Below, piece by piece: positions 1-64,000 of a DNA stretch of 64,000 nucleotides. The first letter of the stretch is position 1. Each line of letters starts with the position of its first letter. Under the pieces are notes generated by a model. That model did no database searches, was not told where the DNA came from, and worked only from the letters and a program-made list of their open reading frames with translations. The stretch comes from a virus. Lineage: Duplodnaviria; Heunggongvirae; Uroviricota; Caudoviricetes. The DNA lies in IMG/VR virus record IMGVR_UViG_3300013936_000013, positions 13,246-77,245 of that record. The stretch is one strand, 5' to 3'. The position numbers were made by a program, and so were the translations under genes.

Positions 1-115
1 CCTTTTCAGCTTCGATCTCATCCTGAGCATCCTCAATTGCGTACTTAAAGTCACGCATCAGGTCTTCAAAAGAGATACCATCATTCAGTGCGTCCTTAAT
101 ATCAATAGAATACAT
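1..115 (-). CDS. Hypothetical protein, partial (runs off window start)
   Basis: AAGGAG RBS then MYSIDIKDALNDGISFEDLMRDFKYAIEDAQDEIEAEK; promoter-like motif at about 205-237. Confidence 0.6.
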   Translation of the reverse strand, partial: MYSIDIKDALNDGISFEDLMRDFKYAIEDAQDEIEAEK

Positions 116-703
116 ATGTAGTCTCCTTGCTTTCATTTATATATAAATTTTCTTTGAAATGAGTTTACAGGTTTTGTCCTGTAGATTCCTCACTTCTTAC
201 ATTATTATTATAACAAAAAATTATAGTTTTTTCAAGCGGGCAGGGATTTAAATTTTGCAAGGGCAATATGGAACTACAATAGGTAAAAGTATTAGAAAAA
301 ATGATTTTGTGAAAAGATGTTGGAAAGTAGTTTTTCATTTAAAAAAATGTGTGCGGGAAACGTAGCTTAAAGGCGCGAACAACCAGCGTTAACTGCCATA
401 TGAGGATTAGTGATGCGGGTTTCGGGAATTAGGTCTAGAGATTCTAAAAAGCAAACAACTAGAAAAAAATCCCATATGGGTCTAGATTCGGGGAAGTCGG
501 GTCGCTACAGCCAGTCGCGACCCGTTGCTGTTATAACATACTTTCAAAACTTTGTCAAGCCTAAATTTTGCATAAATTGACGGAACCCATTTTAGTTAAT
601 TTTGTTGAAAAATGCGTTTTGTGAATAAATTATCATTTTTACAAAATCTTGGCTAAAAATAACAAAAAAGGAGCGGTTTTCCGCTCCTAAACTGTGGTTT
701 TTA

Positions 704-1093
704 TCACTTTTTGTTGGGTCTGTGGCAAATAAGAGTAATAGAATAGTCATTTTCACCAATTTTGAACGTAACTTCACGCTCAATCTTAGGAATTTTTACA
801 TCTTTCACCTCTTTTTCGCTCAAAAGGTCAGCAATCCACTGAATAATTTCACGCTTTTCCTCATTCGGCTTGCGCTCTCTAGCTACGCTCGCCCGCTTTT
901 TTGCGATACCATGGTCAGGCTTAAACGCCTTGCCTTTTTTATCCAGCTCTTCCTGTTCCTCATTAGCTTCTACGCCCTCATCCTCAAGCCAAAGCTGAAC
1001 TGCTTCCATCTTGCTGATTTTGAGCAGTTGCATCTGCTTAGACAAGTAGTCATCGGGGATATTGTACTTAGTTCCATTTTTGCTATACAGCAT
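704..1093 (-). CDS. Hypothetical phage protein (129 aa)
   Basis: ORF track; AAGAGG-type RBS; own promoter at about 1130-1160. Confidence 0.75.
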   Translation of the reverse strand: MLYSKNGTKYNIPDDYLSKQMQLLKISKMEAVQLWLEDEGVEANEEQEELDKKGKAFKPDHGIAKKRASVARERKPNEEKREIIQWIADLLSEKEVKDVKIPKIEREVTFKIGENDYSITLICHRPNKK

Positions 1094-1167
1094 TAACCGC
1101 GCCTCTTTCTTTAGCTCTTGTTTCTATACATAGTATAGCATACACAGGGCATTTTGTCAAGGGGTAA

Positions 1168-1692
1168 TTATAAATTTTTGCAGGCTTCAAAAATTTCATC
1201 TGCCTGCTGTAAATCAAAAGTTACACCCATGAATCGGTCATTCTTTACAAAAGTGTTGGGGTATTGCTTAATATACTTAGCTCTGAAATAACTCTCAAAA
1301 CATTCTGGCGGGACTTCTCCGCAATCATAGACCTTATCACAAATGATTTTAGTTACGCCTAACTTAGCATAGCTTTTGTAATGCTCTCGCATCCGCTGTT
1401 CCACTGTTCTAGTAGTAGTGCCAATCTTAGAAAAGAGTAGCCCTGAATCAGTGTAAGCCCGCATCAGATAAAAATAATTTGCGGTTTGCTTGAGCTTTTG
1501 CTCAATTTTGGTAATAGTTTTCTTGATGGGGTCAATGATATACTTCTTACTCCACTCTTGAGAAGAATGGAAGATTTCAACACAAATGTTGAACCACTTG
1601 TTCACCCATGTCTTAGAAGTGTGACCCCACCGATAAAATGCTTCCTCAAAATCACCATTCGCAAGGCATTCAGCCATAGTCTTTCTGCTCAT
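1168..1692 (-). CDS. GIY-YIG/T5orf172-like nuclease-domain protein
   Basis: C-terminal YFYLMRAY...FSKIGTTTRTVEQRMRE resembles the GIY-YIG/T5orf172 pattern; promoter at about 1719-1748. Confidence 0.55.
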   Translation of the reverse strand: MSRKTMAECLANGDFEEAFYRWGHTSKTWVNKWFNICVEIFHSSQEWSKKYIIDPIKKTITKIEQKLKQTANYFYLMRAYTDSGLLFSKIGTTTRTVEQRMREHYKSYAKLGVTKIICDKVYDCGEVPPECFESYFRAKYIKQYPNTFVKNDRFMGVTFDLQQADEIFEACKNL

Positions 1693-1931
1693 TTAACTTA
1701 CCTCTCTTTCAGTAAGTATAGTATACACCTTTGGCTATTGTATGTCAAGCGTTTTGGGATAATTCATTAAGCAATTTTGACCAAATTTTTGCCCGCAAAT
1801 TTGTGCAAGTAGCCTATTGATGCATAAAGCGTTTCGTGGCGCAAGAACACGAAACGCCAAGGGCTTTTTACACCCTTGGCATCTCGCAGAGCCTTATTTT
1901 TTAACCTCGCAGTTCACTTGCGAGGGGTGAA

Positions 1932-2357
1932 TCACTCCTCAATCTCGCCGTTATCCTCGGCATTGCCCTTAATCACCTCGTACAGAGAAACCTTCTTCTC
2001 TTTCCACTGGCGGACACGAGTGCCCTTCATCTTAGTCAGCAGAGAAGTGACACGCTGGGACGAAACCGCACCAGCCAGACGACCAGCGCAAGACTGACAA
2101 ATCTCACCGACAGTCATGGGGCGGTCAGCCGCTTCCATGACTTCCAGAATCACCTGCGAATCAGCATCGCCCGCAATTTGGGACTTAGTGGGCTTAGCAG
2201 AACCGCCAGCCTTCTTCGACAGCAGACCAACTTCGTGGTCAATCCACGCCAGCAGTTCATCGTTGGTCATCTCCTCGATGAACGAGCCATCACAGACCTC
2301 GATGCGATTGCGGATAGCGTTGAGAACCTGAACCTTAGTCATCTTAGTAGTAGCCAT
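1932..2357 (-). CDS. Putative winged-helix DNA-binding protein (paralog of 3807-4241)
   Basis: IDHEV.LL..K....KPT..Q...RPMTVGEI...SSQRVTSLLTKM pattern shared with 3807-4241. Confidence 0.6.
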   Translation of the reverse strand: MATTKMTKVQVLNAIRNRIEVCDGSFIEEMTNDELLAWIDHEVGLLSKKAGGSAKPTKSQIAGDADSQVILEVMEAADRPMTVGEICQSCAGRLAGAVSSQRVTSLLTKMKGTRVRQWKEKKVSLYEVIKGNAEDNGEIEE

Positions 2358-2676
2358 AAATACAACCTCTTTCTTTTGTTTGATGTGATTTTCGATGTTC
2401 CTCTTGGAACATCTTTATTATACCACAGATTTGGAAGTTTGTCAAGTGCTTTTTTTAGATTCGCAATCTTTTTGTTTCGCTCACTTGCGAGCTTCCTTGT
2501 CTGTTGTAATTATTATACCATAGAAAGTGGATTTTGTCAAGAGGAATTTTTATCAATCAAGATATTTCCTTTTGTCTTATTTTCCCTTTCTGTATATATA
2601 TTATACCATACATTTTCAAAAAAATCAATAGGTAATTTTGGGAATCAAATCATAGAAATTTTGGGCACATTTTCTA

Positions 2677-2705
2677 TTGACAAAATCTGAAAGGTGTGGT
2701 ATAAT
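2677..2705 (+). promoter_or_regulatory. Consensus sigmaA promoter driving a short hairpin RNA
   Basis: TTGACA-17-TATAAT with TG extension; no ORF downstream; hairpin at 2714-2740. Confidence 0.85.
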
Positions 2706-2771
2706 AGAATTTTCGCCCCGCAATGATAGAGCGCGGGGCGTCCGAAGGATGACAATAAAAAAGAAGGGCGA

Positions 2772-3011
2772 TTAGCCCTTTTTATAACCCTCTACAAAAG
2801 CCCCATCAACAAGATACACGTCTGTATCTTCAAAAGTGTAGTCACGCTCACCATTTTCAATACCAATGCAATTCCACATTGCATTATACTGGTCTTTAAC
2901 AGGCTGTACTTTCATATAAATTGGACCGTCAATAGTTTCCCTGTAAGTGCATCCCTCTTCCAGTTCAGAAAAGAGATAAGTATTTGCTTCGACTTCATTG
3001 ATAATTTTCAT
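2772..3011 (-). CDS. Hypothetical protein (79 aa)
   Basis: ORF track; GGGGGTG RBS; ends at hairpin terminator. Confidence 0.7.
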   Translation of the reverse strand: MKIINEVEANTYLFSELEEGCTYRETIDGPIYMKVQPVKDQYNAMWNCIGIENGERDYTFEDTDVYLVDGAFVEGYKKG

Positions 3012-3023
3012 GTAAGCACCCCC

Positions 3024-3353
3024 TTAATAAACACCATAGGCTTCAAGCGCACGATGCGCCAGCTCTAACAGACAATACTCACCCTCATTGTCCTGCATAA
3101 AATTTTCAATTTCTTCATTCACATCATGGTTGCGGTCATTGCGACAATCTACCAGCTTGCCCTCTTCATCAAAAGTAAACTCAACATCGCAAGCGCAATC
3201 CTCTCCATCATCCACATAGAAAGTGACATACTTCCTGCCGTCATGGTCATACTCGTGCGGATAGGCGTTGTAACCTACTTCGGATGCGTTCTCATCCATC
3301 CGCCGTGCCAGTTCCTTAACCAACTCATAATCAGTAACCTTAGAGAAATCCAT
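3024..3353 (-). CDS. Hypothetical acidic protein (109 aa)
   Basis: ORF track; AAGGAG RBS; perfect minus-strand promoter at 3381-3409. Confidence 0.75.
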   Translation of the reverse strand: MDFSKVTDYELVKELARRMDENASEVGYNAYPHEYDHDGRKYVTFYVDDGEDCACDVEFTFDEEGKLVDCRNDRNHDVNEEIENFMQDNEGEYCLLELAHRALEAYGVY

Positions 3354-3405
3354 AGCTAAACCGCTCCTTTCAACACTCTTATTATATCATATTCTTAGGC
3401 TATTG

Positions 3406-3597
3406 TCAATAGCCCAGAATCTGAATTTTGTGGATGGGATGCTTGACATCAAACTTATAATCATGCCAGAAGTTACGAGCCATCTCGCGGATTTCCTCTT
3501 CACTCTTGTACTGAGAGCCATCAACCAGAGTGCGGAAGCACTGAAGCTCATCGCCATCAATATACCAAATCTTAACAACCACAGTATTCATAACCAT
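3406..3597 (-). CDS. Hypothetical protein (63 aa)
   Basis: ORF track; AGAGGAG RBS; TGA stop overlaps the -35 box of the next promoter. Confidence 0.6.
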   Translation of the reverse strand: MVMNTVVVKIWYIDGDELQCFRTLVDGSQYKSEEEIREMARNFWHDYKFDVKHPIHKIQILGY

Positions 3598-3806
3598 TCT
3601 CCTCTCTGTTTCTGTAATTATTATACTATATTTTTAGGAAAATGTCAATAGCAAATTTCAGCGACAAATCCGCAGAAAAATTGTGCAAGATACCTATTGA
3701 CAGGAAAAACGTCGCAGGCCGACAGTGCGCGCGACGTCAATAGGCAGGATAAACAAAAAAGCACCCTGCTTTTCAGCAGAGTGCCAAAGAGGATTGCGGT
3801 TAGGGC

Positions 3807-4241
3807 TTAGCCCTCGGTGACTTCCTCGCCATCCTCATGCTCGTTGCCCAGCTCGAAGTAGGCAACCTTTTTAACGTGGGTGGACTTCACCAGACCTGCT
3901 TCACGCAGTTTGATGAGCATAGCATTCATCTTCTGGTTGCTGGTAATCTCTGCCAGCTCTTCCTTGCCCTCGGTCAGAATCTCGGTGATGGTAGCAGGGC
4001 GGTCAAGGCGTTCCATAACTACCAGCACAGCATCCATCAGCTTCTTGTTGGCTTCCTGCTTAGCGGTAGGCTTCTTGAGCGAACCACGCTTAGCGTCCAA
4101 CAGTTCGACCTCGTGGTCAATGAAAGCAATCATGCTGTCATAGCCCTCGGCGGTTTCAGGCAGAACCGCCTTAATCATTGCGAAGTAATCACGCTTGGTG
4201 AGCTTTTTGGTGGATGCGGACACAGTGTTCATGTTAGCCAT
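3807..4241 (-). CDS. Putative winged-helix DNA-binding protein (paralog of 1932-2357)
   Basis: LTKRDYF...IDHEVELL..K...KPTAKQ...RPATITEI...SNQKMNAMLIKLREAGLVKS..KKVAYFEL. Confidence 0.6.
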   Translation of the reverse strand: MANMNTVSASTKKLTKRDYFAMIKAVLPETAEGYDSMIAFIDHEVELLDAKRGSLKKPTAKQEANKKLMDAVLVVMERLDRPATITEILTEGKEELAEITSNQKMNAMLIKLREAGLVKSTHVKKVAYFELGNEHEDGEEVTEG

Positions 4242-4572
4242 AGTACGTTACCTCTTTCTTTTGTTTGGTTGATGTTCTTTGTGATTTAATTATACCACAG
4301 AGTTGTTGTTTTGTCAAGCACTTTTTTCTTTCTTTTGAAAGAATTTTCTGTTTGCTTGCTTTGACTTCCCTTACTCTGTATCTATATTATATCACGTTTT
4401 GTGCGGTTTGTCAAGAGGCTTTTTTGAATCTTTTTTGCGGGGGCTGTTGTCCTCGCTGGACTCTTAACCCCTCCTGACACTATGTATTATACCAGAAACA
4501 AGAGCAAAATGGAAGTGGCAAAATGACGAACTTTTGGGATAAATGCTGGTGAATATTTGTGCGGTTTTGCCC

Positions 4573-4601
4573 TTGACAAATCTTGCAGGCGGTGGTATAA
4601 T
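4573..4601 (+). promoter_or_regulatory. Consensus sigmaA promoter driving a short hairpin RNA
   Basis: TTGACA-17-TATAAT with TG extension; GC-rich structured tract and terminator-like hairpin follow. Confidence 0.85.
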
Positions 4602-4713
4602 AGAATAACGGCGGAGCCCGATTGAGGGCGGAGCGCCAAAATGCCCCTACCACCGAAGTGATAAGGGCATTAGGCTGAAAGGAAACCGTGAACAGAGAGG
4701 TAATAGGGAATCG

Positions 4714-4777
4714 TGGTGGGAAAGGTGGGTTTCGCACCCACATGGCTAGCTTGTTCTACTACTTGAACTACTCTCCC
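4714..4777 (-). ncRNA. tRNA-like RNA lacking the anticodon arm (64 nt, encoded 3-prime ACCA)
   Basis: Minus strand: GGGAGAG TA GTTC-AAGTAGTA-GAAC AAGCTAGCCAT GTGGG-TGCGAAA-CCCAC CTTTCCC ACCA = 7-bp acceptor stem, D arm, 11-nt linker, T arm, discriminator + CCA; promoter at about 4837-4866. Confidence 0.75.
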
Positions 4778-4868
4778 AGAAAGAGGGCAGAGGGTGCGCT
4801 AACCCTCCACCGCAGTTCCTCTCTTATTGCATTATCATTATACCATAATTTTTTTTATTTGTCAACTG

Positions 4869-5534
4869 TTACCACAGATATTTCTGCATCTTTTTGTGCT
4901 GGCGGTAACAGTGGGCGAGAATCTGGGTTTCAATCAAAACGTCCTCAAGACCAGTGTGCTTTTCAGTAAAATCCGCTTCACCGCTAATATAGCGGTACAG
5001 AATTTCAGCGGTCTTTCTTACCTGTCCGTTAGCGCACACATAGCCATTTTCTTTACACCACTTAATGTAGGTAGGTTGCTTACAAATGGTAGATTGTGCC
5101 ATTTTCATAGTGTCCATGAATCGAGTGCCGTAGGGGAAAAAGTAACGCTGCTTCGAGGAAGTTTCATAGCGTAAAGTCACATGGGTAGAACGATAATCAA
5201 ACCGTGCATTGTGAGCGCAAACATCGGTGATATGATACTTTTTCATCAAAGTCCAAACCGCCTGCCGAATCTGGTAGAGAGTAGCCATCTTGCGTTCACC
5301 CGCCCAAATCTGTTCCCAATACTGGGGAATTTTGTTGGCGTAGTATGCGGATTGCATCAAATCCGCACAGCCTTTGAAAATATCCTTGTTTACAAAGCTG
5401 GCGGTTTCATACACATTGCCATGAGTGTCAACAACTGCACAGCCAAGGTCATACAGCAGGGGGTCATTCAAACCGTTGGCGGTTTCAGTGTCAATCATCA
5501 GAATGTAGTGACGGCGGAAATCAATGTTGTTCAT
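4869..5534 (-). CDS. DEDDh 3'-5' exonuclease (DnaQ/epsilon-like)
   Basis: Exo motifs IDTET, AHNARFD, DTMKM, HTGLED. Confidence 0.85.
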   Translation of the reverse strand: MNNIDFRRHYILMIDTETANGLNDPLLYDLGCAVVDTHGNVYETASFVNKDIFKGCADLMQSAYYANKIPQYWEQIWAGERKMATLYQIRQAVWTLMKKYHITDVCAHNARFDYRSTHVTLRYETSSKQRYFFPYGTRFMDTMKMAQSTICKQPTYIKWCKENGYVCANGQVRKTAEILYRYISGEADFTEKHTGLEDVLIETQILAHCYRQHKKMQKYLW

Positions 5535-5626
5535 GTTATCAATCCTCTTTCTGCAATTCAGGCTTAACTTCTTTTCCTGACTGCTCTTATATTATACCAT
5601 AGGCTTTAGCTTTTGTCAAGCCTTAT

Positions 5627-5863
5627 TTAATGGAAAATAAAAATTCCTATCAACAGACCCAAGCCAAAAATTGCCAATCCAAACAAGAAATCATTGCGAT
5701 GTTTGTATTCATCAGTTTGCATCCATTCCCATTCCTTGCGAGCATCCCATAGATACTTGAACCACGACCGCTGTTCAGGTGTCAGTTTATCGGTATCAGC
5801 CAAAAGAACGTGGCTAATCTCTTCTGCGGTCATGTCGGAAAGTTCTTTGCCATTGAAAGTCAT
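5627..5863 (-). CDS. Small protein with C-terminal transmembrane helix
   Basis: ORF track; FLFGLAIFGLGLLIGIFIF; GAGAGG RBS and promoter. Confidence 0.7.
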   Translation of the reverse strand: MTFNGKELSDMTAEEISHVLLADTDKLTPEQRSWFKYLWDARKEWEWMQTDEYKHRNDFLFGLAIFGLGLLIGIFIFH

Positions 5864-5983
5864 GTTTGCTACCTCTCTTTATTCTGTTGTATCTCTCACT
5901 GGATATAGTATATCATATCTTGAGCCTATTGTCAATACCAAGTTTTAGGATGTGGGCGGGCATTTATTTGTGCAAATTTGCTA

Positions 5984-6012
5984 TTGACAAAACCTGTGAG
6001 CTGTGGTATAAT
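5984..6012 (+). promoter_or_regulatory. Consensus sigmaA promoter driving a short hairpin RNA
   Basis: TTGACA-17-TATAAT; hairpin CGTGCCGC-N11-GCGGCACG at 6020-6046. Confidence 0.85.
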
Positions 6013-6093
6013 AGTAAAACGTGCCGCATTGACCAGAGGCGGCACGAAAAAAGCTAGGGTTCCATCTGCGCCCTAGCTAATTATACTATCTGT

Positions 6094-6390
6094 TTACTCG
6101 GTGACTTCTACCTCAAACCATTCGCAATCTCTATCATCAAGCCAACTCTCTGCTTCGCTTTTAGCCTGTTCTCGAATATCATCTTCAATCCGCTGTCTGC
6201 CTTTTTCAGTTTTCATCCGTCTATACAGGTCACAACAAGAGTAAAGGTCATTCACAGTTTCTGCGACCCAATCTTTGTCTTTCAAAAGTTCTTCAACACG
6301 ATGGTTAAAAAGCTCTTCTTCTACATCCTTATTCATACGGACTTCAACAGGCTCACCATCGACAATATGCACCCAAACAGTCATGTTCAT
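6094..6390 (-). CDS. Hypothetical protein (98 aa)
   Basis: ORF track; AAGGAGA RBS. Confidence 0.7.
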   Translation of the reverse strand: MNMTVWVHIVDGEPVEVRMNKDVEEELFNHRVEELLKDKDWVAETVNDLYSCCDLYRRMKTEKGRQRIEDDIREQAKSEAESWLDDRDCEWFEVEVTE

Positions 6391-6396
6391 CTCTCC

Positions 6397-6657
6397 TTAA
6401 TCACAGAAAATAATCTCGTTAGTTTCGGGGTTGCTAACATTCTCAAGGTCATTAAAACCGTCCTGCCTACAAGCAACCTTATCTGCCCATGCTCGAATTT
6501 TATCTTCCTCGGTATAGTCACATGGATAAGGGGCGTTCAGCGGGTCTTTCTCGTACTCTGCCCATTGCTCCTGATACTTGCGATAGGCTTCCACGATTTC
6601 AGGGGGTGCTTCTACCTCAATCTCATGGTAAGCGGAATAACCAATAGTCAGTTTCAT
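6397..6657 (-). CDS. Hypothetical protein (86 aa)
   Basis: ORF track; AAGGAG RBS; promoter at about 6684-6712. Confidence 0.7.
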   Translation of the reverse strand: MKLTIGYSAYHEIEVEAPPEIVEAYRKYQEQWAEYEKDPLNAPYPCDYTEEDKIRAWADKVACRQDGFNDLENVSNPETNEIIFCD

Positions 6658-6722
6658 ATTTCATAGCTCCTTTCGACACTCTTATTATATCACTTTTGGC
6701 TGTTGTTGTCAAGAGGAACTTT

Positions 6723-6980
6723 TCATTCCTCGACTTCAACCTCAGTCCACATTTCATTGAAAGTGTCCACAGCATCATCATGGATGTACTGGCGCATCTC
6801 TTCCAGTTTGCTTTCTTTATCGGATTCAGTAGCCATGAAATCCGCAACCAGACGGATGAAAGTATCCTTAGAGCAGGCATACTCAATATGGCGAGGGTCA
6901 GTTTCAATCTCGTGGATAATGGCATCAGCCTTATCAACAGACACGACACGATAATCTTCATTGCTCATGTAAACCTTCAT
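6723..6980 (-). CDS. Hypothetical acidic protein (85 aa)
   Basis: ORF track; GAAAGAGG RBS. Confidence 0.7.
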   Translation of the reverse strand: MKVYMSNEDYRVVSVDKADAIIHEIETDPRHIEYACSKDTFIRLVADFMATESDKESKLEEMRQYIHDDAVDTFNEMWTEVEVEE

Positions 6981-7096
6981 ACTTAGTACCTCTTTCTTTT
7001 GTTTAGTTCCTTTCGGTGATTATAGTATACACCTTTGGGGCTAAAATTGCAAGCCTTTTGGGAAAAATAATCTTGAAAAAATTTTGCAAAAAACTC

Positions 7097-7125
7097 TTGA
7101 CAAAATGCGTGCGGGATGGTATAAT
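7097..7125 (+). promoter_or_regulatory. Consensus sigmaA promoter driving a short RNA
   Basis: TTGACA-17-TATAAT; GCGGAGCCAAGC element, then hairpin TGCAAGGGC-N6-GCCCTTGCA at about 7166-7189. Confidence 0.85.
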
Positions 7126-7403
7126 GGAATAAGCGGAGCCAAGCAATTGCGCAGGGGACGCAAAAATGCAAGGGCTATTTTGCCCTTGCACCATATTATT
7201 TTTCACCCCTCATACATGGGCTTCACTTGCCCTTCCTTGTAAATGCTTGCGGTGGCAAGCCGTTCCACCTCTTTGCCTAGCATCATTTCCGCCTGATAAA
7301 CCAGCTCTTCAACGGTTGCATCCTCAACCGCTTCAACAGGGACAGACACCAGCAGATTCACACAGTATTCCATAGCTTTAACCGCCTTTTTATTAAGAGG
7401 GGC

Positions 7404-7838
7404 TTACACCAGCCCCCACAGCTCTTCCATCATATCGTTGGCATTGATTGCATCACCCAGATTCCACGCATCAAGGTTTCTGTCCTCGTCATCCACCAGA
7501 ATGGCGGTTTCAGCGGTGGCGACTTCCTGCTTAGGAGTGCCATACTTTACAACGTGGATTTCCTCGGCGTAGGGGAAGTATTTCGCCAGCCATTCACGCT
7601 TAACCGCCTCAACCTGTGCATCAAATGTGGGAGTGCCAGATTTGGAACACCAGCTAATCACGCCAATGTGATAGCCCTTGCTCTTGAGTGCCTGAATCAG
7701 AGTGAACATCTTGAGGGCGTCGAACAGAGGTTCAGCCAGTTCGTAGGGGCGAGTGCGGAAGTTCTGCAAGTCGTTCAGCCAGCCATTCACGCCATAGAAG
7801 TTAGCCAGAGTGCCGTCCATGTCAAAGTAGATAGTCAT
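7404..7838 (-). CDS. HAD-superfamily phosphatase, 5'(3')-nucleotidase-like
   Basis: Motif I IYFDMDGTL and motif IV ILVDD. Confidence 0.8.
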   Translation of the reverse strand: MTIYFDMDGTLANFYGVNGWLNDLQNFRTRPYELAEPLFDALKMFTLIQALKSKGYHIGVISWCSKSGTPTFDAQVEAVKREWLAKYFPYAEEIHVVKYGTPKQEVATAETAILVDDEDRNLDAWNLGDAINANDMMEELWGLV

Positions 7839-7916
7839 AATCTTTGCCTCTTTCTTTTGTTTTATCTCTCTGTGATTATATTATATCATAGGTGGTGCGG
7901 TTTGTCAAGGGGTTTC

Positions 7917-8111
7917 TTAAACTTTTTCTCCAACCAGCCAGTTGTTAAGCTGACTAAACAGGAAGAAGAAAATCAGCCCGATAATTGCAACAAACCAGTT
8001 CATACCATAACCAGCGAACAGGTTAGATAAGACCAACCAAATCAGACCGCCGTTGAAAATCATGCCGAGGATAGAAGCTACATACAGGGGAATCCAAATC
8101 GTGTTTTTCAT
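7917..8111 (-). CDS. Small membrane protein (2 TM)
   Basis: ORF track; two hydrophobic stretches; GAGAGG RBS and promoter. Confidence 0.7.
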   Translation of the reverse strand: MKNTIWIPLYVASILGMIFNGGLIWLVLSNLFAGYGMNWFVAIIGLIFFFLFSQLNNWLVGEKV

Positions 8112-8324
8112 TTTTATTACCTCTCTCTCTGTGATTATAGTATACCAGATAGGGAAGCTATTGTCAAGCGTTTTAGGAAATTTGCGGGTAGCAGATTGTA
8201 CAACTTTTTCCTAGAGAAATCTGTTGAAACTAGTCATTTTGCCTAAAGCGGCGCCACCTGATTGTAAGCGCGCCGCGAAAATAACCTACCTATGTAGGTT
8301 TTAATTACATAGGTAGGTTAAATA

Positions 8325-8597
8325 TTAGAACTTCTTTGCAGGCGCAAGCACCATTTCAACAGGTTCAACCGTTACATTAGGGTCAAACAGACGGACAAAG
8401 CCAGTAGCACAATTAACTGCGGGAATCTTCAAACCGTGACGATTGAAAATTCCGGGGTCATTGTTCAGCACCTGATAAACACCAACCTTATCACGCACAT
8501 CATCAGAAGTGCGCTGGCACATAAAATGAGTACCGACCTCAAGGGTCTTAATGGCGGGACGAATGCCCTGAGCAGGAAGAATAACACGTGCAATCAT
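8325..8597 (-). CDS. Hypothetical protein (90 aa)
   Basis: ORF track; AAGGAG RBS. Confidence 0.7.
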   Translation of the reverse strand: MIARVILPAQGIRPAIKTLEVGTHFMCQRTSDDVRDKVGVYQVLNNDPGIFNRHGLKIPAVNCATGFVRLFDPNVTVEPVEMVLAPAKKF

Positions 8598-8610
8598 AAA
8601 TTTTCTCCTT

Positions 8611-8748
8611 TCAAATCAGACCAACACAGTTGAAGAACAAACCAATCTCAATGAAACAGGCGATAAGGGCAATTCTATCGAATCCATGCTTCTCAATGTA
8701 ATAAGTGAGCCAACCCAAAACCGCACCAAGGATAATAAACTTAACCAT
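8611..8748 (-). CDS. Small membrane protein (45 aa)
   Basis: Manual translation MVKFIILGAVLGWLTYYIEKHGFDRIALIACFIEIGLFFNCVGLI; GAAAGAGG RBS. Confidence 0.6.
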   Translation of the reverse strand: MVKFIILGAVLGWLTYYIEKHGFDRIALIACFIEIGLFFNCVGLI

Positions 8749-8788
8749 TTATATTTACCTCTTTCTGTTGTTTTCTGTATTTATTATA

Positions 8789-8947
8789 TCACATCTTATA
8801 AGAGTTGTCAAGCTCTTTTTTTATTTTTCTTCGGGCTGACCGCTTGATTTTTGCTTCTAACTTTTGGCGGTTTCTGATGCGAACACATTTTGCATTAAGG
8901 TCTTGAGCTGTATAATCTTTAACGGTCTCACGCTTCATTTTATCCAT
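8789..8947 (-). CDS. Small basic protein (52 aa)
   Basis: Manual translation MDKMKRETVKDYTAQDLNAKCVRIRNRQKLEAKIKRSARRKIKKELDNSYKM; AAGGAG RBS. Confidence 0.6.
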   Translation of the reverse strand: MDKMKRETVKDYTAQDLNAKCVRIRNRQKLEAKIKRSARRKIKKELDNSYKM

Positions 8948-9778
8948 CTTATCAACTCCTTTTGACATTATTATTATACTATATTTTTAGGAAATTATCA
9001 ATAGGCAATTTATACAATAAAATCATTGAAAATTTGTGCGGGGTGTATATTGACAGGCAAAGCGCGTCCGCGCAATCAAGCACGGCACGCCAAAAAGTCA
9101 AGTGGCAAAAATGCATAAAAAATCTGCGGGATTAGCTACTTCCCGCAGATTAGATAAAATATTCAAATATATTGTATATTTGCTACGTCCAGTGCATCTT
9201 TATACCATCCTTTCCTATTGAGTAAGAAGAATTAAAATGTCAAGTCCAGTGCATAATATCCCTCATTCTGTTAGTATAATGTGTATCGTGTAGAGGGATT
9301 GAAGCGGTTCCTTTCTTCAACCTCTAGCTTTTGCTTTCTGCCTTTCTTTTTACACTTCGTAGAAAGAAAATGCCAAAGACTTTATAAAGTGTGTACTCTT
9401 TACTTCCTCTTTTTCAAAAACCTATAACCTATTAGGACATGGGAAGAAATCATACTCAAAGAAGTCATAACAAGCGGGATGAATTTCTTTCTAGGGTCGT
9501 GAGAAGAAACCATCAAAGAAACTTATTGCTTTCCCTACTTTTATAAGATAATAACCCCAGAGCGAAATGTCAATCAATCAGAACTGGTTTATCGGTTACT
9601 AAATCTAAAGAGTGAATTGCGTGTTAATAGAAATGAAGTCTAATCGGAATCATTTTCGCACCTCTATAATCTCATTTCAAAATTTTAGAGGTGCTTCGGC
9701 GGTGCTCTAGTTTTAATATGTATCGCCCCCTGACACTATGTATTATATCATACTTGGCGGTGTTTGTCAAGCATTTTT

Positions 9779-10447
9779 TTAATATTCTCGGCAATAGCCA
9801 GAGAAGTCCAGAATAATAGGCTTACCATGATTGAAACCAATGTTGCTAGTATGCAAATCATTGATTGCATTTTCAACAACAAATGCACAGAGCTTACGGC
9901 AGAGCTTTTTGCCAAAAATTACCAATGCCATACAAGCCCATAGTTGGTCTAAATCTCGGCTGTAATCCTTGTTGCCAGCACGCTGAAACTCACGTTCCAT
10001 TTTATGCCAAATGCGCTTGCTAGAATCCATAGAAGTCTTACACTGTTTAGTGTATTTATTACGCACGTCCCACGGCAAAGAACTAACAGAATACTGAATC
10101 TTTTCCTGAAAAACAAACGTCATGCCGTTCATTTCAAAGGCGATTTCGGTCTTGGGGAAGAAGTCCGCCAAACCTGCGTCAACCGCCTTGGCGTAAACTT
10201 CTGCTTCCTGAACCGCTTCATTGTAGTGGTTATCAGTTACCCACTTACAGACATACAAACCGCTATCATTGCACAGACACAGCTTAGAAGCACCAGAATG
10301 GATACTATAACCGTGGCGGTCAAAATCAGGAGTTGCCCCACGCAGAATGTGCTTCACTCGCCAGCTGTCATCATCCTCGGAATCAAAGTCGCCATCGAGC
10401 AGAATCCGCATCATTTCTTCGCGGTTGTCATACTTCTTCATTGCCAT
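9779..10447 (-). CDS. Protein kinase-like fold enzyme (putative Ser/Thr kinase)
   Basis: GASK loop, YVCKW lysine, DLHTSNIG catalytic loop, ILDFSG metal-binding motif. Confidence 0.7.
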   Translation of the reverse strand: MAMKKYDNREEMMRILLDGDFDSEDDDSWRVKHILRGATPDFDRHGYSIHSGASKLCLCNDSGLYVCKWVTDNHYNEAVQEAEVYAKAVDAGLADFFPKTEIAFEMNGMTFVFQEKIQYSVSSLPWDVRNKYTKQCKTSMDSSKRIWHKMEREFQRAGNKDYSRDLDQLWACMALVIFGKKLCRKLCAFVVENAINDLHTSNIGFNHGKPIILDFSGYCREY

Positions 10448-10564
10448 GTTATCTCCTCTCTTGGCTTATCGCCCTTTCAGTGTCTATATTATAGCAGATT
10501 ATTCAGCTATTGTCTATTAGTAGACTGCACAAGGTTTCAGGAGCAAAATTGTTTATTTTACCTA

Positions 10565-10593
10565 TTGACAGGCGGCAACAAAAATGATATAAT
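10565..10593 (+). promoter_or_regulatory. Consensus sigmaA promoter driving a short hairpin RNA
   Basis: TTGACA-17-TATAAT; hairpin AGCGGCCC...GGGCCGCT at 10612-10642. Confidence 0.85.
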
Positions 10594-10674
10594 AGAAGGT
10601 GCTATGCGAATAGCGGCCCGGATTGATAGAAGGCGGGCCGCTCAACTCTGGCGGGCTGGGCGACCCTCTCTCGT

Positions 10675-10995
10675 TTACTCTTCCTTCGGATAGTAGTGGA
10701 TAGGTGGCTCATTGAACTCAGCAGGGAAAAGCCCATCACCAAAGCAGAACCCCTCCCAACCATAAGCAGACATGATGCGGATAAAGTCCTCTGTAACCTC
10801 ATTCATTAGGTCATCATCCTGCGAGATGGTCAACAGGTCTTCATCTGTTGCTTCATCAGGTACATCCACAGACCAACGAGCCTGCGCGTTCTCATTATTC
10901 AGAGTCAGAACCAGCAGATTCATAGCCTTTACTGCATTAAAACGTTCCATCATAACCAACAACCCCTTTCTTATTCTGCGGAATGGCAATCCCAA
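10675..10995 (-). CDS. Hypothetical acidic protein (true start probably about 10953)
   Basis: ORF track; AAAGGGG RBS before MMERFNAV. Confidence 0.65.
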   Translation of the reverse strand: MGLPFRRIRKGLLVMMERFNAVKAMNLLVLTLNNENAQARWSVDVPDEATDEDLLTISQDDDLMNEVTEDFIRIMSAYGWEGFCFGDGLFPAEFNEPPIHYYPKEE

Positions 10996-11132
10996 ATCTC
11001 AAAGGTAGGATACTTCTGCTTGAATTTCTCCATAGCATCAATAGCGTTCTTGCCATAGAAAGTTTCAACCAGCAGGTCGGCGTTCTCATTGTAATACACA
11101 ATGTCATATGCGTGCATGATAACAGTTTCCAT
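10971..11132 (-). CDS. Hypothetical protein (53 aa)
   Basis: Manual translation METVIMHAYDIVYYNENADLLVETFYGKNAIDAMEKFKQKYPTFEIWDCHSAE; AAGGAG RBS. Confidence 0.6.
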   Translation of the reverse strand: METVIMHAYDIVYYNENADLLVETFYGKNAIDAMEKFKQKYPTFEIWDCHSAE

Positions 11133-11150
11133 TTTCAATCAATCTCCTTT

Positions 11151-11300
11151 TTAGTTCTTATGGGCGAGCAGGTTGAATGCCGCCTTAGCTTCATCGGTCA
11201 TGCAACTGTCACAACAAGCCCCATTATCACAAGGTCTGTTACCCACCTCGTCGCAGGAACAACTACAATATTCGTTCAGAAAATCTTCCCAAGTGTACAT
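11151..11300 (-). CDS. Small Cys-rich protein (49 aa)
   Basis: Manual translation MYTWEDFLNEYCSCSCDEVGNRPCDNGACCDSCMTDEAKAAFNLLAHKN; GAAAGAGG RBS at 9 nt. Confidence 0.6.
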   Translation of the reverse strand: MYTWEDFLNEYCSCSCDEVGNRPCDNGACCDSCMTDEAKAAFNLLAHKN

Positions 11301-11340
11301 TTGTCATAACCTCTCTTTCAGTGTATTCATTATACCACTT

Positions 11341-11472
11341 TCAGCGGTCGGTGTCAAGGGGTTTAGGCAATTTTTTTCGGTTATAGGTGGTCTTTTTTTC
11401 AAATCGTGCGGGTCTGCCAATGAACAGCCGCCTTGCCTTGCGGATCTCCTTTTCCTTATTCTTTTTCAACAT
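11341..11472 (-). CDS. Small basic protein (43 aa)
   Basis: C-terminal part of the track ORF; GAGGTG RBS; MLKKNKEKEIRKARRLFIGRPARFEKKTTYNRKKLPKPLDTDR. Confidence 0.55.
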   Translation of the reverse strand: MLKKNKEKEIRKARRLFIGRPARFEKKTTYNRKKLPKPLDTDR

Positions 11473-11482
11473 CTTAATCACC

Positions 11483-11944
11483 TCACCAGATAAACACATA
11501 GTCAAAGCCTTCCTCGCAGGTGGGCTGGACATAAGAATTATACTGTTTTACAATAGCGTCAACAGGAACAAAAGCCTTGCCAGTACGCTGAGCGTTCTGT
11601 TTAATATGTTGCTCAAGTGCAGGACGGATAACAACAGCATAGAGTTTTGCGGTCTTAGGTATATTAATGCGGCGAAGCACTCTTTTCCGCGCTTTAGGGG
11701 TTAGATGAGTAGCATCCAGCACGATGGATTCCCAACCACGCTCAATCGCACTATTGATGCGGTTGATGTAGGTATCAAACGCTTCTTTTTCGTGGGCAAA
11801 GTAATCATCAGTCTTATACTTTTCCATGACATCAAATCGAGCCACGTCACGAGATACATCAAATGAGTTGGGGAAGTTGTTCTTAATAAAAGTAGACTTG
11901 CCTGCGCCAGCCGCACCAACCATCATGTAAATATATTTAGTCAT
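11483..11944 (-). CDS. P-loop kinase (AAA_33 / polynucleotide-kinase-like)
   Basis: Walker A GAAGAGKST, VLDATHL, RNAQR-like lid; AAGGAGAG RBS before MTKYIYMM. Confidence 0.8.
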   Translation of the reverse strand: MTKYIYMMVGAAGAGKSTFIKNNFPNSFDVSRDVARFDVMEKYKTDDYFAHEKEAFDTYINRINSAIERGWESIVLDATHLTPKARKRVLRRINIPKTAKLYAVVIRPALEQHIKQNAQRTGKAFVPVDAIVKQYNSYVQPTCEEGFDYVFIW

Positions 11945-12205
11945 CTCTATCTCTCCTTTGCTAAAGCAAGTATACCACATTTTCAGGATAAAAACAATGG
12001 GCATATTACACAAAAATCAACCAAGAAAATCATGCAAGATGCCCATTGACATAAATAGCGGCGGGCGTCCATCAAACACGCGCCGCTCAACCTTTTAGGA
12101 TGTTTATTATTCATAGGAAACACAAAAAACCGAGAAAAAATCATCTTAATACCTAGCATGTCAGAGCACCGACCTACTCACCACTGTTTTCGGTCTGCAT
12201 CGAAG

Positions 12206-12385
12206 TTATTTTAATAGCATCAATGCATAAGCACATACATCAGCCATTTCTGAACAGCTTGAAGTTTTGTCGGTTGAAGCTAGGTCATTATAACCAATCT
12301 GCGCCGCCGCAATCATATCTTTCACTGTTGTATTAGAAAAGACTAATTTTAATGCGCTTAGTTCATCTATTGAAAAACTAGGCAT
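12206..12385 (-). CDS. Hypothetical protein (59 aa)
   Basis: Manual translation starting MPSFSIDELSALKLVFSN; GAAAGGA RBS. Confidence 0.5.
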   Translation of the reverse strand: MPSFSIDELSALKLVFSNTTVKDMIAAAQIGYNDLASTDKTSSCSEMADVCAYALMLLK

Positions 12386-12496
12386 TTTGTGTTCCTTTCT
12401 TTATTTATTTCTTACATTATTATTATATCAAAATTTTTTATAAAAATAAAAGAAAGGGCGTGGAGATGAATCCACGCCCAGAGAGAAGAGAGGTAG

Positions 12497-12706
12497 TTAA
12501 TCGCTAATGTAGAAAGAGGGATATCGACCTGCAACCGTATTGCAGTTGTAGTAGTTAAACTCGTTAATCAGCTGGTCAAAAGTGCAATCAGCTTTTGCGG
12601 GGTCGATTTCATAGGCACTGTCAACCCGCATATTACAAGCGGCCATATAGAAGGTCTTGCCCTCATTGAAAAGCTTGCGGGCGGCGGTCTTGTTAATCTT
12701 TTTCAT
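12497..12706 (-). CDS. Hypothetical protein (69 aa)
   Basis: ORF track; AAGGGG RBS before MKKINK. Confidence 0.65.
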   Translation of the reverse strand: MKKINKTAARKLFNEGKTFYMAACNMRVDSAYEIDPAKADCTFDQLINEFNYYNCNTVAGRYPSFYISD

Positions 12707-12724
12707 GGTAGAATCCCCTTTCAA

Positions 12725-12940
12725 TCAATTACGAACAACAACCATAAAGTCATCAAAGCGATAATCCCCATTGGGATCCTTTTCAGCATTGGCTTCAAGC
12801 CATGCCAGCAATGCCAGCCCGTCGGCAATGGCAGTCAAGTCACCGTAGATATAGAAGATGTCGCCACAGATATAAGTGGAAATGATGTCCATGAAATCCA
12901 TGCCGATGTGATTGAAAGCCAGTTCAAAAGCGTTAAACAT
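12725..12940 (-). CDS. Hypothetical protein (71 aa)
   Basis: ORF track; GAGAGG RBS; promoter at about 12982-13010. Confidence 0.7.
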   Translation of the reverse strand: MFNAFELAFNHIGMDFMDIISTYICGDIFYIYGDLTAIADGLALLAWLEANAEKDPNGDYRFDDFMVVVRN

Positions 12941-13006
12941 TTTTATTACCTCTCTTTAATTCAGTTCCTTTTGACACTATTATTATATCATAAATGCGGG
13001 TTTCTG

Positions 13007-13159
13007 TCAAGCCTTTTCAGAAAATCTTTTGAAATTTTCGAGGAACATTTTCAGCGTAGCAAGGTCAAAATCTTCCGCCATAGATTCAGCGGTGCGGTTC
13101 ATCAAGCAGTAGCCGCAAGCAACCAGTTCATTCACAACAGCCATCTTCTCGTTCATCAT
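13007..13159 (-). CDS. Hypothetical protein (50 aa)
   Basis: Manual translation starting MMNEKMAVVNELVACGYCL; GAGAGG RBS; TGA overlaps the next -35 box. Confidence 0.6.
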   Translation of the reverse strand: MMNEKMAVVNELVACGYCLMNRTAESMAEDFDLATLKMFLENFKRFSEKA

Positions 13160-13370
13160 CTTTATTTACCTCTCTCTCTGTTTCTGTATATAGTATACAC
13201 CCTGCAAGGCGGGTTGTCAAGCCTTTTGGGCGATTTTCCTTTCGTCAAATTGCACAAAGAATTGCGCGAAAATCCCGGCGGGACTAGTCATTATGCCACA
13301 GCGGAGCCAAGCGCAGGTGAAGGCGACGCGAAAAATTCCCCGCCTTTTTCTGGCGGGGAAGGCTTGATTT

Positions 13371-13529
13371 TTATTGACCGCAGGCGAGCTTTGCCAGCTC
13401 TCTCATGCACTCATTGGTGGAGATGACCCCACGGTAGCGGAGGCGAACCACCCGCTGAACCTTGTCGCTTAGCACCTCGTCACCCGCAGTCTTGATGTAT
13501 TCAGCGTACTCTTTGATGAACTTCTCCAT
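13371..13529 (-). CDS. Hypothetical protein (52 aa)
   Basis: Manual translation starting MEKFIKEYAEYIKTAGDEVL; GAAAGAGAGG RBS. Confidence 0.6.
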   Translation of the reverse strand: MEKFIKEYAEYIKTAGDEVLSDKVQRVVRLRYRGVISTNECMRELAKLACGQ

Positions 13530-13582
13530 TTTTTGTTACCTCTCTTTCAGTGATTAAAGTATATCATACTTTAAGGCTTTTG

Positions 13583-14044
13583 TCAAGCCTTTTTCTTAAA
13601 ATAAATATAAGTTTCGTCCCAATTATCGACTTCAACATTTTTAATGTATCCATCTTTTTCATAACCATTTTGTAGATAATTATGGATAAGTTCAAATCCA
13701 TACTTGTTTGCCCACTTTTTCAGATAGAAAGGCACTTTCTTAGCGATTTCATAACCATAGTAATGCCATTGCATACTATAATACAAACCGTTTCGCTCTT
13801 CATCCCATTCCAAAACATAGGGAAGCCAATAGTCAAGAACTTTCTTTGCAGTTTGCTCATTCCATTCCTGTTTGTTGTACCACCAATCATTCAGTTTATC
13901 CCATGCAATAAAGAAAGGTGCAATGGGGAGGGCAAGGAAAAAGATTTCATACTTGCCCCACTTAATACGAAAAGAAAACTTTTTATGGTTCTTCTTAGAA
14001 ACCTTGGTCGTAGCTTTAGTCTTAGCGAAATCAAACTCTTTCAT
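13583..14044 (-). CDS. Hypothetical protein with one TM segment (153 aa)
   Basis: ORF track; IFFLALPIAPFFIAW; GAGAGGA RBS. Confidence 0.7.
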   Translation of the reverse strand: MKEFDFAKTKATTKVSKKNHKKFSFRIKWGKYEIFFLALPIAPFFIAWDKLNDWWYNKQEWNEQTAKKVLDYWLPYVLEWDEERNGLYYSMQWHYYGYEIAKKVPFYLKKWANKYGFELIHNYLQNGYEKDGYIKNVEVDNWDETYIYFKKKA

Positions 14045-14111
14045 AATATATTCCTCTCTTTCATGGTTTTATTATATCATAGAATGGGACTTTTGTCAAG
14101 CCCCACAGGGG

Positions 14112-14312
14112 TCAACGCTTGACCGAAATAGCGTCAATCTCCTGCTTGTCATTCATGTGGAACTCGCACAGGGTATAGCTGGCTGCGAGTGCCAGATTCT
14201 TCCAATAGGTCAGATGAGAAAAACCCTTATCAATGTGCCAGACCTCGACGTATTCTGCGAAGCGGGTGGTGGTGGAAGAGCGAACTTCACGAATAAACTC
14301 ACAAACCATCAT
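14112..14312 (-). CDS. Hypothetical protein (66 aa)
   Basis: ORF track; GAGAGG RBS. Confidence 0.65.
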   Translation of the reverse strand: MMVCEFIREVRSSTTTRFAEYVEVWHIDKGFSHLTYWKNLALAASYTLCEFHMNDKQEIDAISVKR

Positions 14313-14428
14313 AATAATTACCTCTCTCTAGCTTTTTAACTCTCTCTGTGATTATAGTATACCACTTCATTCCCATGCTGTCAAGGTTTTAGGACAAAAA
14401 ATAAATAAAAAAATTTTCGCAAAAAGCC

Positions 14429-14457
14429 TTGACAAACCTCGATGGATGTGGTATAAT
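14429..14457 (+). promoter_or_regulatory. Consensus sigmaA promoter driving a short hairpin RNA
   Basis: TTGACA-17-TATAAT; hairpin CGCCGCGC-N9-GCGCGGCG at 14465-14489. Confidence 0.85.
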
Positions 14458-14526
14458 TGAAAAACGCCGCGCATTGGTGGGGCGCGGCGCGACAAAGAGA
14501 AAGGCGCCCTTATAGGCGCCTCCCGC

Positions 14527-14703
14527 TTAGAACTCCGTGTTATCGTCCAACTCGACCTTGCCAAAAATGGCTTCATTCAACCGCTCCCGCAGTTCATAAA
14601 TCTTCTTGGTGTACCAGTCATACAGCTCAATGTTCAGCAGGTTTTTGCTACGCTCATTGTACAGACCAGCCAGTTCCTTTTCCATTGCTACAACGTTCAT
14701 CAT
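14527..14703 (-). CDS. Hypothetical protein (58 aa)
   Basis: Manual translation starting MNVVAMEKELAGLYNERSKNLL; GAGAGG RBS. Confidence 0.6.
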   Translation of the reverse strand: MMNVVAMEKELAGLYNERSKNLLNIELYDWYTKKIYELRERLNEAIFGKVELDDNTEF

Positions 14704-14794
14704 GTTACTTACCTCTCTCTATTGTGTTTTATCTTCCCTGTGATTATATTATAGCATAAGGGGCTTGTTTTGTCAAGCCCCTTTTTGATATTTT

Positions 14795-15115
14795 TTAAGC
14801 CAGCCAAGTAAGCTTCATGTTGCGCCAGCAAAGCACAGACTGCTGATTGTGCTGGATGCCAATAGCTACGGCTTCACGCTTGGTGTTTACTCTCTTGGAA
14901 CTGTCAATGTAGTAAATGCCATTGCTCAGCCACACGCCACAGTCACCCATAGTCTGGATAAACACAGCGGCGATCTTAGCATCTGTGGTTTCATAGCCGT
15001 GAGTAGCGACCTGCCAACCGCTCTTGTATGCAACAGGCTTGCCCGCCTTAAAAGTCTTGCCATCATTATCAGCCAGAGCCATCAGCATTGCGACCAGTTC
15101 ATTGTAGTTCATCAT
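14795..15115 (-). CDS. Hypothetical phage protein (106 aa)
   Basis: ORF track; GAGAGG RBS. Confidence 0.7.
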   Translation of the reverse strand: MMNYNELVAMLMALADNDGKTFKAGKPVAYKSGWQVATHGYETTDAKIAAVFIQTMGDCGVWLSNGIYYIDSSKRVNTKREAVAIGIQHNQQSVLCWRNMKLTWLA

Positions 15116-15194
15116 AAGTCTTACCTCTCTTGTTATGTGTCTCTCTCTTACTGTCTATATTATACCACAGGCTGTGGCTCTTGTCAAGGGTTTT

Positions 15195-15419
15195 TTAGAA
15201 GATTTTTGGCTTCATTGCTTCACCAGTAGAAACCTTTAAGAAGCAACCAGCATTGCAATAATATTCTTTGCGGTCAGGCTTGCCCTCTTCATGGACTACA
15301 CGCCAGATGGCGGTATGAGTGAGAGTAGCCAGCTCTTTTGCACGCTTCCAAGTGAAGCCGAAGGGCTCTTTATCCACGCCAACAATCTGACCAGCGGCAA
15401 TGTAAGTGTACATCTTCAT
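15195..15419 (-). CDS. Hypothetical protein (74 aa)
   Basis: ORF track; GAGAGG RBS; promoter at about 15455-15488. Confidence 0.7.
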   Translation of the reverse strand: MKMYTYIAAGQIVGVDKEPFGFTWKRAKELATLTHTAIWRVVHEEGKPDRKEYYCNAGCFLKVSTGEAMKPKIF

Positions 15420-15531
15420 AGTAGTTACCTCTCTAACTTCTCTTGTTCTCTGTGATTATAGTATACCATAGTCATGGTATACTGTCAAGCATTTCTTAAA
15501 AATATTCTTAGAAAAATTTGCGAAAAAAGTA

Positions 15532-15560
15532 TTGACAAAGCGGGCGATCTGTGGTATAAT
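15532..15560 (+). promoter_or_regulatory. Consensus sigmaA promoter into a non-coding hairpin cluster
   Basis: TTGACA-17-TATAAT; several hairpins follow to about 15850. Confidence 0.85.
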
Positions 15561-15966
15561 GAAGTGGGAGAGCTTCATCTAATAATCTACTAGATGAGAG
15601 TTTTCCTTATTATAATCAGCCCGGCGGATAATGACCAGAATATAATAATATAATGAATAGCAGTTAGTATACTATAACCTAGGCTATTGGTATGTCTATA
15701 CTAACTGCTAAATACTCAATATTAAATTAGGATGAAAAATAAGTTAGCTAATGCAAACAATTAGCAACAAAAAACTACAAAGGTGTTAGCTCATGCTAAC
15801 AACGGGGGATGGCGCTTGAGAGCGCCACGAGTAGCCTTTGCCCGCTCTACGCAGCGTATGGGGGGTGGGGTTTTGGGATAAAAAATATTTGAAAATGAAA
15901 AATGGGTATGTGCTGGTCAACAAAATCTCCAAAAGTTATTTTAATTTTAGATAACGAACAAAATCT

Positions 15967-16263
15967 TTAAAGTTCTAAATTTCGATAGCTTTTTTTAGAA
16001 TACTCCCCTGTACTAATAACAGCCTTCACATCGCCATAACCACCAATAGGTTTAATATTAAATAATTTATTATTATGAATTACTTTATTGTTCCACCAGC
16101 TTTGATAAGAAGCACCATTAAACATTGCCCATGTCTTTCCCGCATCCGTACTATAACAATAGCAAATAATACCATTATGCTTACTTGGAATCTTATAAGC
16201 CTTAGCTTGTTTTGCGGGAACTCCTTCACTTATTAGCAGCTTCTAAAATCTCTTCCTCGTCAT
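15967..16263 (-). CDS. Hypothetical protein, MT(R/K)KRFQKL paralog 1 (code 15, 98 aa)
   Basis: Manual read-through MTRKRF(TAG)KLLISEGVPAKQAKAYKIP...; ends TAA. Confidence 0.75.
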
Positions 16264-16441
16264 CTACCTTACTCCATTTCAACTCAATATCATCTTCAAC
16301 TCTGCTGGTATCTAGCCATTCCTACCTACTCATCCCACATTTGCACATTAAGATACACAGCCGCAAAGGATAACCCATATCATCAAGCTAAATTACATTA
16401 CTTCTTTCATATAGTTTAAAGTCATGTCTGTGAATAAACAT
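16226..16441 (-). CDS. Small Cys-containing protein (code 15, 71 aa)
   Basis: MFIHRHDFKLYERSNVI(TAG)LDDMGYPLRLCILMCKCGMSR(TAG)EWLD...; ends TGA. Confidence 0.7.
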
Positions 16442-16760
16442 ATTCTCTCAAAATCGCCTCATTTACACAGACGTCATTAATAGAGAAACTAGCTCTTCTT
16501 CCTCTGTCCCAATGAAAAATCTCCTTGTAAGGACACATCTTTCTGTTCCATCCCATATTTTCATACCAATCATCATACTTCTGAATCATATGTAGCAAAA
16601 AATCCCAACAACCTTGATAAGATTCCATATCGTAACTTAAAAAAGTTTTAACAATAATAGCATCTTCTTCGCTAAAGTTCATGGGCAGCTTAAAATTGCG
16701 GGCTTCCTTTGGCGGGCAGCCAATACTTATACACAACTTTTGGAATCTCTTTTTTGTCAT
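16422..16760 (-). CDS. Hypothetical protein, MT(R/K)KRFQKL paralog 2 (112 aa)
   Basis: ORF track; MTKKRFQKLCISIGCPPKEARNFKLP. Confidence 0.75.
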   Translation of the reverse strand: MTKKRFQKLCISIGCPPKEARNFKLPMNFSEEDAIIVKTFLSYDMESYQGCWDFLLHMIQKYDDWYENMGWNRKMCPYKEIFHWDRGRRASFSINDVCVNEAILREYVYSQT

Positions 16761-16768
16761 AAATTACC

Positions 16769-17017
16769 TCACATAATTATACGAAAAGCTAATTCTGCAG
16801 CTTCTTTCTCTGTTGCACAACATTTTCTACAATTTGTTAATGCTATATTATAATAAAAATTCCAACATCCTTTATAAGACCATATATCAAATCCATTAAG
16901 GACATCAATAGCAAGCTCTCTATTAGAAGACTCACAAGATGGAACTTTCCAATCTCGAAAAGCTTTAGGTGAAACGCCTTTACTCATTAACAATTTCTAA
17001 AAACGTTTTCTTGTCAA
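16769..17017 (-). CDS. Hypothetical protein, MT(R/K)KRFQKL paralog 3 (code 15, 82 aa)
   Basis: TTG start after GGAGTG; MTRKRF(TAG 16997-16999)KLLMSKGVSPKAFRDWKVP. Confidence 0.75.
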
Positions 17018-17103
17018 ATAAACCCACTCCTTTTCTTGAACAAATAGTCAGACAACCATCTGCTATAATCCTCACTAGTCCATTTGCGGTTTCCCTACCT
17101 CAC
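17014..17103 (-). CDS. Possible 29-aa micro-ORF (code 15)
   Basis: GTG overlaps upstream TGA and its TGA overlaps the downstream TTG; MR(TAG)GNRKWTSEDYSRWLSDYLFKKRSGFI. Confidence 0.4.
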
Positions 17104-17423
17104 TGACGCGATGTACCTACGTCATCCGCTTCTTCAATTACTATTGATTCAGCATAAGTTTCAATAATAGATGCTTTCATAATCTTATAATTTTCAGCCT
17201 GAAAGGCTTCATCATTAAGATAAGTCTCTTTAGCTCTTTTCAGATAAAAAGTTAGTCCATCTTTCGCGGCATCTACGCTCCGCCATCTTTCAATTTCATT
17301 TGACCACATCTGAGTGAAATAAAAAGAATAATTGGTTCGTCTCTTAGCTAGAGCTTCACCTCTTGAATTAATAATGATATAATAAGTATCTTTTACTGCT
17401 CTTGATGACTTTGTTGAATCCAT
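17100..17423 (-). CDS. Hypothetical protein (107 aa)
   Basis: ORF track; AAGGAG RBS. Confidence 0.7.
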   Translation of the reverse strand: MDSTKSSRAVKDTYYIIINSRGEALAKRRTNYSFYFTQMWSNEIERWRSVDAAKDGLTFYLKRAKETYLNDEAFQAENYKIMKASIIETYAESIVIEEADDVGTSRQ

Positions 17424-17440
17424 AAAATCTCCTTATTGTG

Positions 17441-17749
17441 TTACTCTTCTTTTTCATCCATATCAATTTCAACTTCGGTATCTTCCATCTCTTGACCCCA
17501 AGTCTTCAAATCAATATCTTCAATCTTTGCTCGAACTTCAAGGTCATAAAGATACTGACCCATCATACTTGCCTGATGTCTCAAAAGGCTCATATTACAA
17601 GTTGGCTCAAAGCCAAGAGTTCCTGCATCATAAGAAGTAATCATATCATGCAGTTTATCATATCTAATCTTTGTCTGCCAGTATTCTGCGGCGAACCTAG
17701 CTTTATAGCTTCCATCGACCATTGCCGCAATAGTATTTTTAAGTTCCAT
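17441..17749 (-). CDS. crAss001_48-like phage protein
   Basis: YKARFAAEYWQTKIRYDKLH...FEPTC...LLRHQASMMGQYL..LEVRAKIEDIDL matches the family pattern as I recall it. Confidence 0.6.
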   Translation of the reverse strand: MELKNTIAAMVDGSYKARFAAEYWQTKIRYDKLHDMITSYDAGTLGFEPTCNMSLLRHQASMMGQYLYDLEVRAKIEDIDLKTWGQEMEDTEVEIDMDEKEE

Positions 17750-18113
17750 TTTTATTTCCTTTCTCTGTATCAACTGCTTTTTTCATGCTGTCTTCAAGCT
17801 CATGTGCCCCAGTCAGCTGCTCTAGTACTGTATAAAAGTGCATTTTTTCATTACTTGCCCATCGTCTCCACCATAGAGGGTCTGTATTTGGCTCGATAGG
17901 ATCTCTAGGCTTAAGGCGCGCTAACTCATCAACAGCCGCAGCATATCTAAAATAGATACTATCAAATCCAAAAGCAAGTCTTTCTGCAACCAGCTTTCGA
18001 TGCACTTCTTTAGGAATAGTTACATTTGGATTTTCTTCTCTCAATGCTTCCGCAAACTTTTCATAATTTTCAAGGAGTTCATTAAATTCAGGATTGGTAG
18101 TTCTTTCGTTCAT
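17739..18113 (-). CDS. Hypothetical protein (124 aa)
   Basis: ORF track; AAGGAG RBS. Confidence 0.7.
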   Translation of the reverse strand: MNERTTNPEFNELLENYEKFAEALREENPNVTIPKEVHRKLVAERLAFGFDSIYFRYAAAVDELARLKPRDPIEPNTDPLWWRRWASNEKMHFYTVLEQLTGAHELEDSMKKAVDTEKGNKNGT

Positions 18114-18717
18114 TTTTCAAAATCTCCTTTGCTTTTACCCAATTCGTCTCAATAGCTCTTGTCATTGAATTTTCAACCTTAATTTGACAAGCCCTCATGG
18201 CACTAAGTGCGGTAGTATGGCTTACAGGAGTAACACCAGCACAGCAATAAGCATCTACAATGATAGGCACATTAGGCATTTCTGCCTTCAGCAGCATTGC
18301 ATTACTGATAACGCAAATATCAGTGCAAACACCAATCAAAGTAATACTCTCAATATCAAGCCCGCCAAAATCAGAATTATAGCTCCAAATATACTCACTT
18401 TCAGGATTAAAATATTCCATCAAACGAGTTGAACCAAAAGTAGGCTTGTCAAAAGTATTATCTTCAGTCACAAAAGGCTTCAACTCATCAATAATCTCCC
18501 AGCCTTCGGTCTGATAAATACAATGCGGAACAGGTAGGTTCTTGCCTTCTTGAGTCTCAAGGTAGTTGTCGAAATGGGTGTCGCGAGTGAAGAAGACAGC
18601 TCCATCCCAATTCTTTACTTTATCAACAACCGCAGGTACAATCTCTCTTGCTTCTGGCGTACCAAGACAACCAGTAATGAAATCATTCTGCATATCTACA
18701 ACAATAAGAATTTTCAT
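18088..18717 (-). CDS. pncA: Nicotinamidase (isochorismatase family)
   Basis: IVVDMQNDF (catalytic Asp), TRDTH and PHC metal ligands, FDKPTFGS, GVCTDICV (catalytic Cys). Confidence 0.9.
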   Translation of the reverse strand: MKILIVVDMQNDFITGCLGTPEAREIVPAVVDKVKNWDGAVFFTRDTHFDNYLETQEGKNLPVPHCIYQTEGWEIIDELKPFVTEDNTFDKPTFGSTRLMEYFNPESEYIWSYNSDFGGLDIESITLIGVCTDICVISNAMLLKAEMPNVPIIVDAYCCAGVTPVSHTTALSAMRACQIKVENSMTRAIETNWVKAKEILKNERKNYQS

Positions 18718-18729
18718 ATTAAACCTCTC

Positions 18730-19491
18730 TTAGTCCCAATTACAATTCGGATTATACATAGGCATCGGCAACAGCTTAAAAGTATTAGCATTATGCATCT
18801 TATCAATGCGGGCGGCAGTAGCTGTATCGTTACCAAAATCTCCAGTTCGGATGTAGCGGTCAAGGAACTGATAAGTAAAACCGAAATTATCTTCATCACT
18901 CTTATCAGTCAGACCATCCGCAGGAATCTTCTCAATAAACTTCTTAGGAAGACCCAGCTCATAGCCAATCTGCTTAACTTCAGTGACAGTCAACTTACCC
19001 AGAGGACTAAACTGACCTGCGCCATCGCCAAACAAAGTTGCCCAACCAACATAATCTTCAGAATAATTACAAGTATTAGCAACTCGACCATTCACGCTCT
19101 GAGCAACCATAAACAGAGTTGCCATACGAAGGCGGGCAGGCAGGTTAGTAGCAGCATTAGAGCTAAGTTTAATATCATTAGCCACAAGTTCCTCAGTCAG
19201 ACTATCATAGGCTTCGCCAATATTAATATCCATATAATCAATATCAAGATACTCACAAATCTCTACCGCAATATCGCTGTCCTTCATGGTATCATTAGGC
19301 ATAATTACGCCAAAGACTCTGTCCTTACCAAGAGCTTCACAGCACAGTGCCGCAACGATGGTAGAGTCCTTACCGCCGCTCATACCTACGACCGCATTGC
19401 AATCAGAGCCATTCTTACGGAAATAGTTACGAATCCAAGTAACAATCTCATCCTTAGTCTTCTTAGCATCAAAACTATAAGGTCTAATCAT
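18730..19491 (-). CDS. nadE: NH3-dependent NAD+ synthetase (no glutaminase domain)
   Basis: VVGMSGGKDST PP-loop, NLPARLRM, VANTCNYSE, GWATLFGD, LTVTEV, SDEDNFG; 253 aa. Confidence 0.92.
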   Translation of the reverse strand: MIRPYSFDAKKTKDEIVTWIRNYFRKNGSDCNAVVGMSGGKDSTIVAALCCEALGKDRVFGVIMPNDTMKDSDIAVEICEYLDIDYMDINIGEAYDSLTEELVANDIKLSSNAATNLPARLRMATLFMVAQSVNGRVANTCNYSEDYVGWATLFGDGAGQFSPLGKLTVTEVKQIGYELGLPKKFIEKIPADGLTDKSDEDNFGFTYQFLDRYIRTGDFGNDTATAARIDKMHNANTFKLLPMPMYNPNCNWD

Positions 19492-19547
19492 ATTTCTTAA
19501 TCTCCTTTATTTATCTTATAATTTATTATACCATATTTTTTATAAAA

Positions 19548-19581
19548 ATAAAAGGGTAAATTATTTAATTTACCCTTTTAT
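19548..19581 (-). terminator. Intrinsic terminator between macrodomain gene and nadE, overlapping the nadE promoter
   Basis: ATAAAAGGGTAAATT...AATTTACCCTTTTAT with a T-run on the minus strand; TGGTATAAT -10 at about 19525-19533. Confidence 0.7.
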
Positions 19582-19586
19582 ATTAT

Positions 19587-20045
19587 TTAATCTAGTTTCC
19601 AGAGTTCACAATGGACATCCTTAAAAATTTCTTCAATCATAGGTTCAACGACGCTCCAATCTGCGCCTCCCCGCACACAACCAATCTTATAAGGCATAGC
19701 TACTTTACTATTGTCCTGTTTAGCGATTGCGGCAACCGCAGATAGTGCGAGCTTTAGAGCTTTGATATTTGTGTACTGCCCGCCATCATAGCCATAATTA
19801 TCTTGAGCAAAACAATTTACAATGGTTCTATTAGGTTCAACCTTAATAAACTGAGCCTGACCAAGTAAAGAGGTTCCTAGCCCTACTGACCGCTCCCAAA
19901 GACTCATATATTCCCAATAAACATCAGGATAGCGTTCTCTAACTTCTTTAGCAACGCCGCTTGCCATCTTACCTTTACAATTCACCTGATGACAAATATA
20001 TTTTGCATCAGTATCAAAAACATTACCAGTTTTAATTTCTACCAT
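19587..20045 (-). CDS. Macrodomain ADP-ribose hydrolase (Poa1p/DarG/TARG1-like)
   Basis: GNVFD, ICHQVNCKGKMASGVAK, IVNCFAQ, AMPYKIGCVRGGADW. Confidence 0.88.
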   Translation of the reverse strand: MVEIKTGNVFDTDAKYICHQVNCKGKMASGVAKEVRERYPDVYWEYMSLWERSVGLGTSLLGQAQFIKVEPNRTIVNCFAQDNYGYDGGQYTNIKALKLALSAVAAIAKQDNSKVAMPYKIGCVRGGADWSVVEPMIEEIFKDVHCELWKLD

Positions 20046-21556
20046 TAAAATGCGTATCCCTTTCCATTTTTAATGCTCTTAAAAGTATTCAAAGTCTCTC
20101 GAACATTCTGCAGAGTCTGCTCTTCAACCATCTGGCTATTGCGATAAACAGGATCAAGCCAATTATAAGATTCAATAGCATCCCACTGCTCCTGATTCAA
20201 TCCGTCCTGATAAATAAAATGTCCTTCCTTAGTATCAAAACTTACATTACACAGACCCTTAAGACTCTTCTTGAAATTGTCAATATCAGTTTTAGGGTTC
20301 TTAAAGATAGGAACTTCTTTGCCATTAATGATTCCATAGGTTGCCTTAACCGCCATACCAAAAGTGTCACGAGTAAAAGGCTTCAGGGCTCCATCCTGCT
20401 CAATGCACTGCATAGAAAAAGAACCAACACCAAGACTAACATTATTGGCGGCAAAGCCCTTACTCTCCAACTCCTTATAAATAGCTTCACACCGCTGGAT
20501 AGTAATAGAATCACCGTACAGAGCCTTTACATGAGAATCAAGAACTTTATAACCCTTGCTATTAATGGTTCCGCCAAAAATATCCCACAAATGATAAACA
20601 GTCTGAGTGACAATATCAATAGGATTACCAGAATCACCACGAATCAATAGGGTGCCATCATGATTCATAATTTCGTCCTTTAACTGCGGCAGAATGTTAT
20701 CAACCATATTCCAATAGTCATAAGAATCAGAAACCATAGAGAAGCTAGAATGCGGGTACAGCTGAGTCAGCGCACGACGGACAAAAGAAATCTCATCTCC
20801 ATCAACCGCCGCATTAGAACACATAACACTATGTTCGGTACTAATTGCACCAAACGCCACAGGCTCTTTAGAACAGTCGCAATTATACATTTTCTCAAGG
20901 TAAGGAATAGCAGGAACAGTTGCAGTATTAAGAAAGCTCAAGCACCAACCCGCACTAGACTTAATTGCGGATTGCATGCACTCCTGACCGCGGAAACTAA
21001 AATCACCCAGAGCTCTTGCATGAGGAACATTATCTTCAACAGTCATGTCGTAATACTTATCGACAATATCACGATACAGAGAACCAACTGTGGCAGAAAT
21101 CATAGGATGCCACAACTCAGAACTCATAAAAGACTCCAGAAACTGCGGAACCCATGCAAAATCAGGATGAGTATTGCTCATTTCAAGGAAAGGCACGTGA
21201 ATAGGGCACAGAGAACCTTCGGGCAGAGCACGAATTTCAACAGGCAGATAGCCCAAATCATGCAGAGCCATAATCTTATTAATATCATACGCGGTAGAGC
21301 CAAGGGTATTATCAAGCACGTGCTGATATTCCTTCTTTACCTTATCCGCAGGCTGATTAAAGAAATTCTCATTAAAGTAATCAATCAGATAGTTCTTACA
21401 AAAAGCCTGAATGCCAAAGACGACAACACTATCAACACCGTCCAGACGACTCATTCGAGGAGTAAAATAGCTCACCAGCTTAGTAGTGCCTTCAGGGAAC
21501 TGCTGGGCATGAGTAGTCTTATAAAAATCACACATCAGCATAGGATTAATATTCAT
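20045..21556 (-). CDS. NAMPT-fold phosphoribosyltransferase (nicotinate- or nicotinamide-using; Namat-like candidate)
   Basis: CDFYKTTH, GDFSFRG, STEHSVM, VSDSYD, IRGDSG, YGDSIT, TRDTFG, K-S-KG motifs; 503 aa; TAA overlaps next ATG. Confidence 0.9.
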   Translation of the reverse strand: MNINPMLMCDFYKTTHAQQFPEGTTKLVSYFTPRMSRLDGVDSVVVFGIQAFCKNYLIDYFNENFFNQPADKVKKEYQHVLDNTLGSTAYDINKIMALHDLGYLPVEIRALPEGSLCPIHVPFLEMSNTHPDFAWVPQFLESFMSSELWHPMISATVGSLYRDIVDKYYDMTVEDNVPHARALGDFSFRGQECMQSAIKSSAGWCLSFLNTATVPAIPYLEKMYNCDCSKEPVAFGAISTEHSVMCSNAAVDGDEISFVRRALTQLYPHSSFSMVSDSYDYWNMVDNILPQLKDEIMNHDGTLLIRGDSGNPIDIVTQTVYHLWDIFGGTINSKGYKVLDSHVKALYGDSITIQRCEAIYKELESKGFAANNVSLGVGSFSMQCIEQDGALKPFTRDTFGMAVKATYGIINGKEVPIFKNPKTDIDNFKKSLKGLCNVSFDTKEGHFIYQDGLNQEQWDAIESYNWLDPVYRNSQMVEEQTLQNVRETLNTFKSIKNGKGYAF

Positions 21557-21574
21557 AAATTTTATACCTCTCTT

Positions 21575-22408
21575 TTAAATTCTGCAACTTGCAATCATAC
21601 TCTGTTCTGCGGGAAAAATAAGAATATTTGCATTTCGTTTAGTAAGAATACTATCAGTAGTATAAACAACATCAATTAATCGTTCATCAGTAAAGATTTT
21701 ACCCTTATTCCCATCAAGAATACTATCTTCACAGTGAGTAACATACATATCAATGTCTCCTGCGCCGGCAGCCTTTAGAGCCTTAGCGCTATAATACATA
21801 GTCCCGCCATAAGCACAAATGTCATCAATCATCAGGACTTTTGGACGAATCATTGTTTTTAAAATGTCTTCTCCAACAACCTTAAGCCCCTTAATTTCGC
21901 CAGTATTCCAATCACGAATTTTATCTCCATGCAGAACAGGTTTATCACAGCACTGATGGATTGCGGACTCATAACGCTTCATAGCTCCTGCATCTGGGAA
22001 ATAAATAACGTCAGCACTGCTACAAATAATAGCTTTCTTAATTGCATTAATGGGCTGATAATTAATACAATTATCAAGTAGTCCAACGGATACGTCACTA
22101 TGAGCATCAAGCACATGAATCTCTGCGAAACCCACAGCATTTAACATTTTTGCAAAATACTTAAGAGTAAAAATATCCCCCTTATGAACTCTATCCATTC
22201 GAGCATTAGGGATATAAGGCATATAAAGAACAGGTTTGTATCCGCGGCTCTTCATATACTCGCCAATCATACAAACGATAGGAAATTCGCTCATTTCATG
22301 ATAATGCCAACTAACAACACCATCCATTGTCATAGAAGGATTTTCCTTCAAAAGAGGGGTTCTATCAGGAAACTGACCAATATCAATACCTCGTGTGTAA
22401 ATCATCAA
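21575..22408 (-). CDS. Ribose-phosphate pyrophosphokinase family protein (Prs / Adps-like)
   Basis: MPYIPNARMDR, LDAHS, FPDAGA, KIRDWNTG, IDDICAYGGT, VTHCE, TTDS. Confidence 0.9.
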   Translation of the reverse strand: MMIYTRGIDIGQFPDRTPLLKENPSMTMDGVVSWHYHEMSEFPIVCMIGEYMKSRGYKPVLYMPYIPNARMDRVHKGDIFTLKYFAKMLNAVGFAEIHVLDAHSDVSVGLLDNCINYQPINAIKKAIICSSADVIYFPDAGAMKRYESAIHQCCDKPVLHGDKIRDWNTGEIKGLKVVGEDILKTMIRPKVLMIDDICAYGGTMYYSAKALKAAGAGDIDMYVTHCEDSILDGNKGKIFTDERLIDVVYTTDSILTKRNANILIFPAEQSMIASCRI

Positions 22409-22605
22409 ATTCCTCCCATATCATGCGGATCTGTAACCCCATCGCGCTCACTAGCTGAGGTCTTCCGCATCATCACAATATCATGTTCTGCTCGTTCATC
22501 TGCATCATGTGAAACACTACACATTGCAAAAACAAAGAAATAAACAAAAGCAACACCAGCAAAGATTGACAACCAAATCCAATTATCCATTAGCCATTTA
22601 ATCAT
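22405..22605 (-). CDS. Small single-TM membrane protein
   Basis: MIKWLMDNWIWLSIFAGVAFVYFFVFAMC; TGA overlaps ATG of the Prs-like gene. Confidence 0.6.
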   Translation of the reverse strand: MIKWLMDNWIWLSIFAGVAFVYFFVFAMCSVSHDADERAEHDIVMMRKTSASERDGVTDPHDMGGI

Positions 22606-22759
22606 TTTTATCCTTCCAATCATTATTGATAAATTCATCAACAAAAACAATTACCCAACAGATACAATAGAGAAGTCCCATAAAAGCAAAAGCAAAAACC
22701 ACTGCGGCTACGAGACAAATAATAATATAAATAACAAAAAGAATGAAAATATTAACCAT
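22598..22759 (-). CDS. Small hydrophobic membrane protein (53 aa)
   Basis: Manual translation MVNIFILFVIYIIICLVAAVVFAFAFMGLLYCICWVIVFVDEFINNDWKDKND; overlaps both neighbours. Confidence 0.55.
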   Translation of the reverse strand: MVNIFILFVIYIIICLVAAVVFAFAFMGLLYCICWVIVFVDEFINNDWKDKND

Positions 22760-23078
22760 AATACTTTAACACCTGTTTCTTAATAAACTGTTTTAATTTT
22801 GCGGTATCGAGCTCTCCCGGAACTTCAACATCAGCCGCAGGGAAATAAACGACCTTAATCGCGTGTTCCTGACAAAACTGAATTGCTTCCCAATCTTCAC
22901 CAGACTGATTGCCATCCCAAAAGATAAGGCACATATCCGCATCAGATTGCAGCCCCATCCGAACTTCAGTAATTTTTTCGCCGCAGAGTTCACACGCATC
23001 TTTAACCCAATTCATTGTGCGCAACATATCTGCGGTTCGCGCATGATTGAATCGAAAATGTTGAATATCAAATTTCAT
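22752..23078 (-). CDS. Hypothetical protein, possibly a truncated SLOG/YspA-like nucleotide-binding domain
   Basis: ADMCLIFWDGNQSGEDWEAIQFC...IKVVY resembles the SLOG IAFWDG.S.GT motif. Confidence 0.45.
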   Translation of the reverse strand: MKFDIQHFRFNHARTADMLRTMNWVKDACELCGEKITEVRMGLQSDADMCLIFWDGNQSGEDWEAIQFCQEHAIKVVYFPAADVEVPGELDTAKLKQFIKKQVLKYYG

Positions 23079-23565
23079 CAGGCTCTTCCTTTCTATAAAG
23101 TTCTTTTTGCTCTTGATACCAATTCAAAGTTGAAGAGGGGCAAATACAGCCGCAACAAAACCAATCACATTCCATAGAACATTGACAACTTTCATCTAAA
23201 CAATATGGAATTTGAACTGGCTGTTGATGAGTTGTATTTGTAAGCTCCCATTCTTTCGCTAATTGAATATTATAATTATTTACAATCCAATAATAACGAA
23301 AAAGAAATTTATGTTCTTGATATTCTTTCTTTTGTTCATCGGTATATGGAAAATATGCTTTCCACATATGTTTCCCATTAATAGTCCAATCTTCCTCTTC
23401 TTTTGGTCGTTCAACAATCCAACCTTGCTTTTCAACTTTTTGAGCTTCCGCTTCAGAATGAACTGTTTTTGTTTTAAAAGGGTCAGAAATATGAGCTAAA
23501 ATACAATGGTCATTCCAAGCCAAATCAGAAAGCAAAGATGCTGAACCAAGTGGGGTAAGTGTCAT
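23068..23565 (-). CDS. Hypothetical protein (165 aa), first gene of the leftward block
   Basis: ORF track; AAGGA RBS; divergent promoters at about 23595-23662. Confidence 0.7.
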   Translation of the reverse strand: MTLTPLGSASLLSDLAWNDHCILAHISDPFKTKTVHSEAEAQKVEKQGWIVERPKEEEDWTINGKHMWKAYFPYTDEQKKEYQEHKFLFRYYWIVNNYNIQLAKEWELTNTTHQQPVQIPYCLDESCQCSMECDWFCCGCICPSSTLNWYQEQKELYRKEEPDEI

Positions 23566-23697
23566 ATTTATTCCTTCTTTCTTTTGATAATTTATTATAA
23601 CATTTTTTTATAAAGTTATCAATGGGCAAATTTTTGAATTACTGAAAAAAATATGATATACTAGAAATAAAAAGGAAGAAAGGAGATTTTTTATTAT

Positions 23698-24927
23698 ATG
23701 GATGACGCTTATAATAATAAAAATCTAGTACTAAGAGATGAGGATGATGAAGAAGATCCCTCAAATGACTTAGATTATGTAGACTAGAGAATTGAAGACT
23801 TAACAGAGACAGAAACTAAAAAATCTTCTACTAAGTTAGATTATTCTCTTTAGACAAAAGAAGAACGCAATGCTTTAGTAACAAAAATTATTGCGGAGAC
23901 TCCGCCTGAGCAACTTACACCTAAATACTTGGAGATTTTGGCAGACTACATTGTATTCGCTATGGATAAAGAAGAAAGAAAAGGAAAAAAGACTCTTACT
24001 CCAAATAGAATGGTTACAATAAATAAGCGGGAAACCTCTTATGAAGGGCTTGTAGCTAAGCTAGAAAATGGAGAAGATGGTATTTATGGAATGATTTCCG
24101 ATTTGGGAAAAAATATTCTGTTTACGCCAAAGAATGAGATTACTCAAGCTGATATTGATGAAGTTCCAGGACTTAAGGAATTACGCGATAATATTCAATA
24201 GCTTGAAGAATAGGAAAAGCTAGCCCGCGGCAAACGTAAATATCTTTTAAAGAAATAGATTATTGAGATGCGGCAAGATTAGTATGTTCTTAAGAATGAA
24301 TTTAGAAAGCCTATTCATGTTATGAATGTCTTTAAAGGTTTTAATCAAATTGATTTTGATGAACATATTACAATTAATGATGATGGGACTGTATCAAGTG
24401 ATGGTATTATTTCTTTCTTTAATCCTAAACATATTTCCGCACTTTTATGTAATTACTCCAAATTAAAAGAAAATGCTTGGGGCGTATTTGAGAGCGATGG
24501 ATATTACATGATGGAAGATCTCGATCGCTTGATTGAATAGACTCTAAAAGATAAATACCCGCTTTACTATGACCTTTTGATTTATAAGATTGATGGCAAA
24601 GCTAACGCAGAAATTTAGTCTTTACTTTTTAGAGATCACCATATTAAACATTCTGTTGAATACATTTCCTGTCTTTGGCGCAATAAGATTCCTAAGCTAT
24701 TGGCGGAATAGGCACAAGAGAACTATATAATGTGGTACTATACTACTCAAGAGAAGGGTAAATGGAAGAAATGTGGTCGTTGCGGTCAAGTAAAACTTGC
24801 ACATAACCGCTTCTTCTCTCGCAACAATTCTAGTAAAGATGGCTGGTATAGTATCTGTAAAGAATGTAGAAATACTAAAATTCCTAAATTTTCTATGGAC
24901 GAAATGCCGCAAGAAGAAACTTGCTAA
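23698..24927 (+). CDS. Putative transcription regulator (helical/HTH-like C-half plus C-terminal Zn ribbon; code 15, 409 aa)
   Basis: AAGGAG RBS; 9 in-frame TAG; ends TAA; CGRCG...CKECR Zn motif; preceded by TTGAAT-17-TG.TATACT. Confidence 0.8.
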
Positions 24928-24958
24928 AAACATATAAGAGAAAAGGAGGTTAGTATTT

Positions 24959-26146
24959 ATGCCTACATATTCTGGTGTATATAAAGTTTGTGCTAGATGT
25001 AATCGCAAACTTAAAGAAGAAAATTTTTATACGATGAAGACTGGCGGAAGAGCAGACCTTTGTAAAGAATGCTTAACCGCACATATTGATAATTTTGATC
25101 CAAGTACTTTTCTTTGGGCTCTTGAAAAAATGGATGTTCCTTATATCCCTGGCGAATGGAACGTATTAAGAGATAGAGCTTATAATAAAGACCCAAAAAA
25201 GATGAATGGTATGTCTGTTTTTGGTAAGTATCTTTCTAAGATGAAATTAAAACAATGGAAAGATTATGGCTGGGCTGATTCTGAAAGACTTCAAGAGGAA
25301 GCTGGAGAAAAAGCAGCTAAAAAAGAAGAAGAGAAAAAAGAGTTTGAAAAAGATTTAAAAGAGCGGCATGAGAGTGGTGAGATTTCAGATGCGGAATATC
25401 TTACCTACATGAGCACAGAAAGTTAGAATGATGAATATATCAATAACTTATCTCAACAAGATGTTGTTGGAGCAAATAATTATTTCCGTGAAGAGAATTA
25501 TATTGATTAGTCTGAGCTTCCTGATCCTGCCGCACAATTAACTCAAGAAGATAAAATCTATCTTGCAATGAAGTGGGGTAGACTTTATAAGCCTGATGAA
25601 TGGGTCACTTTGGAACAAAAGTATACAGATATGAAAAAGTCTTTTACTATTAATGATTCTGATTCTGAAAGTGCTTTGATTCTTATTTGCAAAACTTATT
25701 TGAAGATGAATTAGGCGGCTGATGCAGGTGATTATGACACCTTCCAGAAGCTATCTCGCGTTTATGATTCTTTGCGTAAAGGCTCTAAGTGGACAGCCGC
25801 ACAAAACAAAGAAGGCAAATCTGATGCTGTTGATTCTGTTGGCGAATTAGTGTTGATGTGTGAAAAATAGGGTTTTATTCCTCGTTACGTAACTAATATT
25901 CCTCAAGATAAAGTTGATTAGACTCTTGCGGATATGAATAAATATGTTTATAACTTAGTTACTAAAGATTTAGGTCTAGGTCAATAGATTGAAACTCAGT
26001 TAAAGAAAATGAAAATCCATGAAGAAATGGAGCATGATGAAGAGACTGGTAACACTTAGCTTACTGACCAAGACCATGAGGATTTTTATAAAAGTGTTTT
26101 TGCTCAGCGTCGTAGAGATAATAATGCGATTGAGGAGGATATCTAA
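24959..26146 (+). CDS. Probable terminase small subunit (N-terminal Zn finger; code 15, 395 aa)
   Basis: CARC...CKEC; TAG read-through to a TAA overlapping the ATG of the large terminase; position. Confidence 0.7.
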
Positions 26147-28767
26147 TGGCACTTGCAGATTTATTGGCTCTTGCGGATTCAAAAGAGTTAAAGAAATAGG
26201 ATTTAACTGAAGAGCGCATTTAGGCTTGTATCCCTGTTTTGCGGTAGTATGTAGCCTTTTGGCGTGAATATCCTGATATTTTTGTTGATTTCCTTTGTGG
26301 TGGAGATAATGCGGGTCCAGAGACCCTGCATTTATTCTTTTACCAAAGAGTATTCTTGCGGGCAGCTATGCGGCATCGTCAAGTCTACGCAACCTTTCCG
26401 CGCGCTTATTCTAAGTCTTTTCTGTCGGTTCTAATTCTAATGTTACGTTGTATTTTGTTCCCTGGCTCTGACTTATTCGTTACTACTGGTGGTAAAGAGC
26501 AAGCTGCAAGTATTACAAAAAGTAAGGTTGAAGAGTTATGTAAATTAATTCCTGGCTTAAAAAATGAGATTAACTGGGACAGAGGACAATCTAAGACTTC
26601 TAAAAATGCTGTTGAATATATTTTTAAAAATGGAAGTAAACTTAATATTCTAGCCGCTACATAGGCATCACGTGGTCAGCGTCGAGTCGGAGGACTAATC
26701 GAGGAGTGTATCTTGGTTGACTAGGATACTCTGAACGAAGTTATCATTCCTACAATGAACGTCGACCGTCGGCTTCCAGATGGCACCCGTCATAAAGAAG
26801 AGGTCACGAACAAATCCCAGATTTATGTCACGACCGCCGGATGGAAGAACTCGTTCGCTGGACTTATTATCGTCATAGGCGAACTAAAACTGTGTGAACT
26901 CTAAAAATAGAGGTGTGAATTAATATTTATTAATTTGCTAATGGTGAAAGTATAATTAGATAATTATATAACGCTATGCCAAGCTATTATAGAAATATAA
27001 TAGAAGGTTCAGAGACTATCGAAAGCTATGTTGCTAAATATAAGTGAGTAGAGTAGGGGTTTAATGAGATGTAAGCCCCCAAGCGCACAGAATCTAAAAA
27101 TTTTTGGACAAAAATAAAAATGAGTGATAAGCAAAAAATCAATTACTTATGAAAGCAAAAATAATCGAAAAATAAAGGAGATTATATTATGGAAGAATGG
27201 AAAGTAATTGATTTTGCAACAAATTATGAAGTGTCTAATCTAGGACACATTAGAAATCGCACTACAAAAAAAGTGTTGAAAGGACGAGATACTAAAAGTG
27301 GTTATCTTCAAGTCTCATTAAAATTAAATAGTACAAATAAATTCTAGAATTAGTATATACATCGTGTAGTTGCTTTGATATGGATCCCTAATCCTGAAGA
27401 AAAAAAAGAAGTAAACCATATTGATGGCAATAAAACTAATAATGAGATTTCTAACCTAGAATGGGTGACAAATAGTGAAAATCAACTTCATAAAACTCAT
27501 ATTTTAAAAAAGACAGTAACAAGCAATAGAAAAATTGGAATGTTCTCTAAAGAAGGAGAACTAATTAAAGAATTTAATTCTGTTGTAGAAGCTGGTGCTT
27601 ATTTTGGGAAAAGCAGAATCAATATTGATAATGCTTTAAAGCATAAGCAGAATTAGCAAACTGCTTATGGATTTGTTTGGAAATATTTAGATTAAGAAAT
27701 AGTCCATTTTATAAAACTATAAAATATATGAAAAATTAATCGAGACCCTTGTTAAATAGGTGCTAAATCCAGGCGAAGCTATGATCTTGGGCGGTACTTA
27801 TAAAATTCCAGTTATGGAAGAATTATTAAGCAAGAGCTTCGTTCAAGACCTAAAGTTAGACGGCACTTATAACGATTCTTCGTTTTCAAGAGAATATGAA
27901 TCTGAGTGGTCTGGCGATGCAGAAAATGCATTCTTCTCAGCTGAAACATTTGATAAATATAGAGTGTTATTATAGCCTGAGTATGAATCTAGTGGACGCT
28001 CTTCTAAAAATGCTTATTATATTCTTGGAGTTGACGTTGGTCGTATCGGATGCACAACTGAGGTATGTGTCATCAAGGTAACCCCGCAACCGCAAGGCTC
28101 AGCATTAAAATCCTTAGTTAATATTTACACTTGGGAAGAAGAAGATTTTGAAGCTCAAGCTATCAATCTAAAGAAACTTTATTATAAATATAAAGCAAGA
28201 TAGATTGTTATTGATGCTAATGGTTTAGGTGTTGGTCTAGTTGACTTTATGACAAAAGTATAGATTGATAATGAGACAGGCGATGAGCTTCCAGCTTTCG
28301 GTGTTTCAGGAGGCACTGCCGCAGATACAAATGATTTGTATAAAAAGATTCGTGGTGCTGATGTAGAAGAAAACGCTATGTATTTAATGAAAGCTAATGC
28401 ACCCATCAACACTGAAGCGCATACCTATGTTTAGACTTAGCTTTCTAGCGGACGTGTAAAATTCTTAATTGATGAGAACTAGGCTCAAGTTAAATTAATG
28501 TCTACTAAAGTTGGTCAATAGATGGATGCAGATAAGCGGGCAGAGCATTTGAAGCCATTTACTTTAACTACAATTCTTCGTGAATAGATGCTTAATCTAG
28601 TGGAAGAAAATGAAGGCGTTAATATCATCTTAAAGCAGTCTTCCCGCGGTATTAAGAAAGATAAATTCTCAGCTTTTGAATATGGTATGTATTATATCAA
28701 ATTAGAAGAAGAGAAACGCCGTAAACATAAGGCATCCCGCCTATCAGATTTTATGTTCTTTACTTAA
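26146..28767 (+). CDS. terL: Terminase large subunit, join(26146..26859,27727..28767), code 15, 584 aa
   Basis: ATPase PRAYSKSF and LIEEC, YVTTAG; nuclease ILGVDVGR, IVIDANGLG, KKDKFSA; exons join in frame as TTAGWKNSFA|YEKLIE. Confidence 0.9.
26860..27726 (+). mobile_element. Group I self-splicing intron in terL
   Basis: P1: exon GTTCGCT pairs with GGCGAAC (26878-26884) with U.G at the splice site. P10: TCATA (26873-26877) pairs with exon TATGA. P7: GACTAT (27014-27019) with ATAGTC (27699-27704). P9 hairpin 27706-27725. Confidence 0.9.
27189..27695 (+). CDS. Intron-encoded NUMOD4-HNH homing endonuclease (I-HmuI-like; code 15, 168 aa)
   Basis: MEEWKVI..YEVSNLGHIRN (NUMOD4), IHRVVA, VNHIDGNKTNNEISNLEWVT (HNH), C-terminal NUMOD1-like AYGFVWKY; 3 TAG; TAA overlaps the intron S element. 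Confidence 0.9.
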
Positions 28768-28837
28768 TAAGGACAAAAAATAAAAATTCATAGAAAGAGT
28801 TTTTAATATATAAATAGAAACAGAAAGGAGGAAGAGT

Positions 28838-29194
28838 ATGAGAGCTTCAAGAGGTGAAATTAAGATTGAAGAAATTCTTAAGATGGCTGGTCTTGATTTT
28901 GAAGAAGAGTACACTTTTCCAGACCTAGTAAGTTCTTCTGGTCATCCTTTACGTTTTGACTTTTGTGTTTTTGACGATAATAAAGATATAGATTTCTTGA
29001 TTGAGTTTCAAGGAATCTAGCATTATGAGCCACGCAGTAAATTTGGCGGGTTCGAAGGCTTGCGGAAGCAACAGTATAATGATATGTAGAAGCGAGTCTA
29101 TTGTGATAAACACGGATTAAAGCTAGTAATTATTCCTTATACCGATGAAGCGCGTGTGAATTATGATTATATTATGCGTGCGGCTGGGTATTAA
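28838..29194 (+). CDS. PD-(D/E)xK / Vsr-like (DUF559-like) endonuclease (code 15, 118 aa)
   Basis: SRGE..I, LRFDF, IEFQGI(TAG)HY, KRVYC...LVIIPY. Confidence 0.8.
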
Positions 29195-29265
29195 ATAAAA
29201 ATCCTAGTTTTAAATAAAAGTTGACTAGAAAGAAATTTTGTGATATACTAATTTAGAAAGGTAAG

Positions 29266-30885
29266 GTGTCATACTTGATAAATAGAGTACAAGAAATCAA
29301 GAAAAAAGGTTTTTCTATGACTCCAGCAGACACCGAAAATATTAATCCTTTTGTTCCAGTAGACTTTTCTAAGGTGCAAATTGGTACTAAGAAAGTCGAA
29401 GATGCAATTTATGAATTAGGTGATTTTAAGAAAGCAAATCCGCGCTTTGGCGATAAGAAAGTTGTTCTTGATGCTATTTAGCGTAGTGATTATAACCTAA
29501 TGCGAGATATATCAAATTTCTATTATAAGACAAGTGGTATCTATAATAGATTATGTCGTTATATGGCATATATGTATAGATATGATTGGTATGTTACTCC
29601 TTATATTAATTCAGATTCAGCTAAAGATGAGAAGGTATTAGATGGCTTCAATAAAACTTTAATGTATCTTGATAATTTTGGAGCAAAAAAATTCTTTGGT
29701 GAAGCTGCTCTTAAAGTACTAAGAAATGGTGCTTATTATGGTTATATCACAAAGAACGCAGATAGACCTACCATTTAGGAGCTTCCACCTAAGTATTGCC
29801 GCTCTCGTTTTACTGCGGCGACAGGATAGCCACTTGTTGAATTCAATATGAGATTCTTTGATGACTATTTTAGCACTGCCGCACAAAAGCAAAAGATGCT
29901 AGAGGTATTCCCGCCAGAATTTAAAAAAGGTTATGCTTTATATAAACAGAATAAGTTACCGCCAGATTTTGCAGGAGATACTTCAGGATGGTATTTATTA
30001 GATGCTGAGAGTGCTATAAAATTTAATATTAATGGAGAAGATTTTCCAGCTTTTATTTCTGTTATTCCTTCTATTATTGCTCTTGATGAAGCATAGGGAT
30101 TAGATAGAAAAAAGATGGAACAATAGCTATTAAAGATTATTATTCAAAAAATGCCAATGGATAAAAATGGTGATTTAATCTTTGATGTAGATGAAGCAAG
30201 AGAGCTACATAACAATGCGGTTCGTATGCTTGGTCGTGCTATTGGTATTGATGTTCTTACCACTTTTGCTGATGTTGAAGTTGCAGATATGCATAGCACA
30301 AGTGCAACGAATGCAGACGACAAGAGTATGGATAGAGTTAAATCAGCTATTTATGATTAGGCTGGTGTTTCTTAGATGCAATTTAATACTGATGGTAATA
30401 TTGCTCTTGAGAAGTCTATTTTGAATGATGAAGCATCAATGTACAATCTTGTTCAGCAGTTTGAACAATTCCTTAATATTCTAATTAAAGATTTTAATAA
30501 GAGTCCTAAAAAAATTTATTATAAAGTGCAAATTTTGGGCACAACCATTTATAATTATAAAGATTTATCTAAATTATATAAGGAACAAACTCAATTAGGC
30601 TATTCTAAAATGTTGCCACAAATTGCTTTAGGTCAATCTCAAAGTTCTATTTTAGCAACTGCTCATTTTGAAAATGATATTCTAGACCTTGTTTCTACTT
30701 TTATTCCACCTATGTAGTCTAGTACTATGAACGCTGATGCAATTAAGCAGAGAAATGGCGGCAATAATGAAAGTAAAAATAATGGAAATAATGCTAGTGA
30801 TAATGGTAATGGTAGACCTACTAAGGAATCTTAGGGAGAAGCTGTTGCTGAAAAGACAATGCAGAATAGAGAAAGTGCAAAATAA
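29266..30885 (+). CDS. Portal protein (code 15, about 539 aa)
   Basis: Five track fragments in one frame joined by TAG; position between terminase and protease; C-terminal low-complexity tail with GRP motif; ends TAA. Confidence 0.8.
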
Positions 30886-30902
30886 GAGAAAGGAGATAAA
30901 TA

Positions 30903-32300
30903 ATGCATATTAGTGTAGCAACAATAGATTCTCCAGAATTTATTAATTTACAGCCTATGGATATTAATCCATTTATGTCAAGTTGTGACATTAAGGTTTT
31001 ATATCTTGGAGAAAATAGAAATCATAGCTATATTACAAAAGAAGTAGCTACTGATATGGCTAAAACTTTGCGGGGAGCCCCGATTGTTGGATACTTTAAA
31101 TCTGAGAAAGATGACTTTGCAGACCACGGTCAGTAGATGGTTATTGATGATGAAGGTATCAAGTTTAATTGTTTGACAAAGCCTTATGGTTTCGTAGCTC
31201 CTGACGCAAAAGTTTGGTTCCAAAAATTTGAAGATAAAGATGATTTTGGGAACAGTATTACTAGAGAGTATCTTATGACTACTGGCTATCTTTGGACTCA
31301 TCAGTTTGAAGAAGCTAAAAAGGCGGTTGAGGGTGAAGGCCGCCCTCAGTCTATGGAGTTAGATAATGATACTCTTGATGGAAAATGGTCAACAAATGTT
31401 AATACTGGTGTTGACTTTTTCATTATTAATGACGCAATTTTTACAAAACTGTGTATTCTAGGTGAAGATGTTGAGCCTTGCTTTGAAGGTGCTAGTGTTA
31501 CTGCCCCTGATGTAAGTACTCATTTCACTAAAATGGATGATAGTTTTACTCAAACGTTATTTACTATGATGCAAGATTTGAAGAAGATTGTATCAGAAGG
31601 AGGATAGAACATGGCTTTAGATAATACCACTAATCCAGTAATGGATGAAGGCAAGCCTGCTACAAATTTTTCTGAAAATGGGGACAATTCTAATTCAGTA
31701 AATCCCGCAGAAAATAATAATAATACAGAAGGCTCAGCAGATACCAGCTTTGCTAAGAAAGATGATCCTGAGAAGAAGGATGATAATAGCGAAGATGATG
31801 GTAAGAATGCGGATGACGAAGGTGATAAGAAGCCTGCATCTAAGGATGAAGGCGAGAAAGACCAGAAGCCCGCCGATGAAGATAAGAAGAAAGCAGAAAA
31901 GTATGACCTACTTGTTGCTGAGCATGAAGATCTTCAGACTAAGTTCACTGAGTTGCAGACCAAGTTTGATGCTTTGACTGCACAGTGCATAGAGTTAACT
32001 GCTTTTAAGAAGTCTATTGATGATACTAAAAAGAAAGAACTTATTGATAGCTTCTATATGTTGTCAGATGAGGATAAGGCAGATGTAAATGAGCATTTTG
32101 ATACTTATTCTTATGATGATATTAAAAAGAATCTGTCTGTTATTTGTTTTGAGAAGAAAGTTAGCTTCACCGCAAATGAAGATGAGACAGAGAAGAAGGA
32201 AAATCCTTCAATGACATTTAATTTAAATGATAATGGGGATAGTAGTGTTCCGGCTTGGCTTAGTGCTTTGAAGAATACTCGCGACGCCCATAAGGTTTAA
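30903..32300 (+). CDS. Prohead protease fused to scaffold (code 15, 465 aa) with an internal scaffold start at 31611
   Basis: GENRNHS, PIVG, PYGFV, SMEL, CILGEDVEPCFEG protease motifs; in-frame TAG at 31134 and 31605; AGGAGG then ATG 31611; acidic/coiled-coil scaffold ends TAA. Confidence 0.8.
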
Positions 32301-32316
32301 GGAGGAAATATAAACT

Positions 32317-32895
32317 ATGGCTACTATTAGTAGAATTGGTTTTGGTCAGGTAGAGCCGAATCATCTGTCTGCCCAGAGAACCGCACAGATTTATGCACAG
32401 CTTCCTGCCAAGTCTGATATTGACATTCTAGAGAATGGTCAGTTTGTAAAGTATGATTACGCTGAGGGCGTTTGCGACTTTGCTGGCGAAGGCGAGTGGA
32501 TGCTAGTTTACAATGAAGTTAAGCTGTATGATGACTTCTGGAGAGAGACTTATAAGGACTTTGCCCTGATTAAGGATCACTACACTCCTGGCGATAATGA
32601 GATCACTCACGATGGTCTTGGTCCTTTCCCTGGTCAGATGACTCCTCGTGTATTTAAGACCAATGTTGGTGATATTTTTACTACTAACTGTGTTGGTGCT
32701 GGTAATACCGATGGTAAGGCTAAGTATGCTGGTATTGAACTAGCTGACAAGGACTTGCTAAAGATTAATGATAAGGGCTTCTTTGAGAAAGTTGAGAAGC
32801 AGGCTGCTGCAACTGAAGCTATGCTATGGTAGGTCGCTAAGGTTACTACTATGCCTGATGGTCAGCCCGCAGTAAAAGTTCAGCGTATTCGCTAA
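32317..32895 (+). CDS. Capsid-associated (decoration/stabilising) protein (code 15, 192 aa)
   Basis: GFGQVEPNHLSAQRTAQIYAQLP; one TAG at 32830; directly upstream of the major capsid gene. Confidence 0.7.
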
Positions 32896-32918
32896 TTTAA
32901 AGAAGGAGGAAAAGAATA

Positions 32919-33962
32919 ATGGCTTTAGATACTAAAAATCTTTTGGCTCTTGCCAAGGCAACTGCAAATGCTAATCCGACTTCTATGACTTCTTATTCTT
33001 TCAATATTGATGGTAAGAATGAGTCTTTTAGCTATGCTGATTTGAATAACACTCTTCGCTCAGAGTTAAATGAGCTATGTGGTAATGGCAACTATTACCA
33101 GTTCCAGGCTAATCAGAATACTATTTTCTCTCTGATGGCTCAGACTATTGATGATGTTCTTCCTAAGAAAGTTCTTGAACAGTATGGCGCTTTTGCTGAG
33201 GTTAAGAACTTTGCTCAGGGCGACCGTCCTATTTTCACTCAGAAGATTACTGTTGCGGCTAAGCGTCGTGCAAAGCAGTTTATTACTAAGGTCGGTCTGA
33301 ATGGTATTTACGAAGTCTTTAAGCTGGATGGTAAGAGCTTCGAAGTGAAGACCAGTGCATTTGGCGGAGCTGCTCAGATTGCATTCGAGGAGTTCCTAGA
33401 TGGCCGTGTTCAGATGTCTGATGTTCTGGATATCGTTTACGAGGGTCTAGATGAAGCAGTTTATCTGGAGATTGAGCGTGCTTTGAAGGCAACTGTTACT
33501 AGCCTGCCTGCCGCAAATGTTCATACTGATACTGCCTTCAAGGAAGCTGAGATGGATAAGCTGATTAGCGTAGCTGATTCTTATGGCAAGGCAGTTATCT
33601 ACTGCACTTATGAATTCGCTGCTACTATGGTTCCTGCAGAGGGCTGGGTTTCTGAGAACATGAAGGACCAGAAGTGGAATAATGGCTACCTAGGCAACTA
33701 TAAGGGTCATCAGGTTATCGTTCTGAATCAGTCTTATGAAGATGAGACCAATAGTAAGAAGGTTATCGACCCTGCTTATGCTTGGATTATTCCTACTGGC
33801 GCACAGAAGCCTATTAAGATTGCTTTTGAAGGTCAGACTATTGTTCAGAATATCACTAACCGTGACCAGTCTATGGAAATCCAGATGTACAAGAAGTTTG
33901 GTGTTGGTACTATCGTAACTAACAACATCTGTGTCTATAAGAACTCTAGCCTAACCCGCTAA
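32919..33962 (+). CDS. Major capsid protein (347 aa)
   Basis: Position after scaffold; size; strong codon bias; no TAG; followed by terminator. Confidence 0.85.
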   Translation: MALDTKNLLALAKATANANPTSMTSYSFNIDGKNESFSYADLNNTLRSELNELCGNGNYYQFQANQNTIFSLMAQTIDDVLPKKVLEQYGAFAEVKNFAQGDRPIFTQKITVAAKRRAKQFITKVGLNGIYEVFKLDGKSFEVKTSAFGGAAQIAFEEFLDGRVQMSDVLDIVYEGLDEAVYLEIERALKATVTSLPAANVHTDTAFKEAEMDKLISVADSYGKAVIYCTYEFAATMVPAEGWVSENMKDQKWNNGYLGNYKGHQVIVLNQSYEDETNSKKVIDPAYAWIIPTGAQKPIKIAFEGQTIVQNITNRDQSMEIQMYKKFGVGTIVTNNICVYKNSSLTR

Positions 33963-33981
33963 TTAAATATAGATAACTTGT

Positions 33982-34028
33982 ATGGGGAGATAATAATTTA
34001 ATAAGGTTATTATCTCCCCATTTTTTTT
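33982..34028 (+). terminator. Intrinsic terminator after major capsid gene
   Basis: ATGGGGAGATAATAA...TTATTATCTCCCCAT plus T-run. Confidence 0.85.
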
Positions 34029-34056
34029 ATATGAGATAAAAGGAGATAAATTGAAT

Positions 34057-34632
34057 ATGTTGGATAAAAGTACTGTGATTAAAGTCACAAATAGAGATGC
34101 TGGTAGCGTTGGATATACTGTACCAGATTTGCGCATTGAGCGTTAGTATCAGAAAGGTGAGACTAAGGAAGTTACTATGGAAGAGCTTCGTAAGCTGTCT
34201 TACTTGCCTGGCGGTGACTATATTATTAGAAATTGTTTGTAGATTGATAATGAAGATGCCGTTACTGAACTTTTAGGCGATGATGTCCAGCCAGAATATT
34301 ATTATACTGAAGCTGAAGTTCGTGAATTACTAATTGGTTCTGGCACTCTTGACCAGTTACAGGATTGTCTTGATTTTGCTCCTGCTGGTGTTATTGACAT
34401 GATTAAAGATATTGCAGTTAAGGAAGAAATTAATGATATTTCTAAGCGTAAAGCTATTTATGACAAAACTGGTTTTAATGTAGATTCTGCCGTTATGATT
34501 AAGCATGAAACTGAAGCAGAAGAGACTAAGGAAGAGACTTCTGGTCGTCGTGCAGCTCCTATTAAGAAAGCAGAGACTACAACTCCAACTCGTAAGGCAG
34601 CTCCTATTCAGAAATATAATGTAGTAAAGTAA
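34057..34632 (+). CDS. Hypothetical head-region protein (code 15, 191 aa)
   Basis: AAGGAG RBS; TAG read-through joins the 34399 fragment; ends TAA. Confidence 0.75.
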
Positions 34633-34649
34633 TTAAGTGGAGGTGTATT

Positions 34650-35243
34650 ATGTCAAATGTAACTAGTACACCTTTTTCTTATATTTATGATAGCTTTTTA
34701 TCTAAGATTACAGATGATATGTACATGGAACTAACTGAACTAGATACATATCAGTTATTAGAAGAATTATTAATTTCTGCAATTTAGAAATTTGAATTTC
34801 CAAGAGTAGATTTAACTGAATATGAATTAGTATCTATCACTGATGAAATTAAATATACTGGTGCAGAGAGCGGCTAGGAAGAGGTTCCCGCCATTTTATA
34901 CGAAGGTGGATCTTTTACAAACACCTTAACCGCAGAAGAAATTAATATTCTTGCAACATATATGGTAGTTGAATGGCTAGGACAATAGCTAGCTAGCGTT
35001 GAAAATACTAGAATGAAATATTCTGGTAGCGATTTTAAATTTACTTCTCAAGCTAACCATATGCAGAAATTACTCTAGTTAAAGAAAGATTATGAAAGAG
35101 AAGGTTTTCATCTTCAGAGACTTTATAAAAGACGTCAAAAGGATTCTGAAACTAATGTGTATAAGTCTACTTTTGGCTCAATTATGTTTACTGAAGATGA
35201 GTTGAAAGATGCTTTACCTGAAAAATGGAATAGCAATTTCTGA
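34650..35243 (+). CDS. Putative head-tail connector/adaptor (code 15, 197 aa)
   Basis: GGAGGTG RBS; 4 TAG; YSGSDFKFTSQANH motif; synteny. Confidence 0.65.
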
Positions 35244-35538
35244 AGATACCCTTAGCAGTAATTTAACTAGATTAATTAATTAGATATATAAGCTATTACC
35301 AAATAGAGAAGAAGGTTTAGATTGGATAAAACCTTTAGATAGTATCACTGAAGAACTTGCGGGAATGGGAGATTTGTTAAATTCTGAATAGAGTAGTTTT
35401 TTTTAGCTACTATGTAAATTAAAAGGACTTAAATCTCTTTCTTCTGATGAAGATTTTGCATTATATAGACGCATTATCTTTGAATGTTTATCTTTACTAA
35501 ATGGAATAAAGGAGTCGCTATGTCAATAGAAACATTAA
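35209..35538 (+). CDS. Hypothetical protein (code 15, 109 aa)
   Basis: Manual read-through starting MLYLKNGIAISEDTLSSNLTRLIN(TAG)IYKLLP; overlaps both neighbours. Confidence 0.6.
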
Positions 35539-36497
35539 ATAAAAGATTAAACTATCGCGGCGGCTCTGCTCAAAACCGAATGGTTCAAGATAAAAGAAAT
35601 TCTTTAGCAAAACCGCTTATTTATTCATATCAAAGCATGACCGCAGAATTTGCGGATGGACGTAGGTTTAGAGCTCTTATGAATAAGAACAAAGAAACTA
35701 TGGATTATTACGATTAGATTCTTTCTATTCCATATAAAGATATATGTCTTAATCCTGAGGTCAGCCGTCATGAAAAAACTTCTGAAGGACAAGAAGAAAC
35801 TGGAATTAAAGTTGGAGATACTTTTACTTGGGTAGAAACAAATACTCACTGGATTGTTTATAGTTAGAACCTAAATGAAGCTGCATATTTTACTGGAAAC
35901 GCGCGTTTGTGTGAGTAGACTATTGAAATTAATGGTCATAAATATTGGGTCTATATCCGTGGTCCAGTAGAAACAGATATTCCATGGAATCAAAAAGGTG
36001 GAATCAACTGGAATGATGGAAACTATTCCTTAATTATGTTCGTAACTAAAAATGAGGAAACCGCAGAGTATTTTCATAGATTCACAAAAGTAGATATTAC
36101 TGATGAATTTGGTAAAACACAAAAATGGGAAGTTGCCAGTTAGAACCCTTATTACGGAACTGGAATTATATAGGTTTGTTTAAATGAAACCTTTAACAAT
36201 GAAATCGAAGATGCTGTAAAAAATAAAGATTCTGAAACAGAAATTGAGAAAGATAAACCTTATATCAATGGTCCCACAAAAGCCACATTGTATGATACTG
36301 TTACTTACACTATTGTAAATCTAACTGGCGGCGAGTGGCTTATAAAAGAAAATGGCAGTGAAGAAAAGGCTCTTAAAATTACAGATGCCTCTATTTCACT
36401 AGATATTACAAATAAAAAGTGTGGCGGTTTCTAGGTTATATACCGCAACTATGCCGTAGATGATGTGACTCTAGACGTCTAGATCGCCGCATTCTAA
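35520..36497 (+). CDS. Putative head closure protein (code 15, 325 aa)
   Basis: AAGGAG RBS; TAG read-through to TAA; synteny. Confidence 0.65.
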
Positions 36498-36513
36498 AGA
36501 GAGGAGATAAATA

Positions 36514-37101
36514 ATGCCTGTAAAAGAAACAAATCTTATTATGAAAGCTAAAGATTTTCAATCTTCTTTCCTCTCTTGCCCTAAGGATATTGAAGAAATC
36601 CTTAGAAAATTATTTTTATCAAGTAAACCTTTTAGTGATGATTTGAAACGTTTACTTGTTATTAATACTAAAGATTGTTTAGATAATAAAACTGAACCTT
36701 TATATACTCAAAAAATAAATGCAATGTCTCTAGCCAAACTGAGATAGGATGAATACATTAAGTTAGAACCTAAGATTAAAATTCCTGAGCATGAGGAAGT
36801 AAAAAGTTATATTATTATTTCTGTTGACAATTTTACTCCTAATGCTAGTAATCCTTATTATCTTGATTATACCATTAGTTTTGATATTATATCCAATCTT
36901 GACTATTGGGATATTGGTAATTTTAGATTAAGACCTTTAATGATTGCGGGTTATATTGATGGGATCCTTAATGGTAGCCGCCTGTCTGGTATTGGTTAGC
37001 TTTAGAAAGTTACTATGAAAGAGTTAATTCTTGATGAGAATTTTGCTGGATATAGTTTAACTTATAAAGCAATCCATGGAAGCGAGGATAAGAAGTCTTG
37101 A
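36514..37101 (+). CDS. Putative tail terminator protein (code 15, 195 aa)
   Basis: GAGGAG RBS; read-through to a TGA overlapping the next TTG; synteny. Confidence 0.6.
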
Positions 37102-37841
37102 TTACAGCAGATGATCTCTTGCTTTTGTCAGGAAATGACATACCTTTTATGAAAGCAGAGGTCAACATTCATCAACCAACAATAAGAGAAATTGCATATA
37201 TTAATGAAGAAAATTTCTTTATAGGTTGTTCGTTACTTTGTTTTGATAAAGAACAATTAACAACGAAGGACAGAAATAATTTATCTTCACAATCTAATTT
37301 TGATATTATTATGTCAATAATGTTAGACAAACAGATGGGGCGGGAAAATGGTGAAAGTGCTTTTTTGATACTTACAATGATTTTTCCGAAATATCAAATT
37401 TAGCTCTCTAAATAGGCAATTATGCTAATTGATGAAGAGCAAAAACCCCATTTCTTAAACAATGATAATTTTTCAGATTTTTAGAGAATTTTGACTGATA
37501 TGTTCTGTCTAAAATCAAAAGAAAAAGAGTATAATTTTGGCAAGGGTAAAATGTCTCAATAGATTGCGGATAAGCTGAAAGAGCGCGATAAACGCTTAAA
37601 AGAGTTGAAACCCGCAAATGAGAAAATAGCAGTTTTTTCAAGATTTATCTCTACTTTGGCTGTTGGCGAAAGTAAGGATATGAATCAATTATTTAATTAT
37701 ACTGTTTATTAGCTTTTTGATGAATATGATAGATTTATCTTAAAAGATGCATGGGATTCTCATGTTTCGATAATCCTAGCTGGCGGTAAGCCTGATAGTC
37801 AAGAACAGCCTGAAAACTGGAAAAAAGATATTCATGTATAA
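37098..37841 (+). CDS. Hypothetical tail-region protein (code 15, 247 aa)
   Basis: Read-through to TAA; AGGAGG RBS of the tail gene follows. Confidence 0.65.
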
Positions 37842-37865
37842 TTTTTTCAAGGAGGATATATACCT

Positions 37866-38837
37866 ATGAAATTTGGTGTACGCGATATTACTGATGTCGT
37901 ATTTAAGGCTAAATCTAGTGTTAAGATTGGTAGTCGTACATTTGCAAAAGGTCAGCCTGTCTTGTTCATTGACTCAGCAACCGCTTCAAGTCTGGAGCAG
38001 GCTGTTACCACTGTTTACGCTCAGGGTGGACGTGGTAATGCTCGTTTGATCGCATGGGAAGGCGATAAGACTTTGACCTTTACTGTCACTGATGCTTTGC
38101 TTTCTCCTATTGGCTTTGCTATTCTATCTGGAGCTGGTCTGTTTAAGGGCGAAGATAGCGCAGAAGTTCATGTCCACTCTCATGCTAATGCTTATATTTC
38201 TAAAGCAGCTACTCCAGACAATACTTTAGAGATTGACTTGACTGATGCTCTTGAAGCTAATGAAAAGATTGATGCAACCGCACCTGTCTTTATTTGCTAT
38301 ACTGAAGCTGATGATTCTATCACTGGTGAAATTGCAACTGGTTATACTGTTGATGGTACTGGTAAGAAATTAACTAAGACTGATGCAGGCACTGTTAGCA
38401 CTGAAGCGGGTAAGACTGTTTATGTTGACTTCTATGTACTAAAGAAAGCATCTGCTGTTTCTGAACTTCAGATTAAGGCTTCTGCTTTTGGATGCAGTTT
38501 CTATGTAGAAGGCAATACTTTCTTCCGTCGTGAGTCTGACAACCAGGATATGCCTGTTGTATTGACTCTACCTAATGTAAAGATTCAGTCTAACTTCACC
38601 TTTAGTATGGCTCCTACTGGAGATCCATCTACTTTTGATTTCACTATGGATGCATTCCCTGGCTACACTATGTTTGATAGAAAACATAAGGTTCTGTGTG
38701 TAATGCAGATGATTGATGAAGCTATTGATAGCTCTGATTCTGATGAGAGCGTAATGCCACATAAGACTGGTTTTGAGATTGAAGAGTCTGCAAATGATTC
38801 TACTACCGCCAAGGGCGAAGCTGATGACGGCGAATAA
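37866..38837 (+). CDS. Major tail tube protein (323 aa)
   Basis: MKFGVRDITDVVFKAK...GGRGNARLIAWEGDK...NVKIQSNFTFSM..TGDPSTF; no TAG; followed by terminator. Confidence 0.75.
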   Translation: MKFGVRDITDVVFKAKSSVKIGSRTFAKGQPVLFIDSATASSLEQAVTTVYAQGGRGNARLIAWEGDKTLTFTVTDALLSPIGFAILSGAGLFKGEDSAEVHVHSHANAYISKAATPDNTLEIDLTDALEANEKIDATAPVFICYTEADDSITGEIATGYTVDGTGKKLTKTDAGTVSTEAGKTVYVDFYVLKKASAVSELQIKASAFGCSFYVEGNTFFRRESDNQDMPVVLTLPNVKIQSNFTFSMAPTGDPSTFDFTMDAFPGYTMFDRKHKVLCVMQMIDEAIDSSDSDESVMPHKTGFEIEESANDSTTAKGEADDGE

Positions 38838-38853
38838 TCTTAAATGATTAATT

Positions 38854-38888
38854 ATAGGGGATACTAATATTAGTATCCCCTATTTTTT
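38854..38888 (+). terminator. Intrinsic terminator (perfect 30-bp palindrome)
   Basis: ATAGGGGATACTAAT-ATTAGTATCCCCTAT plus T-run. Confidence 0.85.
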
Positions 38889-38907
38889 GTTTATATGGAG
38901 AAAAATT

Positions 38908-39975
38908 ATGATTTATAAAGGGATAGAAATAGATGAAGATGCTTTATATCAAGAGACTGTTGATACTATCCTTGATATAATGGCGGAAAATCCAGATGAA
39001 TATTTTGTTAAACCTAATGATTTTAAAACATTAAAAAGAGTAGCTTAGTTATTTGTCGCTAAAATTGATAGCTATGGGCTTGATAATATTGCATTAAGAG
39101 ACTTGTCTAGCATAGATAGAAGTGTAGTTAAACAAAATATTAAAAATGTCCGAGAGCAGTATAAATTAATGGCTACTTTTGCTGAATAGTTAGATAATTT
39201 TTTTGGACGTAGTGTTACTACTTTATGGGTTAAAACTAGTGGTAAAAATTTATCTAATCAATAGTTAATTTATGAATTAGATGAGACAAAAGCCTATTCT
39301 AAATTAACCAATGAAGGTCGTTTACCTAGCAGACGGGCCGCAAGAGTAGAATAGTCACAAGTTGAAGAGTAGCTGAATCAATTAAATACAAATATTACTT
39401 ATTTATCACCAGTATATGAAGAAACATTAAAACGTTATTATATTGGACAAAAGAAAAATGCTAATTTCCATGCGGTTTTATGGAAAGAGCGTTCTAACGC
39501 TAAAGATGCTTATGTTGATGCTAAAGGCGCTAAATGGGGTATTGGTCGAGTTTATAATAAAGGTGACATTGGAGAAGCATTTGTGGGAGCTTTAGTTAAT
39601 GAAGAAAAATATATTAAACAAAAATCTTAGTTAGAAACTCAAATTAAGAATTTTTATAATTATTATATAACTAAAGTTGATAGTATGGCGGCTGTTCTTG
39701 GAGCAGATATTGATGCGGGTAATGGTATTTAGTATGCTATTAAAACTGCAGGTTCTCGTCCGCCTTCTTTATCACAATATTATAATACAGCTAAAATTAT
39801 TATTTCTATGGAAGATATCTCAGCTGAAGATTTGGTTAAATAGATTAAAAAAGAATATCCTAGATATGAAGGCACAACTCGTAACGCAAAAGAAATGGCT
39901 CAAACTTTAGCTGAAATTACTGATTAGGCATTGCGAGAAAACTTAGAAAGTGTTACTGGTATTATCTTCAAGTAA
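38908..39975 (+). CDS. Hypothetical protein (code 15, 355 aa), invisible in the standard-code track
   Basis: GGAG RBS; one open frame with 9 TAG, ending TAA. Confidence 0.75.
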
Positions 39976-39976
39976 C

Positions 39977-40005
39977 TTGACAAACACAAAAAATTAAAGT
40001 ATAAT
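39977..40005 (+). promoter_or_regulatory. Consensus sigmaA promoter inside the tail region
   Basis: TTGACA-17-TATAAT exact. Confidence 0.8.
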
Positions 40006-40050
40006 ATAAAAAAGAAGATAGTTGAGATAAAAGGAGTTAATAATATAATT

Positions 40051-40584
40051 ATGGCAACAAATAAAATTAGCTACGCTAAAATGAATCTTAAGGTGGATAC
40101 CACAGTAAATCATTTTGATTTCAAGGGCAATGAGATTGAGGTTCTTCAATATCTGCCTGCCGCAGATAAATATGATTTTATTATGCTAACTCTTCAGAAG
40201 TCAGAAGAGGATGGTATTTATAATGAAAATAAATTGGATATGTATTTCCATTTGCATTTAATTTATATGTACACTAATATTTCTTTCACTGAAAAACAGC
40301 GGGAGGATGAATATAAACTCTATGATACTATGCAAAGTAATGGATTAATTGATGCAGTTGTTGAGCATATGCCCGCCGCAGAGTATGAGATGCTTCAGAC
40401 TCAGGTTAATGTCATGGTAGAACGGCTAACCGCACATAATCATAGTGTTTCAGCTCTTGTACAGAAAATTGTATCTGATCTTCCTCGCAATGCAGAAGCC
40501 GCCGCAAAGATGGTAGATGGATTTGATAAAGAAAAGTATTAGAATGTATTGAGATTAGCTGCTGCTACTGGAAATAGAGAGTAA
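40051..40584 (+). CDS. Putative tail assembly chaperone (code 15, 177 aa)
   Basis: Directly upstream of the tape measure; one TAG at 40540; ends TAA. Confidence 0.6.
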
Positions 40585-40607
40585 CTGGGTAAAATAGATT
40601 AAAATTC

Positions 40608-40648
40608 ATGCTTCTACTATTATATAAAAATAGTAGAAGCATTTTTTT
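40608..40648 (+). terminator. Intrinsic terminator
   Basis: ATGCTTCTACTAT...ATAGTAGAAGCAT plus T-run. Confidence 0.75.
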
Positions 40649-40682
40649 ATATCTAAAATAATGCAAGGAGGAAAAGGAGTTT

Positions 40683-43600
40683 ATGGCAAATAATACTAGA
40701 AAAAGAATTTAGTATGACGTTGGCTTTAATACTGATACTAAATAGCTTGATGAAGTTAAAAAATAGTTGCAAGAAATCTCTAAGCTAACTAATACTAAAT
40801 TCAAACAAAATGGTATTTTTTCAACAGACGAAATGTAGAAGATTCGTTCTGTTGCCACAGAAGTAAGTAACGCTATTAATAAGGCTTATAATCCTAAGAT
40901 TAATAGTGTTAATATTACTAAATTTAATGCTGAATTAGCTAAGTCTAATTTAACAGTTAAATAGATTTATGATAATTTTAATAAAGTTGGCACAACAGGT
41001 CAAAATGCTTTTAGAAACTTAGAGACCTCTTTGCTAACTACAAATAAAGAATTAAAATAGACACATACTTTCTTAGATAATATTGCTACCACTCTAAGCA
41101 ATACTATTAAATGGAATGCGGCTAGCGGAGCTGTAAATGCCCTTACAGCTAAGATTTCTGGCGCGGTTTCCTATGTTGAAAGACTCGATAGCTCTCTGAA
41201 TGATATCCGCATTGTTACTGGATAGTCTGCGGATGAGATGGATAAATTTGCGGTTAAAGCTAATAAAGCCGCAGAGAGCTTAGGTAAATCTACTCTAGAC
41301 TACACCAAAGCCGCATTAACTTATTATCAGCAAGGTCTATCTGATGACGAAGTTGCCGCTCGTACAGAAGTTACAATGAAGGCTTCTAACGTTACTGGAC
41401 AGAGTACTGATGACGTAGCAGAGCAGCTAACCGCAGTTTGGAATGGTTTTAAGGTAGCCGCAGAAGATACTGAAGAGTATGTTGATAAACTTGCTGCTGT
41501 TGGTGCTGCAACTGCATCTGACTTGGAAGAGTTATCTACTGGTATGGCTAAGGTTGCATCTGGTGCTGCCAGTATGGGTGTCAATATTGACCAATTAACT
41601 GCAAGTCTAGCAACCATCGTGTCTACTACCCGCCAAGATGCGTCCTCTGTCGGTACCGCATTAAAGACAATTTATTCTCGTATCGCTGATATTGAAGCGG
41701 GCTCTGAAGACGCAGAAGTTTCTCTAGGTAATTATTCTGGTAAAATGGCGGAGCTAGGATTTAATGTTCTAGATTCTGAAGGCAAGATGCGTGACCTAGG
41801 CGAAGTCATGGAAGAAATTGGTAATGACTGGGAAAATCTAAGCCGCGAGCAATAGATTTATCTAGCACAGACCATGGCTGGTACTCGTTAGTACAACAAC
41901 TTAATCGCTCTGTTTGACAACTGGGAGCAATATCAATCTGCATTAAATGTATCTTAGAAGGCAGCTGGCACTTTACAGCAACAGCAGAATGTCTACCTAG
42001 AGTCTACAACCGCGCATATTAATGAACTGAACACTGCTTGGGATAGTTTATATAATTCTACTCTTGATGCAGGTACTATTAATGCTGTTACCGATGGATT
42101 AAAAGTATTAGTTAAGCTAACTGATAACTGGATTCAAAGTATTGGCGGCGGCAAAGGAGCTTTATTGAATCTTGGAGCTATTGCTACCAATGTATTTAGT
42201 AAGTAGATTGCAAGCAGTATTGCTATTAGTATTAACAATTTAAAGACAGAAAGACAATAGATTGAAGAGATTCAGGCTAGATTAAAACTTACTGATGAAG
42301 TAAGAAATGATAAAACTTATGACGATGAAGCAAGAGCTATTGCTTAGATGGCGAATGATAGCACTAAATATACTAGCGTTATGTCTCAATCTCAATAGGA
42401 ATATGCTAATAATTTAATTGAAACTTAGACTTAGCTATTAAATCAAAAGGCAGCTTATGATAAAGCTAGTGCGTCTGCGGTTGAATATCTAAAGAATCAT
42501 CAGTCTACTTAGAATTTAGGGCTAAATAATGATGATGAACGGCTTGAAACCTCAAAGAAATTAGAAGATTAGCTAGAAGATTTAAATGTCCAATTAGTTG
42601 AAGAAGCTGAAAATTATAGTAGATTAAAGGCTGTTTTAAGAGACACTGACTTAGCCTATGATGATGAACTTCAAAATACTAATACCATGGGTGCCGCCTA
42701 TGTTGAGAATAAGAAGGCGGTTTAGGCTTTCTTAGAGACATATCAAGCTCTTTAGAATGAGATGAAGACTAATGCAGGTAGCTTCAAGTAGGGCGATGAC
42801 GCATTATTCGCAAGTCGAGTTAATGAATGGCAAACCGCGTTATCTGATGCGGTAAATAGACATTCAAGCGATATTGGATTCTAGTCTTTAAATGGCGACG
42901 CTCAAGGTCAATTAACTTATCTATTGACTGTTGATGATTAGCTACAAACTACATTTGATAATGTTTCTGGCTCTTTCTCTCGTATGGTTGGAGAAATGGC
43001 GGATTAGGCTAACACTGCGGCAGCCGCAGTTGCTAATGCCGCTACTGGAGCTGGTGATACTCTTAATACTAAAATTAATGAGAACAAAGCTAAGTTTGAT
43101 GAATTAGTAAAGACTATTTCTAATCCTAAAAATATTCAAGGTATTATTTAGATTGCTGGTGGATTAACTTCTTTAACCGCAACTATTTCAAATGTATAGA
43201 GCACTTGGGAAGCTCTTAATGATGATAGTCTTAGCGGAACTGAAAAATTAACTCAAGGTGTTACTGGATTATTATCTATTATTACCACAGTAAGTATGGC
43301 AATTTCTTCTCTTCATAAAGGATTAGCTGTCTTTGGTTTAACTGGTCTTGCTGCAGGCGGTGTTATTGCTGGCGTTATTGCAGCTGGCATTGCTATCGCT
43401 GCAGTAGTCAAGCATATTGATAATGTAAATAAAGCTGCTGAAAATTCAAGAAAGAAAATTGCCGAAAGTAGTAAAGAGTTTGAAGAAGCTACTTCTAATT
43501 TAAAGACTTATAATGATGAGTTAAAAACTAATAAAGAGAGATTAGAAGAGTTAGCTAAAATTAAGCAAGCTGATTTAACTAGTTCTCAAAAAGAAGAAAT

Positions 43601-46600
43601 TGCAAATCTAACTGCATAGAATGCTTTACTAGAAACTTAGATTGCATTAGAAGAGCGTAGACGCCAGTCTGCAATGGATGAAACTATCTCTCAGTATGAA
43701 GAGGATTCTGCTAAGGGTATTTATTCTAAAGATCATACTTATGATACCACAGATATAGGCACTGTTTAGTCTCAGACTTTAGACTTTAATGATCCTAATG
43801 CTTGGACTAAATATGAAGCTAGTGTTCGCGCGGCGGCTGCAAAGTAGCCTGAAAATAGTTTAGATTACGCATAGATGAATGCGTCTTTGGATGCCGAAAA
43901 GAAAGCCTTTGAGTAGGCTCAATAGGATTATGTATCTTTCTATGCGGATAATTTTGAAACTTTACAATAGGTTGTAGATGCTTATATTGCAAAGGGAAAA
44001 GAAATTCCCGCATCCTTAAATGAAGATATGAAACAATCTATGGAAGCTGCGGGAACTTATGAAGCTACCGCAAACTCTTTAGTATCATAGATTGTTGGAG
44101 ATAATGAATCTCTTTGGGATGATTTAACCGAAAAGGCTAAAGAAAAAGGTTCTGATTAGACTTGGGAACAGGTGCTTCCCGCAAGTACTTTCAATAAATT
44201 TAATGATATTGTTAAAGAAACTGGTTTGTCAGTTGAAGATGTGCTAACAACCGCATTAGGCGATGGCACTTAGTCTTTTGATGCCTTTAATAATAAAGTT
44301 CAAGAGTCTATTGAAAAACTAAAAGTTGGAACCACAGCTACTGATGAAAATGTATCTGCTCTATCTGAATTAATTAGCAAGATTCAAACTAAAGGTTCTG
44401 ATTCTCTAACCGATAAAGAACTGCGAAGTCTTGAATCTCTTGAAACTCAATTAGGCAAGGTTAGTACTAAATATTCTACATTAGCTACTTTAAGAAGAAC
44501 TAATGAACAAGAATATATTAAGCTGTTAAAAGAAGGGCGCGAATAGCTACGTCAATAGACTATTCAAGAAGCAGCTTAGAAGATTACTGAAGGTCGGTCC
44601 GCCGCAGCTCATGGAAGTACTTCTTTTACGACTGGTAATAAAAGTAATAATCCATAGCAAGTTACTGTTGGTGTTAATTTTGACGATAAAGACTTCCGTG
44701 CTGACATGGATGAATTGCTCAATGAAAAATATGAGTTAAATATCCAAGTTAATACAGACATGTAGGAATCTACTAATGAAATTCTGGATTCTTATGATGT
44801 ATTGCAAAAGGCATTTAATAAGATTGACAAAAATCTAAAGATGTCTGGCGAGAGTGTTGTTGATTTAATGCAGACATTTCCGCAGTTAGCTGATTCTTTA
44901 TTAGCTAATTCTAAGCGTGCATCTGATGGTTCTATTCAATTTACTAAAGCTGGATTTGAAGCATTTAAGACTGCGGCTATGCAGGAAATGGCAGCAAACT
45001 CTCAAGTTACTAAACAGAAAATTGAGAATCAAATTATTGAGTATGATGCTGAAATTGAGAAAACTGAAAATGCTATCGCCGCATTAGATACTTACATTGA
45101 TGCCTGTGAGCAAAGCGGCACTGATGAAACTGATTTAAAGCAGGCGGCTAATGAAGCTATTGATGAGCTAAATACTCAAATGTATAACAATGCAGTTGAG
45201 TTAGCGACTCAATCTGATAATCAGATTCTTGATAATAATAAAGAAATGCTTGATTAGGTAGCTGAAGATTTGGGGCTATCTCTTGAAGATTAGGCTGCAT
45301 TATGGAGCTCTTATGCTAAAGATGTAACTAAGAATCTTGAAGAAATTTCTCGTGGACAATAGGCTATTACTAATAATGAAGCATATACTCCTAATTTACA
45401 AGCTATTGACCCATCTAATTATCGTACAACTTATAGAACTGGCGGCGGAGATTTAAAAAGCGAGGAAATTACATCTGAAGGTATTAGCGATGAAGCATTA
45501 TCTAAAGTTAATGATGTTGTTAGTGCAAGAGCTACTAGAGATAAATTAGAGAATTATTTAACTACTTTAAAAGCTAGCAAAGCTACACTAGAAGGATTTG
45601 CTGCTTAGATTGATGCGGCAAATGTATCTTTAGGAGACTTCCAAGGTAAGGGTGGTAGCTCTAGTAGTGGAAGCTCAACCGCACATATCGCTGATATCTT
45701 AGATAAATTAACTGATGAGTTAGATGCCTACCATGATATTAATATTGAAATTTCTCGATTAGAAGATTCCTTAGACTTGTTGTAGGCTAAATAGAAGAAT
45801 CTATATGGTACTGAATTATTATAGAATTATGCTGATTAGATTACTAATATTAATGCTCAGTATGATAAGCAAAAAGAAAAATTAGAAATAAATGATAAAG
45901 TTTTAGCTCATACTAAAGAATTAATGAGCAATATGACTTTAACTGATAAAGAAGGCAATGCTTTAGCTGTTTAGTATGATGAAGATGGACAAATTTCTAA
46001 TTATAATGAAATATTAGAATCTTTAAAAGAAAAATATAATGCTGATGTAGAAACTTATAATAAAAAGAGTTATAAAGATTAGAATACTGAAGCGGGAAAG
46101 ACTTTAAAGTCAGATATTGAGCAGGAAAAGAAAACCTATGAGTTGTTATAGACTTATATGGATGCTTATAATACAGCTTTAAATGAAACAGGTCCAGAAG
46201 CTGAAAAGCAAATGGAAGAATTAAAGAATCAATTAGCTGATATTTATAAGACATTAGGTGATATTAGTACTTATCATATTGCAGATAGAGTCAAAAAAGA
46301 TACTTCTATTATTGATTCTGCATTAGAAGAAGCTGAAAGTACTTTATCTTCTTTACAATCTCAATTTGAAAGTTTAGAATCGGTGTCTGATGGTTTATTT
46401 GGAGATGAATTTATTTCTGCTACAAATAAAGCTATTTCTGCATTAAATACTAAATTATTAGTTGGTGTCTTACAGCTGGGCAAGGCAATGTGGGATACTA
46501 AGAATGATGTTGATGATACTAAAGATAATATGCTTGACCTAGCTAACGTGCTATCAGGTACTAAAAAAGCATTAGATAATTTAGCTAAATCAGATGTTTT

Positions 46601-49600
46601 TAAAGATGATAAATACGGTATTTCTTCTCTAATCAATGGATTAAATGGTATTAATTTTGACCCAAATAATGCAAAGACTTGGGTCGAAAGTTTTAAATAG
46701 ATTTCTAATTTAATTGAGCAATTTAGAAATCTTGAAAATTAGGCTATCGCTGCAGGCGACACTTCTGCATACGAGTAGCTGCAAGGGCTTTCATCTCAGT
46801 TGTCTTCAACAGTTGGAGCTTTGGCGGGTTCTATCACCTCTGCCGCAAGTACAATAGTAAATGCATTAATTAACTTTATTAATGTAGTTAATACATATTC
46901 ACAAAAAATGTCTGAAATCAGAGTTGCAAGAGCTAATATCCAAGCCGATTCTGCTATTGAAATTGATGATATGATTTCTAAATGGCAAGATTTTAGAAAA
47001 GTCATGGAACATATTAAAGATAATGACTATTTAGGAAAATTAAAATAGGATTTAAGAGATATTGTTGAATTACTAACTGGCGATACCTCTTTTAGTTTAA
47101 GTCATATTGATGATTTAGATGTCGATTCTTTTAAGACTAAAATTGATACTGCATCAAGTGGTATTTAGATTTTAATTAATCAAGTTAGTAAATTAAACTC
47201 TAATATTGATAATGGCTCTTATAAAAAAGATTATGCAAGTGGTATTTTATGGTGGTATGATGATGGATTATCTAACGCCATTGATGATTTAAATAGTTAT
47301 TCTGAATCGCTAGAAGACTCTTTAGAAAAAATAGAAAATTTAATTACTGATTTTGAATCTAATTTTGTTAATGCTTGGAGCGAAATTGGTGATTAGTTAG
47401 GAAAGCAAGTTAAACGTTATGAAACTATAACCAATGAGATTGAACATAAAAAGAATATGATGACTCTTCTCTATGGAGATGAAGCATATACAGAACTTGA
47501 ATCTTGGTATAGTTTATAGAATCAAGTAAACCAAGGACAACTTGAATTTGAAAAATAGCAAGTTGATTATTGGGAAAAGAGAATGAATGAACTTGAAGAA
47601 GGCTCTGAAGCTTGGAAAGAAGCTGAAGCTCAATGGCAATCTGCATTAAGCTCTTTCAATTCTGCTCTTGAATCTGCAATTTAGAATATTATTGATAAAT
47701 ATTCTAATGCAGTTAATAAAATTTTTGCTAATATGACTAATTAGCTAACTAACGGTGCAGGTTTGTCTTGGCTACAAACCGAGATAAACTTAATGAATAA
47801 ATATTCAGATCATTATCTTGATGGTATTAATTCTATTTATTAGATTACTAGTTTATAGAATAAGTTCATGGATGCTATCAATAATGCTGAAGGCAACGTT
47901 ACTGCACAAGAACGCATTAAGAAATTAATGGATGAACAGTTAGCTGACTTGAAATCAAGAGATAAACTGACCAAGTATGATGTTGAACGTGCTGAAAAAT
48001 TACTGGACATTGAAACCGCGCGGCAGGCGCTTAAGGATGCGCAAAACAATAACTCTAAGATGCGTTTAACACGCGATTCACAAGGCAATTATTCTTATTC
48101 TTATGTAGCTGATGAAGACGCTATTAACGAAGCAGAATAGAAGTTAGCTGATGCTTAGAATAGTCTTTATAATTTTGATAAAGATTAGTATTCATAGAAT
48201 CTTTCTGATATGTATTCAATATATGAAGAATATATGAATAAAATGAAAGAAATTGCTACTAATCAAAATCTTGATGAAGAAGAGCGTCAAAGATAGCTAA
48301 CTGAATTAACTTAGAAGTATCAAGAATACATTACTGGCTTAACACAAGATAATGAATAGATTCGTTCTAATTTAGCTGATTCTACTTTCCAAAATTATTT
48401 TGCTAATTAGGAAATTGCGAGAGATACCACTTTTTCCAATTATCAAGAATTTATGAATTATTGTTAGTAGGCTGGTTTATCTTTTGATGAAACTACTGGA
48501 AAAATGACTACTGATATATCTAGTTTATCAGAAGAATCTAAAAATAAATTGAAAGATTTTGGACTTGTTTTTGATGATGAAACTGGTTAGTTAAAAGTTA
48601 ATTGGAAAGACATGACTGAAGATAATAAACTTAAATTCAGTGAATGTATTAATACTAATGTTCCATTGTGGAAATCCGCTATACAAGGGATGATTGGTAG
48701 AATGAATACTGATGAAGATAGCTTTAAAAATATGTCTACTAAAGCTCTTGATGAAATTAAATAGGCTTAGATTAACTATAATAAAGAAGTTGAAGCTACT
48801 AAAGCAGCTATTGGAGGAATTGATTTTACTAAAGTAAATGAAGGCTCTGCAAAATGGCAAGGATATATTACAGATATTCGAGATAAAAATAAAGAGATTA
48901 TCAGCAGTAATGAAACTTTAGCAAATAAATTAATTGCAGTTAATGACAAGTTAAAAGAAGCTAAAGCATCTTATGATAAAATCAAATAGGATGCAGAAGA
49001 AACTCTTGCAGCTGCTCAAAAAACAGCTGCTTTAAATGTTAGTGACACTAAAGATGATGAGCTAAATAAAAAATATGCTAATGCTAAAGCAGCAGCAACA
49101 ACTGGCACTACCGTTGGTGGAGCAGCAGCTGGTGCTACCATTGGTACGGCTATTGCGCCAGGTGTAGGTACCGTTGTTGGTGGATTAATTGGAGGCGCAG
49201 TTGGCTTTATCGGAGGCCTATTAGGCTTTGATAGTGGCGGTTATACAGGTCAATGGACTAGTAAGGGATCAACTGATGGAGGTAAACTTGCTGTCTTACA
49301 TGAAAAAGAATTAGTTTTAAATGCTGAAGATACTAAAAACATTTTGGCGGCGGTAGATACAGTGCGGTCTATCTCAGATTCTCTGCGCGGACAAGCTCTA
49401 GAAACCGCAAATAGCTACACATCAGATTTAGACGCCGCAACGCCAATAGTTACTCAACCAATCACTCAATCTGTATAGCAAGATGTTCATATTGATGCTA
49501 CATTCCCAAACGTAACTGATCATAATGAAATCGAACTAGCTATGAATAATCTAATGAATACTGCTTCTTAGAAAGTCATGGAAAAGAATATTGATAATGT

Positions 49601-49625
49601 AAATATTGGTAAACTTTCAACCTAA
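40683..49625 (+). CDS. Tape measure protein (code 15, about 2980 aa)
   Basis: All six track fragments in one frame; TMP core (GVNIDQLTASLATIV...ASSVGTALKTIYSRI); C-terminal glycine zipper and FDSGGYTG..GKLAVLHEKELVLN; AAGGAG RBS; TAA plus terminator. Confidence 0.85.
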
Positions 49626-49628
49626 TCT

Positions 49629-49659
49629 ATGGGGAGACTTATGTCTCCCCATTTTTTTT
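49629..49659 (+). terminator. Intrinsic terminator after tape measure
   Basis: ATGGGGAGAC-TTAT-GTCTCCCCAT plus T-run. Confidence 0.85.
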
Positions 49660-49728
49660 ATTTGGTATAATACTATTAATTAACATTACCCAATTTTTAT
49701 ATAATATAAAATGAGAGAAAAGGAGAAA

Positions 49729-52700
49729 ATGCAAATGGCGTCTTATGAAGAAACATTGTGCCAAGCTATGTAGTTAATTGCTGAAAATGCAGTTAAAAAT
49801 GCTGGCTATGACAAAACCATTTAGGCAACAATAATTAGTTGTGAAGATAAGACAACAGGTTGCTATAAAGTTTAGTATTAGGATAATATTTTTCTTGCTT
49901 ATTCAGCAGATACTAAAGTGAATTATACTAAAGGTAATTTAGTATATATTTTAATTCCTAATAGTAATTTTGATAATAATAAAACTATCTTAGGTTCTGT
50001 AACTAAAATGGGGTCTGATTATATTGACGTTACAGATGAAAAGGATTAGTACGAAATTATTGGTAATAATATTTGTCAATAGGATAAAGAATTTAAATTA
50101 AGCACTTATGAAACTGCGGTTAAGGTGCTATATGATGCGGAGACCTCGATTGATGAGCTTGGATTGAGCGAATTTGATGCGGGAGAGTACCTATCAAGCG
50201 CCACATATCTAATGCTAACCGCATCTATTAAAACAAGTATAGCCGCATCACAACGTTATTTAGGTAATTATGGATTATTAGTCGAAGCAGAGTTTAAGGA
50301 TAATGCAGGTACTGACACTATTGTTTCTAAAAGCTATATCTTAGATGTTAATGCAATGACTGGTAATCCCTATAAATATATACAAATCTCTCCGCAGTAC
50401 AATTTTTATATTGCTAATGGAGCTAATTTTAAACGATTTACTAAAATTTCGTTGTTTGTGAAGGATTTTCCAGAATAGAAAAAATCTGAAGAAATTTTGC
50501 CAGAAGATTATGATATTACTATTTCTAATATTGGAATCTATGCGGCTAAAAAAAATGAAGCTGATAGCGATGGCTATTCAGTATCTTTCTCAGTTCCTGA
50601 AGGGTTATACTTTAATGAAAAGCAAACAAATGATAAGCACATTACAGCAATAGCTAAAGCTAAGAATATAGCTTTAACCGCAGAGTCTGCAAGTATGTCT
50701 TACTATTGGTTTATTCAAGATAACAGCATTGAATTAGACAGTCTTGATTATTGCTTATATGGCGGTCGTGGCTGGAAGTGTTTAAATCAATATAACACTC
50801 TATCTGATAACCCTGTCACTAGAGAGTGGCTTCCCGCGAGTGCTGAATACGTATTATCTCTTGATAATGCTAAATTATATGATAATCAACTTAAAGTTGT
50901 TATTTTATATAATGATATTACTTTATCTAATACGATTAGCATTAAAAATTATACGGCTAAGCATTAGGTTTCTATTGATTCAGATACTACCTAGTTTTAT
51001 TTTGATAATGGTTCAACTAAGTTGACTTGTAATGTGACCAATGTAGAAGGACTTATTTTAACTTATCATTGGGTAAAATATGAATCAGATGGTAGCTCAA
51101 CTATTATAGATACTCGCACTAATACTATTCAAGTTAATGCGAGCGACATAGTAGAATCTGCAAGATACGAATGCACTGTTTATTATGAAGATGAATTATA
51201 TGGTACTGCCGCTATTACTTTGTATAATAGCTTAACTATGGAAGGTAGTTATCATATTGAAATTGAGAATAGCACACAAGTCTTTAAATATAATGAAGAT
51301 GGAGTTTCACCTGCTAGTTCTTCACTAGCTTAGCCGCAAAAGCTGAAAGACTTAAAAATTATTTTATACGATAATTTAGGTAATCAAATTGGCGATTCTG
51401 TTGTTAGTCAATGTCCTATTGAATGGAAAGTGCCTACCACCAATTCTATGTTAAATGTAGCTAATGTTAATTCTGATATTACAGTAGAAAAAAATGAAGG
51501 CTATGATTTATATAAGAATAATGCTAGCTTAAAAATGGGAATTGCTAGTATTTATAATTATAATAATACTAATAATAATATTGAAGCTAGATTGGTTTAT
51601 AACGGAATTAGATTAACCGCATCTACAAACTTTATTTTTATTAAGGAAGGTGAGGTTGGCTCAAATGGCACAAATATTGTTTGCCGCATTATTCCTGATA
51701 CTATTGATAATAATTATTCATTTCCTGTTTGTATTTATTTTAAAGATTAGCATATTTATCCTAACTTTAATAGTATTAGTGGTGATATTCCTAAGTTTAA
51801 AGCGCTTCTTTTTGAGAATGGTGAAGAAATAACTTATGATAAAGTAGAATGGAGCTTTCTAACTAATAACTATGGACGTACTTCTGCAGGAGTCAAGATT
51901 GAAGACCCAACATTCTATTCAGTAGATTCAACAGGAAAGGTCTCATGTCGATTAACTTCAGATGAGGAACCCGCTAACATTCTACAAGCGAAAGTAACAT
52001 ATAATGGTAATATTTATTATGCTACTCTACCTCTCGTTACTATTGAATTAAAGAGCAATTATAATGCGGTTTTGAGTAATGGCTTCTATTATGCTGAGTA
52101 TAACAATAGTGGCAATAGTGCTAAATATGATAGTTCTATTCCTTTTAAATTTACTGTTTTAGATAATGATAAAGATATTAGTTTAGCTGATGATATGACC
52201 TATACTTATGGTGTAGTAGGTTCTTATTATAATAATGGAAGTTGGGTATCTCAAAAGCATCTAACTTTAAGTGCGGCTAAGCTAGATAAAAATAAGAAAT
52301 CAGTTAAACCTAGTCTAACCTATCAAGATGAAACTCTTAATAATGCGGTTTGGTGTATCGTTAAGAAGAATAATATTGATATTATTCACTTCCATATTCC
52401 TGTGCATTTTTATTTAAACCGCCACGGTTTTGCTAATCTTAACGACTGGAACGGTAATGGCATTGAACTTAATAGTGATGGTGGATATATCCTAACACCG
52501 CAAGTAGGTGCAGGTAAGAAGGATGCTAATAATAGATTTACTGGGCTCTTGATGGGTGAGGTAAAAGAGAGCGGAACTTCTAAATCTGAAATTGGTTTGT
52601 TTGGATTCTTAAATGGATTAAGAACTATCTTCTTAGACGCAGAAACAGGCACTGCTGAATTTGGTATTCCTGGCGGCGGACAGATTAGAATTGACCCTAG

Positions 52701-54189
52701 TAGTAATGAAGCTGTAATTGAATCTGGCGATTTTTCTACAAGTAAAGGAACGGGTATGTAGATTAACCTTTCTACTCCTGAAATTATCTTTGGTTCAAAT
52801 AAATTCCATGTAGATAAGAATGGTATTTTAACAGCTCAAGACGTTTAGATCACTGGTGGTGTTACTATTGAGACTGATAAAATTAACGTTGGTGATAACA
52901 TTTACAGTGGTTCTCATAACACTTATGGTTCTACTGTTGACGGATTCTTCTTAGGCGCAGATGGCTTATCTATTGGACGCAAGTTTAGTGTTGATCCACA
53001 TGGTACAGTAAAGATTACTGCAGATGCTGATATTAAAGGTAAGATTTATGCTTAGGAAGGTAGCTTCGGCAAAGGTACTCAATAGATTAAGATTGGAACT
53101 AGTAGTAATAATGCTTATAGCTATTTATATAGTAATAGCCATGATACTTTAGATAATACTACTCCAGGTTTCTTCCTTGGACCTCTAGGTTTGTCAATAG
53201 GAAGTAAATTTAATATCACTTTAAGTGAAGATGGCAGGACAGAAAATGTAACCATTAAAGATGCTAACTTAAGTGGTAATTTTGATATTAAAACTGGTAC
53301 ACTTGGAACTGGAATTAAATAGTTACATATAGGCTCAACCGCAGATAAGAGTTTCTTATATGGGCAAGCGCACAATAGCTTAAATAGTAAAGAAGATGGA
53401 TTCTATCTTGGGATAGATGGATTATCTATTGGTAAGAATTTAAATATTGATGCGGCGGGTTCGCTCGTTGCAGATTAGGTTGACATCTCAGGTAAAATTA
53501 AAACTAGTTCTGGTACTTTAGGTTCTGGCTCTAAGAAAATTAATATTGCGGGAGCCGCAGATGTAAGTAGTTTATATACTTAGCTGCATACTGAATTAAC
53601 TAGTACTGAAGACGGTTTGTATCTAGGTACAGATGGCTTTGCCGCAGGTTCTAAACTAAATATTGATAATAAAGGTACTTTGACAGCAAGCGATGTTAAT
53701 TTAACAGGCAACTTTACTATTGAATCAGGGTCTATTGGAGAAGATATTGCTTTAGATAAGGCTATTGGCATTTATAGTAATTCTCACGATGGTTTTGCTG
53801 AAACCACTGATGGTTTCTATCTAGGTATATTAGGGTTATCTATTGGTGAGCATCTATCTATTGATGAAAAAGGTGTCTTAACCGCAGATAATGTTAATAT
53901 TAAGGGCTCAATTCAATCTGATGATATCCAAGTTGGGAAAAATGGTCACTTGACAACCAATGAAAATTTTGATATGATATTATCAGGAAAAGTTAATATT
54001 GAAGATGCCTATTATGAAGAAAATAAAGGTCAAACATCTACTATATAGATTATTGATTCTGTTACTGTTGAAACGAATGAAGAAACTAATTAGATAACTG
54101 GAATTAAAACACATATTAAATAGTTAAAATTTGTTTAGGGCGGTTTAATTGAAGTTAAAGATATTGGAGAGTCAGCTATAAATGAATGA
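49729..54189 (+). CDS. Large tail tip / central fibre protein (code 15, about 1486 aa)
   Basis: Six track fragments in one frame; beta-rich; five C-terminal GFYLG.DGLSIG repeats; ends TGA. Confidence 0.75.
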
Positions 54190-54409
54190 TTTTGAATTAA
54201 GTACCATTCAAGAAGATGTATATAGAGCGGCGAAGGTCTATATGGATAATCATTAGGTTCCTATAATTACTTAGAAAATAATTATGGAAGGCATCTATAA
54301 CCGCTTTTAGACGGATGCATTTAATGAAATGGCTAAGGCTTATCCTGCATTAACTAAGCTGTGGGAATAGAAAGAAAATCAAGATACGCAAGAAGATTCG
54401 AGCGATTAA
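54182..54409 (+). CDS. Hypothetical protein (code 15, 75 aa)
   Basis: ATG overlaps upstream gene end; 4 TAG; ends TAA before terminator. Confidence 0.6.
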
Positions 54410-54415
54410 GACTTC

Positions 54416-54459
54416 AGTGGGCAGATGGTCTGTTTTGGACCATTTGTCCACTTTTTTTT
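54416..54459 (+). terminator. Intrinsic terminator
   Basis: AGTGGGCAGATGGTC...GACCATTTGTCCACT plus T-run. Confidence 0.75.
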
Positions 54460-54497
54460 TGATATATTTTTAGTAATATATCAAAAGGAGGAGTCAA

Positions 54498-55007
54498 ATG
54501 CTAGATTTATTAGAAAAGTTAGAAGGCTAGTCATTTGTTTCCATTTTGGTTTGGGTCGTATTAATTGCCTTTGCTATTAAAGGCGTAATTAGCTATATGG
54601 ATTGGGCTCAAAGCGAAGTGGATACAGCAGTTTCAAAGCGGAAAAAAGCCGAGAAAAAAGAAGAATCAATTCAAGAATAGCTTGATAAAAATAAAAGAGA
54701 AAATGAAGAGCTAAAAGAAAATTAGCAAAAAATGATGGAGCTGATTAACAGTTTGACAGAAAAAATTGAATTGTTAATTGTATCTGATAAAGATGATATA
54801 AAATCTTTTCTTACAAGAGAGCATCATTATTTTTGTTATCAACAAGGATGGATTGATGATTATAGCTTGGAATGTTGTGAACGTAGATTTGAGCATTATC
54901 AAGCTGAACATGGTAATTCCTATATTGAGAATTTTATGAATGAAATGCGGGCTTTGCCTAAACAGCCGCCTCAATATAGAAAAGAACAATAGAAACCTAG
55001 AGAATAA
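54498..55007 (+). CDS. Holin-like / lysis-associated membrane protein (code 15, 169 aa)
   Basis: AGGAGG RBS; N-terminal TM (FVSILVWVVLIAFAIKGVI), coiled coil, GWIDDYSLEC...YQAEHGNSY C-domain; 4 TAG; function inferred. Confidence 0.5.
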
Positions 55008-55035
55008 AAAATAAGAGATAAAAGGAGAGAAGGAC

Positions 55036-57624
55036 ATGGCAGTAGGAAACAATTTATATCCACCAATTATAGCAACTTATATGCCAGCTTTCGTTAGAAC
55101 ATCTCCTTGTAAAGTGTATTTCTCTCTATCTTCTTTTAATTCCCCAGAAGATATTATGAATGTCTAGATTACAGTATCTAATATTAATACTAATGAAAGT
55201 GTATTAAGAAAGAGTCTATATCCTTCTGATATAAAAATTAGTTAGCTTAATATTGATACTGCAATTTAGACAGATGAGAAATATTACGTTGTAATTAATC
55301 CTGGAGATGTACAATAGTCAGCAGATGGAACATCTGCATTTGAATTAAATCAATTTTATAAAGTACAATTAAGATTCACTGCGGTTGGAGCTGAATAGCC
55401 ACCAGAGACCAAGATCGCCGCATGGCTTCTTAATAATCAAAAATATTTTTCTGAATGGTCAACTGTCTGTTTAATCAAAGGCATTGAATAGCCAATAATT
55501 AATTTACATGGTTTAGGAACTTCTAGTTCTCAGACTATTTTTACTACTTAGCTTTAGGCTATTGTAGGTTCTATGAGTTATTCTGCAAACACAAATGTGG
55601 AGACAGAAACTCTAAAGGCTTATTCAATCCAAATAGCGACCGCAGACGCACCAAGCACTTATGCTGTTGATAGTGGAACTGTTTATACAGATAGTTTTAA
55701 TCCTAATGAGATTAATTATCCTCTGAAATATGAACTTAAAGAAGATTAGCCATATATTTTGACTTTTACTTATGTTACTAAAAATAATTATACTGCAACT
55801 AATACCTATAAGTTTATTATTAATGCTTATAGTATTGAAAGACTTGATGCTACTATTACCGCAGAGCTTAATGAAGAAGAAGGCTATATCTCAGTTAATA
55901 TTAAAAATGATGAAATTATTAAGTTCTATGGCAATCTATTGATTCGCCGTACAAGTAATTTAAGTAATTTCGCTGAATGGGAAGATATTCATATCATTAA
56001 TGTTAAAGATATTTCTGCTCTTGATGTAACTTGGAATGATTTTTCAGTTGAGAGTGGCGTTTGGTATAAATATGGATTTTAGAAAATTTCTAACAATATT
56101 AGAAGCCCATTAGTAAAGATGAAAAATGCTATTCTTGCAACTTTTGAGTATAGTTTTTTGAATGGCTCTGATAGACAGCTGAAATTAAAGTTTGATGCTA
56201 GTGTTAGTTCTTTTAAACCAACTGTATCAGAATCTAAAACAGATACTTTAGGTAGTTAGTATCCTGTCATTCGCCGTAATGGCAAAACTAATTATAAATA
56301 GTTTACTTTATCTGGACTAATTTCTAGTTATCAAGATGAGTTTGGTAATTTTACCACAAAAGATGAACTATATGGTGAAAGTAAACAAGACTATGCCGAT
56401 TATAATAGTAATAATGATATTAATGAGCAATATGACTATATTTTAGAAACAGCATTTAGAAATAAGGTATTATCCTTCTTAAATGATAACACTGTAAAGC
56501 TATTTCGGTCTCCAACTGAAGGAAATATTCTAGTTAAATTAATGAATATTTCTCTTTCGCCAAAAGAAGAATTAGGACGAATGTTATATACATTTTCCGC
56601 GAATGCTTATGAGATAGATACTGTTACTCTTGATAATTTGTTTACTTATAAAGTAGTATCTCAAGGACAAGAGAGTCATACTATTTCATCAGTTTTCTTT
56701 GGACTTGGATAGATTCAGACTTCAGTTAAAGCTGGAGCTGATATTATTCAATTAATTTAGAATAAACTGAATAAAAAAGCTAATACTGGTTTTGATGAAA
56801 AACTTAATTATTTAAGTAATATTAAAATTAGCTTTGAATCTGACCCTGTATTATTAACTGAAGGCATTGCGGGTCCTGAGGTAGTAAGAAATAGCTTTAA
56901 TCCAACAAATAGTATGTCTGGATATTTAATTTCTCTAAATGGTAATTCTATTATTGTTAATTAGAAGGGCTATTATGAATTGAGTAATACTAATATTACT
57001 TCATTCTCAGTTCTATGTGACTGCAAAGTTACTTTAGATTATGTGTATAACTATACTGAAACCGCAAAAGAAGGTAATCAAGAAGCTGTGAGAATTGAAT
57101 ATACTAATAGAGTAGGACAACTGCAAGGCATTTACAATTCTACTCAAGATATTATTTAGAAGATTTATACTAAATATTTATAGAATCAAAAGAGCTTTTA
57201 TCAAAAATTAGTTGCGGTTAATGGCATCTCAATCGAAGCTGACCCGCATACAGTTCTCTATATTTAGGATGCTTTTGACTCTCAAGAGTATAAGCATGAA
57301 ATTGGTGACACAAGTATTCTGACTCTATATGATGCGGATACGGCAATTTCTAAAATGCATATTTGCGGAATTCACCTATTACCATTCTAGGGTGAAAACT
57401 TAAATAAAATGAGACTAGATCAATACTACGACACTCAAGCTACCGCTGCAAACATTGAAGAGATATTGAGTCCTATTGATAGAGGAGTTTATACTATTGA
57501 TTCTCAGCGTATGATTTATTATCGTGGTTAGTGGTTAGATTTTCCCGCAGATAATATCTTAGATGTACCTGTTGAAGCATTAATTGATTATCATTGTGAA
57601 GTTTTGAAAGGAGAATATTTATGA
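55036..57624 (+). CDS. Baseplate/distal tail protein with Ig/FN3-like domains (code 15, about 862 aa)
   Basis: AAGGAG RBS; read-through to a TGA overlapping the next ATG; DFSVESGVWYKY and LFRSPTEGNILV motifs. Confidence 0.65.
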
Positions 57625-59627
57625 TATATGAGTATCTAAAAAATTCTGCTTTCTTAAAGAAAATTGATGAAATGCCATTAAAAGAACAATTTGTTAAAAT
57701 TATTGTTCTTGACTTTTTAGAGAATCCTATTACAGAGATTCAAGGAAAAGTGACATCAGGAAGTATTAACCTTAATGGCTCTTCTGCGGTGCGTCGAACC
57801 GCGAACTTAAGTATGGTAGCAGATGATGCTAATAATGATGTGAGAAGTGTAAATAATCTTCTTTCTATCAATAAAAAAATTAAACTAGAAATAGGATTTA
57901 CTAATATGACATCTGATTATTAGCAATACCCTATTATCTGGTTTCCTTTAGGCGTTTATGTTATTATTACTCCATCTATTGTACATAATAATACTGGAAT
58001 TAATATTTCACTTCAACTTAAAGATAAGATGTGTCTATTAAATGGAGACTGTGGGGGCGCTTTGCCCGCATCAATCACTTTCCATGAAACTTCTTATGAA
58101 GATGATAAAGGTAATACTATTATTGAAAGAACCAAGGTTTACAGCTTAATTCAAGAGTTAGTGAATCACTGGGGCAAAGAGTAGCTTGGTAAGATTATTA
58201 TTAGTGATGTAGATACTCGTATTAAGAAAGTAATGAAGTGGAAAGGTTCTACTCCATTATATATGGGCACTATTGCTTCTGAAGATGAAGTTTAGTATGA
58301 TGTAACCACCAATTTAGAAACCGCAAAACAGCAATGGGGAACTGCTTTTAAAACCTATGAAACTTAGCAAGATGTAGGTTATATCTATACTGACTTTGTT
58401 TATACTGATGACTTGATTGGTAATGCTGGTGATTCAGTATGTACAATCTTAGATAAGGTTAAAAGCTATTTAGGTAATTATGAATATTTTTATGATATAG
58501 ATGGAAACTTTATTTTTTAGGAAATAAAGAATTATTTAAATACTTCAAAGGCAACAGTAGATATTTAGAATTTATCTAATTCAGATTACTTGACAGATTT
58601 TTCTAATGGTAAATCTGTTTATACTTTTGATGAAAGTAAATTAAATACATCTTTTACTATGAATCCTCAATATAATATGATTAAAAATGATTATATTATT
58701 TGGGGCATTAGAACAACATCTGATAACGCTAAAATCCCTATTCGATATCATCTTGCAATAGATAAAAAACCGCAGGTAGGCAATACTTATGTAGTTTATT
58801 TATATGAAGATGATGACGTAACAAAAGCTAAGAAACTAATTGAATATGATAATCTGAATGATTTTCCCTCTAAGGGAACTTATGGATTATATTATTTAGA
58901 CAAAGCTACTTAGAAGGTTTATACTTGGATTAATGGTTATGTAGAATAGACAAAAGGTAAAATTAAAACAATAGTAACTAAAGATTGGCGTACTGAGTTA
59001 TATCTTGCGGGAACCAATGCTAGTAACTTGGGACTAAATTCTAATGATTATTATAGTGAGCTTTAGAATGAATGGCCTAGATTATATGATTTAGAGAAGC
59101 AAGAATTTAAAGAATCTGTATTGGATGACCCAACAAGCATCAATTACTTCTTAGACTTTATTGATTCAACTGCCGCAATAAGCGAATTAAGCATTGGGAA
59201 TATTGGTAAAAGAAGTAAAGTTATTTCTAACAACGATATTAATTGTATTTTTGCATCTGAAATTCCTAATTTAGTTTTAATTGAAAAAGGGCAAGAAGAT
59301 ACAGCAGAAAGAGTGCAAGAATGTCAAGCCGCAGGGCAGGATTTTATTTAGGTTTCTAGTACAATTTATGCTTAGCTTAGTGGTGGTGGACAGTCGTATC
59401 CCGCATATTCACAGGTTAGAGAACTATTGTATTAGTACACTAATTATAATGAAAGTATTTCTATGTCTGCAATTCCTGTATATTATCTTGAACCTAATAC
59501 TAGAATTACAGTAAGAGATGATTCAAGCAAGATTTATGGTGATTATGTAATTAAAACTATTACTTTACCTCTTGATATTTCTGGTACAATGAATATTCAA
59601 GCAACAAAGGCATTAGAGAGATTCTAA
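57621..59627 (+). CDS. Baseplate hub / Tal-like tail protein (DUF5048-like; code 15, 668 aa)
   Basis: GSINLNGSSAVRRTANLS, YFYDIDGNFIF; three fragments in one frame; ends TAA. Confidence 0.65.
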
Positions 59628-59642
59628 TAAAAAGGAGATAAA

Positions 59643-60323
59643 ATGAGTTATAATATTGGACAATTTAGACGTGCTTAGCTAAGCATTGCTAATTATCGTA
59701 CTCTATTGAAGTATAATATTACAACAGTAACAAATAATAATACTAATGTCACTTTCTTAGATACAGCAATCTCTTTAACTAGCGGTTCTGTATTAGATAA
59801 TAAACATTCTTATTATTTGCGGTTTACTGTTAAACAAATGAACTCTGTATAGAATTTTTCTTTGTAGTTACAGAACTCTAACGACTCTTAGACTATTGAA
59901 GACTATACAGTTCCCGCAGGTACTGGTTCTACTACTTTTGATATTGTGTTTACTCCAAATGCAACATATAATTTAATTGTTTTTGTACTTGCAAGAACAA
60001 CAGAAGATTATAATGTAATTGAAAATTCTCAATATGGTAGAATAATGGATATTACAGTCAATGAGAATAATATCTATTTAATGACTAATATTATTGATAC
60101 TCTTGCTTCAACTTATGGCTTAACTGAACTTACTCGTATTGGAGTCCAAGGACCAACAGGTTTAATGATGAGTATTAATGGAGAACAAATTAAAATTGGT
60201 AAAACTGGCATTTATGAATTAAATGATGTTAATATTAAAATAACTTATCTAGGTTTTGCATTAAAAGATAACGTATTAAATGTAGATGGTTATGATAATT
60301 TTATTTTAGATTTTGAGTATTAA
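59643..60323 (+). CDS. Tail-associated hypothetical protein (code 15, 226 aa)
   Basis: AAGGAG RBS; C-terminal RIGVQGP...SINGE.IKIGKTGIYEL domain. Confidence 0.7.
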
Positions 60324-60337
60324 GAAGGAGGATTAAA

Positions 60338-62518
60338 ATGTCAGAAAGTTTCTATGGCGGAAAGGCAGGAACCCCTTTCGTAATTGCAAAATCTTATAAT
60401 AGTGTTAATGCTATGATTGCGGATTTCGCTAAAGGTCCCGCGTTAACAGCAGTTCAATATGGCGAGCATGTTATTATCAATACTGATGATAAAAACAACA
60501 GTAATAATGGTGCACTATATCGCCGCGGATATGATTATAATAATAGTATGGGCGGCGCTATTTATGTTGGCACTATTGTTGGACCTTCCGGCAAGTCACC
60601 CATGTTTGAACTTACCACTCTTGAAAATATTAAAGATATTACTTTTAAAGATTCGGATGAAGTAAGACAAGCAACTGGAGCTTGGAATGTTTCTAATAAA
60701 AGTTTAATTCCAGGCAAAACTGATTCTGAATTTAATGATGATATTTCTTGGAGCTATATTACTATTCGTGATTAGTATGGTACAGATACAACAGCATGGG
60801 TTGGCATCAGAATTCCATATCATGTTCTTGAAATGGATGCATAGAGCGTATCTGCATACTACAATAGAGATAAGGAAACCGCAGATTTTAAGAATGTAAG
60901 TTTAGTTGAGCGTGATGACGACCAAGAACATCCGTTCTATTCACACTGGTTTGTGCGAATTCCTAAGGGTATTAAAGGTGACGCTCTAAAGAATTTTAGA
61001 GTTATTGAAGCTAGCGATGTAATTCAAGATTATGAAGGCAAAACTGATGATATTAATAATCATCGCAAGGTTTTAGTTTATGATTACTATTGCTATGATG
61101 CAAAAGAAAATGGTGAACCAAAAACTCTATATCTTGGCGATTTCAATATGATTGATACTATTAATCTTGCAGATGATGGTACTTTTACTATTAATTATAC
61201 CCATGATAATACTGTTACTTATGCAAAAAAAATTAAATGGGTTACATCAGTTTCTCTTGCGGCAGATGGCACTTTTATTACAAAGTTTAATGATGGCACT
61301 AATTATACCACATCTTTAACTTGGGTGAAGAATATCTTATTAGCTAATGATGGTACTGTTACTTTTTAGTATTCTAATCAAGTGGATGTAGTTAAAAAGA
61401 ATCTAATTAAGTGGATTAATTCAGTTAGTTTGGATAAGACTACTGGAGTTTTTAATATTGCATTTAATGATTCTACTAAATATGATGCATCACTTACTTG
61501 GGTTAAAGATATTTTGCTAGCCGCAGATGGCACCTTAACTTTTAAGTATACTGACTAGGCAGACGTTGTAAAGAATAAATTAATTAAATGGATTACTTCT
61601 ACGACATTAAATAGCACTACTGGCATATTTCATATTGATTATAATGATGGTTCTAATTACGAAACTACATTAAAATGGATTAATGGAATTTCGCTTGCGG
61701 ATAATGGCACTATTACTTTTACCTATACTACTGGTGACTCTGAAACATTAGAGAACAAAATTAAGTGGATTACTACCACTGAATTAGCAACCAATGGTAC
61801 ATTAACCATTAATTATAATGATGGAACCAAAGAAGTTTTTGATAAAAAGATTTAGTGGATTACAAATATTACTTTAACTGATAAAGGTGTTTTAACTATT
61901 AATTATAATAATGGTACACCAGCTTTCACTAAGAATTTAGTCTGGCCTATAAGGATCGAGTTTGATTCAAAAGATAGTGAAGCTAATCCTGGCGCTCAAG
62001 TTATTAAGGTAACTTATAACAATGGTACTATTGAAACTATTGGTCAACCGCTTAACTCAATTATGCGCATGGAAGTGAATCCTGCTAATTATCATTTATT
62101 GATTTTATTTACTAATCCATCTAAACGTGGTACTGTAACTTATGATGGCGTTACAGGATGGGTTGATTATGGAGCAATTAAAGATTATGATGGATTGTTT
62201 GTCGGACCTATTCTTAGTGATGCTACTATTGTTAGCCTAAAGAATGCTACGGTTTCTGCTTGTATTACTTATCTAAATACTGCTTATCCAACTGGGTTAA
62301 CTGGTAGTAATCAAGGAAAAGTATTAACTATTTCTCAAGATGATGATACAGTACACACTTTCTATGGTTTTGATTATGATGCAAATAAATGGAAGTATCT
62401 AGGCTCTTTTGATAAGACTACTATTTATATGTGCGCAGCAAGAGAGACAGATACAGATTATGAGTTGAAAAAAGAGCGATTAGCTGTGGGTGGTATCTGC
62501 TTTATTATTGAGGATTAA
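60338..62518 (+). CDS. Tail fibre-like protein with about 10 tandem beta-repeats (code 15, 726 aa)
   Basis: GGAGG RBS; MSESFYGGKAG; three fragments in one frame; KW(I/V)..(..)L..DGT..I.Y repeats. Confidence 0.7.
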
Positions 62519-62520
62519 TT

Positions 62521-62787
62521 ATGAATAATTATTATAAACAGATAGTGGGTCCAATAGCTAAAGGAACTGATATTTGTTCATTATTAAGTGCGGATGCTAG
62601 TAACTTTAATGCTATCACTAAATTAGGTATTTAGTCTAAAGAAAATCATTCTTTTAGCATTAATGGTAAGTCTTTTGCGGTTGGATCTACTGGAATCTAT
62701 GAAACTCAAAAAGGTGTTAATATTAACACTTGTATTGCAGAACAAGATGAAGATGAATTTACAATCATTGATTGTATCTGCGAATAA
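62521..62787 (+). CDS. Small tail-associated protein, paralogous to the C-domain of 59643-60323 (code 15, 88 aa)
   Basis: KLGI(TAG)SK...SINGKSFAVGSTGIYE aligns with RIGVQGP...SINGEQIKIGKTGIYE. Confidence 0.7.
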
Positions 62788-62789
62788 AT

Positions 62790-62840
62790 AAATTGGGGTT
62801 TATGATGGAACTAAAATCTATCATAAACCCCAATTTTTTG
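62790..62840 (+). terminator. Intrinsic terminator ending the tail operon
   Basis: AATTGGGGTTTATGAT...ATCATAAACCCCAATT plus T-run. Confidence 0.8.
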
Positions 62841-62996
62841 TTTTTGTGAAGAAGTTTTCATTTTAAAAATAATCAGGTACTTCCTGTTAAATTTTCAAAT
62901 TTTAATTGAAACTTGGACAGAGACTTTTTAGAAATTTTAATTAAAATTTATATACTTATGCAAGGGACAAAAGAAAGGAGTTTTAATTAAAATTTT

Positions 62997-63452
62997 ATGA
63001 ATTATTATAATCCAAGTTTTTATCCTTCTTATAATGGAAATATTTAGATACCACCATCTCAATACTATCTCAATTAGCAACCTCAACAGGTAATGAATAA
63101 TCTATCGGCAAATGGATTAAATGGCAAATTAGTAGATAGTGAAGATATGGCTAGAGTAACTGAAGTTCCTATCGGTGGATATGGAATTTTTCCAAAAGCA
63201 GATTTAAGTGAAGTATATATTAAATCGTGGAATTAGAATGGCACCACAAGCATTACAACATTTAAACCTTGCTTTTCACAATAGTAGAAAGAAGAAAACT
63301 CTTTAAATACCGATATGAGCACTATTATAGAGAAGATTAATTTGTTAGAAAATAAGTTAGATGCGGTTTTAGCTTCAAAATCTTAGGTCTAGACTGAAGT
63401 GAAAAAGGCAGAACCCGCAAGAAAGGACAGTAACAATGCAAGCAAATATTAA
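62997..63452 (+). CDS. Hypothetical protein with Gln/Asn/Pro-rich N-terminus (code 15, 151 aa)
   Basis: GAAAGGAG RBS; 7 TAG including tandem CAA TAG TAG; ends TAA. Confidence 0.75.
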
Positions 63453-63684
63453 TAATCCAATGTAGCTCTTGAGCTTTATCAAGAAAAATCCTAATCCTTC
63501 TCAATTTGTTTATAATATGGTTCAAGAAAGTATGGGCTAGAATCCCTTGTTTGCTAATCTTTTAGCTCTTGCTAAGGATAATAATGGGCAAGAAATAGAA
63601 AAAGTTGCCCGCAATATTATGACTGAGCAGGGCTATGACTTTGATAAGGAGTTTAATAATTTCAAACAAATGATGGGATTATAA
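63436..63684 (+). CDS. Hypothetical protein (code 15, 82 aa)
   Basis: AAGGA RBS; MQANINNPM(TAG)LLSFIKKNPNP...; ends TAA. Confidence 0.7.
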
Positions 63685-63722
63685 ACTCTAAAAAATAAAC
63701 ATATAATATATGGAGGTACTTT

Positions 63723-64000
63723 ATGTTTAATAATGATGGTTATAGTTTAAGTGATATCGCGGCAGTTACCGGAGAAAATGGCTTCAATGGTAATGGAGGT
63801 GCCTGGTGGATTATTATCTTGTTCCTATTTTGTTTTATGGGCTGGGGTGGTAATGGTTTTAATCGAGGAAATATGCCACCTATGAACCCAACTGGAACAC
63901 CAGCAACCGCAGGAGAAGTGTAGAATCAGTTTAACTTTGCCGCATTAGAGCGCCAGAATAATGAAATTATTGAAGCAATTCGTCAGGGTGTTTATGACAC
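63723..64000 (+). CDS. Gly-rich membrane-anchored protein, partial (code 15)
   Basis: GGAGG RBS; GGAWWIIILFLFCFMGWGGNG; continues past TAG at 63921 to the window end. Confidence 0.7.

Follow-up and report, generated by a model that had tools for sequence, protein, structure and literature searches.

What could a phage do with strong promoters that face its genes and have no gene of their own? The question is raised by the early region of a 64,000-nucleotide stretch of viral DNA (hereafter the window). Its source is an uncultured gut phage, a phAss-1-like siphovirus with a full genome of 141 kb, for which we infer a Clostridia-type Firmicute host. From the window, we retrieved 25 exact TTGACA-N17-TATAAT sites, against 0.06 expected from shuffles (0 of 100 shuffles reached 25). 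Seven of the 25 lie on the plus strand (2677, 4573, 5984, 7097, 10565, 14429 and 15532) of an early region whose genes are on the minus strand; this recount returned the number and positions given in an earlier note on this DNA. Seventeen other exact promoters are on the minus strand (2417-15187), ahead of the small early genes that they drive. No RBS or ORF was found behind the seven counter promoters, in agreement with the earlier note, and none of them is backed by a conserved ORF. Hidden small ORFs had been named there as a possible objection; the lone plus-strand ORF whose start is close to a unit (7166-7375, 69 aa) shrinks to 8 codons in the related locus L002, as read from the sequences, and the region downstream of the 7097 unit shows only 28% identity in L002 and L003.

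Each counter promoter is followed shortly by a structured tract, as previously noticed: the hairpin begins 5-18 nt past the -10 box, and 7-9 nt past it in most copies. Folding of the first 50 nt after the -10 box gives on average -17.0 kcal/mol in counter promoters (n = 60), versus -3.8 kcal/mol in gene-direction promoters (n = 303; window and 13 related loci). The covariance model whose construction had been proposed was built as "-10 plus hairpin" (R1) and run against the window plus 58 loci of related phages (L001-L013 and 45 distant ones), where it finds 144 matches. All eight stem pairs (8/8) covary, with 93% of the cells paired versus 64% when shuffled and 33-42% when the partner is slid; stems without covariation, the outcome feared earlier for an RNA family, were not what we obtained. 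Promoter-hairpin units have stems of 6-16 bp and loops of 3-32 nt. The hairpin sequences vary among copies within one genome and among lineages, and the 44 distinct segments have unrelated stems, one of the 44 (in L009) being a gene start. In 4 of 5 units, the loops are nearly invariant across the window, L002 and L003, which hints at sequence-specific recognition or recent exchange, and paralogous loops in this lineage have ATTGAYAGAG in common. The ATTGA/ATGA loops described before are present in six copies; beyond this lineage, relatives carry other loops. Within 140 nt, 22 of 53 units (42%) have a terminator-like site on their own strand, versus 19% of random windows. Rfam gave zero matches over the whole window at the gathering threshold, and the sole match at E up to 1 within 1-16500 was MicX, a chance match far under threshold.

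The orientation of these matches is nearly uniform, with 143 of 144 counter-oriented. This holds for 53 of 54 in the window and L001-L013, the only gene-direction match being L001 15007-15050 (M0 type, see below), and for 90 of 90 in the 45 distant loci, which were found via an unrelated early gene. Over the whole 141-kb genome, the six R1 matches are all (6/6) inside the early region.

The counter promoters also form a separate sequence class, as seen when 92 of them are compared with 480-488 gene-direction promoters. G is found at -13 in 84% of counter versus 31% of gene-direction promoters, at -6 in 73% versus 10%, and at -5 in 89% versus 12%. Counter promoters have a characteristic upstream motif, TTGTGCAA, and TTGTRYA occurs upstream of 58% of them versus 6% of the others. 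Their spacer is richer in GC (0.51 vs. 0.36), and so are positions about +2 to +8 (~0.85 vs. ~0.3). At the seventh nucleotide after the -10 box, gene promoters have a pyrimidine (-1) followed by A (+1), whereas counter promoters have T/T. With the upstream TTGTGCAA, the -35 box, the 17-bp spacer, the extended -10 TG, the -10 box and GG at -6/-5, the counter promoter has every known polymerase-contact element at consensus. It is without the pyrimidine/purine start-site context and opens onto very GC-rich DNA. Escape is the limiting step at fully consensus promoters. G at -5/-6, as Haugen and colleagues reportedly found in 2006, contacts sigma region 1.2 and prolongs the life of the open complex. 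The distinct promoter class, the covarying hairpin and the strict orientation point to a designed element and not to chance promoters; the family is conserved and under selection.

Within the window, unit U1 (2677-2783, plus strand) comprises a counter promoter (2677-2705), a hairpin (2714-2740; stem 8 bp, loop 11 nt), an A-run and a bidirectional terminator (2761-2783) belonging to the minus-strand gene 2772-3011; its R1 match (2700-2746) scores 49.7 bits. In U2 (4573-4671, plus strand), the promoter (4573-4601) is followed by an imperfect hairpin (~4609-4636) and by a second one (4640-4671), which is the minus-strand terminator of a tRNA-like RNA (4714-4777); its R1 match (4596-4641) is weak. 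U3 (5984-6078, plus strand) has its promoter at 5984-6012, its hairpin at 6020-6046, then A6 and the terminator hairpin (6052-6078) of gene 6094-6390, with an R1 match at 6007-6052 (45.3 bits); its promoter and hairpin keep 98-100% identity in L002 and L003 between diverged flanks. The same order is found in U4 (7097-7190, plus strand), with the promoter at 7097-7125, an imperfect hairpin at ~7131-7163, A5 and the terminator hairpin (7167-7190) of gene 7203-7373. For U5 (10565-10642, plus strand), a leader of 18 nt separates the promoter (10565-10593) from the hairpin (10612-10642; R1 match 10608-10646), beyond which there is no clear terminator. U6 (14429-14521, plus strand) consists of the promoter (14429-14457), a hairpin (14465-14489) and the terminator hairpin (14502-14521) of gene 14527-14703, and its R1 match (14452-14497) scores 41.6 bits. 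U7 (15532-15607, plus strand), which is kept in L001, closes the early region on the right; its promoter (15532-15560) is followed by a hairpin that is longer and richer in AT (15566-15607), with a T-rich tract after it. The GC stems named in the earlier note (2714-2740, 6020-6046, 10612-10642 and 14465-14489) are exact, with 8-9 bp.

All the announced degenerate copies are likewise present, at about 1829, 3709, 8248, 9062, 12057 and 13301, each on the plus strand. D1 (1801-1925) has TTGTGCAA at 1801-1808, a -35-like TTGATG at 1817-1822, no -10 box, and hairpins at 1829-1857, 1856-1880 and 1905-1925; it adjoins the stop of gene 1932-2357 and gives a weak R1 match (1830-1860). D2 (3681-3785), with TTGTGCAA at 3681-3688, TTGACA at 3697-3702 and no -10 box, has a hairpin (3709-3737) flanked by inverted copies of the -35 box and with its loop inverted in L002, then a minus-strand terminator (3757-3785). 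D4 (9034-9151) has TTGTGCGG at 9034-9041, TTGACA at 9050-9055, no -10 box, an imperfect GC hairpin (~9062-9090) and a terminator hairpin (9121-9151), and D5 (12031-12087) has TTGACA at 12046-12051, no -10 box and a hairpin at 12057-12087. D3 (8229-8320) and D6 (13283-13360) have in common a 15-nt motif (8229-8243 and 13283-13297), followed by a hairpin (8248-8276) and a terminator hairpin (8282-8320) in D3, and by an imperfect hairpin (13301-13329) and a bidirectional terminator (13336-13360) in D6. The minus-strand copy reported previously was also recovered: M0 (459-558) is the only co-directional one, with its promoter at 558-530, its hairpin at 524-498 and then a hairpin with a T7 run (~485-459). 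Its -10 box is TATAAC in the window and TATAAT in L002.

Along the genes, a junction reads as the stop codon of the upstream gene, its intrinsic terminator, the GC hairpin, the backward promoter, about 45-60 bp of common upstream DNA and the forward promoter of the next cassette. The back-to-back promoters have shared upstream motifs, with their -35 boxes 43-58 bp apart in 13 of 18 scorable pairs, and many units in the same scan have no divergent partner promoter within 160 bp. A terminator-like site in gene direction could be recognised for 37 units, in 6 of which the GC hairpin itself was picked as that site; measured from the assumed counter start, the median position of the last U is +32 (interquartile range 21-42). 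This distance varies widely, from +8 to above +100, so precise spacing is not enforced. Identity to L002 and L003 is 92-97% on the gene-A side and over the promoter and 95% over the hairpin, and drops to 75-78% just past the hairpin. The unit is found 140-450 nt upstream of an exonuclease-like cassette in 8 lineages; the genes into which it fires lack homology from one lineage to another, whereas the unit and the downstream cassette persist. The unit thus travels with the downstream cassette and not with the gene into which it fires. The close relative L001 is without a 5-kb block (8257-13282), and the crossover falls within two junction hairpins, those of D3 and D6: its junction is an exact chimera, with the left breakpoint in D3 and the right one in D6. 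Many cassette-sized insertions and deletions at gene borders also separate the window from L002 and L003. The junction elements are, in addition, recombination points where cassettes come and go, like the PeSLs (promoter-early stem-loops) of phage T4.

We tentatively read the unit, with a probability of about 0.42, as a cis-acting boundary whose gene-less promoter would hold RNA polymerase, or fire it, head-on into the terminator of the upstream cassette. Each unit would then mark the upstream boundary of one early-gene cassette. Host sigma-A polymerase would bind the backward promoter very tightly and escape slowly; it would either stay put or fire a short transcript, and the 5' hairpin of this transcript would pause it within ~30-50 nt, where the U-tract of the upstream terminator lies. 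There it would meet a read-through polymerase head-on, and the collision would enforce termination of the upstream cassette and keep the next forward promoter free, the short RNA being a by-product and not the product. Collisions of this kind have a precedent in bidirectional terminators, where both head-on collisions and a nascent hairpin are required to stop read-through (bioRxiv 10.1101/2022.10.23.513370). Together with this precedent, the orientation, the promoter class, the position and covariation of the hairpin, the geometry, the cassette linkage and the recombination at junctions all argue for such a boundary. The polymerase sink suggested in the earlier note comes close to it in that polymerase would serve as the barrier, but a local boundary is suggested rather than global titration. 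Several points count against it. Similar strong promoters are found on all early cassettes, so that the gain from strict insulation is not evident, and it is not obvious why a pure roadblock would need a hairpin. The near-invariant loops of close relatives and the widely varying distance between counter start and U-tract also count here. Six copies in the window are kept despite a lost -10 box. M0, a conserved copy that is co-directional and has a good terminator, resembles an ordinary sRNA gene, and the excess of own-strand terminator-like sites mildly favours a defined RNA product.

In another reading, which we consider doubtful, each unit would encode a small early RNA, abundant and stable, that acts in trans as a decoy or sponge. 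The 5' hairpin would protect such RNAs from 5' exonucleases, they would end at the terminator of the neighbour, and their target would be a host RNA-binding factor or regulator, a nuclease or an RNA-sensing defence protein. Since 5' stem-loops stabilise RNA, a hairpin at the extreme 5' end fits this role, as do the strong stem covariation, the near-invariant loops of close relatives with their common ATTGAYAGAG, the enriched terminators (42% vs. 19%) and the co-directional promoter-hairpin-terminator order of M0. However, counter-orientation is superfluous for a trans-acting RNA gene and would have to be a secondary adaptation; the variation of hairpins and loops leaves no common recognition sequence; more than half of the units are without their own terminator, the start-site context is poor and Rfam has no match. 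Hairpin divergence, the 143/144 orientation, cassette inheritance and own terminators in only 42% of units thus make us lean away from the trans-acting decoys, or anti-CRISPR-like RNAs, proposed in the earlier note. Of its broader idea of short early RNAs, the family is borne out, and RNA production is plausible. An unlikely reading, too, is that of cis-antisense RNAs similar to lambda OOP, which would pair with the terminator or 3' end of the upstream mRNA and direct RNase III cleavage, so that the protective 3' hairpin is removed and the decay of the early message is timed. The counter promoter indeed lies 30-60 nt past the upstream terminator and reads across it, the A-run behind the hairpin is the complement of the U-tract, and the many units without their own terminator would run into the gene. 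Moreover, in about half of the 45 distant loci (counted from match positions), the unit is directly behind a winged-helix early gene; yet the -10 box is lost in both units so placed here (D1 and D2). The gene fired into is not conserved, unlike the unit and the downstream cassette, identity falls right after the hairpin, and with sense and antisense promoters both of host type no temporal switch is evident.

It is quite unlikely that the backward promoter mainly aids its divergent partner, through polymerase recruitment and negative supercoiling that stimulate the forward promoter, with the hairpin and terminator merely limiting the length of the backward transcript. The fixed back-to-back geometry of 13 of the 18 scorable pairs, with shared upstream motifs, and the inheritance of the unit alongside the downstream cassette would suit this coupling. 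Nevertheless, many units are without a partner within 160 bp, transcripts of tens of nucleotides exert little torsional drag, and neither the covarying hairpin at a fixed position nor the adjacency to the upstream terminator is explained. Very unlikely, finally, is a junction repeat that serves mainly as a PeSL-like recombination module, with promoter and hairpin as passengers of little transcriptional function: the loss of 8257-13282 by crossover in the D3 and D6 hairpins, the cassette-sized indels and the inverted D2 loop in L002 all speak for recombination, but a recombination site needs neither a perfect promoter of a special class nor strict orientation nor a covarying stem.

A boundary formed by a gene-less promoter can be compared with several known systems. 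Lambda OOP is a short RNA whose counter-oriented promoter leads it to overlap the 3' end of the convergent early gene, and P22 sar is a similar cis-antisense RNA. A counter-oriented promoter just past the 3' end of the upstream gene is found here as well, but OOP is a single gene-specific regulator, whereas our unit is generic (7-13 copies per genome), cassette-linked and without a conserved target, the overlapped upstream gene being non-homologous between lineages. Mycobacteriophage L5 stoperators are also multi-copy, orientation-dependent sites; they lie in short gaps between genes and stop elongating polymerase through the protein that is bound to them. That protein is the phage repressor and the effect is a silenced prophage, whereas here the bound protein would be the host RNA polymerase holoenzyme and the setting is a lytic early region. 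Like the RNAs predicted here, RNA anti-CRISPRs (Racr; solitary CRISPR-repeat units with promoters) are promoter-driven, phage-borne short hairpin RNAs without ORF. Racr copies share one sequence because they copy the CRISPR repeat of the host; instead of one such repeat, we found 44 distinct segments with unrelated stems in a fixed orientation, and an RNA anti-CRISPR role is unsupported. The PeSLs of T4-type phages (Arbiol et al. 2010, PMC2839356; Comeau et al. 2014, PMC4122927) are repeated composites in which a strong early promoter of host type is combined with a stem-loop terminator; they lie between small early genes that are not essential. Our junctions contain the same composite of minus-strand terminator and consensus forward promoter, and recombination between copies gains or loses cassettes in both cases (here, the L001 chimera). 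In the part of PMC4122927 covered by our search, the PeSL is a forward promoter plus terminator, the terms "bidirectional", "opposite" and "antisense" are absent and an opposed promoter is unmentioned. Unlike PeSLs, the junctions described here have an extra gene-less backward promoter of a separate class, with a second hairpin at its start, and they belong to a phAss-1-like siphovirus of an inferred Clostridia-type Firmicute instead of a T4-like myovirus of a Gram-negative host. In the collision-driven terminators of E. coli described by Wang, Watters, Ju and Liu, converging polymerases meet at a hairpin-encoding element and the hairpin fixes the collision site (bioRxiv 10.1101/2022.10.23.513370). 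The convergent arrangement at such an element is found here too, by sequence anatomy only; both partners are genes there, whereas here the counter arm is a promoter without ORF, which is separated from the terminator by only tens of nucleotides and recurs at many junctions. The units are related to T4 PeSL cassettes and to collision-driven terminators, the gene-less backward promoter being what sets them apart.

If the units are boundaries, this promoter would be a protein-free insulator that recruits host RNA polymerase only to block other polymerases, a new function among the known roles of promoters. Programmed polymerase collisions, recently proposed, would become a compact and portable genetic part, of practical use in synthetic biology as a strong terminator-insulator for Firmicutes. 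If the RNAs act in trans instead, they would make up a new class of phage RNAs that serve counter-defence or host takeover. Automated annotation would never mark these counter promoters. Among uncultured phages of Clostridia from gut and rumen, the unit is widespread and would therefore shape early transcription in a large, little-studied phage group. It was found in 9 of 13 relatives retrieved through one gene, in 45 contigs retrieved through another, and also in MAGs, where a dozen binned phage-like contigs carry it.

The window corresponds to positions 13246-77245 of an IMG/VR phage record that is complete at 141,245 bp. Its early region (bases 1-15,700) is richer in GC (0.38-0.45 vs. about 0.33) and is made up of small genes on the minus strand, many of which have a promoter to themselves. 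We identified 25 exact TTGACA-N17-TATAAT sites in the window, for 0.06 expected; 17 of them, on the minus strand of the early region, each front genes. The earlier note had described seven consensus promoters on the plus strand, GC stems behind them, six degenerate copies and one minus-strand copy. All seven promoters were found where it had placed them, the stems named are exact and every further copy is present in the sequence. It had also stated that no RBS or ORF follows these units (a backward promoter and its GC hairpin), and no conserved plus-strand ORF or RBS was found behind any of them: the sole plus-strand ORF starting near a unit (7166-7375) has only 8 codons left in the related phage locus L002. 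Over the 50 nt past the -10, the mean folding energy is -17.0 kcal/mol for the counter promoters vs. -3.8 kcal/mol for 303 gene-direction promoters.

The junctions share a common order. In the direction of the genes, the stop codon of the upstream gene is followed by its intrinsic terminator with a U-tract, the GC hairpin, the backward promoter, 43-58 bp of common upstream DNA (for units with an identifiable divergent partner), and then the next gene's forward promoter and ribosome-binding site. Where a junction has no unit, a terminator is mostly missing as well; the 13 units thus partition the early region into blocks. One of the seven units, U2, points into the terminator (4671-4640) of a promoter-driven tRNA-like RNA (4714-4777, minus strand; promoter 4865-4837). 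By its sequence, this RNA has D and T arms, an acceptor stem of 7 bp and a CCA that is encoded, whereas the anticodon arm is absent. The minus-strand copy M0 (459-558) is the only co-directional promoter-hairpin-terminator. It is kept in the related locus L001 and also in L002, where its -10 matches the consensus fully, and is the window's best candidate for a plain small-RNA gene.

Using the exonuclease-like gene (4869-5534), we retrieved 13 related loci; in nine of these, counter promoters with a hairpin behind them are present. The stem sequences are unrelated across lineages with protein identity of only 43-60%. A covariance model spanning the -10 and an 8-bp stem was built from 12 copies. 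Across the whole genome, it matched the early region only; from the window and the 13 loci, 54 matches were obtained, 53 being counter-oriented. In the model alignment, 93% of cells are paired; shuffling lowers this to 64%, and sliding the partner to 33-42%. The stems described in the earlier note do covary, all eight pairs changing on both sides, in an alignment that is fitted to the model and leans toward structure, the margin being nonetheless large. G-U pairs occupy about 5 of 349 cells. Hairpin folding energy favours the counter strand (31 vs. 13 cases; p=0.03), in a test biased by the choice of hairpin boundaries; the hairpin may act in the RNA of either strand or in the DNA. An independent sample of 45 distant phage contigs, collected via two winged-helix-like early proteins that are paralogs (1932-2357 and 3807-4241), gave 90 matches, all on the counter strand; in the pooled data, 143 of 144 matches run against gene direction. 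Rfam returned no match at the gathering score, nor at E up to 1, and ARAGORN detected 0 tRNA and 0 tmRNA.

We then compared the window with L002 and L003 around the units. On the next-cassette side, upstream of the unit, identity is 92-93%; it reaches 97% over the counter promoter and 95% in the first 45 nt of the predicted counter transcript, where four of five units show 98-100%, and is 75-78% directly past the hairpin. Similarly, a unit lies 140-450 nt upstream of the exonuclease-like cassette in eight lineages, while the gene into which it fires is non-homologous among lineages. As the unit is conserved with the downstream cassette and the fired-into gene is variable, the unit caps its cassette on the upstream side and is not a regulator of one given upstream gene.

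The counter promoters (n=92) form a class distinct from the gene-direction promoters (n=480-488). They more often present a G at -13 (84% vs. 31%), -6 (73% vs. 10%) and -5 (89% vs. 12%), as well as an upstream TTGTRYA (58% vs. 6%). Their GC content is higher in the spacer (0.51 vs. 0.36) and over about +2 to +8 (about 0.85 vs. about 0.3), and the 7th nucleotide after the -10 is T/T, against a pyrimidine then A in the gene direction. Because open complexes are stabilised by G at -5/-6, which contacts sigma region 1.2, and because promoters with the full consensus escape slowly, the counter promoters look made to hold polymerase more than to yield output.

The arrangement TTGTGCAA-N8-TTGACA-N17-TATAAT is a host-type element (the host of this phage is itself only inferred). 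It was found in at least 120 stretches of species-representative genomes, gut Clostridia nearly throughout among the matches listed. In loci L016-L095, it is a recurrent chromosomal promoter form of Oscillospiraceae, Ruminococcus and Lachnospiraceae genomes and MAGs (among the matches listed). By our own reading of the sequences, several of these chromosomal promoters, among the matches listed, front apparent T-box leaders. At least about ten copies in L016-L095 lie ahead of a conserved, roughly 50-nt hairpin with the loop GCGTAAnTCC and a T-run; this resembles a leader or small RNA not yet described.

The units are best read, tentatively (probability of about 0.4), as a cis-acting boundary. 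We prefer this reading because the counter-orientation is strict, the upstream terminator adjacent, the promoter binding-optimised, the hairpin located at the 5' end and the unit linked to the downstream cassette. A polymerase held at, or launched from, the backward promoter would collide head-on with a read-through polymerase at the terminator. In E. coli, single-molecule work showed that bidirectional terminators need head-on collision to block read-through, the collision site being set by the nascent hairpin (bioRxiv 10.1101/2022.10.23.513370). A terminator-like site in the gene direction could be recognised in 37 units; the median position of its last U is +32 relative to the assumed counter start, with a wide spread. 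A polymerase bound at the promoter or paused early would reach that far; the broad distribution rules out a fixed spacing between counter start and U-tract. The hairpin was also considered as a back-up terminator, having been picked in 6 of 37 cases, but the U-rich complement of the discriminator/-10 that follows it on the gene strand is produced by any AT-rich discriminator and is no evidence for such a role.

The units might instead encode trans-acting decoy RNAs, as the conserved loops, the roughly twofold enrichment in own-strand terminators (42% of units vs. 19% of random windows) and the existence of the co-directional M0 would suggest, but the orientation of the units and the diversity of the hairpin sequences make this unlikely. 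An enrichment of that size is compatible with a discrete small RNA as well as with pure read-through. Because the stem differs in every copy compared, the RNA anti-CRISPR-like role raised in the earlier note is not supported. An OOP-like antisense control, consistent with the overlap between the predicted counter RNA and the 3' end of the upstream gene, is about as improbable, since the target gene changes. Promoter coupling via supercoiling appears more doubtful still, and that the units would be recombination modules only is the least probable of these explanations. Transcription-driven pulling of DNA into the cell was dropped, the physical genome ends not being known.

Recombination has left traces at the junctions. 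L001 is 98% identical to the window, yet lacks a 5-kb block (8257-13282) of several small genes, including an AAA_33 kinase-like gene (11483-12013), and unit U5. At the site of this deletion or insertion, L001 joins the degenerate units D3 and D6 into an exact chimera, the crossover lying within the 5' arm of the hairpin. Many insertions and deletions the size of a cassette, located at gene borders, also set L002 and L003 apart from the window. Moreover, the 15-nt hairpin loop of the degenerate unit D2 (3709-3737) is present as its exact reverse complement in L002 (about 9960-10003) with the same stem, which indicates an inversion across the inverted repeat. This behaviour matches that of the T4 promoter-early stem-loop cassettes, which are gained and lost by recombination (PMC2839356, PMC4122927).

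The two winged-helix-like paralogs (minus strand; 141/144 aa, 36-38% identity) have a C-terminal part that looks like a winged helix. Each gene has two tandem consensus forward promoters, plus a third, promoter-like site whose -35 is degenerate. Near their relatives in the 45 distant contigs, a backward unit usually lies about 500 nt upstream, often with another just downstream. These proteins, present in several phages with units, are candidates for a junction-binding factor. A strict co-occurrence is ruled out by L008, a contig with units where the protein was not found, and by L010, which has the protein and no consensus counter promoter, several of the compared contigs being fragments.

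Megablast against deposited phages revealed no close DNA relative. The major capsid protein shares 52% identity with its counterpart in phAss-1, a TAG-recoded human-gut siphovirus whose host is predicted to belong to the Clostridia (PMC10607447). We found no cultured phage carrying the unit, nor an experimental system: phAss-1 has 23 consensus promoters on a single strand and 0 counter units, and Enterocloster phage PMBT24 gave 0 matches to the covariance model. A second class of promoters, in which an A/T spacer is conserved (roughly TTGACA-YAAAAAAATTTTTRTGN-TATAAT), occurs in 17 copies on one strand across phAss-1 (OQ749652.1). Similar promoters were found in G001 (the contig of L011) and in the window at 4837-4865 (minus strand) and 39977-40005 (plus strand). 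The fixed spacer suggests that a regulator binds there or that these promoters form a temporal class of their own.

A T5orf172-domain gene (1168-1692, minus strand; Pfam E=6.6e-5), likely a homing-endonuclease relative, is also present in the window, and no sequence of L002 aligns to about 1117-1689. Finally, two non-coding stretches lie inside or beside the early region: 9160-9720, of low GC and without a convincing ORF, and 15610-15960, with long inverted repeats and 96-98% conserved in L001.

Follow-up and report, generated by a model that had tools for sequence, protein, structure and literature searches.

A shape-conserved tRNA-like domain without an anticodon arm, followed by a trailer complementary to early ribosome-binding sites, in a TAG-recoded phage

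In plant mitochondria (PMC1920247) and in the 5S rRNA leader of Haloferax (PMC4326828), cuts by RNase P and RNase Z at t-elements make the ends of neighboring RNAs. The C4 RNA of phages P1 and P7 is described as an antisense RNA that is matured by RNase P and covers a ribosome-binding site (RBS) (PMC5320573). In Staphylococcus aureus, an anti-Shine-Dalgarno (anti-SD) motif in the icaR 3′ UTR pairs with the Shine-Dalgarno sequence of its own mRNA (PMC3868564). YrlA RNAs are circularly permuted (T arm, closed acceptor stem, D arm), carry a GNCGAAN0-1G motif and are associated with an rsr gene (PMC4201824, RF02553), and T-boxes read the anticodon of a tRNA (PMC4919913). No description of an armless phage tRNA, or of a cassette such as the one reported here, was found in the searched literature, a search outside which most subscription papers lay.

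The cassette is located in a window of 64,000 nucleotides (the whole stretch of DNA that was analyzed), which is part of a complete 141-kb phage genome. Read-through of TAG lifts the coding density from 58% to 86%, and the phage is thus TAG-recoded. Its early region, to which the armless element belongs, consists of short promoter-driven cassettes with 42 called genes and almost no in-frame TAG. The nearest annotated relatives are distant (30-45% protein identity; Enterococcus phage EF1, about 40%; phAss-1, 30%), and blastn against cultured phages returned terminator-like chance matches only. The promoter type and the phAss-1 paper (PMC10607447) suggest that the host belongs to the Clostridia or, more broadly, the Firmicutes. 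The tRNA cluster, at least about 12 kb away from the armless element, contains a ROOL RNA (RF03087, 305 bits; L113:3144-3739, minus strand). At about 140-700 of the same locus and strand, the 5′ half of a tRNA-Pro, up to its UGG anticodon, an HNH-like ORF with in-frame TAG codons and an intact tRNA-Pro together resemble a tRNA gene into which a homing endonuclease has inserted. At about 700-800 and 5983-6100 (also minus strand), we observed permuted tRNA halves, with the CCA-bearing 3′ half before the 5′ half, within a repeat that contains ACAGCAA, as well as a tRNA whose anticodon region carries a long insert. The ACAGCAA motif recurs between tRNAs. The cluster also encodes an amber-suppressor tRNA (CUA) at C1:139665-139763 (minus strand), with a U1-A72 Gln-type acceptor and a long variable arm, which ARAGORN mis-calls.

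On the minus strand at 4777-4714 of the window, we observed a 64-nt tRNA-like element with acceptor, D and T arms, in which an 11-nt linker replaces the anticodon arm. A preliminary description of this DNA had claimed a 7-bp acceptor stem, A73 and an encoded CCA, and these are present: GGGAGAG and CUUUCCC form 7 of 7 pairs (4777-4771 with 4724-4718), followed by A73 and CCA at 4717-4714. After U8 and A9 comes a D stem with 4 of 4 pairs and an 8-nt loop. The D arm had been called canonical-looking, but its loop is not canonical and contains A18 G19 and not G18 G19. In this elbow variant, the T loop carries the matching G55, and position 15-48 is A-U. The T arm, with 5 of 5 stem pairs and the variant loop UGCGAAA, is as described before, and the 11 nt noted where anticodon and variable arms belong are the linker at 4752-4742. 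Canonical tRNA features are present as the 7-bp acceptor, the D arm, the 5-bp T arm and the discriminator with CCA, whereas the 5-bp anticodon stem, the 7-nt loop and U33 are absent, with the 11-nt linker in all 43 copies that we recovered. Folding of the 64-mer gave exactly the armless shape (z = -3.3; none of 200 shuffles did equally well). Running tRNA finders on the element, as had been suggested, gave a divided answer: in a search of a short stretch, the Rfam tRNA model RF00005 matched at 35.8 bits, above its cut-off of 29, by treating the anticodon arm as a deletion, while ARAGORN made no call at 4777-4714. There was no tmRNA call either. Position 3:70 is G-C in 30 and A-U in 1 of the aligned variants and never G·U, and the D stem is paired, in agreement with the earlier statement that an element lacking G3·U70 is not the tRNA-like domain of a tmRNA. 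This is the one perfect armless fold in the genome; relaxed rules add one more.

The 43 full-length copies, of which 34 are distinct and which are about 90% identical, belong to the phage's own species. None has the arm, and their linker length is constant, with 9 of the 11 linker columns invariant. Close relatives with a full anticodon arm had been named as the finding that would speak against a mimic, and there were none among these copies, nor was a full-length parent tRNA seen among 75 viral matches. Across 31 aligned variants, pairing is intact in all 496 cells of the acceptor, D and T stems. Over all helices of the cassette, 99.9% of the cells are paired, with 17 distinct pair changes that are compatible and 1, in the terminator, that is disruptive. 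Both sides changed at four pairs (3:70, 49:65, 50:64 and 51:63). No shuffle out of 500 attained four such pairs, a figure that is not a probability since the 31 variants are related sequences, and slid controls were paired in about half of their cells. U8, A9, A14, A15, A18, G19, U48, U54, G55, C56, A58 and the U at -1 are invariant. Discriminator N73 is A in 24 variants and G in 7. Of the 31 variants, 29 retain CCA and 2 have CUA in its place, C74 and A76 being invariant. The alignment of homologs, advocated in the preliminary description, thus revealed both covariation and a conserved short linker, and it indicates that selection acts on shape and not on identity.

The upstream neighbor is a DnaQ-like exonuclease gene (221 aa; 4869-5534, minus strand), which served as the anchor for finding relatives; next to the orthologous gene of more distant phages, the element is absent. 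A strong promoter had been placed at about 4837-4866, and we indeed found a sigma-70/sigma-A type promoter at 4865-4837 (minus strand), in which TTGACA-17-TATAAT with an extended TG matches the consensus at 12 of 12 positions and the boxes are kept in relatives. With a promoter of its own and covarying stems, the proposal of a promoter-driven tRNA mimic under selection has held up. The transcript would start near 4830. It begins with a leader whose AGAGAGG (4824-4818) is identical to the early-gene RBS word and pairs with the trailer in predictions for the uncut precursor; no conserved ORF lies behind it. The mean predicted pairing probability of this leader-trailer helix is 0.89 over 31 variants, and in the predictions the tract opens once the leader is gone. 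The helix is without covariation, and 2 of 217 cells are mismatched. The leader word is followed by a 9-bp hairpin with a variable 8-nt loop (4811-4786), paired in 279 of 279 cells with all changes wobble-compatible and with 7 of 8 loop columns varying; sought elsewhere, this hairpin was seen in this phage species only. At the other end is an intrinsic-terminator-like hairpin of 13 bp with a short U run (4670-4637; hairpin, 4670-4641), paired in 402 of 403 cells. As read from the alignment, its U·G to U-A changes show selection on the minus-strand RNA. A convergent plus-strand promoter at 4573-4601 could drive antisense read-through. It is one of seven perfect plus-strand promoters (window positions 2677, 4573, 5984, 7097, 10565, 14429 and 15532), each of which has a G+C-rich hairpin behind it and faces the terminator of a minus-strand early cassette. 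The other six plus-strand cassettes have no such RBS word behind their promoters, and an inverted-gene relic is thus not the simple explanation. Short structured RNAs without an ORF were also seen directly behind early promoters at 4479-4436 and about 9735-9690 of the window (minus strand).

The promoter, the upstream stem-loop and the terminator hairpin of the preliminary description are all in place, but it overlooked the conserved 43-nt trailer between CCA and terminator, and with this trailer the most likely function changes. In the trailer, 8 of 43 columns vary, versus 37 of 71 four-fold sites of the adjoining gene (p = 0.0004). It contains two anti-RBS tracts, namely, UAUUACCUCUCU at 4705-4694, the complement of the early-gene RBS AGAGAGGUAA(UA), and a second at 4687-4677, the complement of the GAAAGGA RBS type. 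Nine sense-strand copies of AGAGAGGUAA occur, each ahead of an early start codon, and the sole antisense copy is in the trailer. Between the trailer and ten early RBS regions, 10 to 12 perfect pairs can form; at least 9 were counted for 11 of 42 early RBS regions versus 7 of 169 other genes. In a post hoc test, 31 of 20,000 shuffles reached 11. Among 24 anti-RBS tracts from related phages, the trailer tract ranks first on its own RBS set. The fit to the cognate promoter-proximal RBS set was above the mean for 20 of the 24 tracts, which were hand-picked and come from related phages (permutation p = 0.003).

Anti-SD tracts before terminators are frequent in 93 loci of related phages, also in plain 3′ UTRs without a tRNA domain, and tail and tRNA domain may thus be independent neighbors. 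Such a module, with the tract just before the intrinsic terminator of early genes, was seen at L551, L554, L556, L565, L571, L587 and L604 and also at L605, L627, L628, L428, L429 and L431. Outside this species, an anti-SD tract comes after 7 of 31 T-arm hairpins (three or four independent cases) versus a background of 3-5%. Tract and terminator can be preceded by a full tRNA-Lys, by a minihelix without D and anticodon arms or by the odd cloverleaf of phAss-1. In the window itself, another C/U-rich anti-RBS tract (12496-12480, within 12496-12456, minus strand) lies in a 3′ UTR directly before a terminator. It was not found in three relatives and was therefore not counted as support.

Anticodon-less tRNA bodies are not confined to this phage. 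Four pattern scans that left no room for an anticodon arm returned at least 319 distinct matches in at least 104 unrelated families. Of the listed matches, 119 have a perfect 7-bp acceptor, a feature that was no part of the pattern, versus 3.4 expected. Among the 104 families listed, positions 18 and 55 covary (GG with U55 in 91, non-GG with G55 in 10, discordant in 3; p = 3e-11), a count based on the presence or absence of the D-loop GG alone. For the 15-48 pair, A15-U48 (48) and G15-C48 (43) dominate the families listed, a result that depends in part on the two patterns used. Eight of the 104 listed families encode CCA, and the first pair, 3:70, the discriminator and the acceptor sequence are free. 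A tRNA lies within 500 nt of 31 of the listed modules, and 65 have no tRNA in their locus. RNase P recognizes a 12-bp top helix and the elbow. The covarying elbow, together with the free acceptor, CCA and discriminator, therefore argues that the class is selected for these RNase P-read features and not for decoding. Even without an antisense part, the data show anticodon-less tRNA bodies to be a common selected RNA module. One family is found in a chromosomal leader of bacteria, flanked by a sigma-factor-like gene and a zinc-ribbon gene of the CxxC type. This conserved armless module with A18/G55 was seen at L207, L215, L221, L227, L230, L237, L270 and about 15 further loci of Eubacteriales MAGs; L207 gave no Rfam match. 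A D-loop AGUA with a T-loop UGC is common in full-length phage tRNAs, and an A18/G55-elbow phage tRNA is the likely parent of the armless element. The A18/G55 swap, by which the pseudouridine-55 site is lost, was observed at L469-L543 in full-length phage tRNAs of many isotypes.

The cassette thus combines a tRNA-like structure selected for its shape, its own promoter and terminator and complementarity to early RBSs. We favor, with a probability of roughly 0.45, the reading that it joins a C4-like antisense RNA, which lowers early genes, to a t-element-like cap that serves its processing and stability. The gene would be a roughly 190-nt early-promoter transcript composed of leader, hairpin, armless tRNA domain, 43-nt trailer and terminator. 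Its tRNA domain presumably arose from an A18/G55-elbow phage tRNA by deletion of the anticodon arm and would have been retained because only the top half and the elbow, the conserved parts, are needed. Processing by RNase P is plausible given the paired 12-bp acceptor/T helix, the intact elbow and the invariant U at -1. Host RNase P would cleave at G1 (4777) and strip off the leader that masks the trailer in the precursor. The product would be stable, its 5′ end being tightly paired and its 3′ end formed by a terminator; alternatively, RNase Z may free the trailer alone. The freed trailer could then pair in vivo with the RBS shared by early mRNAs, to which it is complementary, and early translation would be damped as the RNA accumulates. 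In B. subtilis, a CCA is an obstacle to RNase Z, and the trailer is then lost to exonucleases. The CCA kept in 29 of 31 variants would thus suit a trimmed 64-nt product rather than a retained trailer.

Such a product is what the best-surviving alternative proposes, a possible but doubtful one, in which a free, CCA-ended, non-decoding 64-nt mimic acts as a decoy for readers of the acceptor and elbow, and the trailer is an ordinary 3′-end module. Rel/RelA, EF-Tu, tRNA-3′-end toxins and tRNA-modifying enzymes would be its equally tentative targets, and anticodon nucleases could not cut it. Besides the retained CCA with invariant C74 and A76, a precedent exists in the tmRNA-domain-only RNA of phage DS6A, which was proposed to titrate SmpB (PMC4131195). 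Moreover, related phages carry solo non-decoding tRNA-shaped RNAs with an encoded CCA near the same exonuclease gene. RNAs of this kind, with 94-115 nt and remodeled middle arms, were seen at L555:10863, L558:6555, L566:6908, L619:7439, L633:6645 (phAss-1), L598:10809, L616:529 and L554/L565/L627. Five have G3·U70 and A73-CCA (alanine identity), two have U73 and most are without an anti-SD tail; six loci scanned gave no Rfam match. However, no identity elements of the armless element are conserved among relatives, CCA is rare class-wide (8 of the 104 families listed), and the partner genes that were sought (TROVE, CCA-adding enzyme, PTH2 and release factor) were not found. A decoy would also leave the conservation of the trailer and its tuning to the phage's own RBS unexplained. 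Two of the targets suggested earlier are not borne out: T-boxes need the anticodon that is missing here (PMC4919913), and a synthetase substrate is not supported because the discriminator (A in 24, G in 7), 3:70 (G-C or A-U) and CCA (CUA in 2 of 31) vary. An antisense RNA with a tRNA-like cap and a free decoy are not mutually exclusive.

We consider it improbable that, as for mascRNA, the tRNA domain serves only as a mark for the cut by which an upstream 52-nt hairpin RNA, the active part, obtains its 3′ end. The hairpin stem is fully conserved as RNA, and similar hairpins precede the armless module of an unrelated family (L084, L122) and, in relatives, the anti-SD tracts found next to the exonuclease gene (L605, L628, L604, L431). 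Yet 7 of 8 loop positions vary, which leaves no conserved recognition surface.

Slightly less probable still is a dead tRNA gene, that is, a deletion relic that has not eroded yet. The close similarity of the relatives (about 90% identical) and the absence of the element beside the orthologous gene in more distant phages would be compatible with it, and the same genome offers an example. Outside the window, at G000:C1:139290-139357 (locus L114, minus strand), a second armless fold is a tRNA-Asp(GUC) from which 13-14 nt of the anticodon arm are deleted. Its CCA has become CTA and further C-to-T changes are present, while two relatives (G001 and G002) retain the whole gene; no other tRNA-Asp was called in this genome. 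A single deletion can thus produce the armless shape. The decay of this fresh relic nevertheless looks different from the fixed, covarying element at 4777-4714: a full gene in relatives and pair-breaking decay, the marks of a pseudogene, are found at C1:139357 and not at the element. One genome thereby offers a side-by-side contrast of a selected armless copy and a fresh deletion relic. With 43 of 43 copies armless at one linker length, 17 compatible pair changes versus 1 breaking, a perfect promoter and a terminator of its own and a distance of about 12 kb from the tRNA cluster, the dead-gene explanation is largely refuted by covariation.

A relic of or helper in amber suppression, whose linker CUA would pair with UAG in mRNA or in the upstream hairpin loop, is very unlikely: the phage is TAG-recoded and the loop UUAGC can pair with the linker GCUAG, but loop variants break this pairing in four sequences without compensation, CUA stands between two G residues in an unstructured linker without the U33 context of an anticodon loop, a real CUA tRNA is encoded elsewhere, and the class shows no enrichment of self-complementary linkers (15 versus 11 ± 2.9). 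The suppressor-relic idea of the preliminary description is thus not supported, and the CUA is the coincidence that it allowed for. Other candidates were rejected, namely, kissing or codon-anticodon pairing of loop and linker (broken in these four variants), a homodimer via a palindromic linker (no class enrichment, p = 0.11), T-box-like pairing of the leader with the CCA end (17 of 248 cells mismatched) and a hidden ORF on either strand (starts and frames unconserved, many nonsynonymous changes and frameshifts among relatives).

If the antisense reading is true, it would explain in a simple way how a large family of uncultured gut phages with recoded stop codons makes its early-to-late switch, and tRNA-shaped genes that are otherwise discarded as pseudogenes would gain a function. 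More speculatively, the tRNA remnant could be an RNase-P-operated switch in large gut phages, whose unmasked tail shuts the whole early regulon via the RBS word common to its genes. Such a switch would be one use of tRNA modules lacking the anticodon, which are very widespread in phages and bacterial leaders and escape standard tRNA finders.

The features tested place the cassette outside tRNA, tmRNA domain, Y RNA and C4. Similarly to YrlA, it is an elbow mimic with D and T arms, of a kind found in phages, and YrlA can be cut by RNase P. Unlike in YrlA, the arms are in normal order, and there is neither a GNCGAAN0-1G motif nor an Rfam match; Rsr/Ro60 (PF05731) is absent from the phage genome, although a very divergent form could be missed. 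DUF2693-FD (RF02926), salivarius-1 (RF03030) and skipping-rope (RF02924) gave no Rfam match at E values up to 10. With the tRNA-like domain of tmRNA, and with the RNA of DS6A that consists of this domain only, the element shares an acceptor and T arm without an anticodon stem-loop in a phage-borne RNA (PMC4131195), but it has no G3·U70 and no tag frame, and a conserved 4-bp D stem stands where the tmRNA domain has an SmpB-binding D loop. Like C4 as described in PMC5320573, the cassette encodes a phage RNA complementary to the ribosome-binding region of the phage's own mRNA, with maturation by RNase P being a prediction here. C4 uses the loops of a three-hairpin fold against one operon, whereas the cassette has a single-stranded tail behind a true tRNA remnant and a motif common to about ten early genes; the Rfam C4 fold gave no match. 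The icaR 3′ UTR likewise has a C/U-rich tract near the terminator that is complementary to a Shine-Dalgarno sequence. It acts on its own mRNA, and since the phage transcript has no conserved ORF, the target would here be in trans. As in t-elements, a non-decoding tRNA-like fold with a conserved, intact T arm lies inside a longer transcript. The cassette differs from them in its phage origin and probable Firmicutes host, in its full D arm, elbow and encoded CCA, in having a noncoding anti-RBS tail as neighbor and in that cutting is predicted. As part of the reading to which we gave a probability of roughly 0.45, the cassette may work like a t-element joined to a C4-like or icaR-like anti-RBS element.

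Follow-up and report, generated by a model that had tools for sequence, protein, structure and literature searches.

Glutamine at TAG in the late genes of a gut phage whose early genes lack the codon

Why would a phage use TAG freely inside the genes of one part of its genome and exclude it entirely from those of another? The question is raised by the window analysed here, a 64,000-nt stretch of the virus record IMGVR_UViG_3300013936_000013 that forms part of a complete 141-kb genome. Our survey confirms that this gut phage reads TAG as glutamine in its late genes (virion, packaging and lysis) and that its early genes are TAG-free, ‘early’ and ‘late’ being labels that we infer from promoters, gene content and strand. 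Very likely it is a genetic code 15 phage (TAG=Gln) growing in a standard-code host, with its own tRNA(CUA) as the sole code-change element that it carries and with full-length late products that would depend on that tRNA. The code switch is of an already described type and the phenomenon itself is not new, since both the general model of standard-code early genes and recoded late genes in code 15 gut phages (Borges et al., 10.1101/2021.08.26.457843) and the use of recoding by this clade (Babkin et al. 2023; PMC10607447) have been published; the original prediction was in line with this literature in treating recoding as an established gate on late and lysis genes. A search of bacterial genome contigs (genome_contigs) for a host returned no relative of the capsid protein.

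Partition of TAG along the genome

Reading TAG as sense raises the total length of stop-to-stop ORFs of at least 100 aa in the window from 15,580 aa under code 11 to 28,631 aa. Coding density, estimated with our own crude gene caller, is 0.67 under code 11, 0.86 under code 15 and 0.66 under code 4. When codes 11 and 15 are compared by 5-kb bins, sliding windows having been proposed, late-zone bins rise from 0.28–0.72 to 0.88–1.0 and early bins remain almost unchanged. As every gene call rests on this simple caller, the short early genes must be regarded as uncertain.

The early zone (1..15532, minus strand) consists of about 30 small genes, each behind a near-consensus host-type promoter. Among the 30 genes (3,054 codons) called on the minus strand at 1–15.5 kb, a single TAG appeared, an artefact of start choice: the upstream part of 7917..8237 is non-coding in two related strains, G001 and G002, and its true start lies at 8111. 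Four further ORFs (15456..15719 and 16075..16419, on the minus and plus strands, respectively, and 4411..4743 and 10503..10802, both minus) were rejected as genes on their substitution patterns, and non-coding patterns are likewise seen in 4480..4743 and 10602..10802, for which code 11 would place the terminator at TAG. The second TAG-free block is a minus-strand operon (17100..23565) served by a single promoter (23622, minus). It includes NAD salvage genes, with Pfam matches on the minus strand to isochorismatase/PncA-like (18088-18717), NadE (18730-19491), Macro (19587-20045) and NAMPT-family (20045-21556) proteins, and its 12 genes (2,118 codons at 17.1–23.6 kb) contain no TAG. Together, these minus-strand zones hold 42 genes and 5,172 codons without a real in-frame TAG. 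By contrast, the plus strand from 23,698 onwards (23.7–64 kb) holds 30 genes and 12,933 codons with 240 TAG, which affect 28 of the 30 genes and make up 38% of their glutamine-type codons (TAG versus CAA/CAG, early versus late zones, Fisher p=1.8e-26). All genes in the window stop at TAA or TGA, and TAG is never a terminator; no early gene ends at TAG (0/46), as against 47 of the 322 late genes (15%) of standard-code relatives. The partition is retained in G001 and G002, whose early DNA is 76–92% identical and whose aligned early codons include 2 TAG in 3,924 and 1 in 3,458, respectively. The clean layout claimed by the original prediction, with code-neutral genes at 1–15.5 kb, TAG-free NAD enzymes, and morphogenesis and holin-like genes that need TAG as sense, is therefore real and is shared with two diverged strains.

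The early zone is separated from a group of three minus-strand paralogs by a conserved non-coding spacer (15420..15966) whose consensus promoters diverge, one at 15488 on the minus strand and one at 15532 on the plus strand; compared with G001 this spacer shows few substitutions and no codon periodicity. Paralog A (15967..16263, 98 aa) has one TAG, at codon 7, which is conserved in G001 and aligns with the ordinary glutamine codon at position 7 of the TAG-free paralog B (16422..16760, 112 aa), and its substitutions upstream of the sole alternative start are rich in third positions. Paralog C (16769..17017, 82 aa, TTG start) also has one TAG at codon 7; its assignment comes from paralogy alone, with no counterpart in G001 or G002. 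In A and C the codon occupies the Q of the motif MT[RK]KRF-Q-KL. An additional minus-strand ORF with 2 TAG (16226..16441) is a candidate gene. Recoding of the minus-strand genes at 16–17.1 kb, as originally claimed, thus holds for paralogs A and C but not for the one between them.

Code usage and strand switch together at a divergent promoter region (23566..23697), after which the late genes of the window lie on the plus strand. The first late gene (23698..24927, 9 TAG) encodes a putative sigma-like factor whose C-terminus carries a zinc ribbon. The protein matches phrog_5767 ‘sigma factor’ (E=1.9e-52) and has no match in Pfam, NCBIfam or Foldseek, and its VIA-align scores to sigma-H and SigB (Z 6.5–6.8, residues ~210–350) are within background; TAG is present in the gene in 12/12 recoded relatives. 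The large terminase comes in two pieces (26146-26904, 5 TAG, and 27781-28767, 8 TAG) separated by an insertion with an HNH endonuclease gene (27189-27695, 3 TAG). The gene runs without interruption as a single ORF in L005 and L006 and in 36 further loci, and its pieces carry TAG in 15–16 of 15–16 recoded relatives, the TAG share of terminase and sigma-like gene being 0.30–0.39 in all recoded relatives. These genes are followed by the portal protein (29317..30885; phrog_2739, E=3e-78; 9 TAG), the 2,980-aa tape measure protein (40683..49625, 81 TAG), for which relatives have 3,149–3,209 aa (PMC10607447), and tail and other late genes (49711..64000), all TAG-bearing, among them a 1,492-aa protein with 22 TAG and the single-pass membrane protein originally described as holin-like (54498-55007, 4 TAG). 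Outside the window, the endolysin has 8 TAG in 225 codons, the first at codon 5. The TAG share is 0.3–0.6 in most late genes, irrespective of role. The major capsid protein (32919..33962), with an HK97 fold (AlphaFold model with pLDDT 74, for which Foldseek finds phage capsids and encapsulins at prob 1.0), has no TAG among 18 glutamine codons, and in 10 recoded relatives its gene has 1 TAG per 147 glutamine-type codons. Also TAG-free is a virion structural protein gene followed by a terminator (37866..38837; phrog_2729), a candidate major tail protein from its position before the tape measure gene. The first TAG does fall at codon 10 in the tape measure, 11 in the membrane protein and 18 in the terminase's N-terminal piece, as originally described, but such early positions are not notable: uniform placement would put a TAG within the first 20 codons in 9.0 of the 32 late genes, and 7 have one there (P=0.85), so that N-terminal enrichment is absent.

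Glutamine at TAG and the suppressor tRNA

Codons were compared across 80 related loci. Between near-identical strains (portal 97–98% identical), 43 of 47 TAG changes are exchanges with CAA or CAG. In distant relatives glutamine forms the majority in 33 of the 64 TAG columns, a figure of 16 out of 22 if only columns with at least 70% conservation are counted, and three portal TAG columns hold glutamine in 67–76 of 79 relatives. Column log-likelihoods are −142 for Gln, −197 for Glu, −234 for Ser, −286 for Leu and −298 for Tyr, and the paralog within the genome has a glutamine codon opposite TAG. Homolog alignments, named beforehand as a possible refutation, thus favour glutamine. The base after TAG, compared with that after CAG, is somewhat more often A and somewhat less often T; the difference is marginal, so no clear anti-termination context emerges. 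In the late genes TAG behaves as a nearly neutral third glutamine codon.

That TAG is instead a true stop, leaving late genes fragmented, decayed or expressed by rare readthrough, would accord with their collapse into short ORFs under code 11. Yet once TAG is translated, the portal, terminase and tail genes regain their full length, the tape measure reaches 2,980 aa and the family matches are strong; the TAG columns are conserved glutamine positions, a matching tRNA(CUA) is encoded, and 22 relatives show the same recoding. We give this reading practically no chance, the comparative sequence data having refuted it.

The window contains no tRNA gene, and Rfam gave no match at gathering score. 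In the complete genome, a 99-nt tRNA(CUA) lies at 139,665-139,763 on the minus strand, 62 kb past the window end, inside a tRNA array and adjoining two phage tRNA-Gln genes (Infernal 55.5 bits), and no RF-1, PCRF or tRNA-synt_1c (Glu/GlnRS) domain was found. The search of the remaining genome suggested by the original prediction therefore splits its claim: the absence of a release factor extends to the whole genome, but the suppressor only seemed absent because of where the window ends. Against GenBank phages, the tRNA has no nucleotide relatives beyond a 31-nt T-arm match. The genes flanking the array are TAG-free, including one for a free-standing, GatB-tail-like YqeY, a tRNA-binding protein, encoded at the array end.

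The anticodon loop of this tRNA is CU-CUA-AA, and U1-A72, G2 and G3 are as in tRNA-Gln. An extra hairpin in its variable region presents a 7-nt loop that equals the anticodon loop (CUCUGAC) of the phage tRNA-Gln(CUG). A census of long-arm tRNA(CUA) genes in unrelated large phages covers 69 distinct ones; such a glutamine-loop extra arm occurs in 43 of them, against 0.4% in shuffled controls, and we found no paper describing this two-headed design. The long, class-II-like variable arm, a 25-nt insertion, together with A73 could point to Leu, Ser, Tyr or Glu as the amino acid delivered; ARAGORN fails to assign a type and suggests Leu or Phe, and in hosts without GlnRS the tRNA would carry Glu first. 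Such an identity is very improbable in view of the homolog columns and strain-level codon swaps, the glutamine-like acceptor stem and the glutamine anticodon loop on the extra arm, and all four amino acids are rejected on the column likelihoods.

Timing, cost or ancestry

The early promoter, TTGACA-N17-TGnTATAAT, is of host (sigma-70) type and coincides with an 18-copy repeat family, D1. At no more than one mismatch, 36 of the 57 sites in the genome lie at window positions 235–15,532 and 4 at 23.7–64 kb, whereas shuffled genomes give 7–14 sites in all, and this clustering is evidence of timing independent of codons. Early genes would be transcribed by the host RNA polymerase from strong promoters at the start of infection and so translated before the suppressor builds up, and possibly still afterwards, which would account for their avoidance of TAG both as sense and as stop. 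The tRNA(CUA), presumably charged by host enzymes, itself lies behind host-type promoters and may be made from the start, in which case any delay would be one of accumulation only. Genes needed later (sigma-like factor, terminase, portal, tail, membrane protein and endolysin) could tolerate TAG, and their full-length products would then be delayed until the suppressor prevails over host RF1. The proteins likely to be most abundant (major capsid, scaffold-like and candidate major tail) avoid TAG, as would be expected if decoding it costs yield.

A stronger claim, the adaptive gate of the Borges model, is that positive selection has put TAG into regulators and lysis genes as a timer, so that packaging, lysis and late transcription wait until the suppressor tRNA crosses a threshold, rather than the placement of TAG being a passive by-product of the constraint on early genes. 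Few genes are richer in TAG than the sigma-like gene, terminase and endolysin, and the first two are TAG-rich in every recoded relative sampled. Host-type promoter-like sites in the late block, at 39,977 and ahead of both the sigma-like and the portal gene, mean that this block could be transcribed early, with translation then possibly the real control point. Against selection of this kind, TAG is spread evenly along genes, its share is similar whatever their role, it swaps freely with CAA and CAG between close strains, and TAG is just as frequent in homing endonuclease genes, which have no need of gating; the sigma-like assignment is, moreover, putative. We consider an evolved timer possible but rather unlikely. 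Late intergenic regions share no non-sigma-70 motif and contain only the RBS AAAGGAG, terminators and a few host-type promoters. It is conceivable, though we put it forward only as a speculation, that the main late-gene clock is translational, an early-transcribed late block waiting for the two-headed suppressor, whose glutamine-loop extra arm would preserve its identity as a tRNA-Gln, perhaps with help from YqeY. The partition could also reflect history, not present constraint, if a late module from a recoded phage had joined an early module from a standard-code phage. Homologs of the early genes occur only in three near-identical strains, those of the late genes are common to 315 relatives, recoding is patchy in the clade (about one-third of relatives), and off-frame TAG is rarer in early DNA (4.8–8.3 per kb versus 13.6 per kb). 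Such a mosaic origin is nonetheless improbable: the early genes also shun TAG as a stop, which is expected if they coexist with the suppressor, their TAG-free state survives 10–25% nucleotide divergence, and TAG-bearing genes are scattered through other modules (two of the 16–17 kb paralogs, endolysin, RuvC and reverse transcriptase).

Our favoured reading, a constraint on early genes with nearly free use of TAG later, makes this phage a clean, internally controlled example of life with two codes. No suppressor is detected in 60% of recoded phages (10.1101/2021.08.26.457843), and part of this fraction may be explained by standard tRNA finders mis-calling long-arm suppressors. One genome combines total early avoidance of TAG, free late use and renewed avoidance in the most abundant virion proteins, and so separates timing constraint, near-neutral drift and translational cost, which published surveys lump together. 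For annotation, code 11 shreds the late half of such genomes.

Relation to known recoded phages

An amber suppressor of the supE type has a tRNA-Gln body with the anticodon CUA, inserts glutamine at UAG and competes with RF1. The phage tRNA differs in its extra variable-region hairpin bearing the tRNA-Gln(CUG) anticodon loop. The principle of suppressor against RF1 is also cited by Borges et al. (10.1101/2021.08.26.457843), whose model our phage matches in reading TAG as Gln within a standard-code host, in standard-compatible early genes and code-change element, in TAG-rich structural and lysis genes, in a phage-encoded suppressor tRNA and in the close relationship of recoded and standard-code relatives. 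It belongs, however, to another lineage, a roughly 140-kb siphophage type related to Bacillota phages, and lacks the release factor or aminoacyl-tRNA synthetase of the ‘code change module’, which is optional in that model and confined to some clades; in addition, its early class is marked independently by dense consensus host promoters, and its capsid gene avoids TAG. In the crAss-like dual-coding studies (Mgcod, 10.1101/2022.06.29.495998; Yutin et al. 2021, PMC7886860), standard-compatible and reassigned-stop blocks are likewise described, in Crassvirales of Bacteroidota, and the relation is one of analogy only.

A further close system is phAss-1, for which a genus Phassvirus was proposed (PMC10607447). 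It shares the broad clade of our phage, with 38% protein identity for the portal and 52% for the capsid, and resembles it in genome size (~136–141 kb), tape measure length (~3,000 aa), an extensive tRNA set without aminoacyl-tRNA synthetases, TAG in virion and some DNA-enzyme genes, and tRNA-Sup-CTA; promoters, early/late partition and the tRNA arm are not analysed in that paper. As members of Phassvirus share 80–86% nucleotide identity (PMC10607447), sequence comparison places our phage in the wider phAss-1 clade and not in the genus. The long arm and loop motif of our tRNA(CUA) recur in phAss-1, which has three suppressor genes, including a pair at 62.4–62.6 kb away from its main tRNA cluster, whereas our phage has one, inside its main tRNA array.

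Distribution of in-frame TAG

The virus record is a single contig of 141,245 bp, of which the window covers bases 13,246–77,245; it is 100% complete according to CheckV, and its overlapping ends indicate a circular assembly. Portal, capsid and tail genes point to a kinship with large siphophages of Bacillota: its portal shares 30% identity with those of Enterococcus phages EF1 and VRE9 and 38% with that of the gut phage phAss-1, and has 315 relatives in IMG/VR, three of which are 97–98% identical.

Once TAG is read as a sense codon, long open frames nearly double in total length, from 15,580 to 28,631 aa, and coding density rises from 0.67 to 0.86, with no gain when TGA is read as sense instead (0.66). 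Densities and gene counts derive from a simple caller of our own, which scores codon log-odds and resolves overlaps greedily, and for which short genes are uncertain. Across 5-kb bins, the gain from reading TAG as Gln (code 15) is confined to the late bins, where density climbs from 0.28–0.72 to 0.88–1.0, and those at 1–21 kb of the window remain almost flat. Specifically, the minus-strand zone at 1–15.5 kb (30 genes, 3,054 codons) contains a single in-frame TAG, which is an artefact, and the minus-strand zone at 17.1–23.6 kb (12 genes, 2,118 codons) contains none. By contrast, the plus-strand zone at 23.7–64 kb (30 genes, 12,933 codons) holds 240, distributed over 28 of its genes and representing 38.5% of its Gln-type codons (TAG, CAA and CAG; Fisher p=1.8e-26 versus the early zones). 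The original prediction of a TAG-bearing zone opposed to TAG-free early zones is thus confirmed by zone counts and density alike. The early absence is frame-specific, since off-frame TAG trinucleotides occur there at 4.8–8.3 per kb. The sole early TAG, in a gene first called at 7917..8237, lies upstream of the true start (the gene is 7917..8111), in a stretch interrupted by stops and gaps in G001 and G002, two diverged strains.

Genes terminate at TAA or TGA without exception; two ORFs ending at TAG under the standard code were rejected as genes on account of their non-coding substitution patterns. TAG terminates 47 of 322 late genes (15%) in standard-code relatives versus 0 of 46 early genes here. 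The early regions of G001 and G002 are just 76–92% identical to those of this genome, and their aligned early codons contain 2 in-frame TAG in 3,924 (G001) and 1 in 3,458 (G002). Late genes, far better conserved than the early regions, exchange TAG and CAA/CAG freely between strains. The balance of Gln codons is reversed between the zones, with CAG:CAA at 112:38 early and 120:264 late, and it looks as if late TAG has mainly replaced CAG.

Recoded minus-strand genes had also been proposed at 16–17.1 kb, and two genes bear this out, each containing a single TAG. Three paralogs in this region share the start motif MT[RK]KRF-x-KL, in which x is TAG (codon 7) in 15967..16263 and 16769..17017 and a normal Gln codon in 16422..16760. 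In 15967..16263, the codon-7 TAG is kept in G001, and ahead of the sole alternative start, substitutions are concentrated at third positions. A further candidate, 16226..16441 (2 TAG), is ambiguous.

Meaning of TAG and the suppressor tRNA

The amino acid encoded by TAG was assessed by aligning 15 late genes, codon by codon, to as many as 80 related loci. Between the three near-identical strains, TAG was involved in 47 changes, 43 of them exchanges with CAA/CAG. In distant relatives, which mostly use the standard code, the majority residue over 64 TAG columns is Gln in 33, Lys in 9, Thr in 5 and Glu in 4, and Gln has the majority in 16 of the 22 with at least 70% conservation. Under naive Bayes, with a profile for each amino acid taken from the columns opposite this phage's sense codons, Gln fits best (log-likelihood −142), ahead of Glu (−197) and Lys (−203), with Leu, Tyr and Ser far worse. 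Homologue columns, by which the proposed reading of TAG as Gln was to stand or fall, therefore support it.

No tRNA was detected in the 64-kb window. The genome encodes 28 to 30, arrayed at 137.9–141.2 and 0–6.2 kb, including a 99-nt suppressor tRNA(CUA) at genome positions 139,665–139,763 (minus strand), which had seemed to be missing because the window edge excludes it. In the complete genome, the search for tRNA-CUA, GlnRS and RF2 recovered this tRNA and detected neither an RF-1 or PCRF domain nor a Glu/GlnRS catalytic domain, so that the original prediction of no suppressor tRNA or release factor stands for the latter only.

ARAGORN mis-calls the suppressor with a four-base anticodon ‘taaa’. 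In the Infernal alignment it is a normal tRNA (55.5 bits): the anticodon stem is GUGGU/ACCAC, the loop is CU-CUA-AA, and the variable region contains a 25-nt insertion. It displays U1-A72, G2, G3 and A73, has an encoded CCA, and adjoins the phage genes for tRNA-Gln(CUG) and tRNA-Gln(UUG). The insertion folds as a hairpin (CCAUCC / GGAUGG) whose 7-nt loop, CUCUGAC, repeats exactly the sequence that tRNA-Gln(CUG) of this phage has as its anticodon loop. A search for this two-loop pattern brought up further examples in large contigs of unrelated phages, where the stems differ in a compensating manner, as well as a UUG version. A census of long-arm tRNAs, constrained at just three elements (the CUA anticodon stem-loop, a long variable region and the T-loop), yielded 89 loci and 69 distinct sequences. 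The best variable-region hairpin with a 7-nt loop reads N-U-[C/U]UG, with at least 3 closing pairs, in 43 of the 69 (0.4% in shuffles), and CCUCUGAAG also occurs in most of the others. One census tRNA(CUA), from IMG/VR contig L297, carries the variable-arm loop GUCCAAA, resembling the Trp (CCA) rather than a Gln anticodon loop. In phAss-1, a two-loop tRNA(CUA) adjoins an ordinary one, and distant recoded relatives have ordinary tRNA(CUA) only (74–76 nt). One of them, G008, encodes in addition to its tRNA(CUA) a tRNA whose UUA anticodon would match the stop TAA (locus L097, 2866–2940). Our literature search found no description of the extra arm, which, we infer, may let host charging enzymes still recognize the tRNA as one for Gln.

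The tRNA-binding tail of GatB is a YqeY domain. This domain also occurs here as a free, GatB-tail-like protein (PF09424, 42 bits), which could assist; its TAG-free gene lies at the end of the tRNA array (L001, a stretch of the same genome, 322–735, minus strand). The array end also encodes a TAG-free DUF2828/DUF7788 protein (L300, another such stretch, 17966–19477, minus strand). Within the array lies a full-length ROOL RNA (RF03087, 305 bits, E=5e-70; genome 3,144–3,739, minus strand). Minus-strand oddities include a 59-nt tRNA-like gene that lacks an anticodon arm and has the acceptor, D and T arms (genome ~139,299–139,357; Infernal 44 bits), a Ser-type tRNA with anticodon ACU (1,659–1,745) and a 91-nt tRNA (6,105–6,195) that ARAGORN calls Ile(UAU) and in which Infernal aligns ~8 extra bases at the anticodon-loop region.

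Promoters and predicted timing

A repeat search identified 18 copies of CTTGACAAA-N17-TGGTATAATA, all on the minus strand within 1,129–15,498 of the window. Scanning the genome for TTGACA-N16-18-TATAAT with at most 1 mismatch returned 57 sites, versus 7–14 in shuffled genomes; 36 of them stand at window positions 235–15,532, almost all of these having the TG of an extended −10, one heads the operon running from 23.6 to 15.9 kb, and the whole late zone has four. Given this distribution, the TAG-free zone at 1–15.5 kb is predicted to be the part built for immediate transcription by the host polymerase. Another type of promoter, in which TTGAT[T/A] is followed by an AT-rich spacer and TGTTATAAT, heads the 23.6-to-15.9 kb operon and recurs through the tRNA array, with one copy ~720 nt upstream of the suppressor. 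The TAG-free 17.1–23.6 kb operon contains an NAD salvage set (isochorismatase/PncA-like, NadE, Macro and NAMPT-family; window 18088–21556), plausibly an early counter-defence module.

Seven exact consensus promoters on the plus strand oppose the early genes (window 2677, 4573, 5984, 7097, 10565, 14429 and 15532), each followed by a GC-rich hairpin and no ORF (repeat families D6, D8, D10 and D16); their transcripts are candidate small antisense RNAs. Window 4290–4860 is ~97% identical to G001 and G002, compared with ~90% for its flanks, with non-coding substitutions in every long frame. In the late zone, strong intrinsic terminators (hairpins and T-runs) at 33963–34056, 38838–38907, 40585–40682, 49626–49710 and 54410–54497 follow the capsid, candidate major tail, pre-tape-measure, tape measure and 75-aa genes, respectively.

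TAG load, a proposed code switch and known systems

TAG load varies between genes of the late block. The HK97-fold major capsid gene has none among 18 Gln-type codons (1/147 in 10 recoded distant relatives), the scaffold-like gene 1 of 10 (1/132) and the candidate major tail gene 0 of 7 (1/16 in two relatives). At the other end, the sigma-like gene, labelled through one PHROG family and with sigma matches at background level in fold searches, has 9 of 18 (share 0.5, versus 0.39 in recoded distant relatives), and the terminase pieces reach 0.45 and 0.53 (0.30–0.37), with TAG in every recoded relative for both genes. Elsewhere in the genome, TAG-rich genes encode two homing endonucleases, an endolysin (8 TAG), a 2,192-aa protein, a reverse transcriptase and a RuvC-like resolvase. 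The reverse transcriptase gene (phrog_1423, E=5e-71, 3 TAG; genome ~125,023–126,225, L300 7778–8980, plus strand) stands beside a tail-protein-like gene, an arrangement suggestive of a diversity-generating retroelement.

The large terminase is split after ~residue 238 by an insertion of ~880 nt (window 26905–27780) with an HNH endonuclease gene (27189–27695). It is one continuous ORF in the near-identical strains L005 and L006 and at 36 other loci, and insertions in further relatives interrupt it elsewhere (after ~residue 87, 117, 143 or 182). The insertion in this genome is likely a mobile intron; Rfam returned no group I match.

These observations agree with a code switch for which a single phage tRNA is responsible, under which early genes would be forced to remain code-neutral, late genes could freely adopt TAG as a third codon for Gln, and a yield penalty at TAG would keep it out of the most abundant proteins. 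The dependence of late and lysis functions on the suppressor may itself have been selected or, more probably, be a by-product. The original prediction had singled out TAG near gene starts, but placement within genes is even, without enrichment over the first 10–50 codons; this evenness, the free exchange of TAG between strains and the TAG-rich selfish endonuclease genes all argue for a by-product. Conversely, the consistent TAG load of the sigma-like, terminase and endolysin genes, together with host-type promoter-like sites within the late block, leaves room for a selected timer.

A model with standard-compatible early genes, recoded structural and lysis genes and a switch driven by suppressor tRNAs has been proposed (Borges et al., 10.1101/2021.08.26.457843), and block-wise dual coding has been described in crAss-like phages (10.1101/2022.06.29.495998; PMC7886860). 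Recoding in phAss-1, with a tRNA-Sup-CTA and no aaRS, is likewise on record, as it is for some divergent members of its wider group (Babkin et al., PMC10607447). Our genome is a divergent new case of these early-standard, late-recoded phages and, at 38–52% protein identity, not a member of Phassvirus. To this picture it adds a promoter-defined early class, a conserved avoidance of TAG in the capsid gene, a negative result on N-terminal TAG placement, and the site and unusual structure of the suppressor tRNA.

Follow-up and report, generated by a model that had tools for sequence, protein, structure and literature searches.

Five adjacent genes in the genome of a tailed phage raise the question of whether the phage can rebuild NAD+ after immune destruction and, if so, from which pyridine base, nicotinamide or nicotinate. 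In the known pathway NARP1, described for phages SPbetaL1, Bas63 and ICP1, the two enzymes are Adps and Namat (Osterman et al., bioRxiv 10.1101/2024.02.11.579819; structures in PMC12774641 and PMC13586617). The window analyzed here is a 64,000-nucleotide stretch of IMG/VR record IMGVR_UViG_3300013936_000013 (Caudoviricetes); the source record is 141,245 bp long with a CheckV completeness of 100%, and the phage is gut-type.

A five-gene module without an adenylyltransferase

The original prediction, made from sequence alone, had read a contiguous series of prs-like, NAMPT-fold phosphoribosyltransferase (PRTase), macrodomain, terminator/promoter, nadE and pncA. This held: all five genes were found on the minus strand at coordinates given beforehand, in the 5' to 3' order Adps-like, Namat-like, macro domain, NadE, PncA, with the terminator and promoter supported by pattern match only.

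22408-21575, minus strand: Adps/Prs-like protein (PRPS fold), 277 aa; phrog_619, E 1.6e-58
21556-20045, minus strand: NAMPT-fold PRTase, Namat-like, 503 aa; PF04095 and PF18127; phrog_448, E 9e-164
20923-20921, minus strand: codon of Ala212, aligned with Namat Asp215 and human NAMPT Asp219
20842-20840, minus strand: codon of Ser239, aligned with Namat Ala242, a nicotinamide-pocket residue
20045-19587, minus strand: macro-domain protein, 152 aa; PF01661, E 2e-4; phrog_335 "phosphatase", E 1.6e-35
19581-19548, minus strand: terminator-like hairpin (15-bp stem, T-rich tail) 3' of the macro gene; pattern match only
19533-19525, minus strand: extended -10-like element TGgTATAAT; pattern match only
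19507-19502, minus strand: ribosome-binding site AAGGAG, upstream of the nadE ATG at 19491
19491-18730, minus strand: NadE, 253 aa; PF02540, E 3.5e-51; TIGR00552, 173.6 bits against a cut-off of 63.65
18717-18088, minus strand: PncA, 209 aa; Isochorismatase, E 1e-23

The Adps-like gene starts at either a TTG at 22408 or an ATG at 22405, and the start of the macro gene overlaps the Namat stop codon. The hairpin, extended -10 element and ribosome-binding site all lie in the 95 bp that separate the macro gene from nadE, and with the first two between them, Adps-Namat-macro and NadE-PncA may possibly form two transcription units. The same genome encodes an NAD+-dependent DNA ligase.

No match to the adenylyltransferase family PF01467 was found in the complete phage genome (control genomes, 14/14 matched), and Phass-1 and two other relatives of 100% completeness lacked one too. 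The canonical PncB N-domain (NAPRTase_N, PF17767) was likewise without a match in the complete genome, with 8 of the 14 control genomes matched. The original prediction had reported no adenylyltransferase in the window and had named a nadD or nadR elsewhere in the genome as refuting; searched for by PF01467, none was found, and the absence now extends to the whole 141-kb genome.

Identity of the Adps-like, macro-domain, NadE and PncA proteins

The Adps region of SPbetaL1 was 36% identical to the Adps-like protein by tblastn, and ICP1 Adps residues F18, R87, H121, D161, K185, D212 and D213 were invariant in an alignment with SPbetaL1 Adps and the phage protein, which thus keeps the catalytic Lys185 and the acceptor residues of Adps. 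With a best score of 75 vs 113 bits, the protein missed the curated cut-offs of all NCBIfam Prs models, canonical PRPS structures matched it only at E 1e-8, and the PRPS C-terminal helices are absent from its 277 residues. Its activity is inferred: it would convert ADPR and ATP to ADPR-PP and AMP.

The macro-domain protein is 35.6% identical to a "putative phosphatase" adjoining prs in Vibrio phage RYC and 38% identical to "ADP-ribose 1''-phosphate phosphatase related" proteins of Bacillus phages. In Vibrio phage Gary, the NARP1-AP operon has the form Adps - Adpp macro phosphatase - Namat, with Adpp being a Poa1p-like ADPR-1''-phosphate phosphatase (bioRxiv 10.64898/2026.01.28.702374). The window protein is likely also an Adpp, which would convert ADPR-1''-phosphate to ADPR; this activity is inferred, with no direct comparison with the characterized Gary protein. 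An Adpp-type macro domain was present in 71 of 106 tallied loci, and all 71 were of the Ala/Ser type defined below. Because Adpp is useful only with ADPR as a substrate, the macro domain counts in favor of an ADPR route.

NadE carries the P-loop SGGxDS as GMSGGKDST in a single domain without a glutaminase domain, and is identified as an NH3-dependent NAD+ synthetase (NaAD + NH3 + ATP to NAD+). The best solved relatives of PncA were all nicotinamidases, namely those of P. horikoshii (1ILW/1IM5, 1.6e-10), yeast Pnc1 and M. tuberculosis PncA, and the triad D8-K91-C135 and metal site D46/H48/H65 were aligned and conserved. With this full nicotinamidase signature, PncA is identified as a nicotinamidase (nicotinamide to nicotinate and NH3).

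The transferase is a Namat relative with an altered pyridine pocket

The best PDB matches of the transferase were SPbetaL1 Namat (9w5x/9w5w, E 6e-131), followed by 9ke8 (7e-96) and human NAMPT (about 1e-47). In a tree with the distant NARP2 NadV as the outgroup, it fell within a monophyletic Ala/Ser clade nested inside Namat and sister to the SPbetaL1 clade. Together, the structure matches and the tree show that the PRTase is a close relative of Namat and not an ordinary NAMPT.

In the alignment, the window motif LSFLNTATVPAI pairs with LSFTGTDTIPAI of SPbetaL1 Namat, confirming the predicted Ala codon as Ala212. The nicotinamide pocket of the Namat crystal structure is formed by F189, R192, D215, A242, R306, D13' and Y15'; among these residues only two differ in the transferase, Ala replacing D215 and Ser replacing A242, and the catalytic core F189, R192, H245, R306 and D308 (Namat numbering) is intact. 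The D215 site is Ala or Ser in 35/35 clusters of the Ala/Ser clade and in 0/25 of the Asp clade, and the A242 site is Ser in all 35 of the former and Ala in all 25 of the latter. Further changes specific to the Ala/Ser clade are H187 to G/S/A and G213 to N/K. These pocket substitutions are shown.

The four changed positions (H187, G213, D215 and A242) correspond to human NAMPT H191, G217, D219 and A244, and mutations at H191, G217 and A244 of the human enzyme block inhibitor binding (PMC4919578 Table 2; PMC7096376). Namat Asp215 hydrogen-bonds nicotinamide, and D215A lowers nicotinamide-dependent NAD+ synthesis 8.1-fold (PMC12774641). The human D219S mutant, in which the same Asp is replaced, has a switched substrate affinity (Khan et al. 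2006, cited in PMC4919578 and PMC7096376), and Ser occurs naturally in one Ala/Ser subclade. D219S is, however, a laboratory mutant with PRPP as the donor, the window protein has Ala, and human D219A is given as a loss of activity with no substrate switch (PMC4919578 Table 2). It is possible that A242S compensates for the loss of Asp in the phage clade.

The pocket change is linked to PncA and NadE

We surveyed the 8-kb neighborhoods of 220 Namat loci, 179 with Ala/Ser and 41 with Asp/Glu at the D215 site. Both PncA and NadE lay within 8 kb in 172 of the 179 Ala/Ser loci, the remainder having one of the two, mostly at contig ends; neither was found within 8 kb of any of the 41 Asp/Glu Namats. 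The same split was seen among 60 clusters (85% identity), and the linkage was maintained over 36-94% identity and at least eight gene orders, including that of the TAG-recoded phage Phass-1. Many relatives have PncA immediately upstream of Adps, within a single run of genes. The Ala/Ser forms make up one deep clade with a single origin, so the linkage reflects a single event in evolution rather than recurrent convergence. The strict linkage itself is shown, and comparative genomics strongly supports a functional link between the pocket change and PncA plus NadE.

A natural control comes from phage loci that encode related PncA and NadE but lack Adps and Namat: these carry canonical PncB and a NadD/NadM-type adenylyltransferase instead (L126, L127, L176 and L186), and an adenylyltransferase was present in all four untruncated PncB-type modules found. 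The PncA proteins of Namat-type and PncB-type modules share about 50-57% identity and intermingle in a poorly resolved tree. Since PncB and NadD are found where Adps and Namat are missing, Adps and the Namat variant occupy the PncB + NadD slot.

The donor is less certain than the pyridine

The adenine-clamp residues R37 (= R40) and F389 (= F392) and the TRD are kept in the transferase. An insertion of 9 aa (9-40 aa among relatives) breaks up the Namat motif GSx.x.x.TRD. The clade has also lost Y396; the transferase has Pro at the aligned position and a Phe immediately before TRD. As the clamp helix is altered in these two ways, the preference for ADPR-PP could be weakened. In the cited Namat work, double mutation of R40 and F392 lowered ADPR-PP-dependent activity 16.6-fold, and SPbetaL1 Namat retained PRPP use in vitro, an activity independent of the clamp. 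Of the modules, 7/14 of the Ser type and 2/165 of the Ala type contain an NMNAT-like gene, which fits an NaMN intermediate, at least in the loci that carry one. With no enzyme assay, the use of ADPR-PP rather than PRPP as the donor is an inference.

Comparison with known NAD+ restoration systems

Like NARP1, the module has adjoining Adps and Namat genes, the Namat catalytic core, R40/F392/TRD, the catalytic Lys and acceptor residues of Adps, and no adenylyltransferase. Unlike NARP1, it has Ala for Asp215, Ser for Ala242, a clamp-helix insertion and no Y396, and the pair is accompanied by PncA and NadE, neither of which is mentioned in the published NARP1 papers. With NARP1-AP it shares a "phosphatase"-PHROG macro protein inside the operon, expected to convert ADPR-1''-P to ADPR and thereby counter RES-type (aRES) NAD+ phosphorolysis; it differs in its order, Adps-Namat-macro, and in the extra NadE and PncA. 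At its PncA and NadE steps, the pathway coincides with the phage Preiss-Handler clusters (pncB-nadD-nadE, gut jumbo phages, PMC11662467; also L126, L176 and L186), where canonical PncB and NadD stand in place of Adps and the Namat variant. Finally, NARP2 (NadV NAMPT plus NatV NMNAT, an adenylyltransferase/Nudix protein, in KVP40 and VCPH-type phages) and NARP3 (PnuC plus NadR; PMC13464706) are also phage-encoded NAD+ restoration systems, but these use amidated NMN/NR and an adenylyltransferase, which the phage genome lacks, and in the tree a long distance separates NARP2 NadV from the transferase.

Alternative explanations

The strongest rival, which remains possible, is ordinary Preiss-Handler salvage: PncA would supply nicotinate, the Prs-like protein PRPP and the NAMPT-fold enzyme NaMN, with host NadD and then phage NadE completing the route and the macro domain being an unrelated ADP-ribose-processing or anti-defense add-on. 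In its favor are the clamp-independent PRPP activity of SPbetaL1 Namat, the interrupted clamp helix without Y396, the NMNAT-like genes concentrated in Ser-type modules, the PRPP donor of human D219S and the complete pncB-nadD-nadE clusters known in gut phages. Against it, the transferase is nested in the Namat clade beside experimentally verified Namats, its Adps-family partner fails all curated Prs thresholds, R40 and F392 are retained, and the Adpp-type macro gene recurs within the operon. Moreover, four complete Ala-type genomes lack an adenylyltransferase, whereas 4/4 untruncated PncB-type modules have one.

An unlikely alternative is standard NARP1-AP with an independent add-on, in which the variant would still join nicotinamide to ADPR-PP while PncA and NadE boost a parallel host PncB/NadD route. 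The hairpin and promoter-like element dividing the two gene groups, the intact catalytic core and the activity left in D215A Namat speak for it. However, the nicotinamide needed by Namat would be consumed by PncA, no clade member keeps either of the two variable nicotinamide-contact residues, and many relatives have PncA directly ahead of Adps in a single gene string. With an add-on unconnected to the pocket change, the absence of PncA and NadE near Asp-type Namats (0/41) would also be surprising.

Metabolic provisioning, in which the module would supply every infection with more NAD+ for consumption by phage-encoded enzymes and would not respond specifically to immune depletion, is suggested by the NAD+-dependent ligase and by the reading of phage NAD genes in PMC11662467, yet is unlikely given that Adps and Adpp act on NAD+ cleavage products (ADPR and ADPR-1''-P) and that published NARP1 makes NAD+ only post-depletion. 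Provisioning concerns what the module is for rather than how it works, and the best explanation can accommodate it.

A proposed deamidated route to NAD+

On balance, and without an enzyme assay, we favor by a modest margin the reading of this module as a nicotinate-type ("deamidated") form of NARP1-AP that rebuilds NAD+ after immune destruction. NAD+-depleting defenses (SIR2, TIR and SEFIR, or RES for ADPR-1''-P) cleave NAD+ to ADP-ribose and nicotinamide. The macro protein would strip the 1''-phosphate where required, Adps would pyrophosphorylate ADPR to ADPR-PP, and PncA would deamidate nicotinamide to nicotinate. The Namat variant (Asp215 to Ala, Ala242 to Ser) would then couple nicotinate and ADPR-PP directly to NaAD and PPi with no separate adenylylation, both substrates being inferred, and NH3-type NadE would amidate NaAD to NAD+, possibly reusing the ammonia released by PncA.

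Every checkable premise of the original prediction held, and its overall interpretation is supported: the Namat kinship that it left to phylogeny was confirmed by the tree, as were the NadE and PncA identities by their domain and signature. Nicotinate use is well supported by the pocket changes and linkage, with substrate choice inferred; ADPR-PP as the donor and the counter-defense role also remain inferences. The proposed five-enzyme NARP variant with a macrodomain feeding in ADP-ribose is only partly new, Adps-macro-Namat having been published as NARP1-AP, and novelty is confined to the nicotinate detour. In the literature searched, we found no report of nicotinate and ADPR-PP giving NaAD or of a nicotinate-type pathway.

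A bolder reading, which could as easily fail as stand, is that the Namat variant is a nicotinate ADP-ribosyltransferase, a reaction unknown in any organism. The resulting deamidated pathway of NAD+ reconstitution, completed by PncA and NadE, would work without any adenylyltransferase; it would be widespread in gut phages and interchangeable with PncB and NadD in the same module frame. If true, these phages would recycle the ADP-ribose moiety instead of making it from PRPP and ATP.

A five-gene NAD+ module encodes a Namat whose pyridine pocket is altered

The five genes of the NAD+ module are arranged head to tail at 18088-22408 and all read in the same direction, on the minus strand of the window.

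Genes of the NAD+ module
22408-21575, minus: Adps-like (PRPS-fold) protein, 277 aa; phrog_619, E 1.6e-58; under the curated cut-off of all NCBIfam Prs models
21556-20045, minus: NAMPT-fold transferase (Namat variant), 503 aa; PF04095 + PF18127
20045-19587, minus: macro domain protein, 152 aa; phrog_335 "phosphatase"
19491-18730, minus: single-domain NadE, 253 aa; TIGR00552, 173.6 bits against a cut-off of 63.65; P-loop GMSGGKDST
18717-18088, minus: PncA (isochorismatase fold), 209 aa; Pfam Isochorismatase, E 1e-23

In the 95-bp gap between the macro gene and nadE, a hairpin resembling a terminator is accompanied by an extended -10 (TGgTATAAT) and by a ribosome-binding site; these sequence patterns agree with the terminator and promoter that the original prediction had placed there. 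The top solved-structure relatives of the PncA protein are nicotinamidases, and both the triad D8-K91-C135 and the metal site D46/H48/H65 are kept, making this isochorismatase-fold protein a credible PncA. The module sits near the start of a leftward gene block: the GC skew, negative up to ~24 kb of the window and positive past that point, flips together with the coding strand. Ahead of the Adps gene lie three small ORFs (23565-22405) whose function is unknown; upstream of them is a strong site resembling a promoter (TTGATA-17-TATAAT with TG; minus strand, 23622-23594).

Among solved structures, the window transferase matched 9w5x/9w5w (E 6e-131), 9ke8 (7e-96) and human NAMPT (~1e-47), and the residue numbering of 9w5x agrees with that of the SPbetaL1 Namat paper (PMC12774641). 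The transferase is a Namat, and we infer from its sequence that the pyridine pocket has been altered. The nicotinamide pocket of SPbetaL1 Namat comprises F189, R192, D215, A242, R306, D13' and Y15'; D215 hydrogen bonds to the ligand, and D215A lowers NAD+ formation 8.1-fold (PMC12774641). In the window protein D215 has become Ala212 (codon 20923-20921, exactly where an Ala codon had been predicted) and A242 has become Ser239. According to reviews citing Khan et al. 2006, the corresponding human NAMPT residue, Asp219, sets substrate specificity (PMC7096376); D219S "switches substrate affinity", whereas D219A is placed among the loss-of-activity mutations (PMC4919578 Table 2). Human D219S is reported to be able to use nicotinic acid (Khan et al. 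2006).

Namat also carries an adenine "selectivity clamp", formed by R40 (loop) with F392 and Y396 (motif GSx.x.x.TRD), that favours ADPR-PP over PRPP (PMC12774641). The window protein keeps the catalytic core, R40, F392 and TRD; the clamp motif is broken by a 9-residue insertion and Y396 is gone. The insertion lies in the clamp-helix region at window 20369-20413 (Namat residues ~382-396). Across Ala/Ser-clade Namats the insertion between GSFSMQC and TRD is highly variable, from 9 to ~40 residues long, and the deep-branching Namat of the gut phage Phass-1 is without it.

PncA and NadE are linked to Namats with Ala or Ser at the D215 site

At the nucleotide level the module had no megablast match among 50,697 deposited phage records, so a protein-level search was needed. 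Namat-family loci were drawn from deposited phages and IMG/VR. Four queries were used, namely the Namat and the PncA of the window, SPbetaL1 Namat and a small alignment, and each locus was scored with profiles for all five proteins at a linkage distance of 8 kb. The only close deposited relative was MT835544, an unannotated gut contig; Phass-1 is a distant one.

Linkage of PncA and NadE to Namat, by residue at the D215 site
Ala or Ser, 179 loci: both within 8 kb, 172; neither, 0
Asp or Glu, 41 loci: both within 8 kb, 0; neither, 41

The remaining 7 of the 179 Ala/Ser loci have only one of PncA and NadE, mostly at contig ends. The same split was obtained after clustering at 85% identity (35 Ala/Ser versus 25 Asp clusters), and the linkage holds from 94% to 36% identity over at least 8 gene orders, among them PncA-Adps-Namat-NadE, PncA-Namat-NadE-Adps and that of TAG-recoded Phass-1. 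Sampling was query-driven rather than random, and the set contains contigs that were retrieved repeatedly; a second viral scan with the alignment query again gave close relatives only, and the Asp-type loci came from the separate SPbetaL1 query. A maximum-likelihood tree was rooted on a NARP2 NadV as outgroup; all Ala/Ser proteins grouped in a single clade (SH-aLRT 96), whose sister is the SPbetaL1 Namat clade. The linkage thus represents one evolutionary event, never reversed, rather than repeated convergence. When independent origins of the Asp to Ala/Ser change were sought in the tree, only a single one was found, and therefore no independent-pairs test of the linkage is possible.

Besides D215 to A/S, the positions dividing the two clades fully or nearly so include H187 to G/S/A, G213 to N/K, S239 to G, H207 to W/F, R299 to H and A242 to S, the last present in 35/35 Ala/Ser clusters versus 0/25 Asp-clade clusters. 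H187, G213, D215 and A242 are human NAMPT H191, G217, D219 and A244; mutation of H191, G217 or A244 blocks inhibitor binding, and D219 is the substrate-switch site (PMC4919578 Table 2). Because these four match human inhibitor-binding or substrate-switch positions, the clade changes cluster at the pyridine site.

In Phass-1 (OQ749652.1, 96860-101298; code 15) the same five genes stand in the order PncA-Adps-Namat-140-aa protein-NadE; many tRNA genes, one of them for a suppressor tRNA, form a large array around the module, and two of the module's genes are annotated merely as hypothetical. At two other viral loci (L178:5621-8524 and L177:7929-13134) no Namat was detected in the fetched stretch despite PncA-Adps-macro(-NadE), and these modules might be degraded or rearranged.

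PncB and NadD replace Adps and Namat in related modules

Some loci found with the PncA query carry PncA and NadE without Adps or Namat (L126, L127, L176, L186). Between the two genes these encode a canonical PncB (NAPRTase + NAPRTase_N) and a NadD-/NadM-type adenylyltransferase.

Complete Preiss-Handler modules replacing Adps + Namat (PncA, canonical PncB, NadD/NadM-type, NadE)
L126:4899-8522
L176:6274-12367
L186:6248-9345
L180:7959-10309

Within one module frame, then, PncB + NadD and Adps + Namat variant are alternatives. Complete Preiss-Handler sets have already been reported in gut jumbo phages (PMC11662467). In the PncA tree, PncAs of PncB-type modules are scattered among the rest; this tree is poorly resolved (good support for 10 of 57 branches) and is only suggestive of a possible exchange of parts between the two module types.

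A microbial-type PARG lies just upstream of the L176 module. A DUF5662 protein recurs in or beside both PncA/PncB/NadE and PncA/Adps/Namat modules (L126:6053-6772, L176:9275-9823; also L020, L021, L088, L144, L148, L180) and could be an unrecognised NAD-related component. DUF5662 had no match in the window genome, but the same search matched 0/14 control genomes.

The parent virus record is 141,245 bp long and rated 100% complete. The original prediction, that the window contains no adenylyltransferase, held and can be widened: PF01467 had no match anywhere in this complete genome, and no canonical PncB N-domain was found in it. An adenylyltransferase was also absent from two other 100%-complete relatives and from Phass-1. 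PF01467 matches in two larger, incomplete relatives were set aside, two being CoaD-like and not NAD-related and one a weak NMNAT-like match far from the module. Outside the window, the genome encodes an NAD+-dependent DNA ligase (101553-102251; PF01653, E 5e-51), and the phage's own replication therefore depends on NAD+.

Assignment of the Adps-like and macro proteins

The Adps-like protein is 36% identical to the SPbetaL1 Adps region, and alignment with the ICP1 and SPbetaL1 genes showed that the ICP1 Adps residues F18, R87, H121, D161, K185, D212 and D213 (PMC13586617) are conserved. A PDB sequence search returned only canonical PRPS with weak E-values, the ICP1 Adps structures not being among the matches, and the alignment revealed no residue cleanly dividing Adps from PRPS; the label thus rests on family membership and context. 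Our assignment is inferred from the SPbetaL1 identity, the ICP1 residues and the failure to reach any curated Prs threshold, and the activity is likewise inferred. The macro protein is assigned as Adpp by analogy, from family membership and the published NARP1-AP operon (NARP1 plus the Adpp macro phosphatase), and its activity is also inferred.

Discussion

We propose that the macro protein would convert ADPR-1''-P to ADPR and Adps would convert ADPR to ADPR-PP, that PncA would deamidate nicotinamide to nicotinate, that the Namat variant would join nicotinate and ADPR-PP to give NaAD, and that NadE would convert NaAD to NAD+. Use of nicotinate is likely; for the complete scheme, in which ADPR-PP is the donor, the balance tips only modestly in favour.

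The strongest rival, a PRPP/NaMN route depending on host NadD, remains possible. The exchange of PncB + NadD for Adps + Namat variant is the pattern expected if the latter turns nicotinate into NaAD without NaMN, and the lack of an adenylyltransferase in the window genome, its two complete relatives and Phass-1 agrees with this NaMN-free reading. The exception is an NMNAT-like gene inside the module in 7/14 Ser-type and 2/165 Ala-type loci (for example L030:12213-12788, L225:14002-14652, L091:5258-6037 and L157:10240-10818; archaeal/NadM-type, under curated cut-offs). R40 is lost in Ser-type Namats, and the Ser subclade may run via NaMN or via both routes. It is unlikely that an unchanged, nicotinamide-using NARP1-AP has acquired PncA and NadE as an independent add-on; the pair accompanies no Asp-type locus. 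The purpose of the module, be it counter-defence or a general supply of NAD+, is a different matter and is undecided.

Adps-Namat (NARP1), the macro add-on (NARP1-AP) and phage PncB-NadD-NadE clusters are already published. The NARP literature examined makes no mention of PncA, NadE, nicotinic acid or NaAD, and no nicotinate or NaAD version of NARP1 was found in the full-text literature searched. We infer that the module implies an enzyme reaction not yet described.

Depletion of NAD+ is one of the antiviral strategies that bacteria use most commonly, and phages answer it most commonly with NARP1. If the nicotinate/ADPR-PP scheme is true, NaAD synthesis from ADPR-PP would be a new activity in NAD+ biochemistry, and two pocket residues would be shown to shift the specificity of a NAMPT-fold enzyme from the amide to the acid. 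The exchange of PncB + NadD and Adps + Namat variant is a natural experiment usable for pathway engineering. The scheme also raises the question of whether phages are pushed off the amidated route by active host nicotinamidases or by nicotinamide-removing defences, and it would account for a very abundant, so far uninterpreted human-gut phage gene set, annotated as prs, NAMPT, nadE and pncA.

Follow-up and report, generated by a model that had tools for sequence, protein, structure and literature searches.

Organization of the terL locus

The DNA analyzed here is a stretch of 64,000 nucleotides (hereafter the window), which belongs to a gut phage with a complete genome in which TAG encodes glutamine. 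The virus record of the window is 141,245 bp long and has a completeness rating of 100%, and the reading of TAG as Gln is evident from the in-frame TAG codons of both the terminase gene and the intron open reading frame (ORF), which align with Gln or sense positions. The large terminase gene (terL) of this phage is interrupted by a group I intron that carries a homing endonuclease gene of its own, with the following layout.

26146..26859, + strand: terL exon 1; 238 codons, five in-frame TAG codons read as Gln, ending in ...TTAGWKNSFA
26860..27726, + strand: group I intron; 867 nt, subgroup IA-like architecture, interrupting terL (large terminase)
27189..27695, + strand: HNH homing endonuclease gene; 168 codons, three in-frame TAG codons read as Gln, located in loop L8 of the intron
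27727..28767, + strand: terL exon 2; 346 codons plus stop, nine in-frame TAG codons, starting with YEKLIE

The end of exon 1 falls just past the VTTAG stretch of the protein and, at more than 60 loci, corresponds to residue 238 of a TerL encoded without an intron. Exon 2 gives a weak Pfam match to Terminase_6C, and tblastn relates it to YonF/SPbeta-type terminases. Pfam matches within the intron ORF are NUMOD4 (2.1e-12), HNH_3 (1.7e-12) and, weakly, NUMOD1 (0.0028).

Splice sites and terminal nucleotide of the intron

The preliminary description of this DNA had placed the 5' splice site after U26859 and the start of exon 2 at 27727, and both assignments hold. The 5' site is set by P1, a helix of 7 bp that includes a U26859·G26878 wobble and covaries among sister introns at the same site. 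The start of exon 2 is set by P10 (UAUGA/UCAUA) together with restoration of the reading frame TTAGWKNSFA|YEKLIE, and both intronless relatives and covariation agree with it. Use of exon 2 as a query of IMG/VR yielded 80 related loci. Among these, more than 60 intronless relatives have exon-1 residue 238 contiguous with exon-2 residue 1 (FA|YE) with zero gap; for example, the intronless loci L002 and L003 (97% identity) read ...TTTGCG|TATGAAAAG. Joining 26859 to 27727 produces ...TTAGWKNSFA|YEKLIE... through the codons GCU|UAU, and the ligated-junction sequence predicted for the window intron is TTCGCT|TATGAAAAATTAATCGAG.

Since P10 covaries with the first bases of exon 2, the 3' splice site lies directly after 27726. 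The last intron base is thus A27726 on the + strand, directly 3' of the P9 hairpin as had been claimed, and the guanosine that is expected at this terminal (omega) position of group I introns is lacking. Nor does a nearby G provide a usable end. Ending the intron at G27730 would give GCU AAA AAU UAA, with an in-frame stop two codons beyond the junction, as the preliminary description had also stated. G27702 was considered as a terminal G as well and was rejected, as the resulting reading (UCC AUU UUA UAA) runs into a stop.

We also performed an unbiased junction search that accepts every splice-site pair reproducing the reference protein. For the window type this search returned two options, U26859/A27726 and C26858/U27725, neither of which has a terminal G. 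The second option, in which the 5' cut would follow C26858 and U27725 would be the last intron base, yields GCA|UAU and an identical protein, and it is the sole other junction to do so. However, it forfeits the conserved U·G wobble as well as the stacking register of P10 on P1, and neither of its ends is canonical. In the sister introns that end in G, the homologous register with U at -1 and G at omega, which is the canonical one, fits exactly. We therefore regard these shifted sites as very improbable. A single joint of 26858 to 27726 in X20 (GCA|UAU, about 93% identity) was considered as a spliced RNA and proved to be an intronless relative. Logan contigs from four runs were likewise relatives, diverged by 5-12%. 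Among the runs listed as containing this phage, none was of RNA.

Secondary structure and covariation of the ribozyme

We collected 25 introns at terL site 238, of which 16-21 are distinct, and aligned their cores after removal of the L8 insertions. Pairing and covariation were tabulated over 15 distinct site-238 sister introns. The structural elements of the window intron are as follows.

26853..26884, + strand: P1; exon strand GUUCGCU (26853-26859) and guide GGCGAAC (26878-26884), seven pairs with a loop between
26873..26877, + strand: P10 guide strand UCAUA; five pairs with exon-2 UAUGA (27727-27731), adjoining P1
26890..26896, + strand: P3 5' strand CUGUGUG; pairs with CGCACAG (27084-27090), paired in 15/15 sisters, in agreement with RNAalifold
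26899..26938, + strand: two hairpins between P3 and P4 (26899-26912 and 26915-26938), compensatory changes in both, followed by a J3/4-like CUAA
26941..27008, + strand: P4-P5-P6 domain with covariation; P4 26941-26946/26972-26977, P5 26950-26969, P6 26978-27008
27009..27018, + strand: J6/7 and P7 5' strand, UCAG-A-GACUA; invariant in 15/15 sisters, both omega-G and omega-A
27019..27083, + strand: P7.1 and P7.2 hairpins (about 27025-27047 and 27056-27079) between P7 and P3', with compensatory changes in RNAalifold
27091..27098, + strand: P8 5' strand AAUCUAAA; pairs with UUUAGAUU (27686-27693), with the ORF in L8
27694..27705, + strand: J8/7 (AAGAAA) and P7 3' strand UAGUCC; aligned to the RF00028 consensus AAGAUAUAGUC
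27706..27725, + strand: P9/P9.0 hairpin AUUUUAUA-AAAC-UAUAAAAU; 8 bp, RNAfold -1.9 kcal/mol

Of the 15 distinct sisters, 14-15 can form P1, P10, P3, the two hairpins after P3, P4 and P8, compensatory changes included. For example, the P1 pair 26853/26884 occurs as GC, CG, AU and UG and the pair 26857/26880 as GC and CG (14-15 of 15 sisters paired). In P10, 27729/26875 is UA in ten sisters and CG in four, and 27730/26874 is GC in seven, CG in four, AU in two and GU in one. P3 shows 2-4 pair types at three positions. When five ORF-less members were folded with RNAalifold, P1, P3, P4, P5, P6, P7.1, P7.2 and P8 were recovered independently, and double changes preserve 25 of the 67 pairs in that fold. 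P7 reads G(A)GACUA/UAGUCC in every site-238 member aligned. Following the C262/A263/G264-C311 pattern of Tetrahymena, we take G27014-C27704 to be the guanosine-binding pair and A27013 to be bulged. The P9/P9.0 hairpin directly abuts P7 at its 5' end and omega at its 3' end.

The conserved core of a group I intron is thus present, with P3, P4, P6 and P8 seen by covariation, the P3/P7 pseudoknot formed and P7 invariant, and the architecture of the window intron is fully group I. It is also subgroup IA-like. The segment from the P7 5' strand to P3' folds into two hairpins in 15/15 sisters, and P7.1/P7.2 hairpins of this kind are the signature of subgroup IA, a criterion that reportedly originates with Michel and Westhof in 1990. 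The hairpins between P3 and P4 are unusual in position, since a J3/4 of 3 nt is the rule at that point in group I introns. Most site-238 members have no P2 separating P1 from P3; L231 is the only one that has it.

In the Infernal classification that had been proposed as a check, RF00028 matches the window intron at 26941-27018 over P4-P6, J6/7-P7 and GGUUCAGAGACUA; this partial match scores 20.6 bits and stays below the gathering threshold of 50 bits. At the gathering threshold, Rfam finds nothing on the window or the whole genome. The ORF-less sister L177 is matched end-to-end with 34.9 bits (E 2e-5). As RF00028 fits some subgroups poorly, its low score counts little against the covariation.

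The final codons of the HNH ORF (YLD-stop) double as the P8 3' strand, and this sequence is retained in ORF-less sisters. In the ORF-less omega-G introns of L099 (2385-2642, + strand) and L269 (5418-5680, - strand), P8 is closed by a loop of 5-13 nt. A stretch 3' of the P8 5' strand, AAAAAUUUUUGGACAA, is conserved in the ORF-bearing members (window 27100-27188). It is still present in the ORF-less L108 and occurs in an altered version, AAAAAUUUUUAGAUAU, in L177; by this retained motif both look like ORF-deletion derivatives. The motif may have a role in expression of the endonuclease.

A terminal adenosine in sister introns

At the omega position, about 16 of the distinct site-238 introns have G and five have A. 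The five distinct omega-A introns are the window type and those of L177/L125, L097, L134 and L191, with those of L177 (323 nt; 1567-1889, - strand) and L097 (289 nt; 4904-5192, + strand) being ORF-less. At the aligned position, omega-G sisters read, for example, ...AAAATG|TATGAT in L063 and ...AATAATG|TACGAG in L066. P10 varies within the omega-A set (UAUGA/UCAUA, UACGA/UCGUA, UACAA/UUGUA and UAUCA/UGAUA) and all of these variants pair. The five host phages have TerL identities of 62-77% to one another, and some of them use the TAG=Gln code while others do not. Their exons are open across the available length and the HNH ORF is intact wherever it is present. Given that four further diverged introns at the same site end in A, this intron family appears to tolerate a change that is usually considered crippling.

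Alternatively, the true end could be G, and the A at 27726 could have come from faulty sequencing or assembly, or from an allele carried by a small minority. The A state is indeed known from contigs and not from raw reads. However, a look at relatives, which the preliminary description had proposed, recovers the same A in the IMG/VR contigs L001/L113 and in the ENA contig L272, and four other clearly distinct introns at this site also end in A, which makes an error scarcely credible. The window, L001 and L272 are closely related and therefore amount to about two haplotypes and not to three independent lineages. The presence in terL of a group I intron that ends in A is thus backed by intronless homologs, by P1 and P10 covariation, by three records and by the register of the omega-G sisters.

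As a control, the same junction search was applied to introns at eight other terL sites (near residues 88, 118, 183, 188, 201, 231, 295 and 404), where a protein-equivalent junction with omega-G was always found. At a further site, near residue 298 in L116, the alignment was too poor for a call, and this site lies outside the control set. Because all eight control sites permit G, its absence is a property of the five site-238 introns specifically and does not stem from the method. Viral contigs were also scanned with the guide sequence, and bacterial genomes with the P8/P7 motif; the matches were chance ones only, and no further same-site intron came to light. Among cultured phages the intron is absent from isolates, and the only matches are to a 67-nt core in Flavobacterium phages.

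No change among the aligned core columns of the site-238 introns tracks the identity of omega. P7 is the same in the omega-G and omega-A classes, so there is no compensation in the core. Similarly, the guanosine-binding pair is G-C in all omega-A sisters and has not been re-specified to an A-U pocket, and the terminal A is therefore uncompensated. The P9 hairpin does differ between the classes: it is 6-8 bp long and flush with both P7 and omega in 5/5 omega-A introns, and eight omega-G sisters have a linker of 4-10 nt in its place. This association comes from few lineages and is a hint. The core tree requires at least three omega changes, yet the AU test does not reject omega-A as a single clade (p = 0.37); with the intron tree poorly resolved, separate origins of A are not established. 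Whether it arose once or several times, omega-A is compatible with persistence through substantial divergence.

Mobility of the intron and other insertions in terL

Comparison of the window with its closest omega-A relatives defines one further feature.

26767..28145, + strand: near-identity island of 1,379 nt, in which the L001/L272 haplotype shows one difference from the window

Besides the intron, the island takes in 93 nt of exon 1 upstream and 419 nt of exon 2 downstream, and is therefore asymmetric, while the exon sequence flanking it is 3-6% diverged. By its sequence pattern the island is probably a homing co-conversion tract. The intron is also optional, being missing from L002 and L003 at 97% identity, so that it combines optional presence with what appear to be co-converted exon flanks, as a homing intron would. 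Near identity within diverged flanks points to recent homing of an omega-A copy, in which case this copy would have moved into another genome, which persisted afterwards.

These observations bear on whether omega-A introns splice at all. They could be splicing-dead, with terL reduced to a pseudogene in defective or decaying phages, given that omega-G is held to be essential for the second step and that ligated-exon RNA has not been seen. Against this, terL is essential, the exons are open in all five omega-A hosts with intact HNH ORFs, and the genome of the window is rated complete. Furthermore, P1, P3 and P10 still pair despite lineage-specific changes within the omega-A set, an omega-A copy has spread lately between haplotypes, and splicing failure would demand the death of five lineages at 62-77% TerL identity. 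We judge this explanation to be quite improbable.

Insertions in terL are not confined to site 238. They also occur near residues 88, 118 (two types), 183, 188, 201, 231, 295 and 404, and the loci of this hot spot are L042, L097, L074/L075, L093, L138, L152, L110, L116, L221, L039/L040 and L079. In places there are three to five introns per terL gene, with at least four in L097 and at least three in L042. Just 5' of the omega-A intron of L097, the same terL holds another group I intron (L097:4606-4821) that is canonical and full-length, with an RF00028 score of 100.5 bits. For the intron near terL residue 119 (L093, L097 and L152), a junction with C instead of U before the 5' splice site together with omega-G reproduces the protein; in L093 and L097 no other such junction exists, and in L152 it ties with two others.

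Discussion

To our knowledge, omega-G is treated as universal and catalytically required in group I introns, with few natural exceptions. One of these is the Cbu.L1917 intron in the 23S rRNA of Coxiella burnetii, which Raghavan et al. reportedly described in 2007 as ending in omega-A and self-splicing. It is a bacterial group I intron that, like the window intron, has no canonical omega-G; it differs in that it occupies an rRNA gene of a bacterium, belongs to another subgroup and, instead of varying across a family, is fixed in a single species. An engineered Tetrahymena ribozyme also uses A at the 3' terminal position, as Michel et al. in 1989 and Been and Perrotta in 1991 are said to have combined G264A:C311U with G414A. 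In that ribozyme the binding pair was changed to A-U, whereas in the window intron it stays G-C.

The T4 td (I-TevI) and Twort orf142 introns are phage self-splicing introns of subgroup IA2 in conserved protein genes. They resemble the window intron in their P7.1/P7.2 hairpins and in a looped-out homing endonuclease ORF, but have omega-G and a P2 between P1 and P3. In contrast, the site-238 family is mostly without P2, has two hairpins between P3 and P4, carries its ORF in L8 and includes five omega-A members. The Twort IA2 intron has been mentioned previously (PMC10136302), and terminase genes are a recognized class of intron targets (PMC3984707).

A natural omega-A intron whose exons are ligated in vivo is the hexacoral mitochondrial ND5-717 group I intron, examples of which occur in Stichodactyla haddoni and Ricordea yuma (PMC8146996, PMC6545197). 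It shares with the window intron both the natural terminal A and a large P8 insertion. However, ND5-717 is mitochondrial, strictly vertical and obligatory, with host genes in P8, whereas the window intron, with its HNH gene, is a mobile element of a phage and has close same-site sisters that still end in G. Natural omega-A was thus already known, from ND5-717 and reportedly from Coxiella L1917, and the window intron joins this rare kind. We found no earlier report of omega-A in a phage intron in the literature examined.

Taken together, the comparative sequence data make it likely that the window contains a mobile IA-like group I intron with a heritable and tolerated omega-A. The sequences themselves show its boundaries, its terminal A, its helices, the unaltered pocket, the recurrence in five phage lineages and a recent horizontal spread. 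That the intron splices, and how it accommodates A, is what we infer; for splicing we rely on the essential nature of terL, the intact exons and HNH ORFs, the pairing constraints kept within the omega-A set, the recent spread of omega-A and the precedent of ND5-717. In the first step, the P7 pocket, unaltered in its G27014-C27704 pair and its bulged A27013, would receive exogenous guanosine, which would cut after U26859, positioned by P1 as a U·G wobble. In the second step, the 5-bp P10 and the P9/P9.0 hairpin would put A27726 at the usual place of omega-G, and attack by exon 1 after A27726 would then yield GCU|UAU (...NSFA|YEKL...). In Tetrahymena, G414A strongly impairs exon ligation, as Price and Cech reportedly found in 1988, and by this defect an unchanged G-C pocket should bind A poorly. 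Omega-A probably carries a cost in the rate of the second step.

A second step with omega-A could need a protein helper, for example an RNA chaperone from the host or the intron's HNH protein in a maturase role, given that a weakly bound omega-A could require stabilization and that many group I introns depend on proteins in vivo (PMC3984707). However, the omega-A introns of L097 (289 nt) and L177 (323 nt) are without an ORF, so an intron-encoded maturase would not be general, and we consider dependence on a helper unlikely.

A tolerated omega-A must also be weighed against an adaptive one, in which slowed ligation would serve as a timing gate or in which side reactions that depend on omega-G, among them hydrolysis of the 3' splice site and circularization of the intron, would be suppressed. 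Persistence of A across five diverged lineages would fit such a benefit, as would the P9 hairpin that abuts omega in 5/5 omega-A introns and is lost in eight omega-G sisters. Yet most same-site sisters in similar phages have G, no further core position tracks omega, and a single origin of A is not rejected on the core tree, and we find an adaptive role improbable. With about 16 G versus five A and no other core change, the terminal A seems closer to tolerated variation than to a purpose-built control device, and the timing gate on DNA packaging through a slow second step, put forward in the preliminary description, is speculation.

Beyond simple tolerance, the omega requirement itself could be relaxed in this family. 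A strong P10 and a P9/P9.0 hairpin held between P7 and the last base may allow the second step with A in the unaltered guanosine pocket, and G and A would interchange repeatedly in nature within a mobile intron family of an essential gene, possibly with a selective effect; we hold this broader proposal to be doubtful, although conceivable. If true, a switch between G and A may mean fewer side reactions that depend on omega-G, or a slower supply of terminase.

The present findings also affect how such genes are read. A requirement for a terminal G in annotation tools or curation would put the junction of the window intron in the wrong place. In these TAG-recoded gut phages, terL is heavily broken up, with introns at nine sites or more, and is prone to miscalling. 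The main value of the site-238 introns is as a natural G/A series, in which close introns share one site and the same guanosine pocket and some members are ORF-less and only 258-323 nt long. This series could reveal how a ribozyme ligates exons without guanosine recognition.
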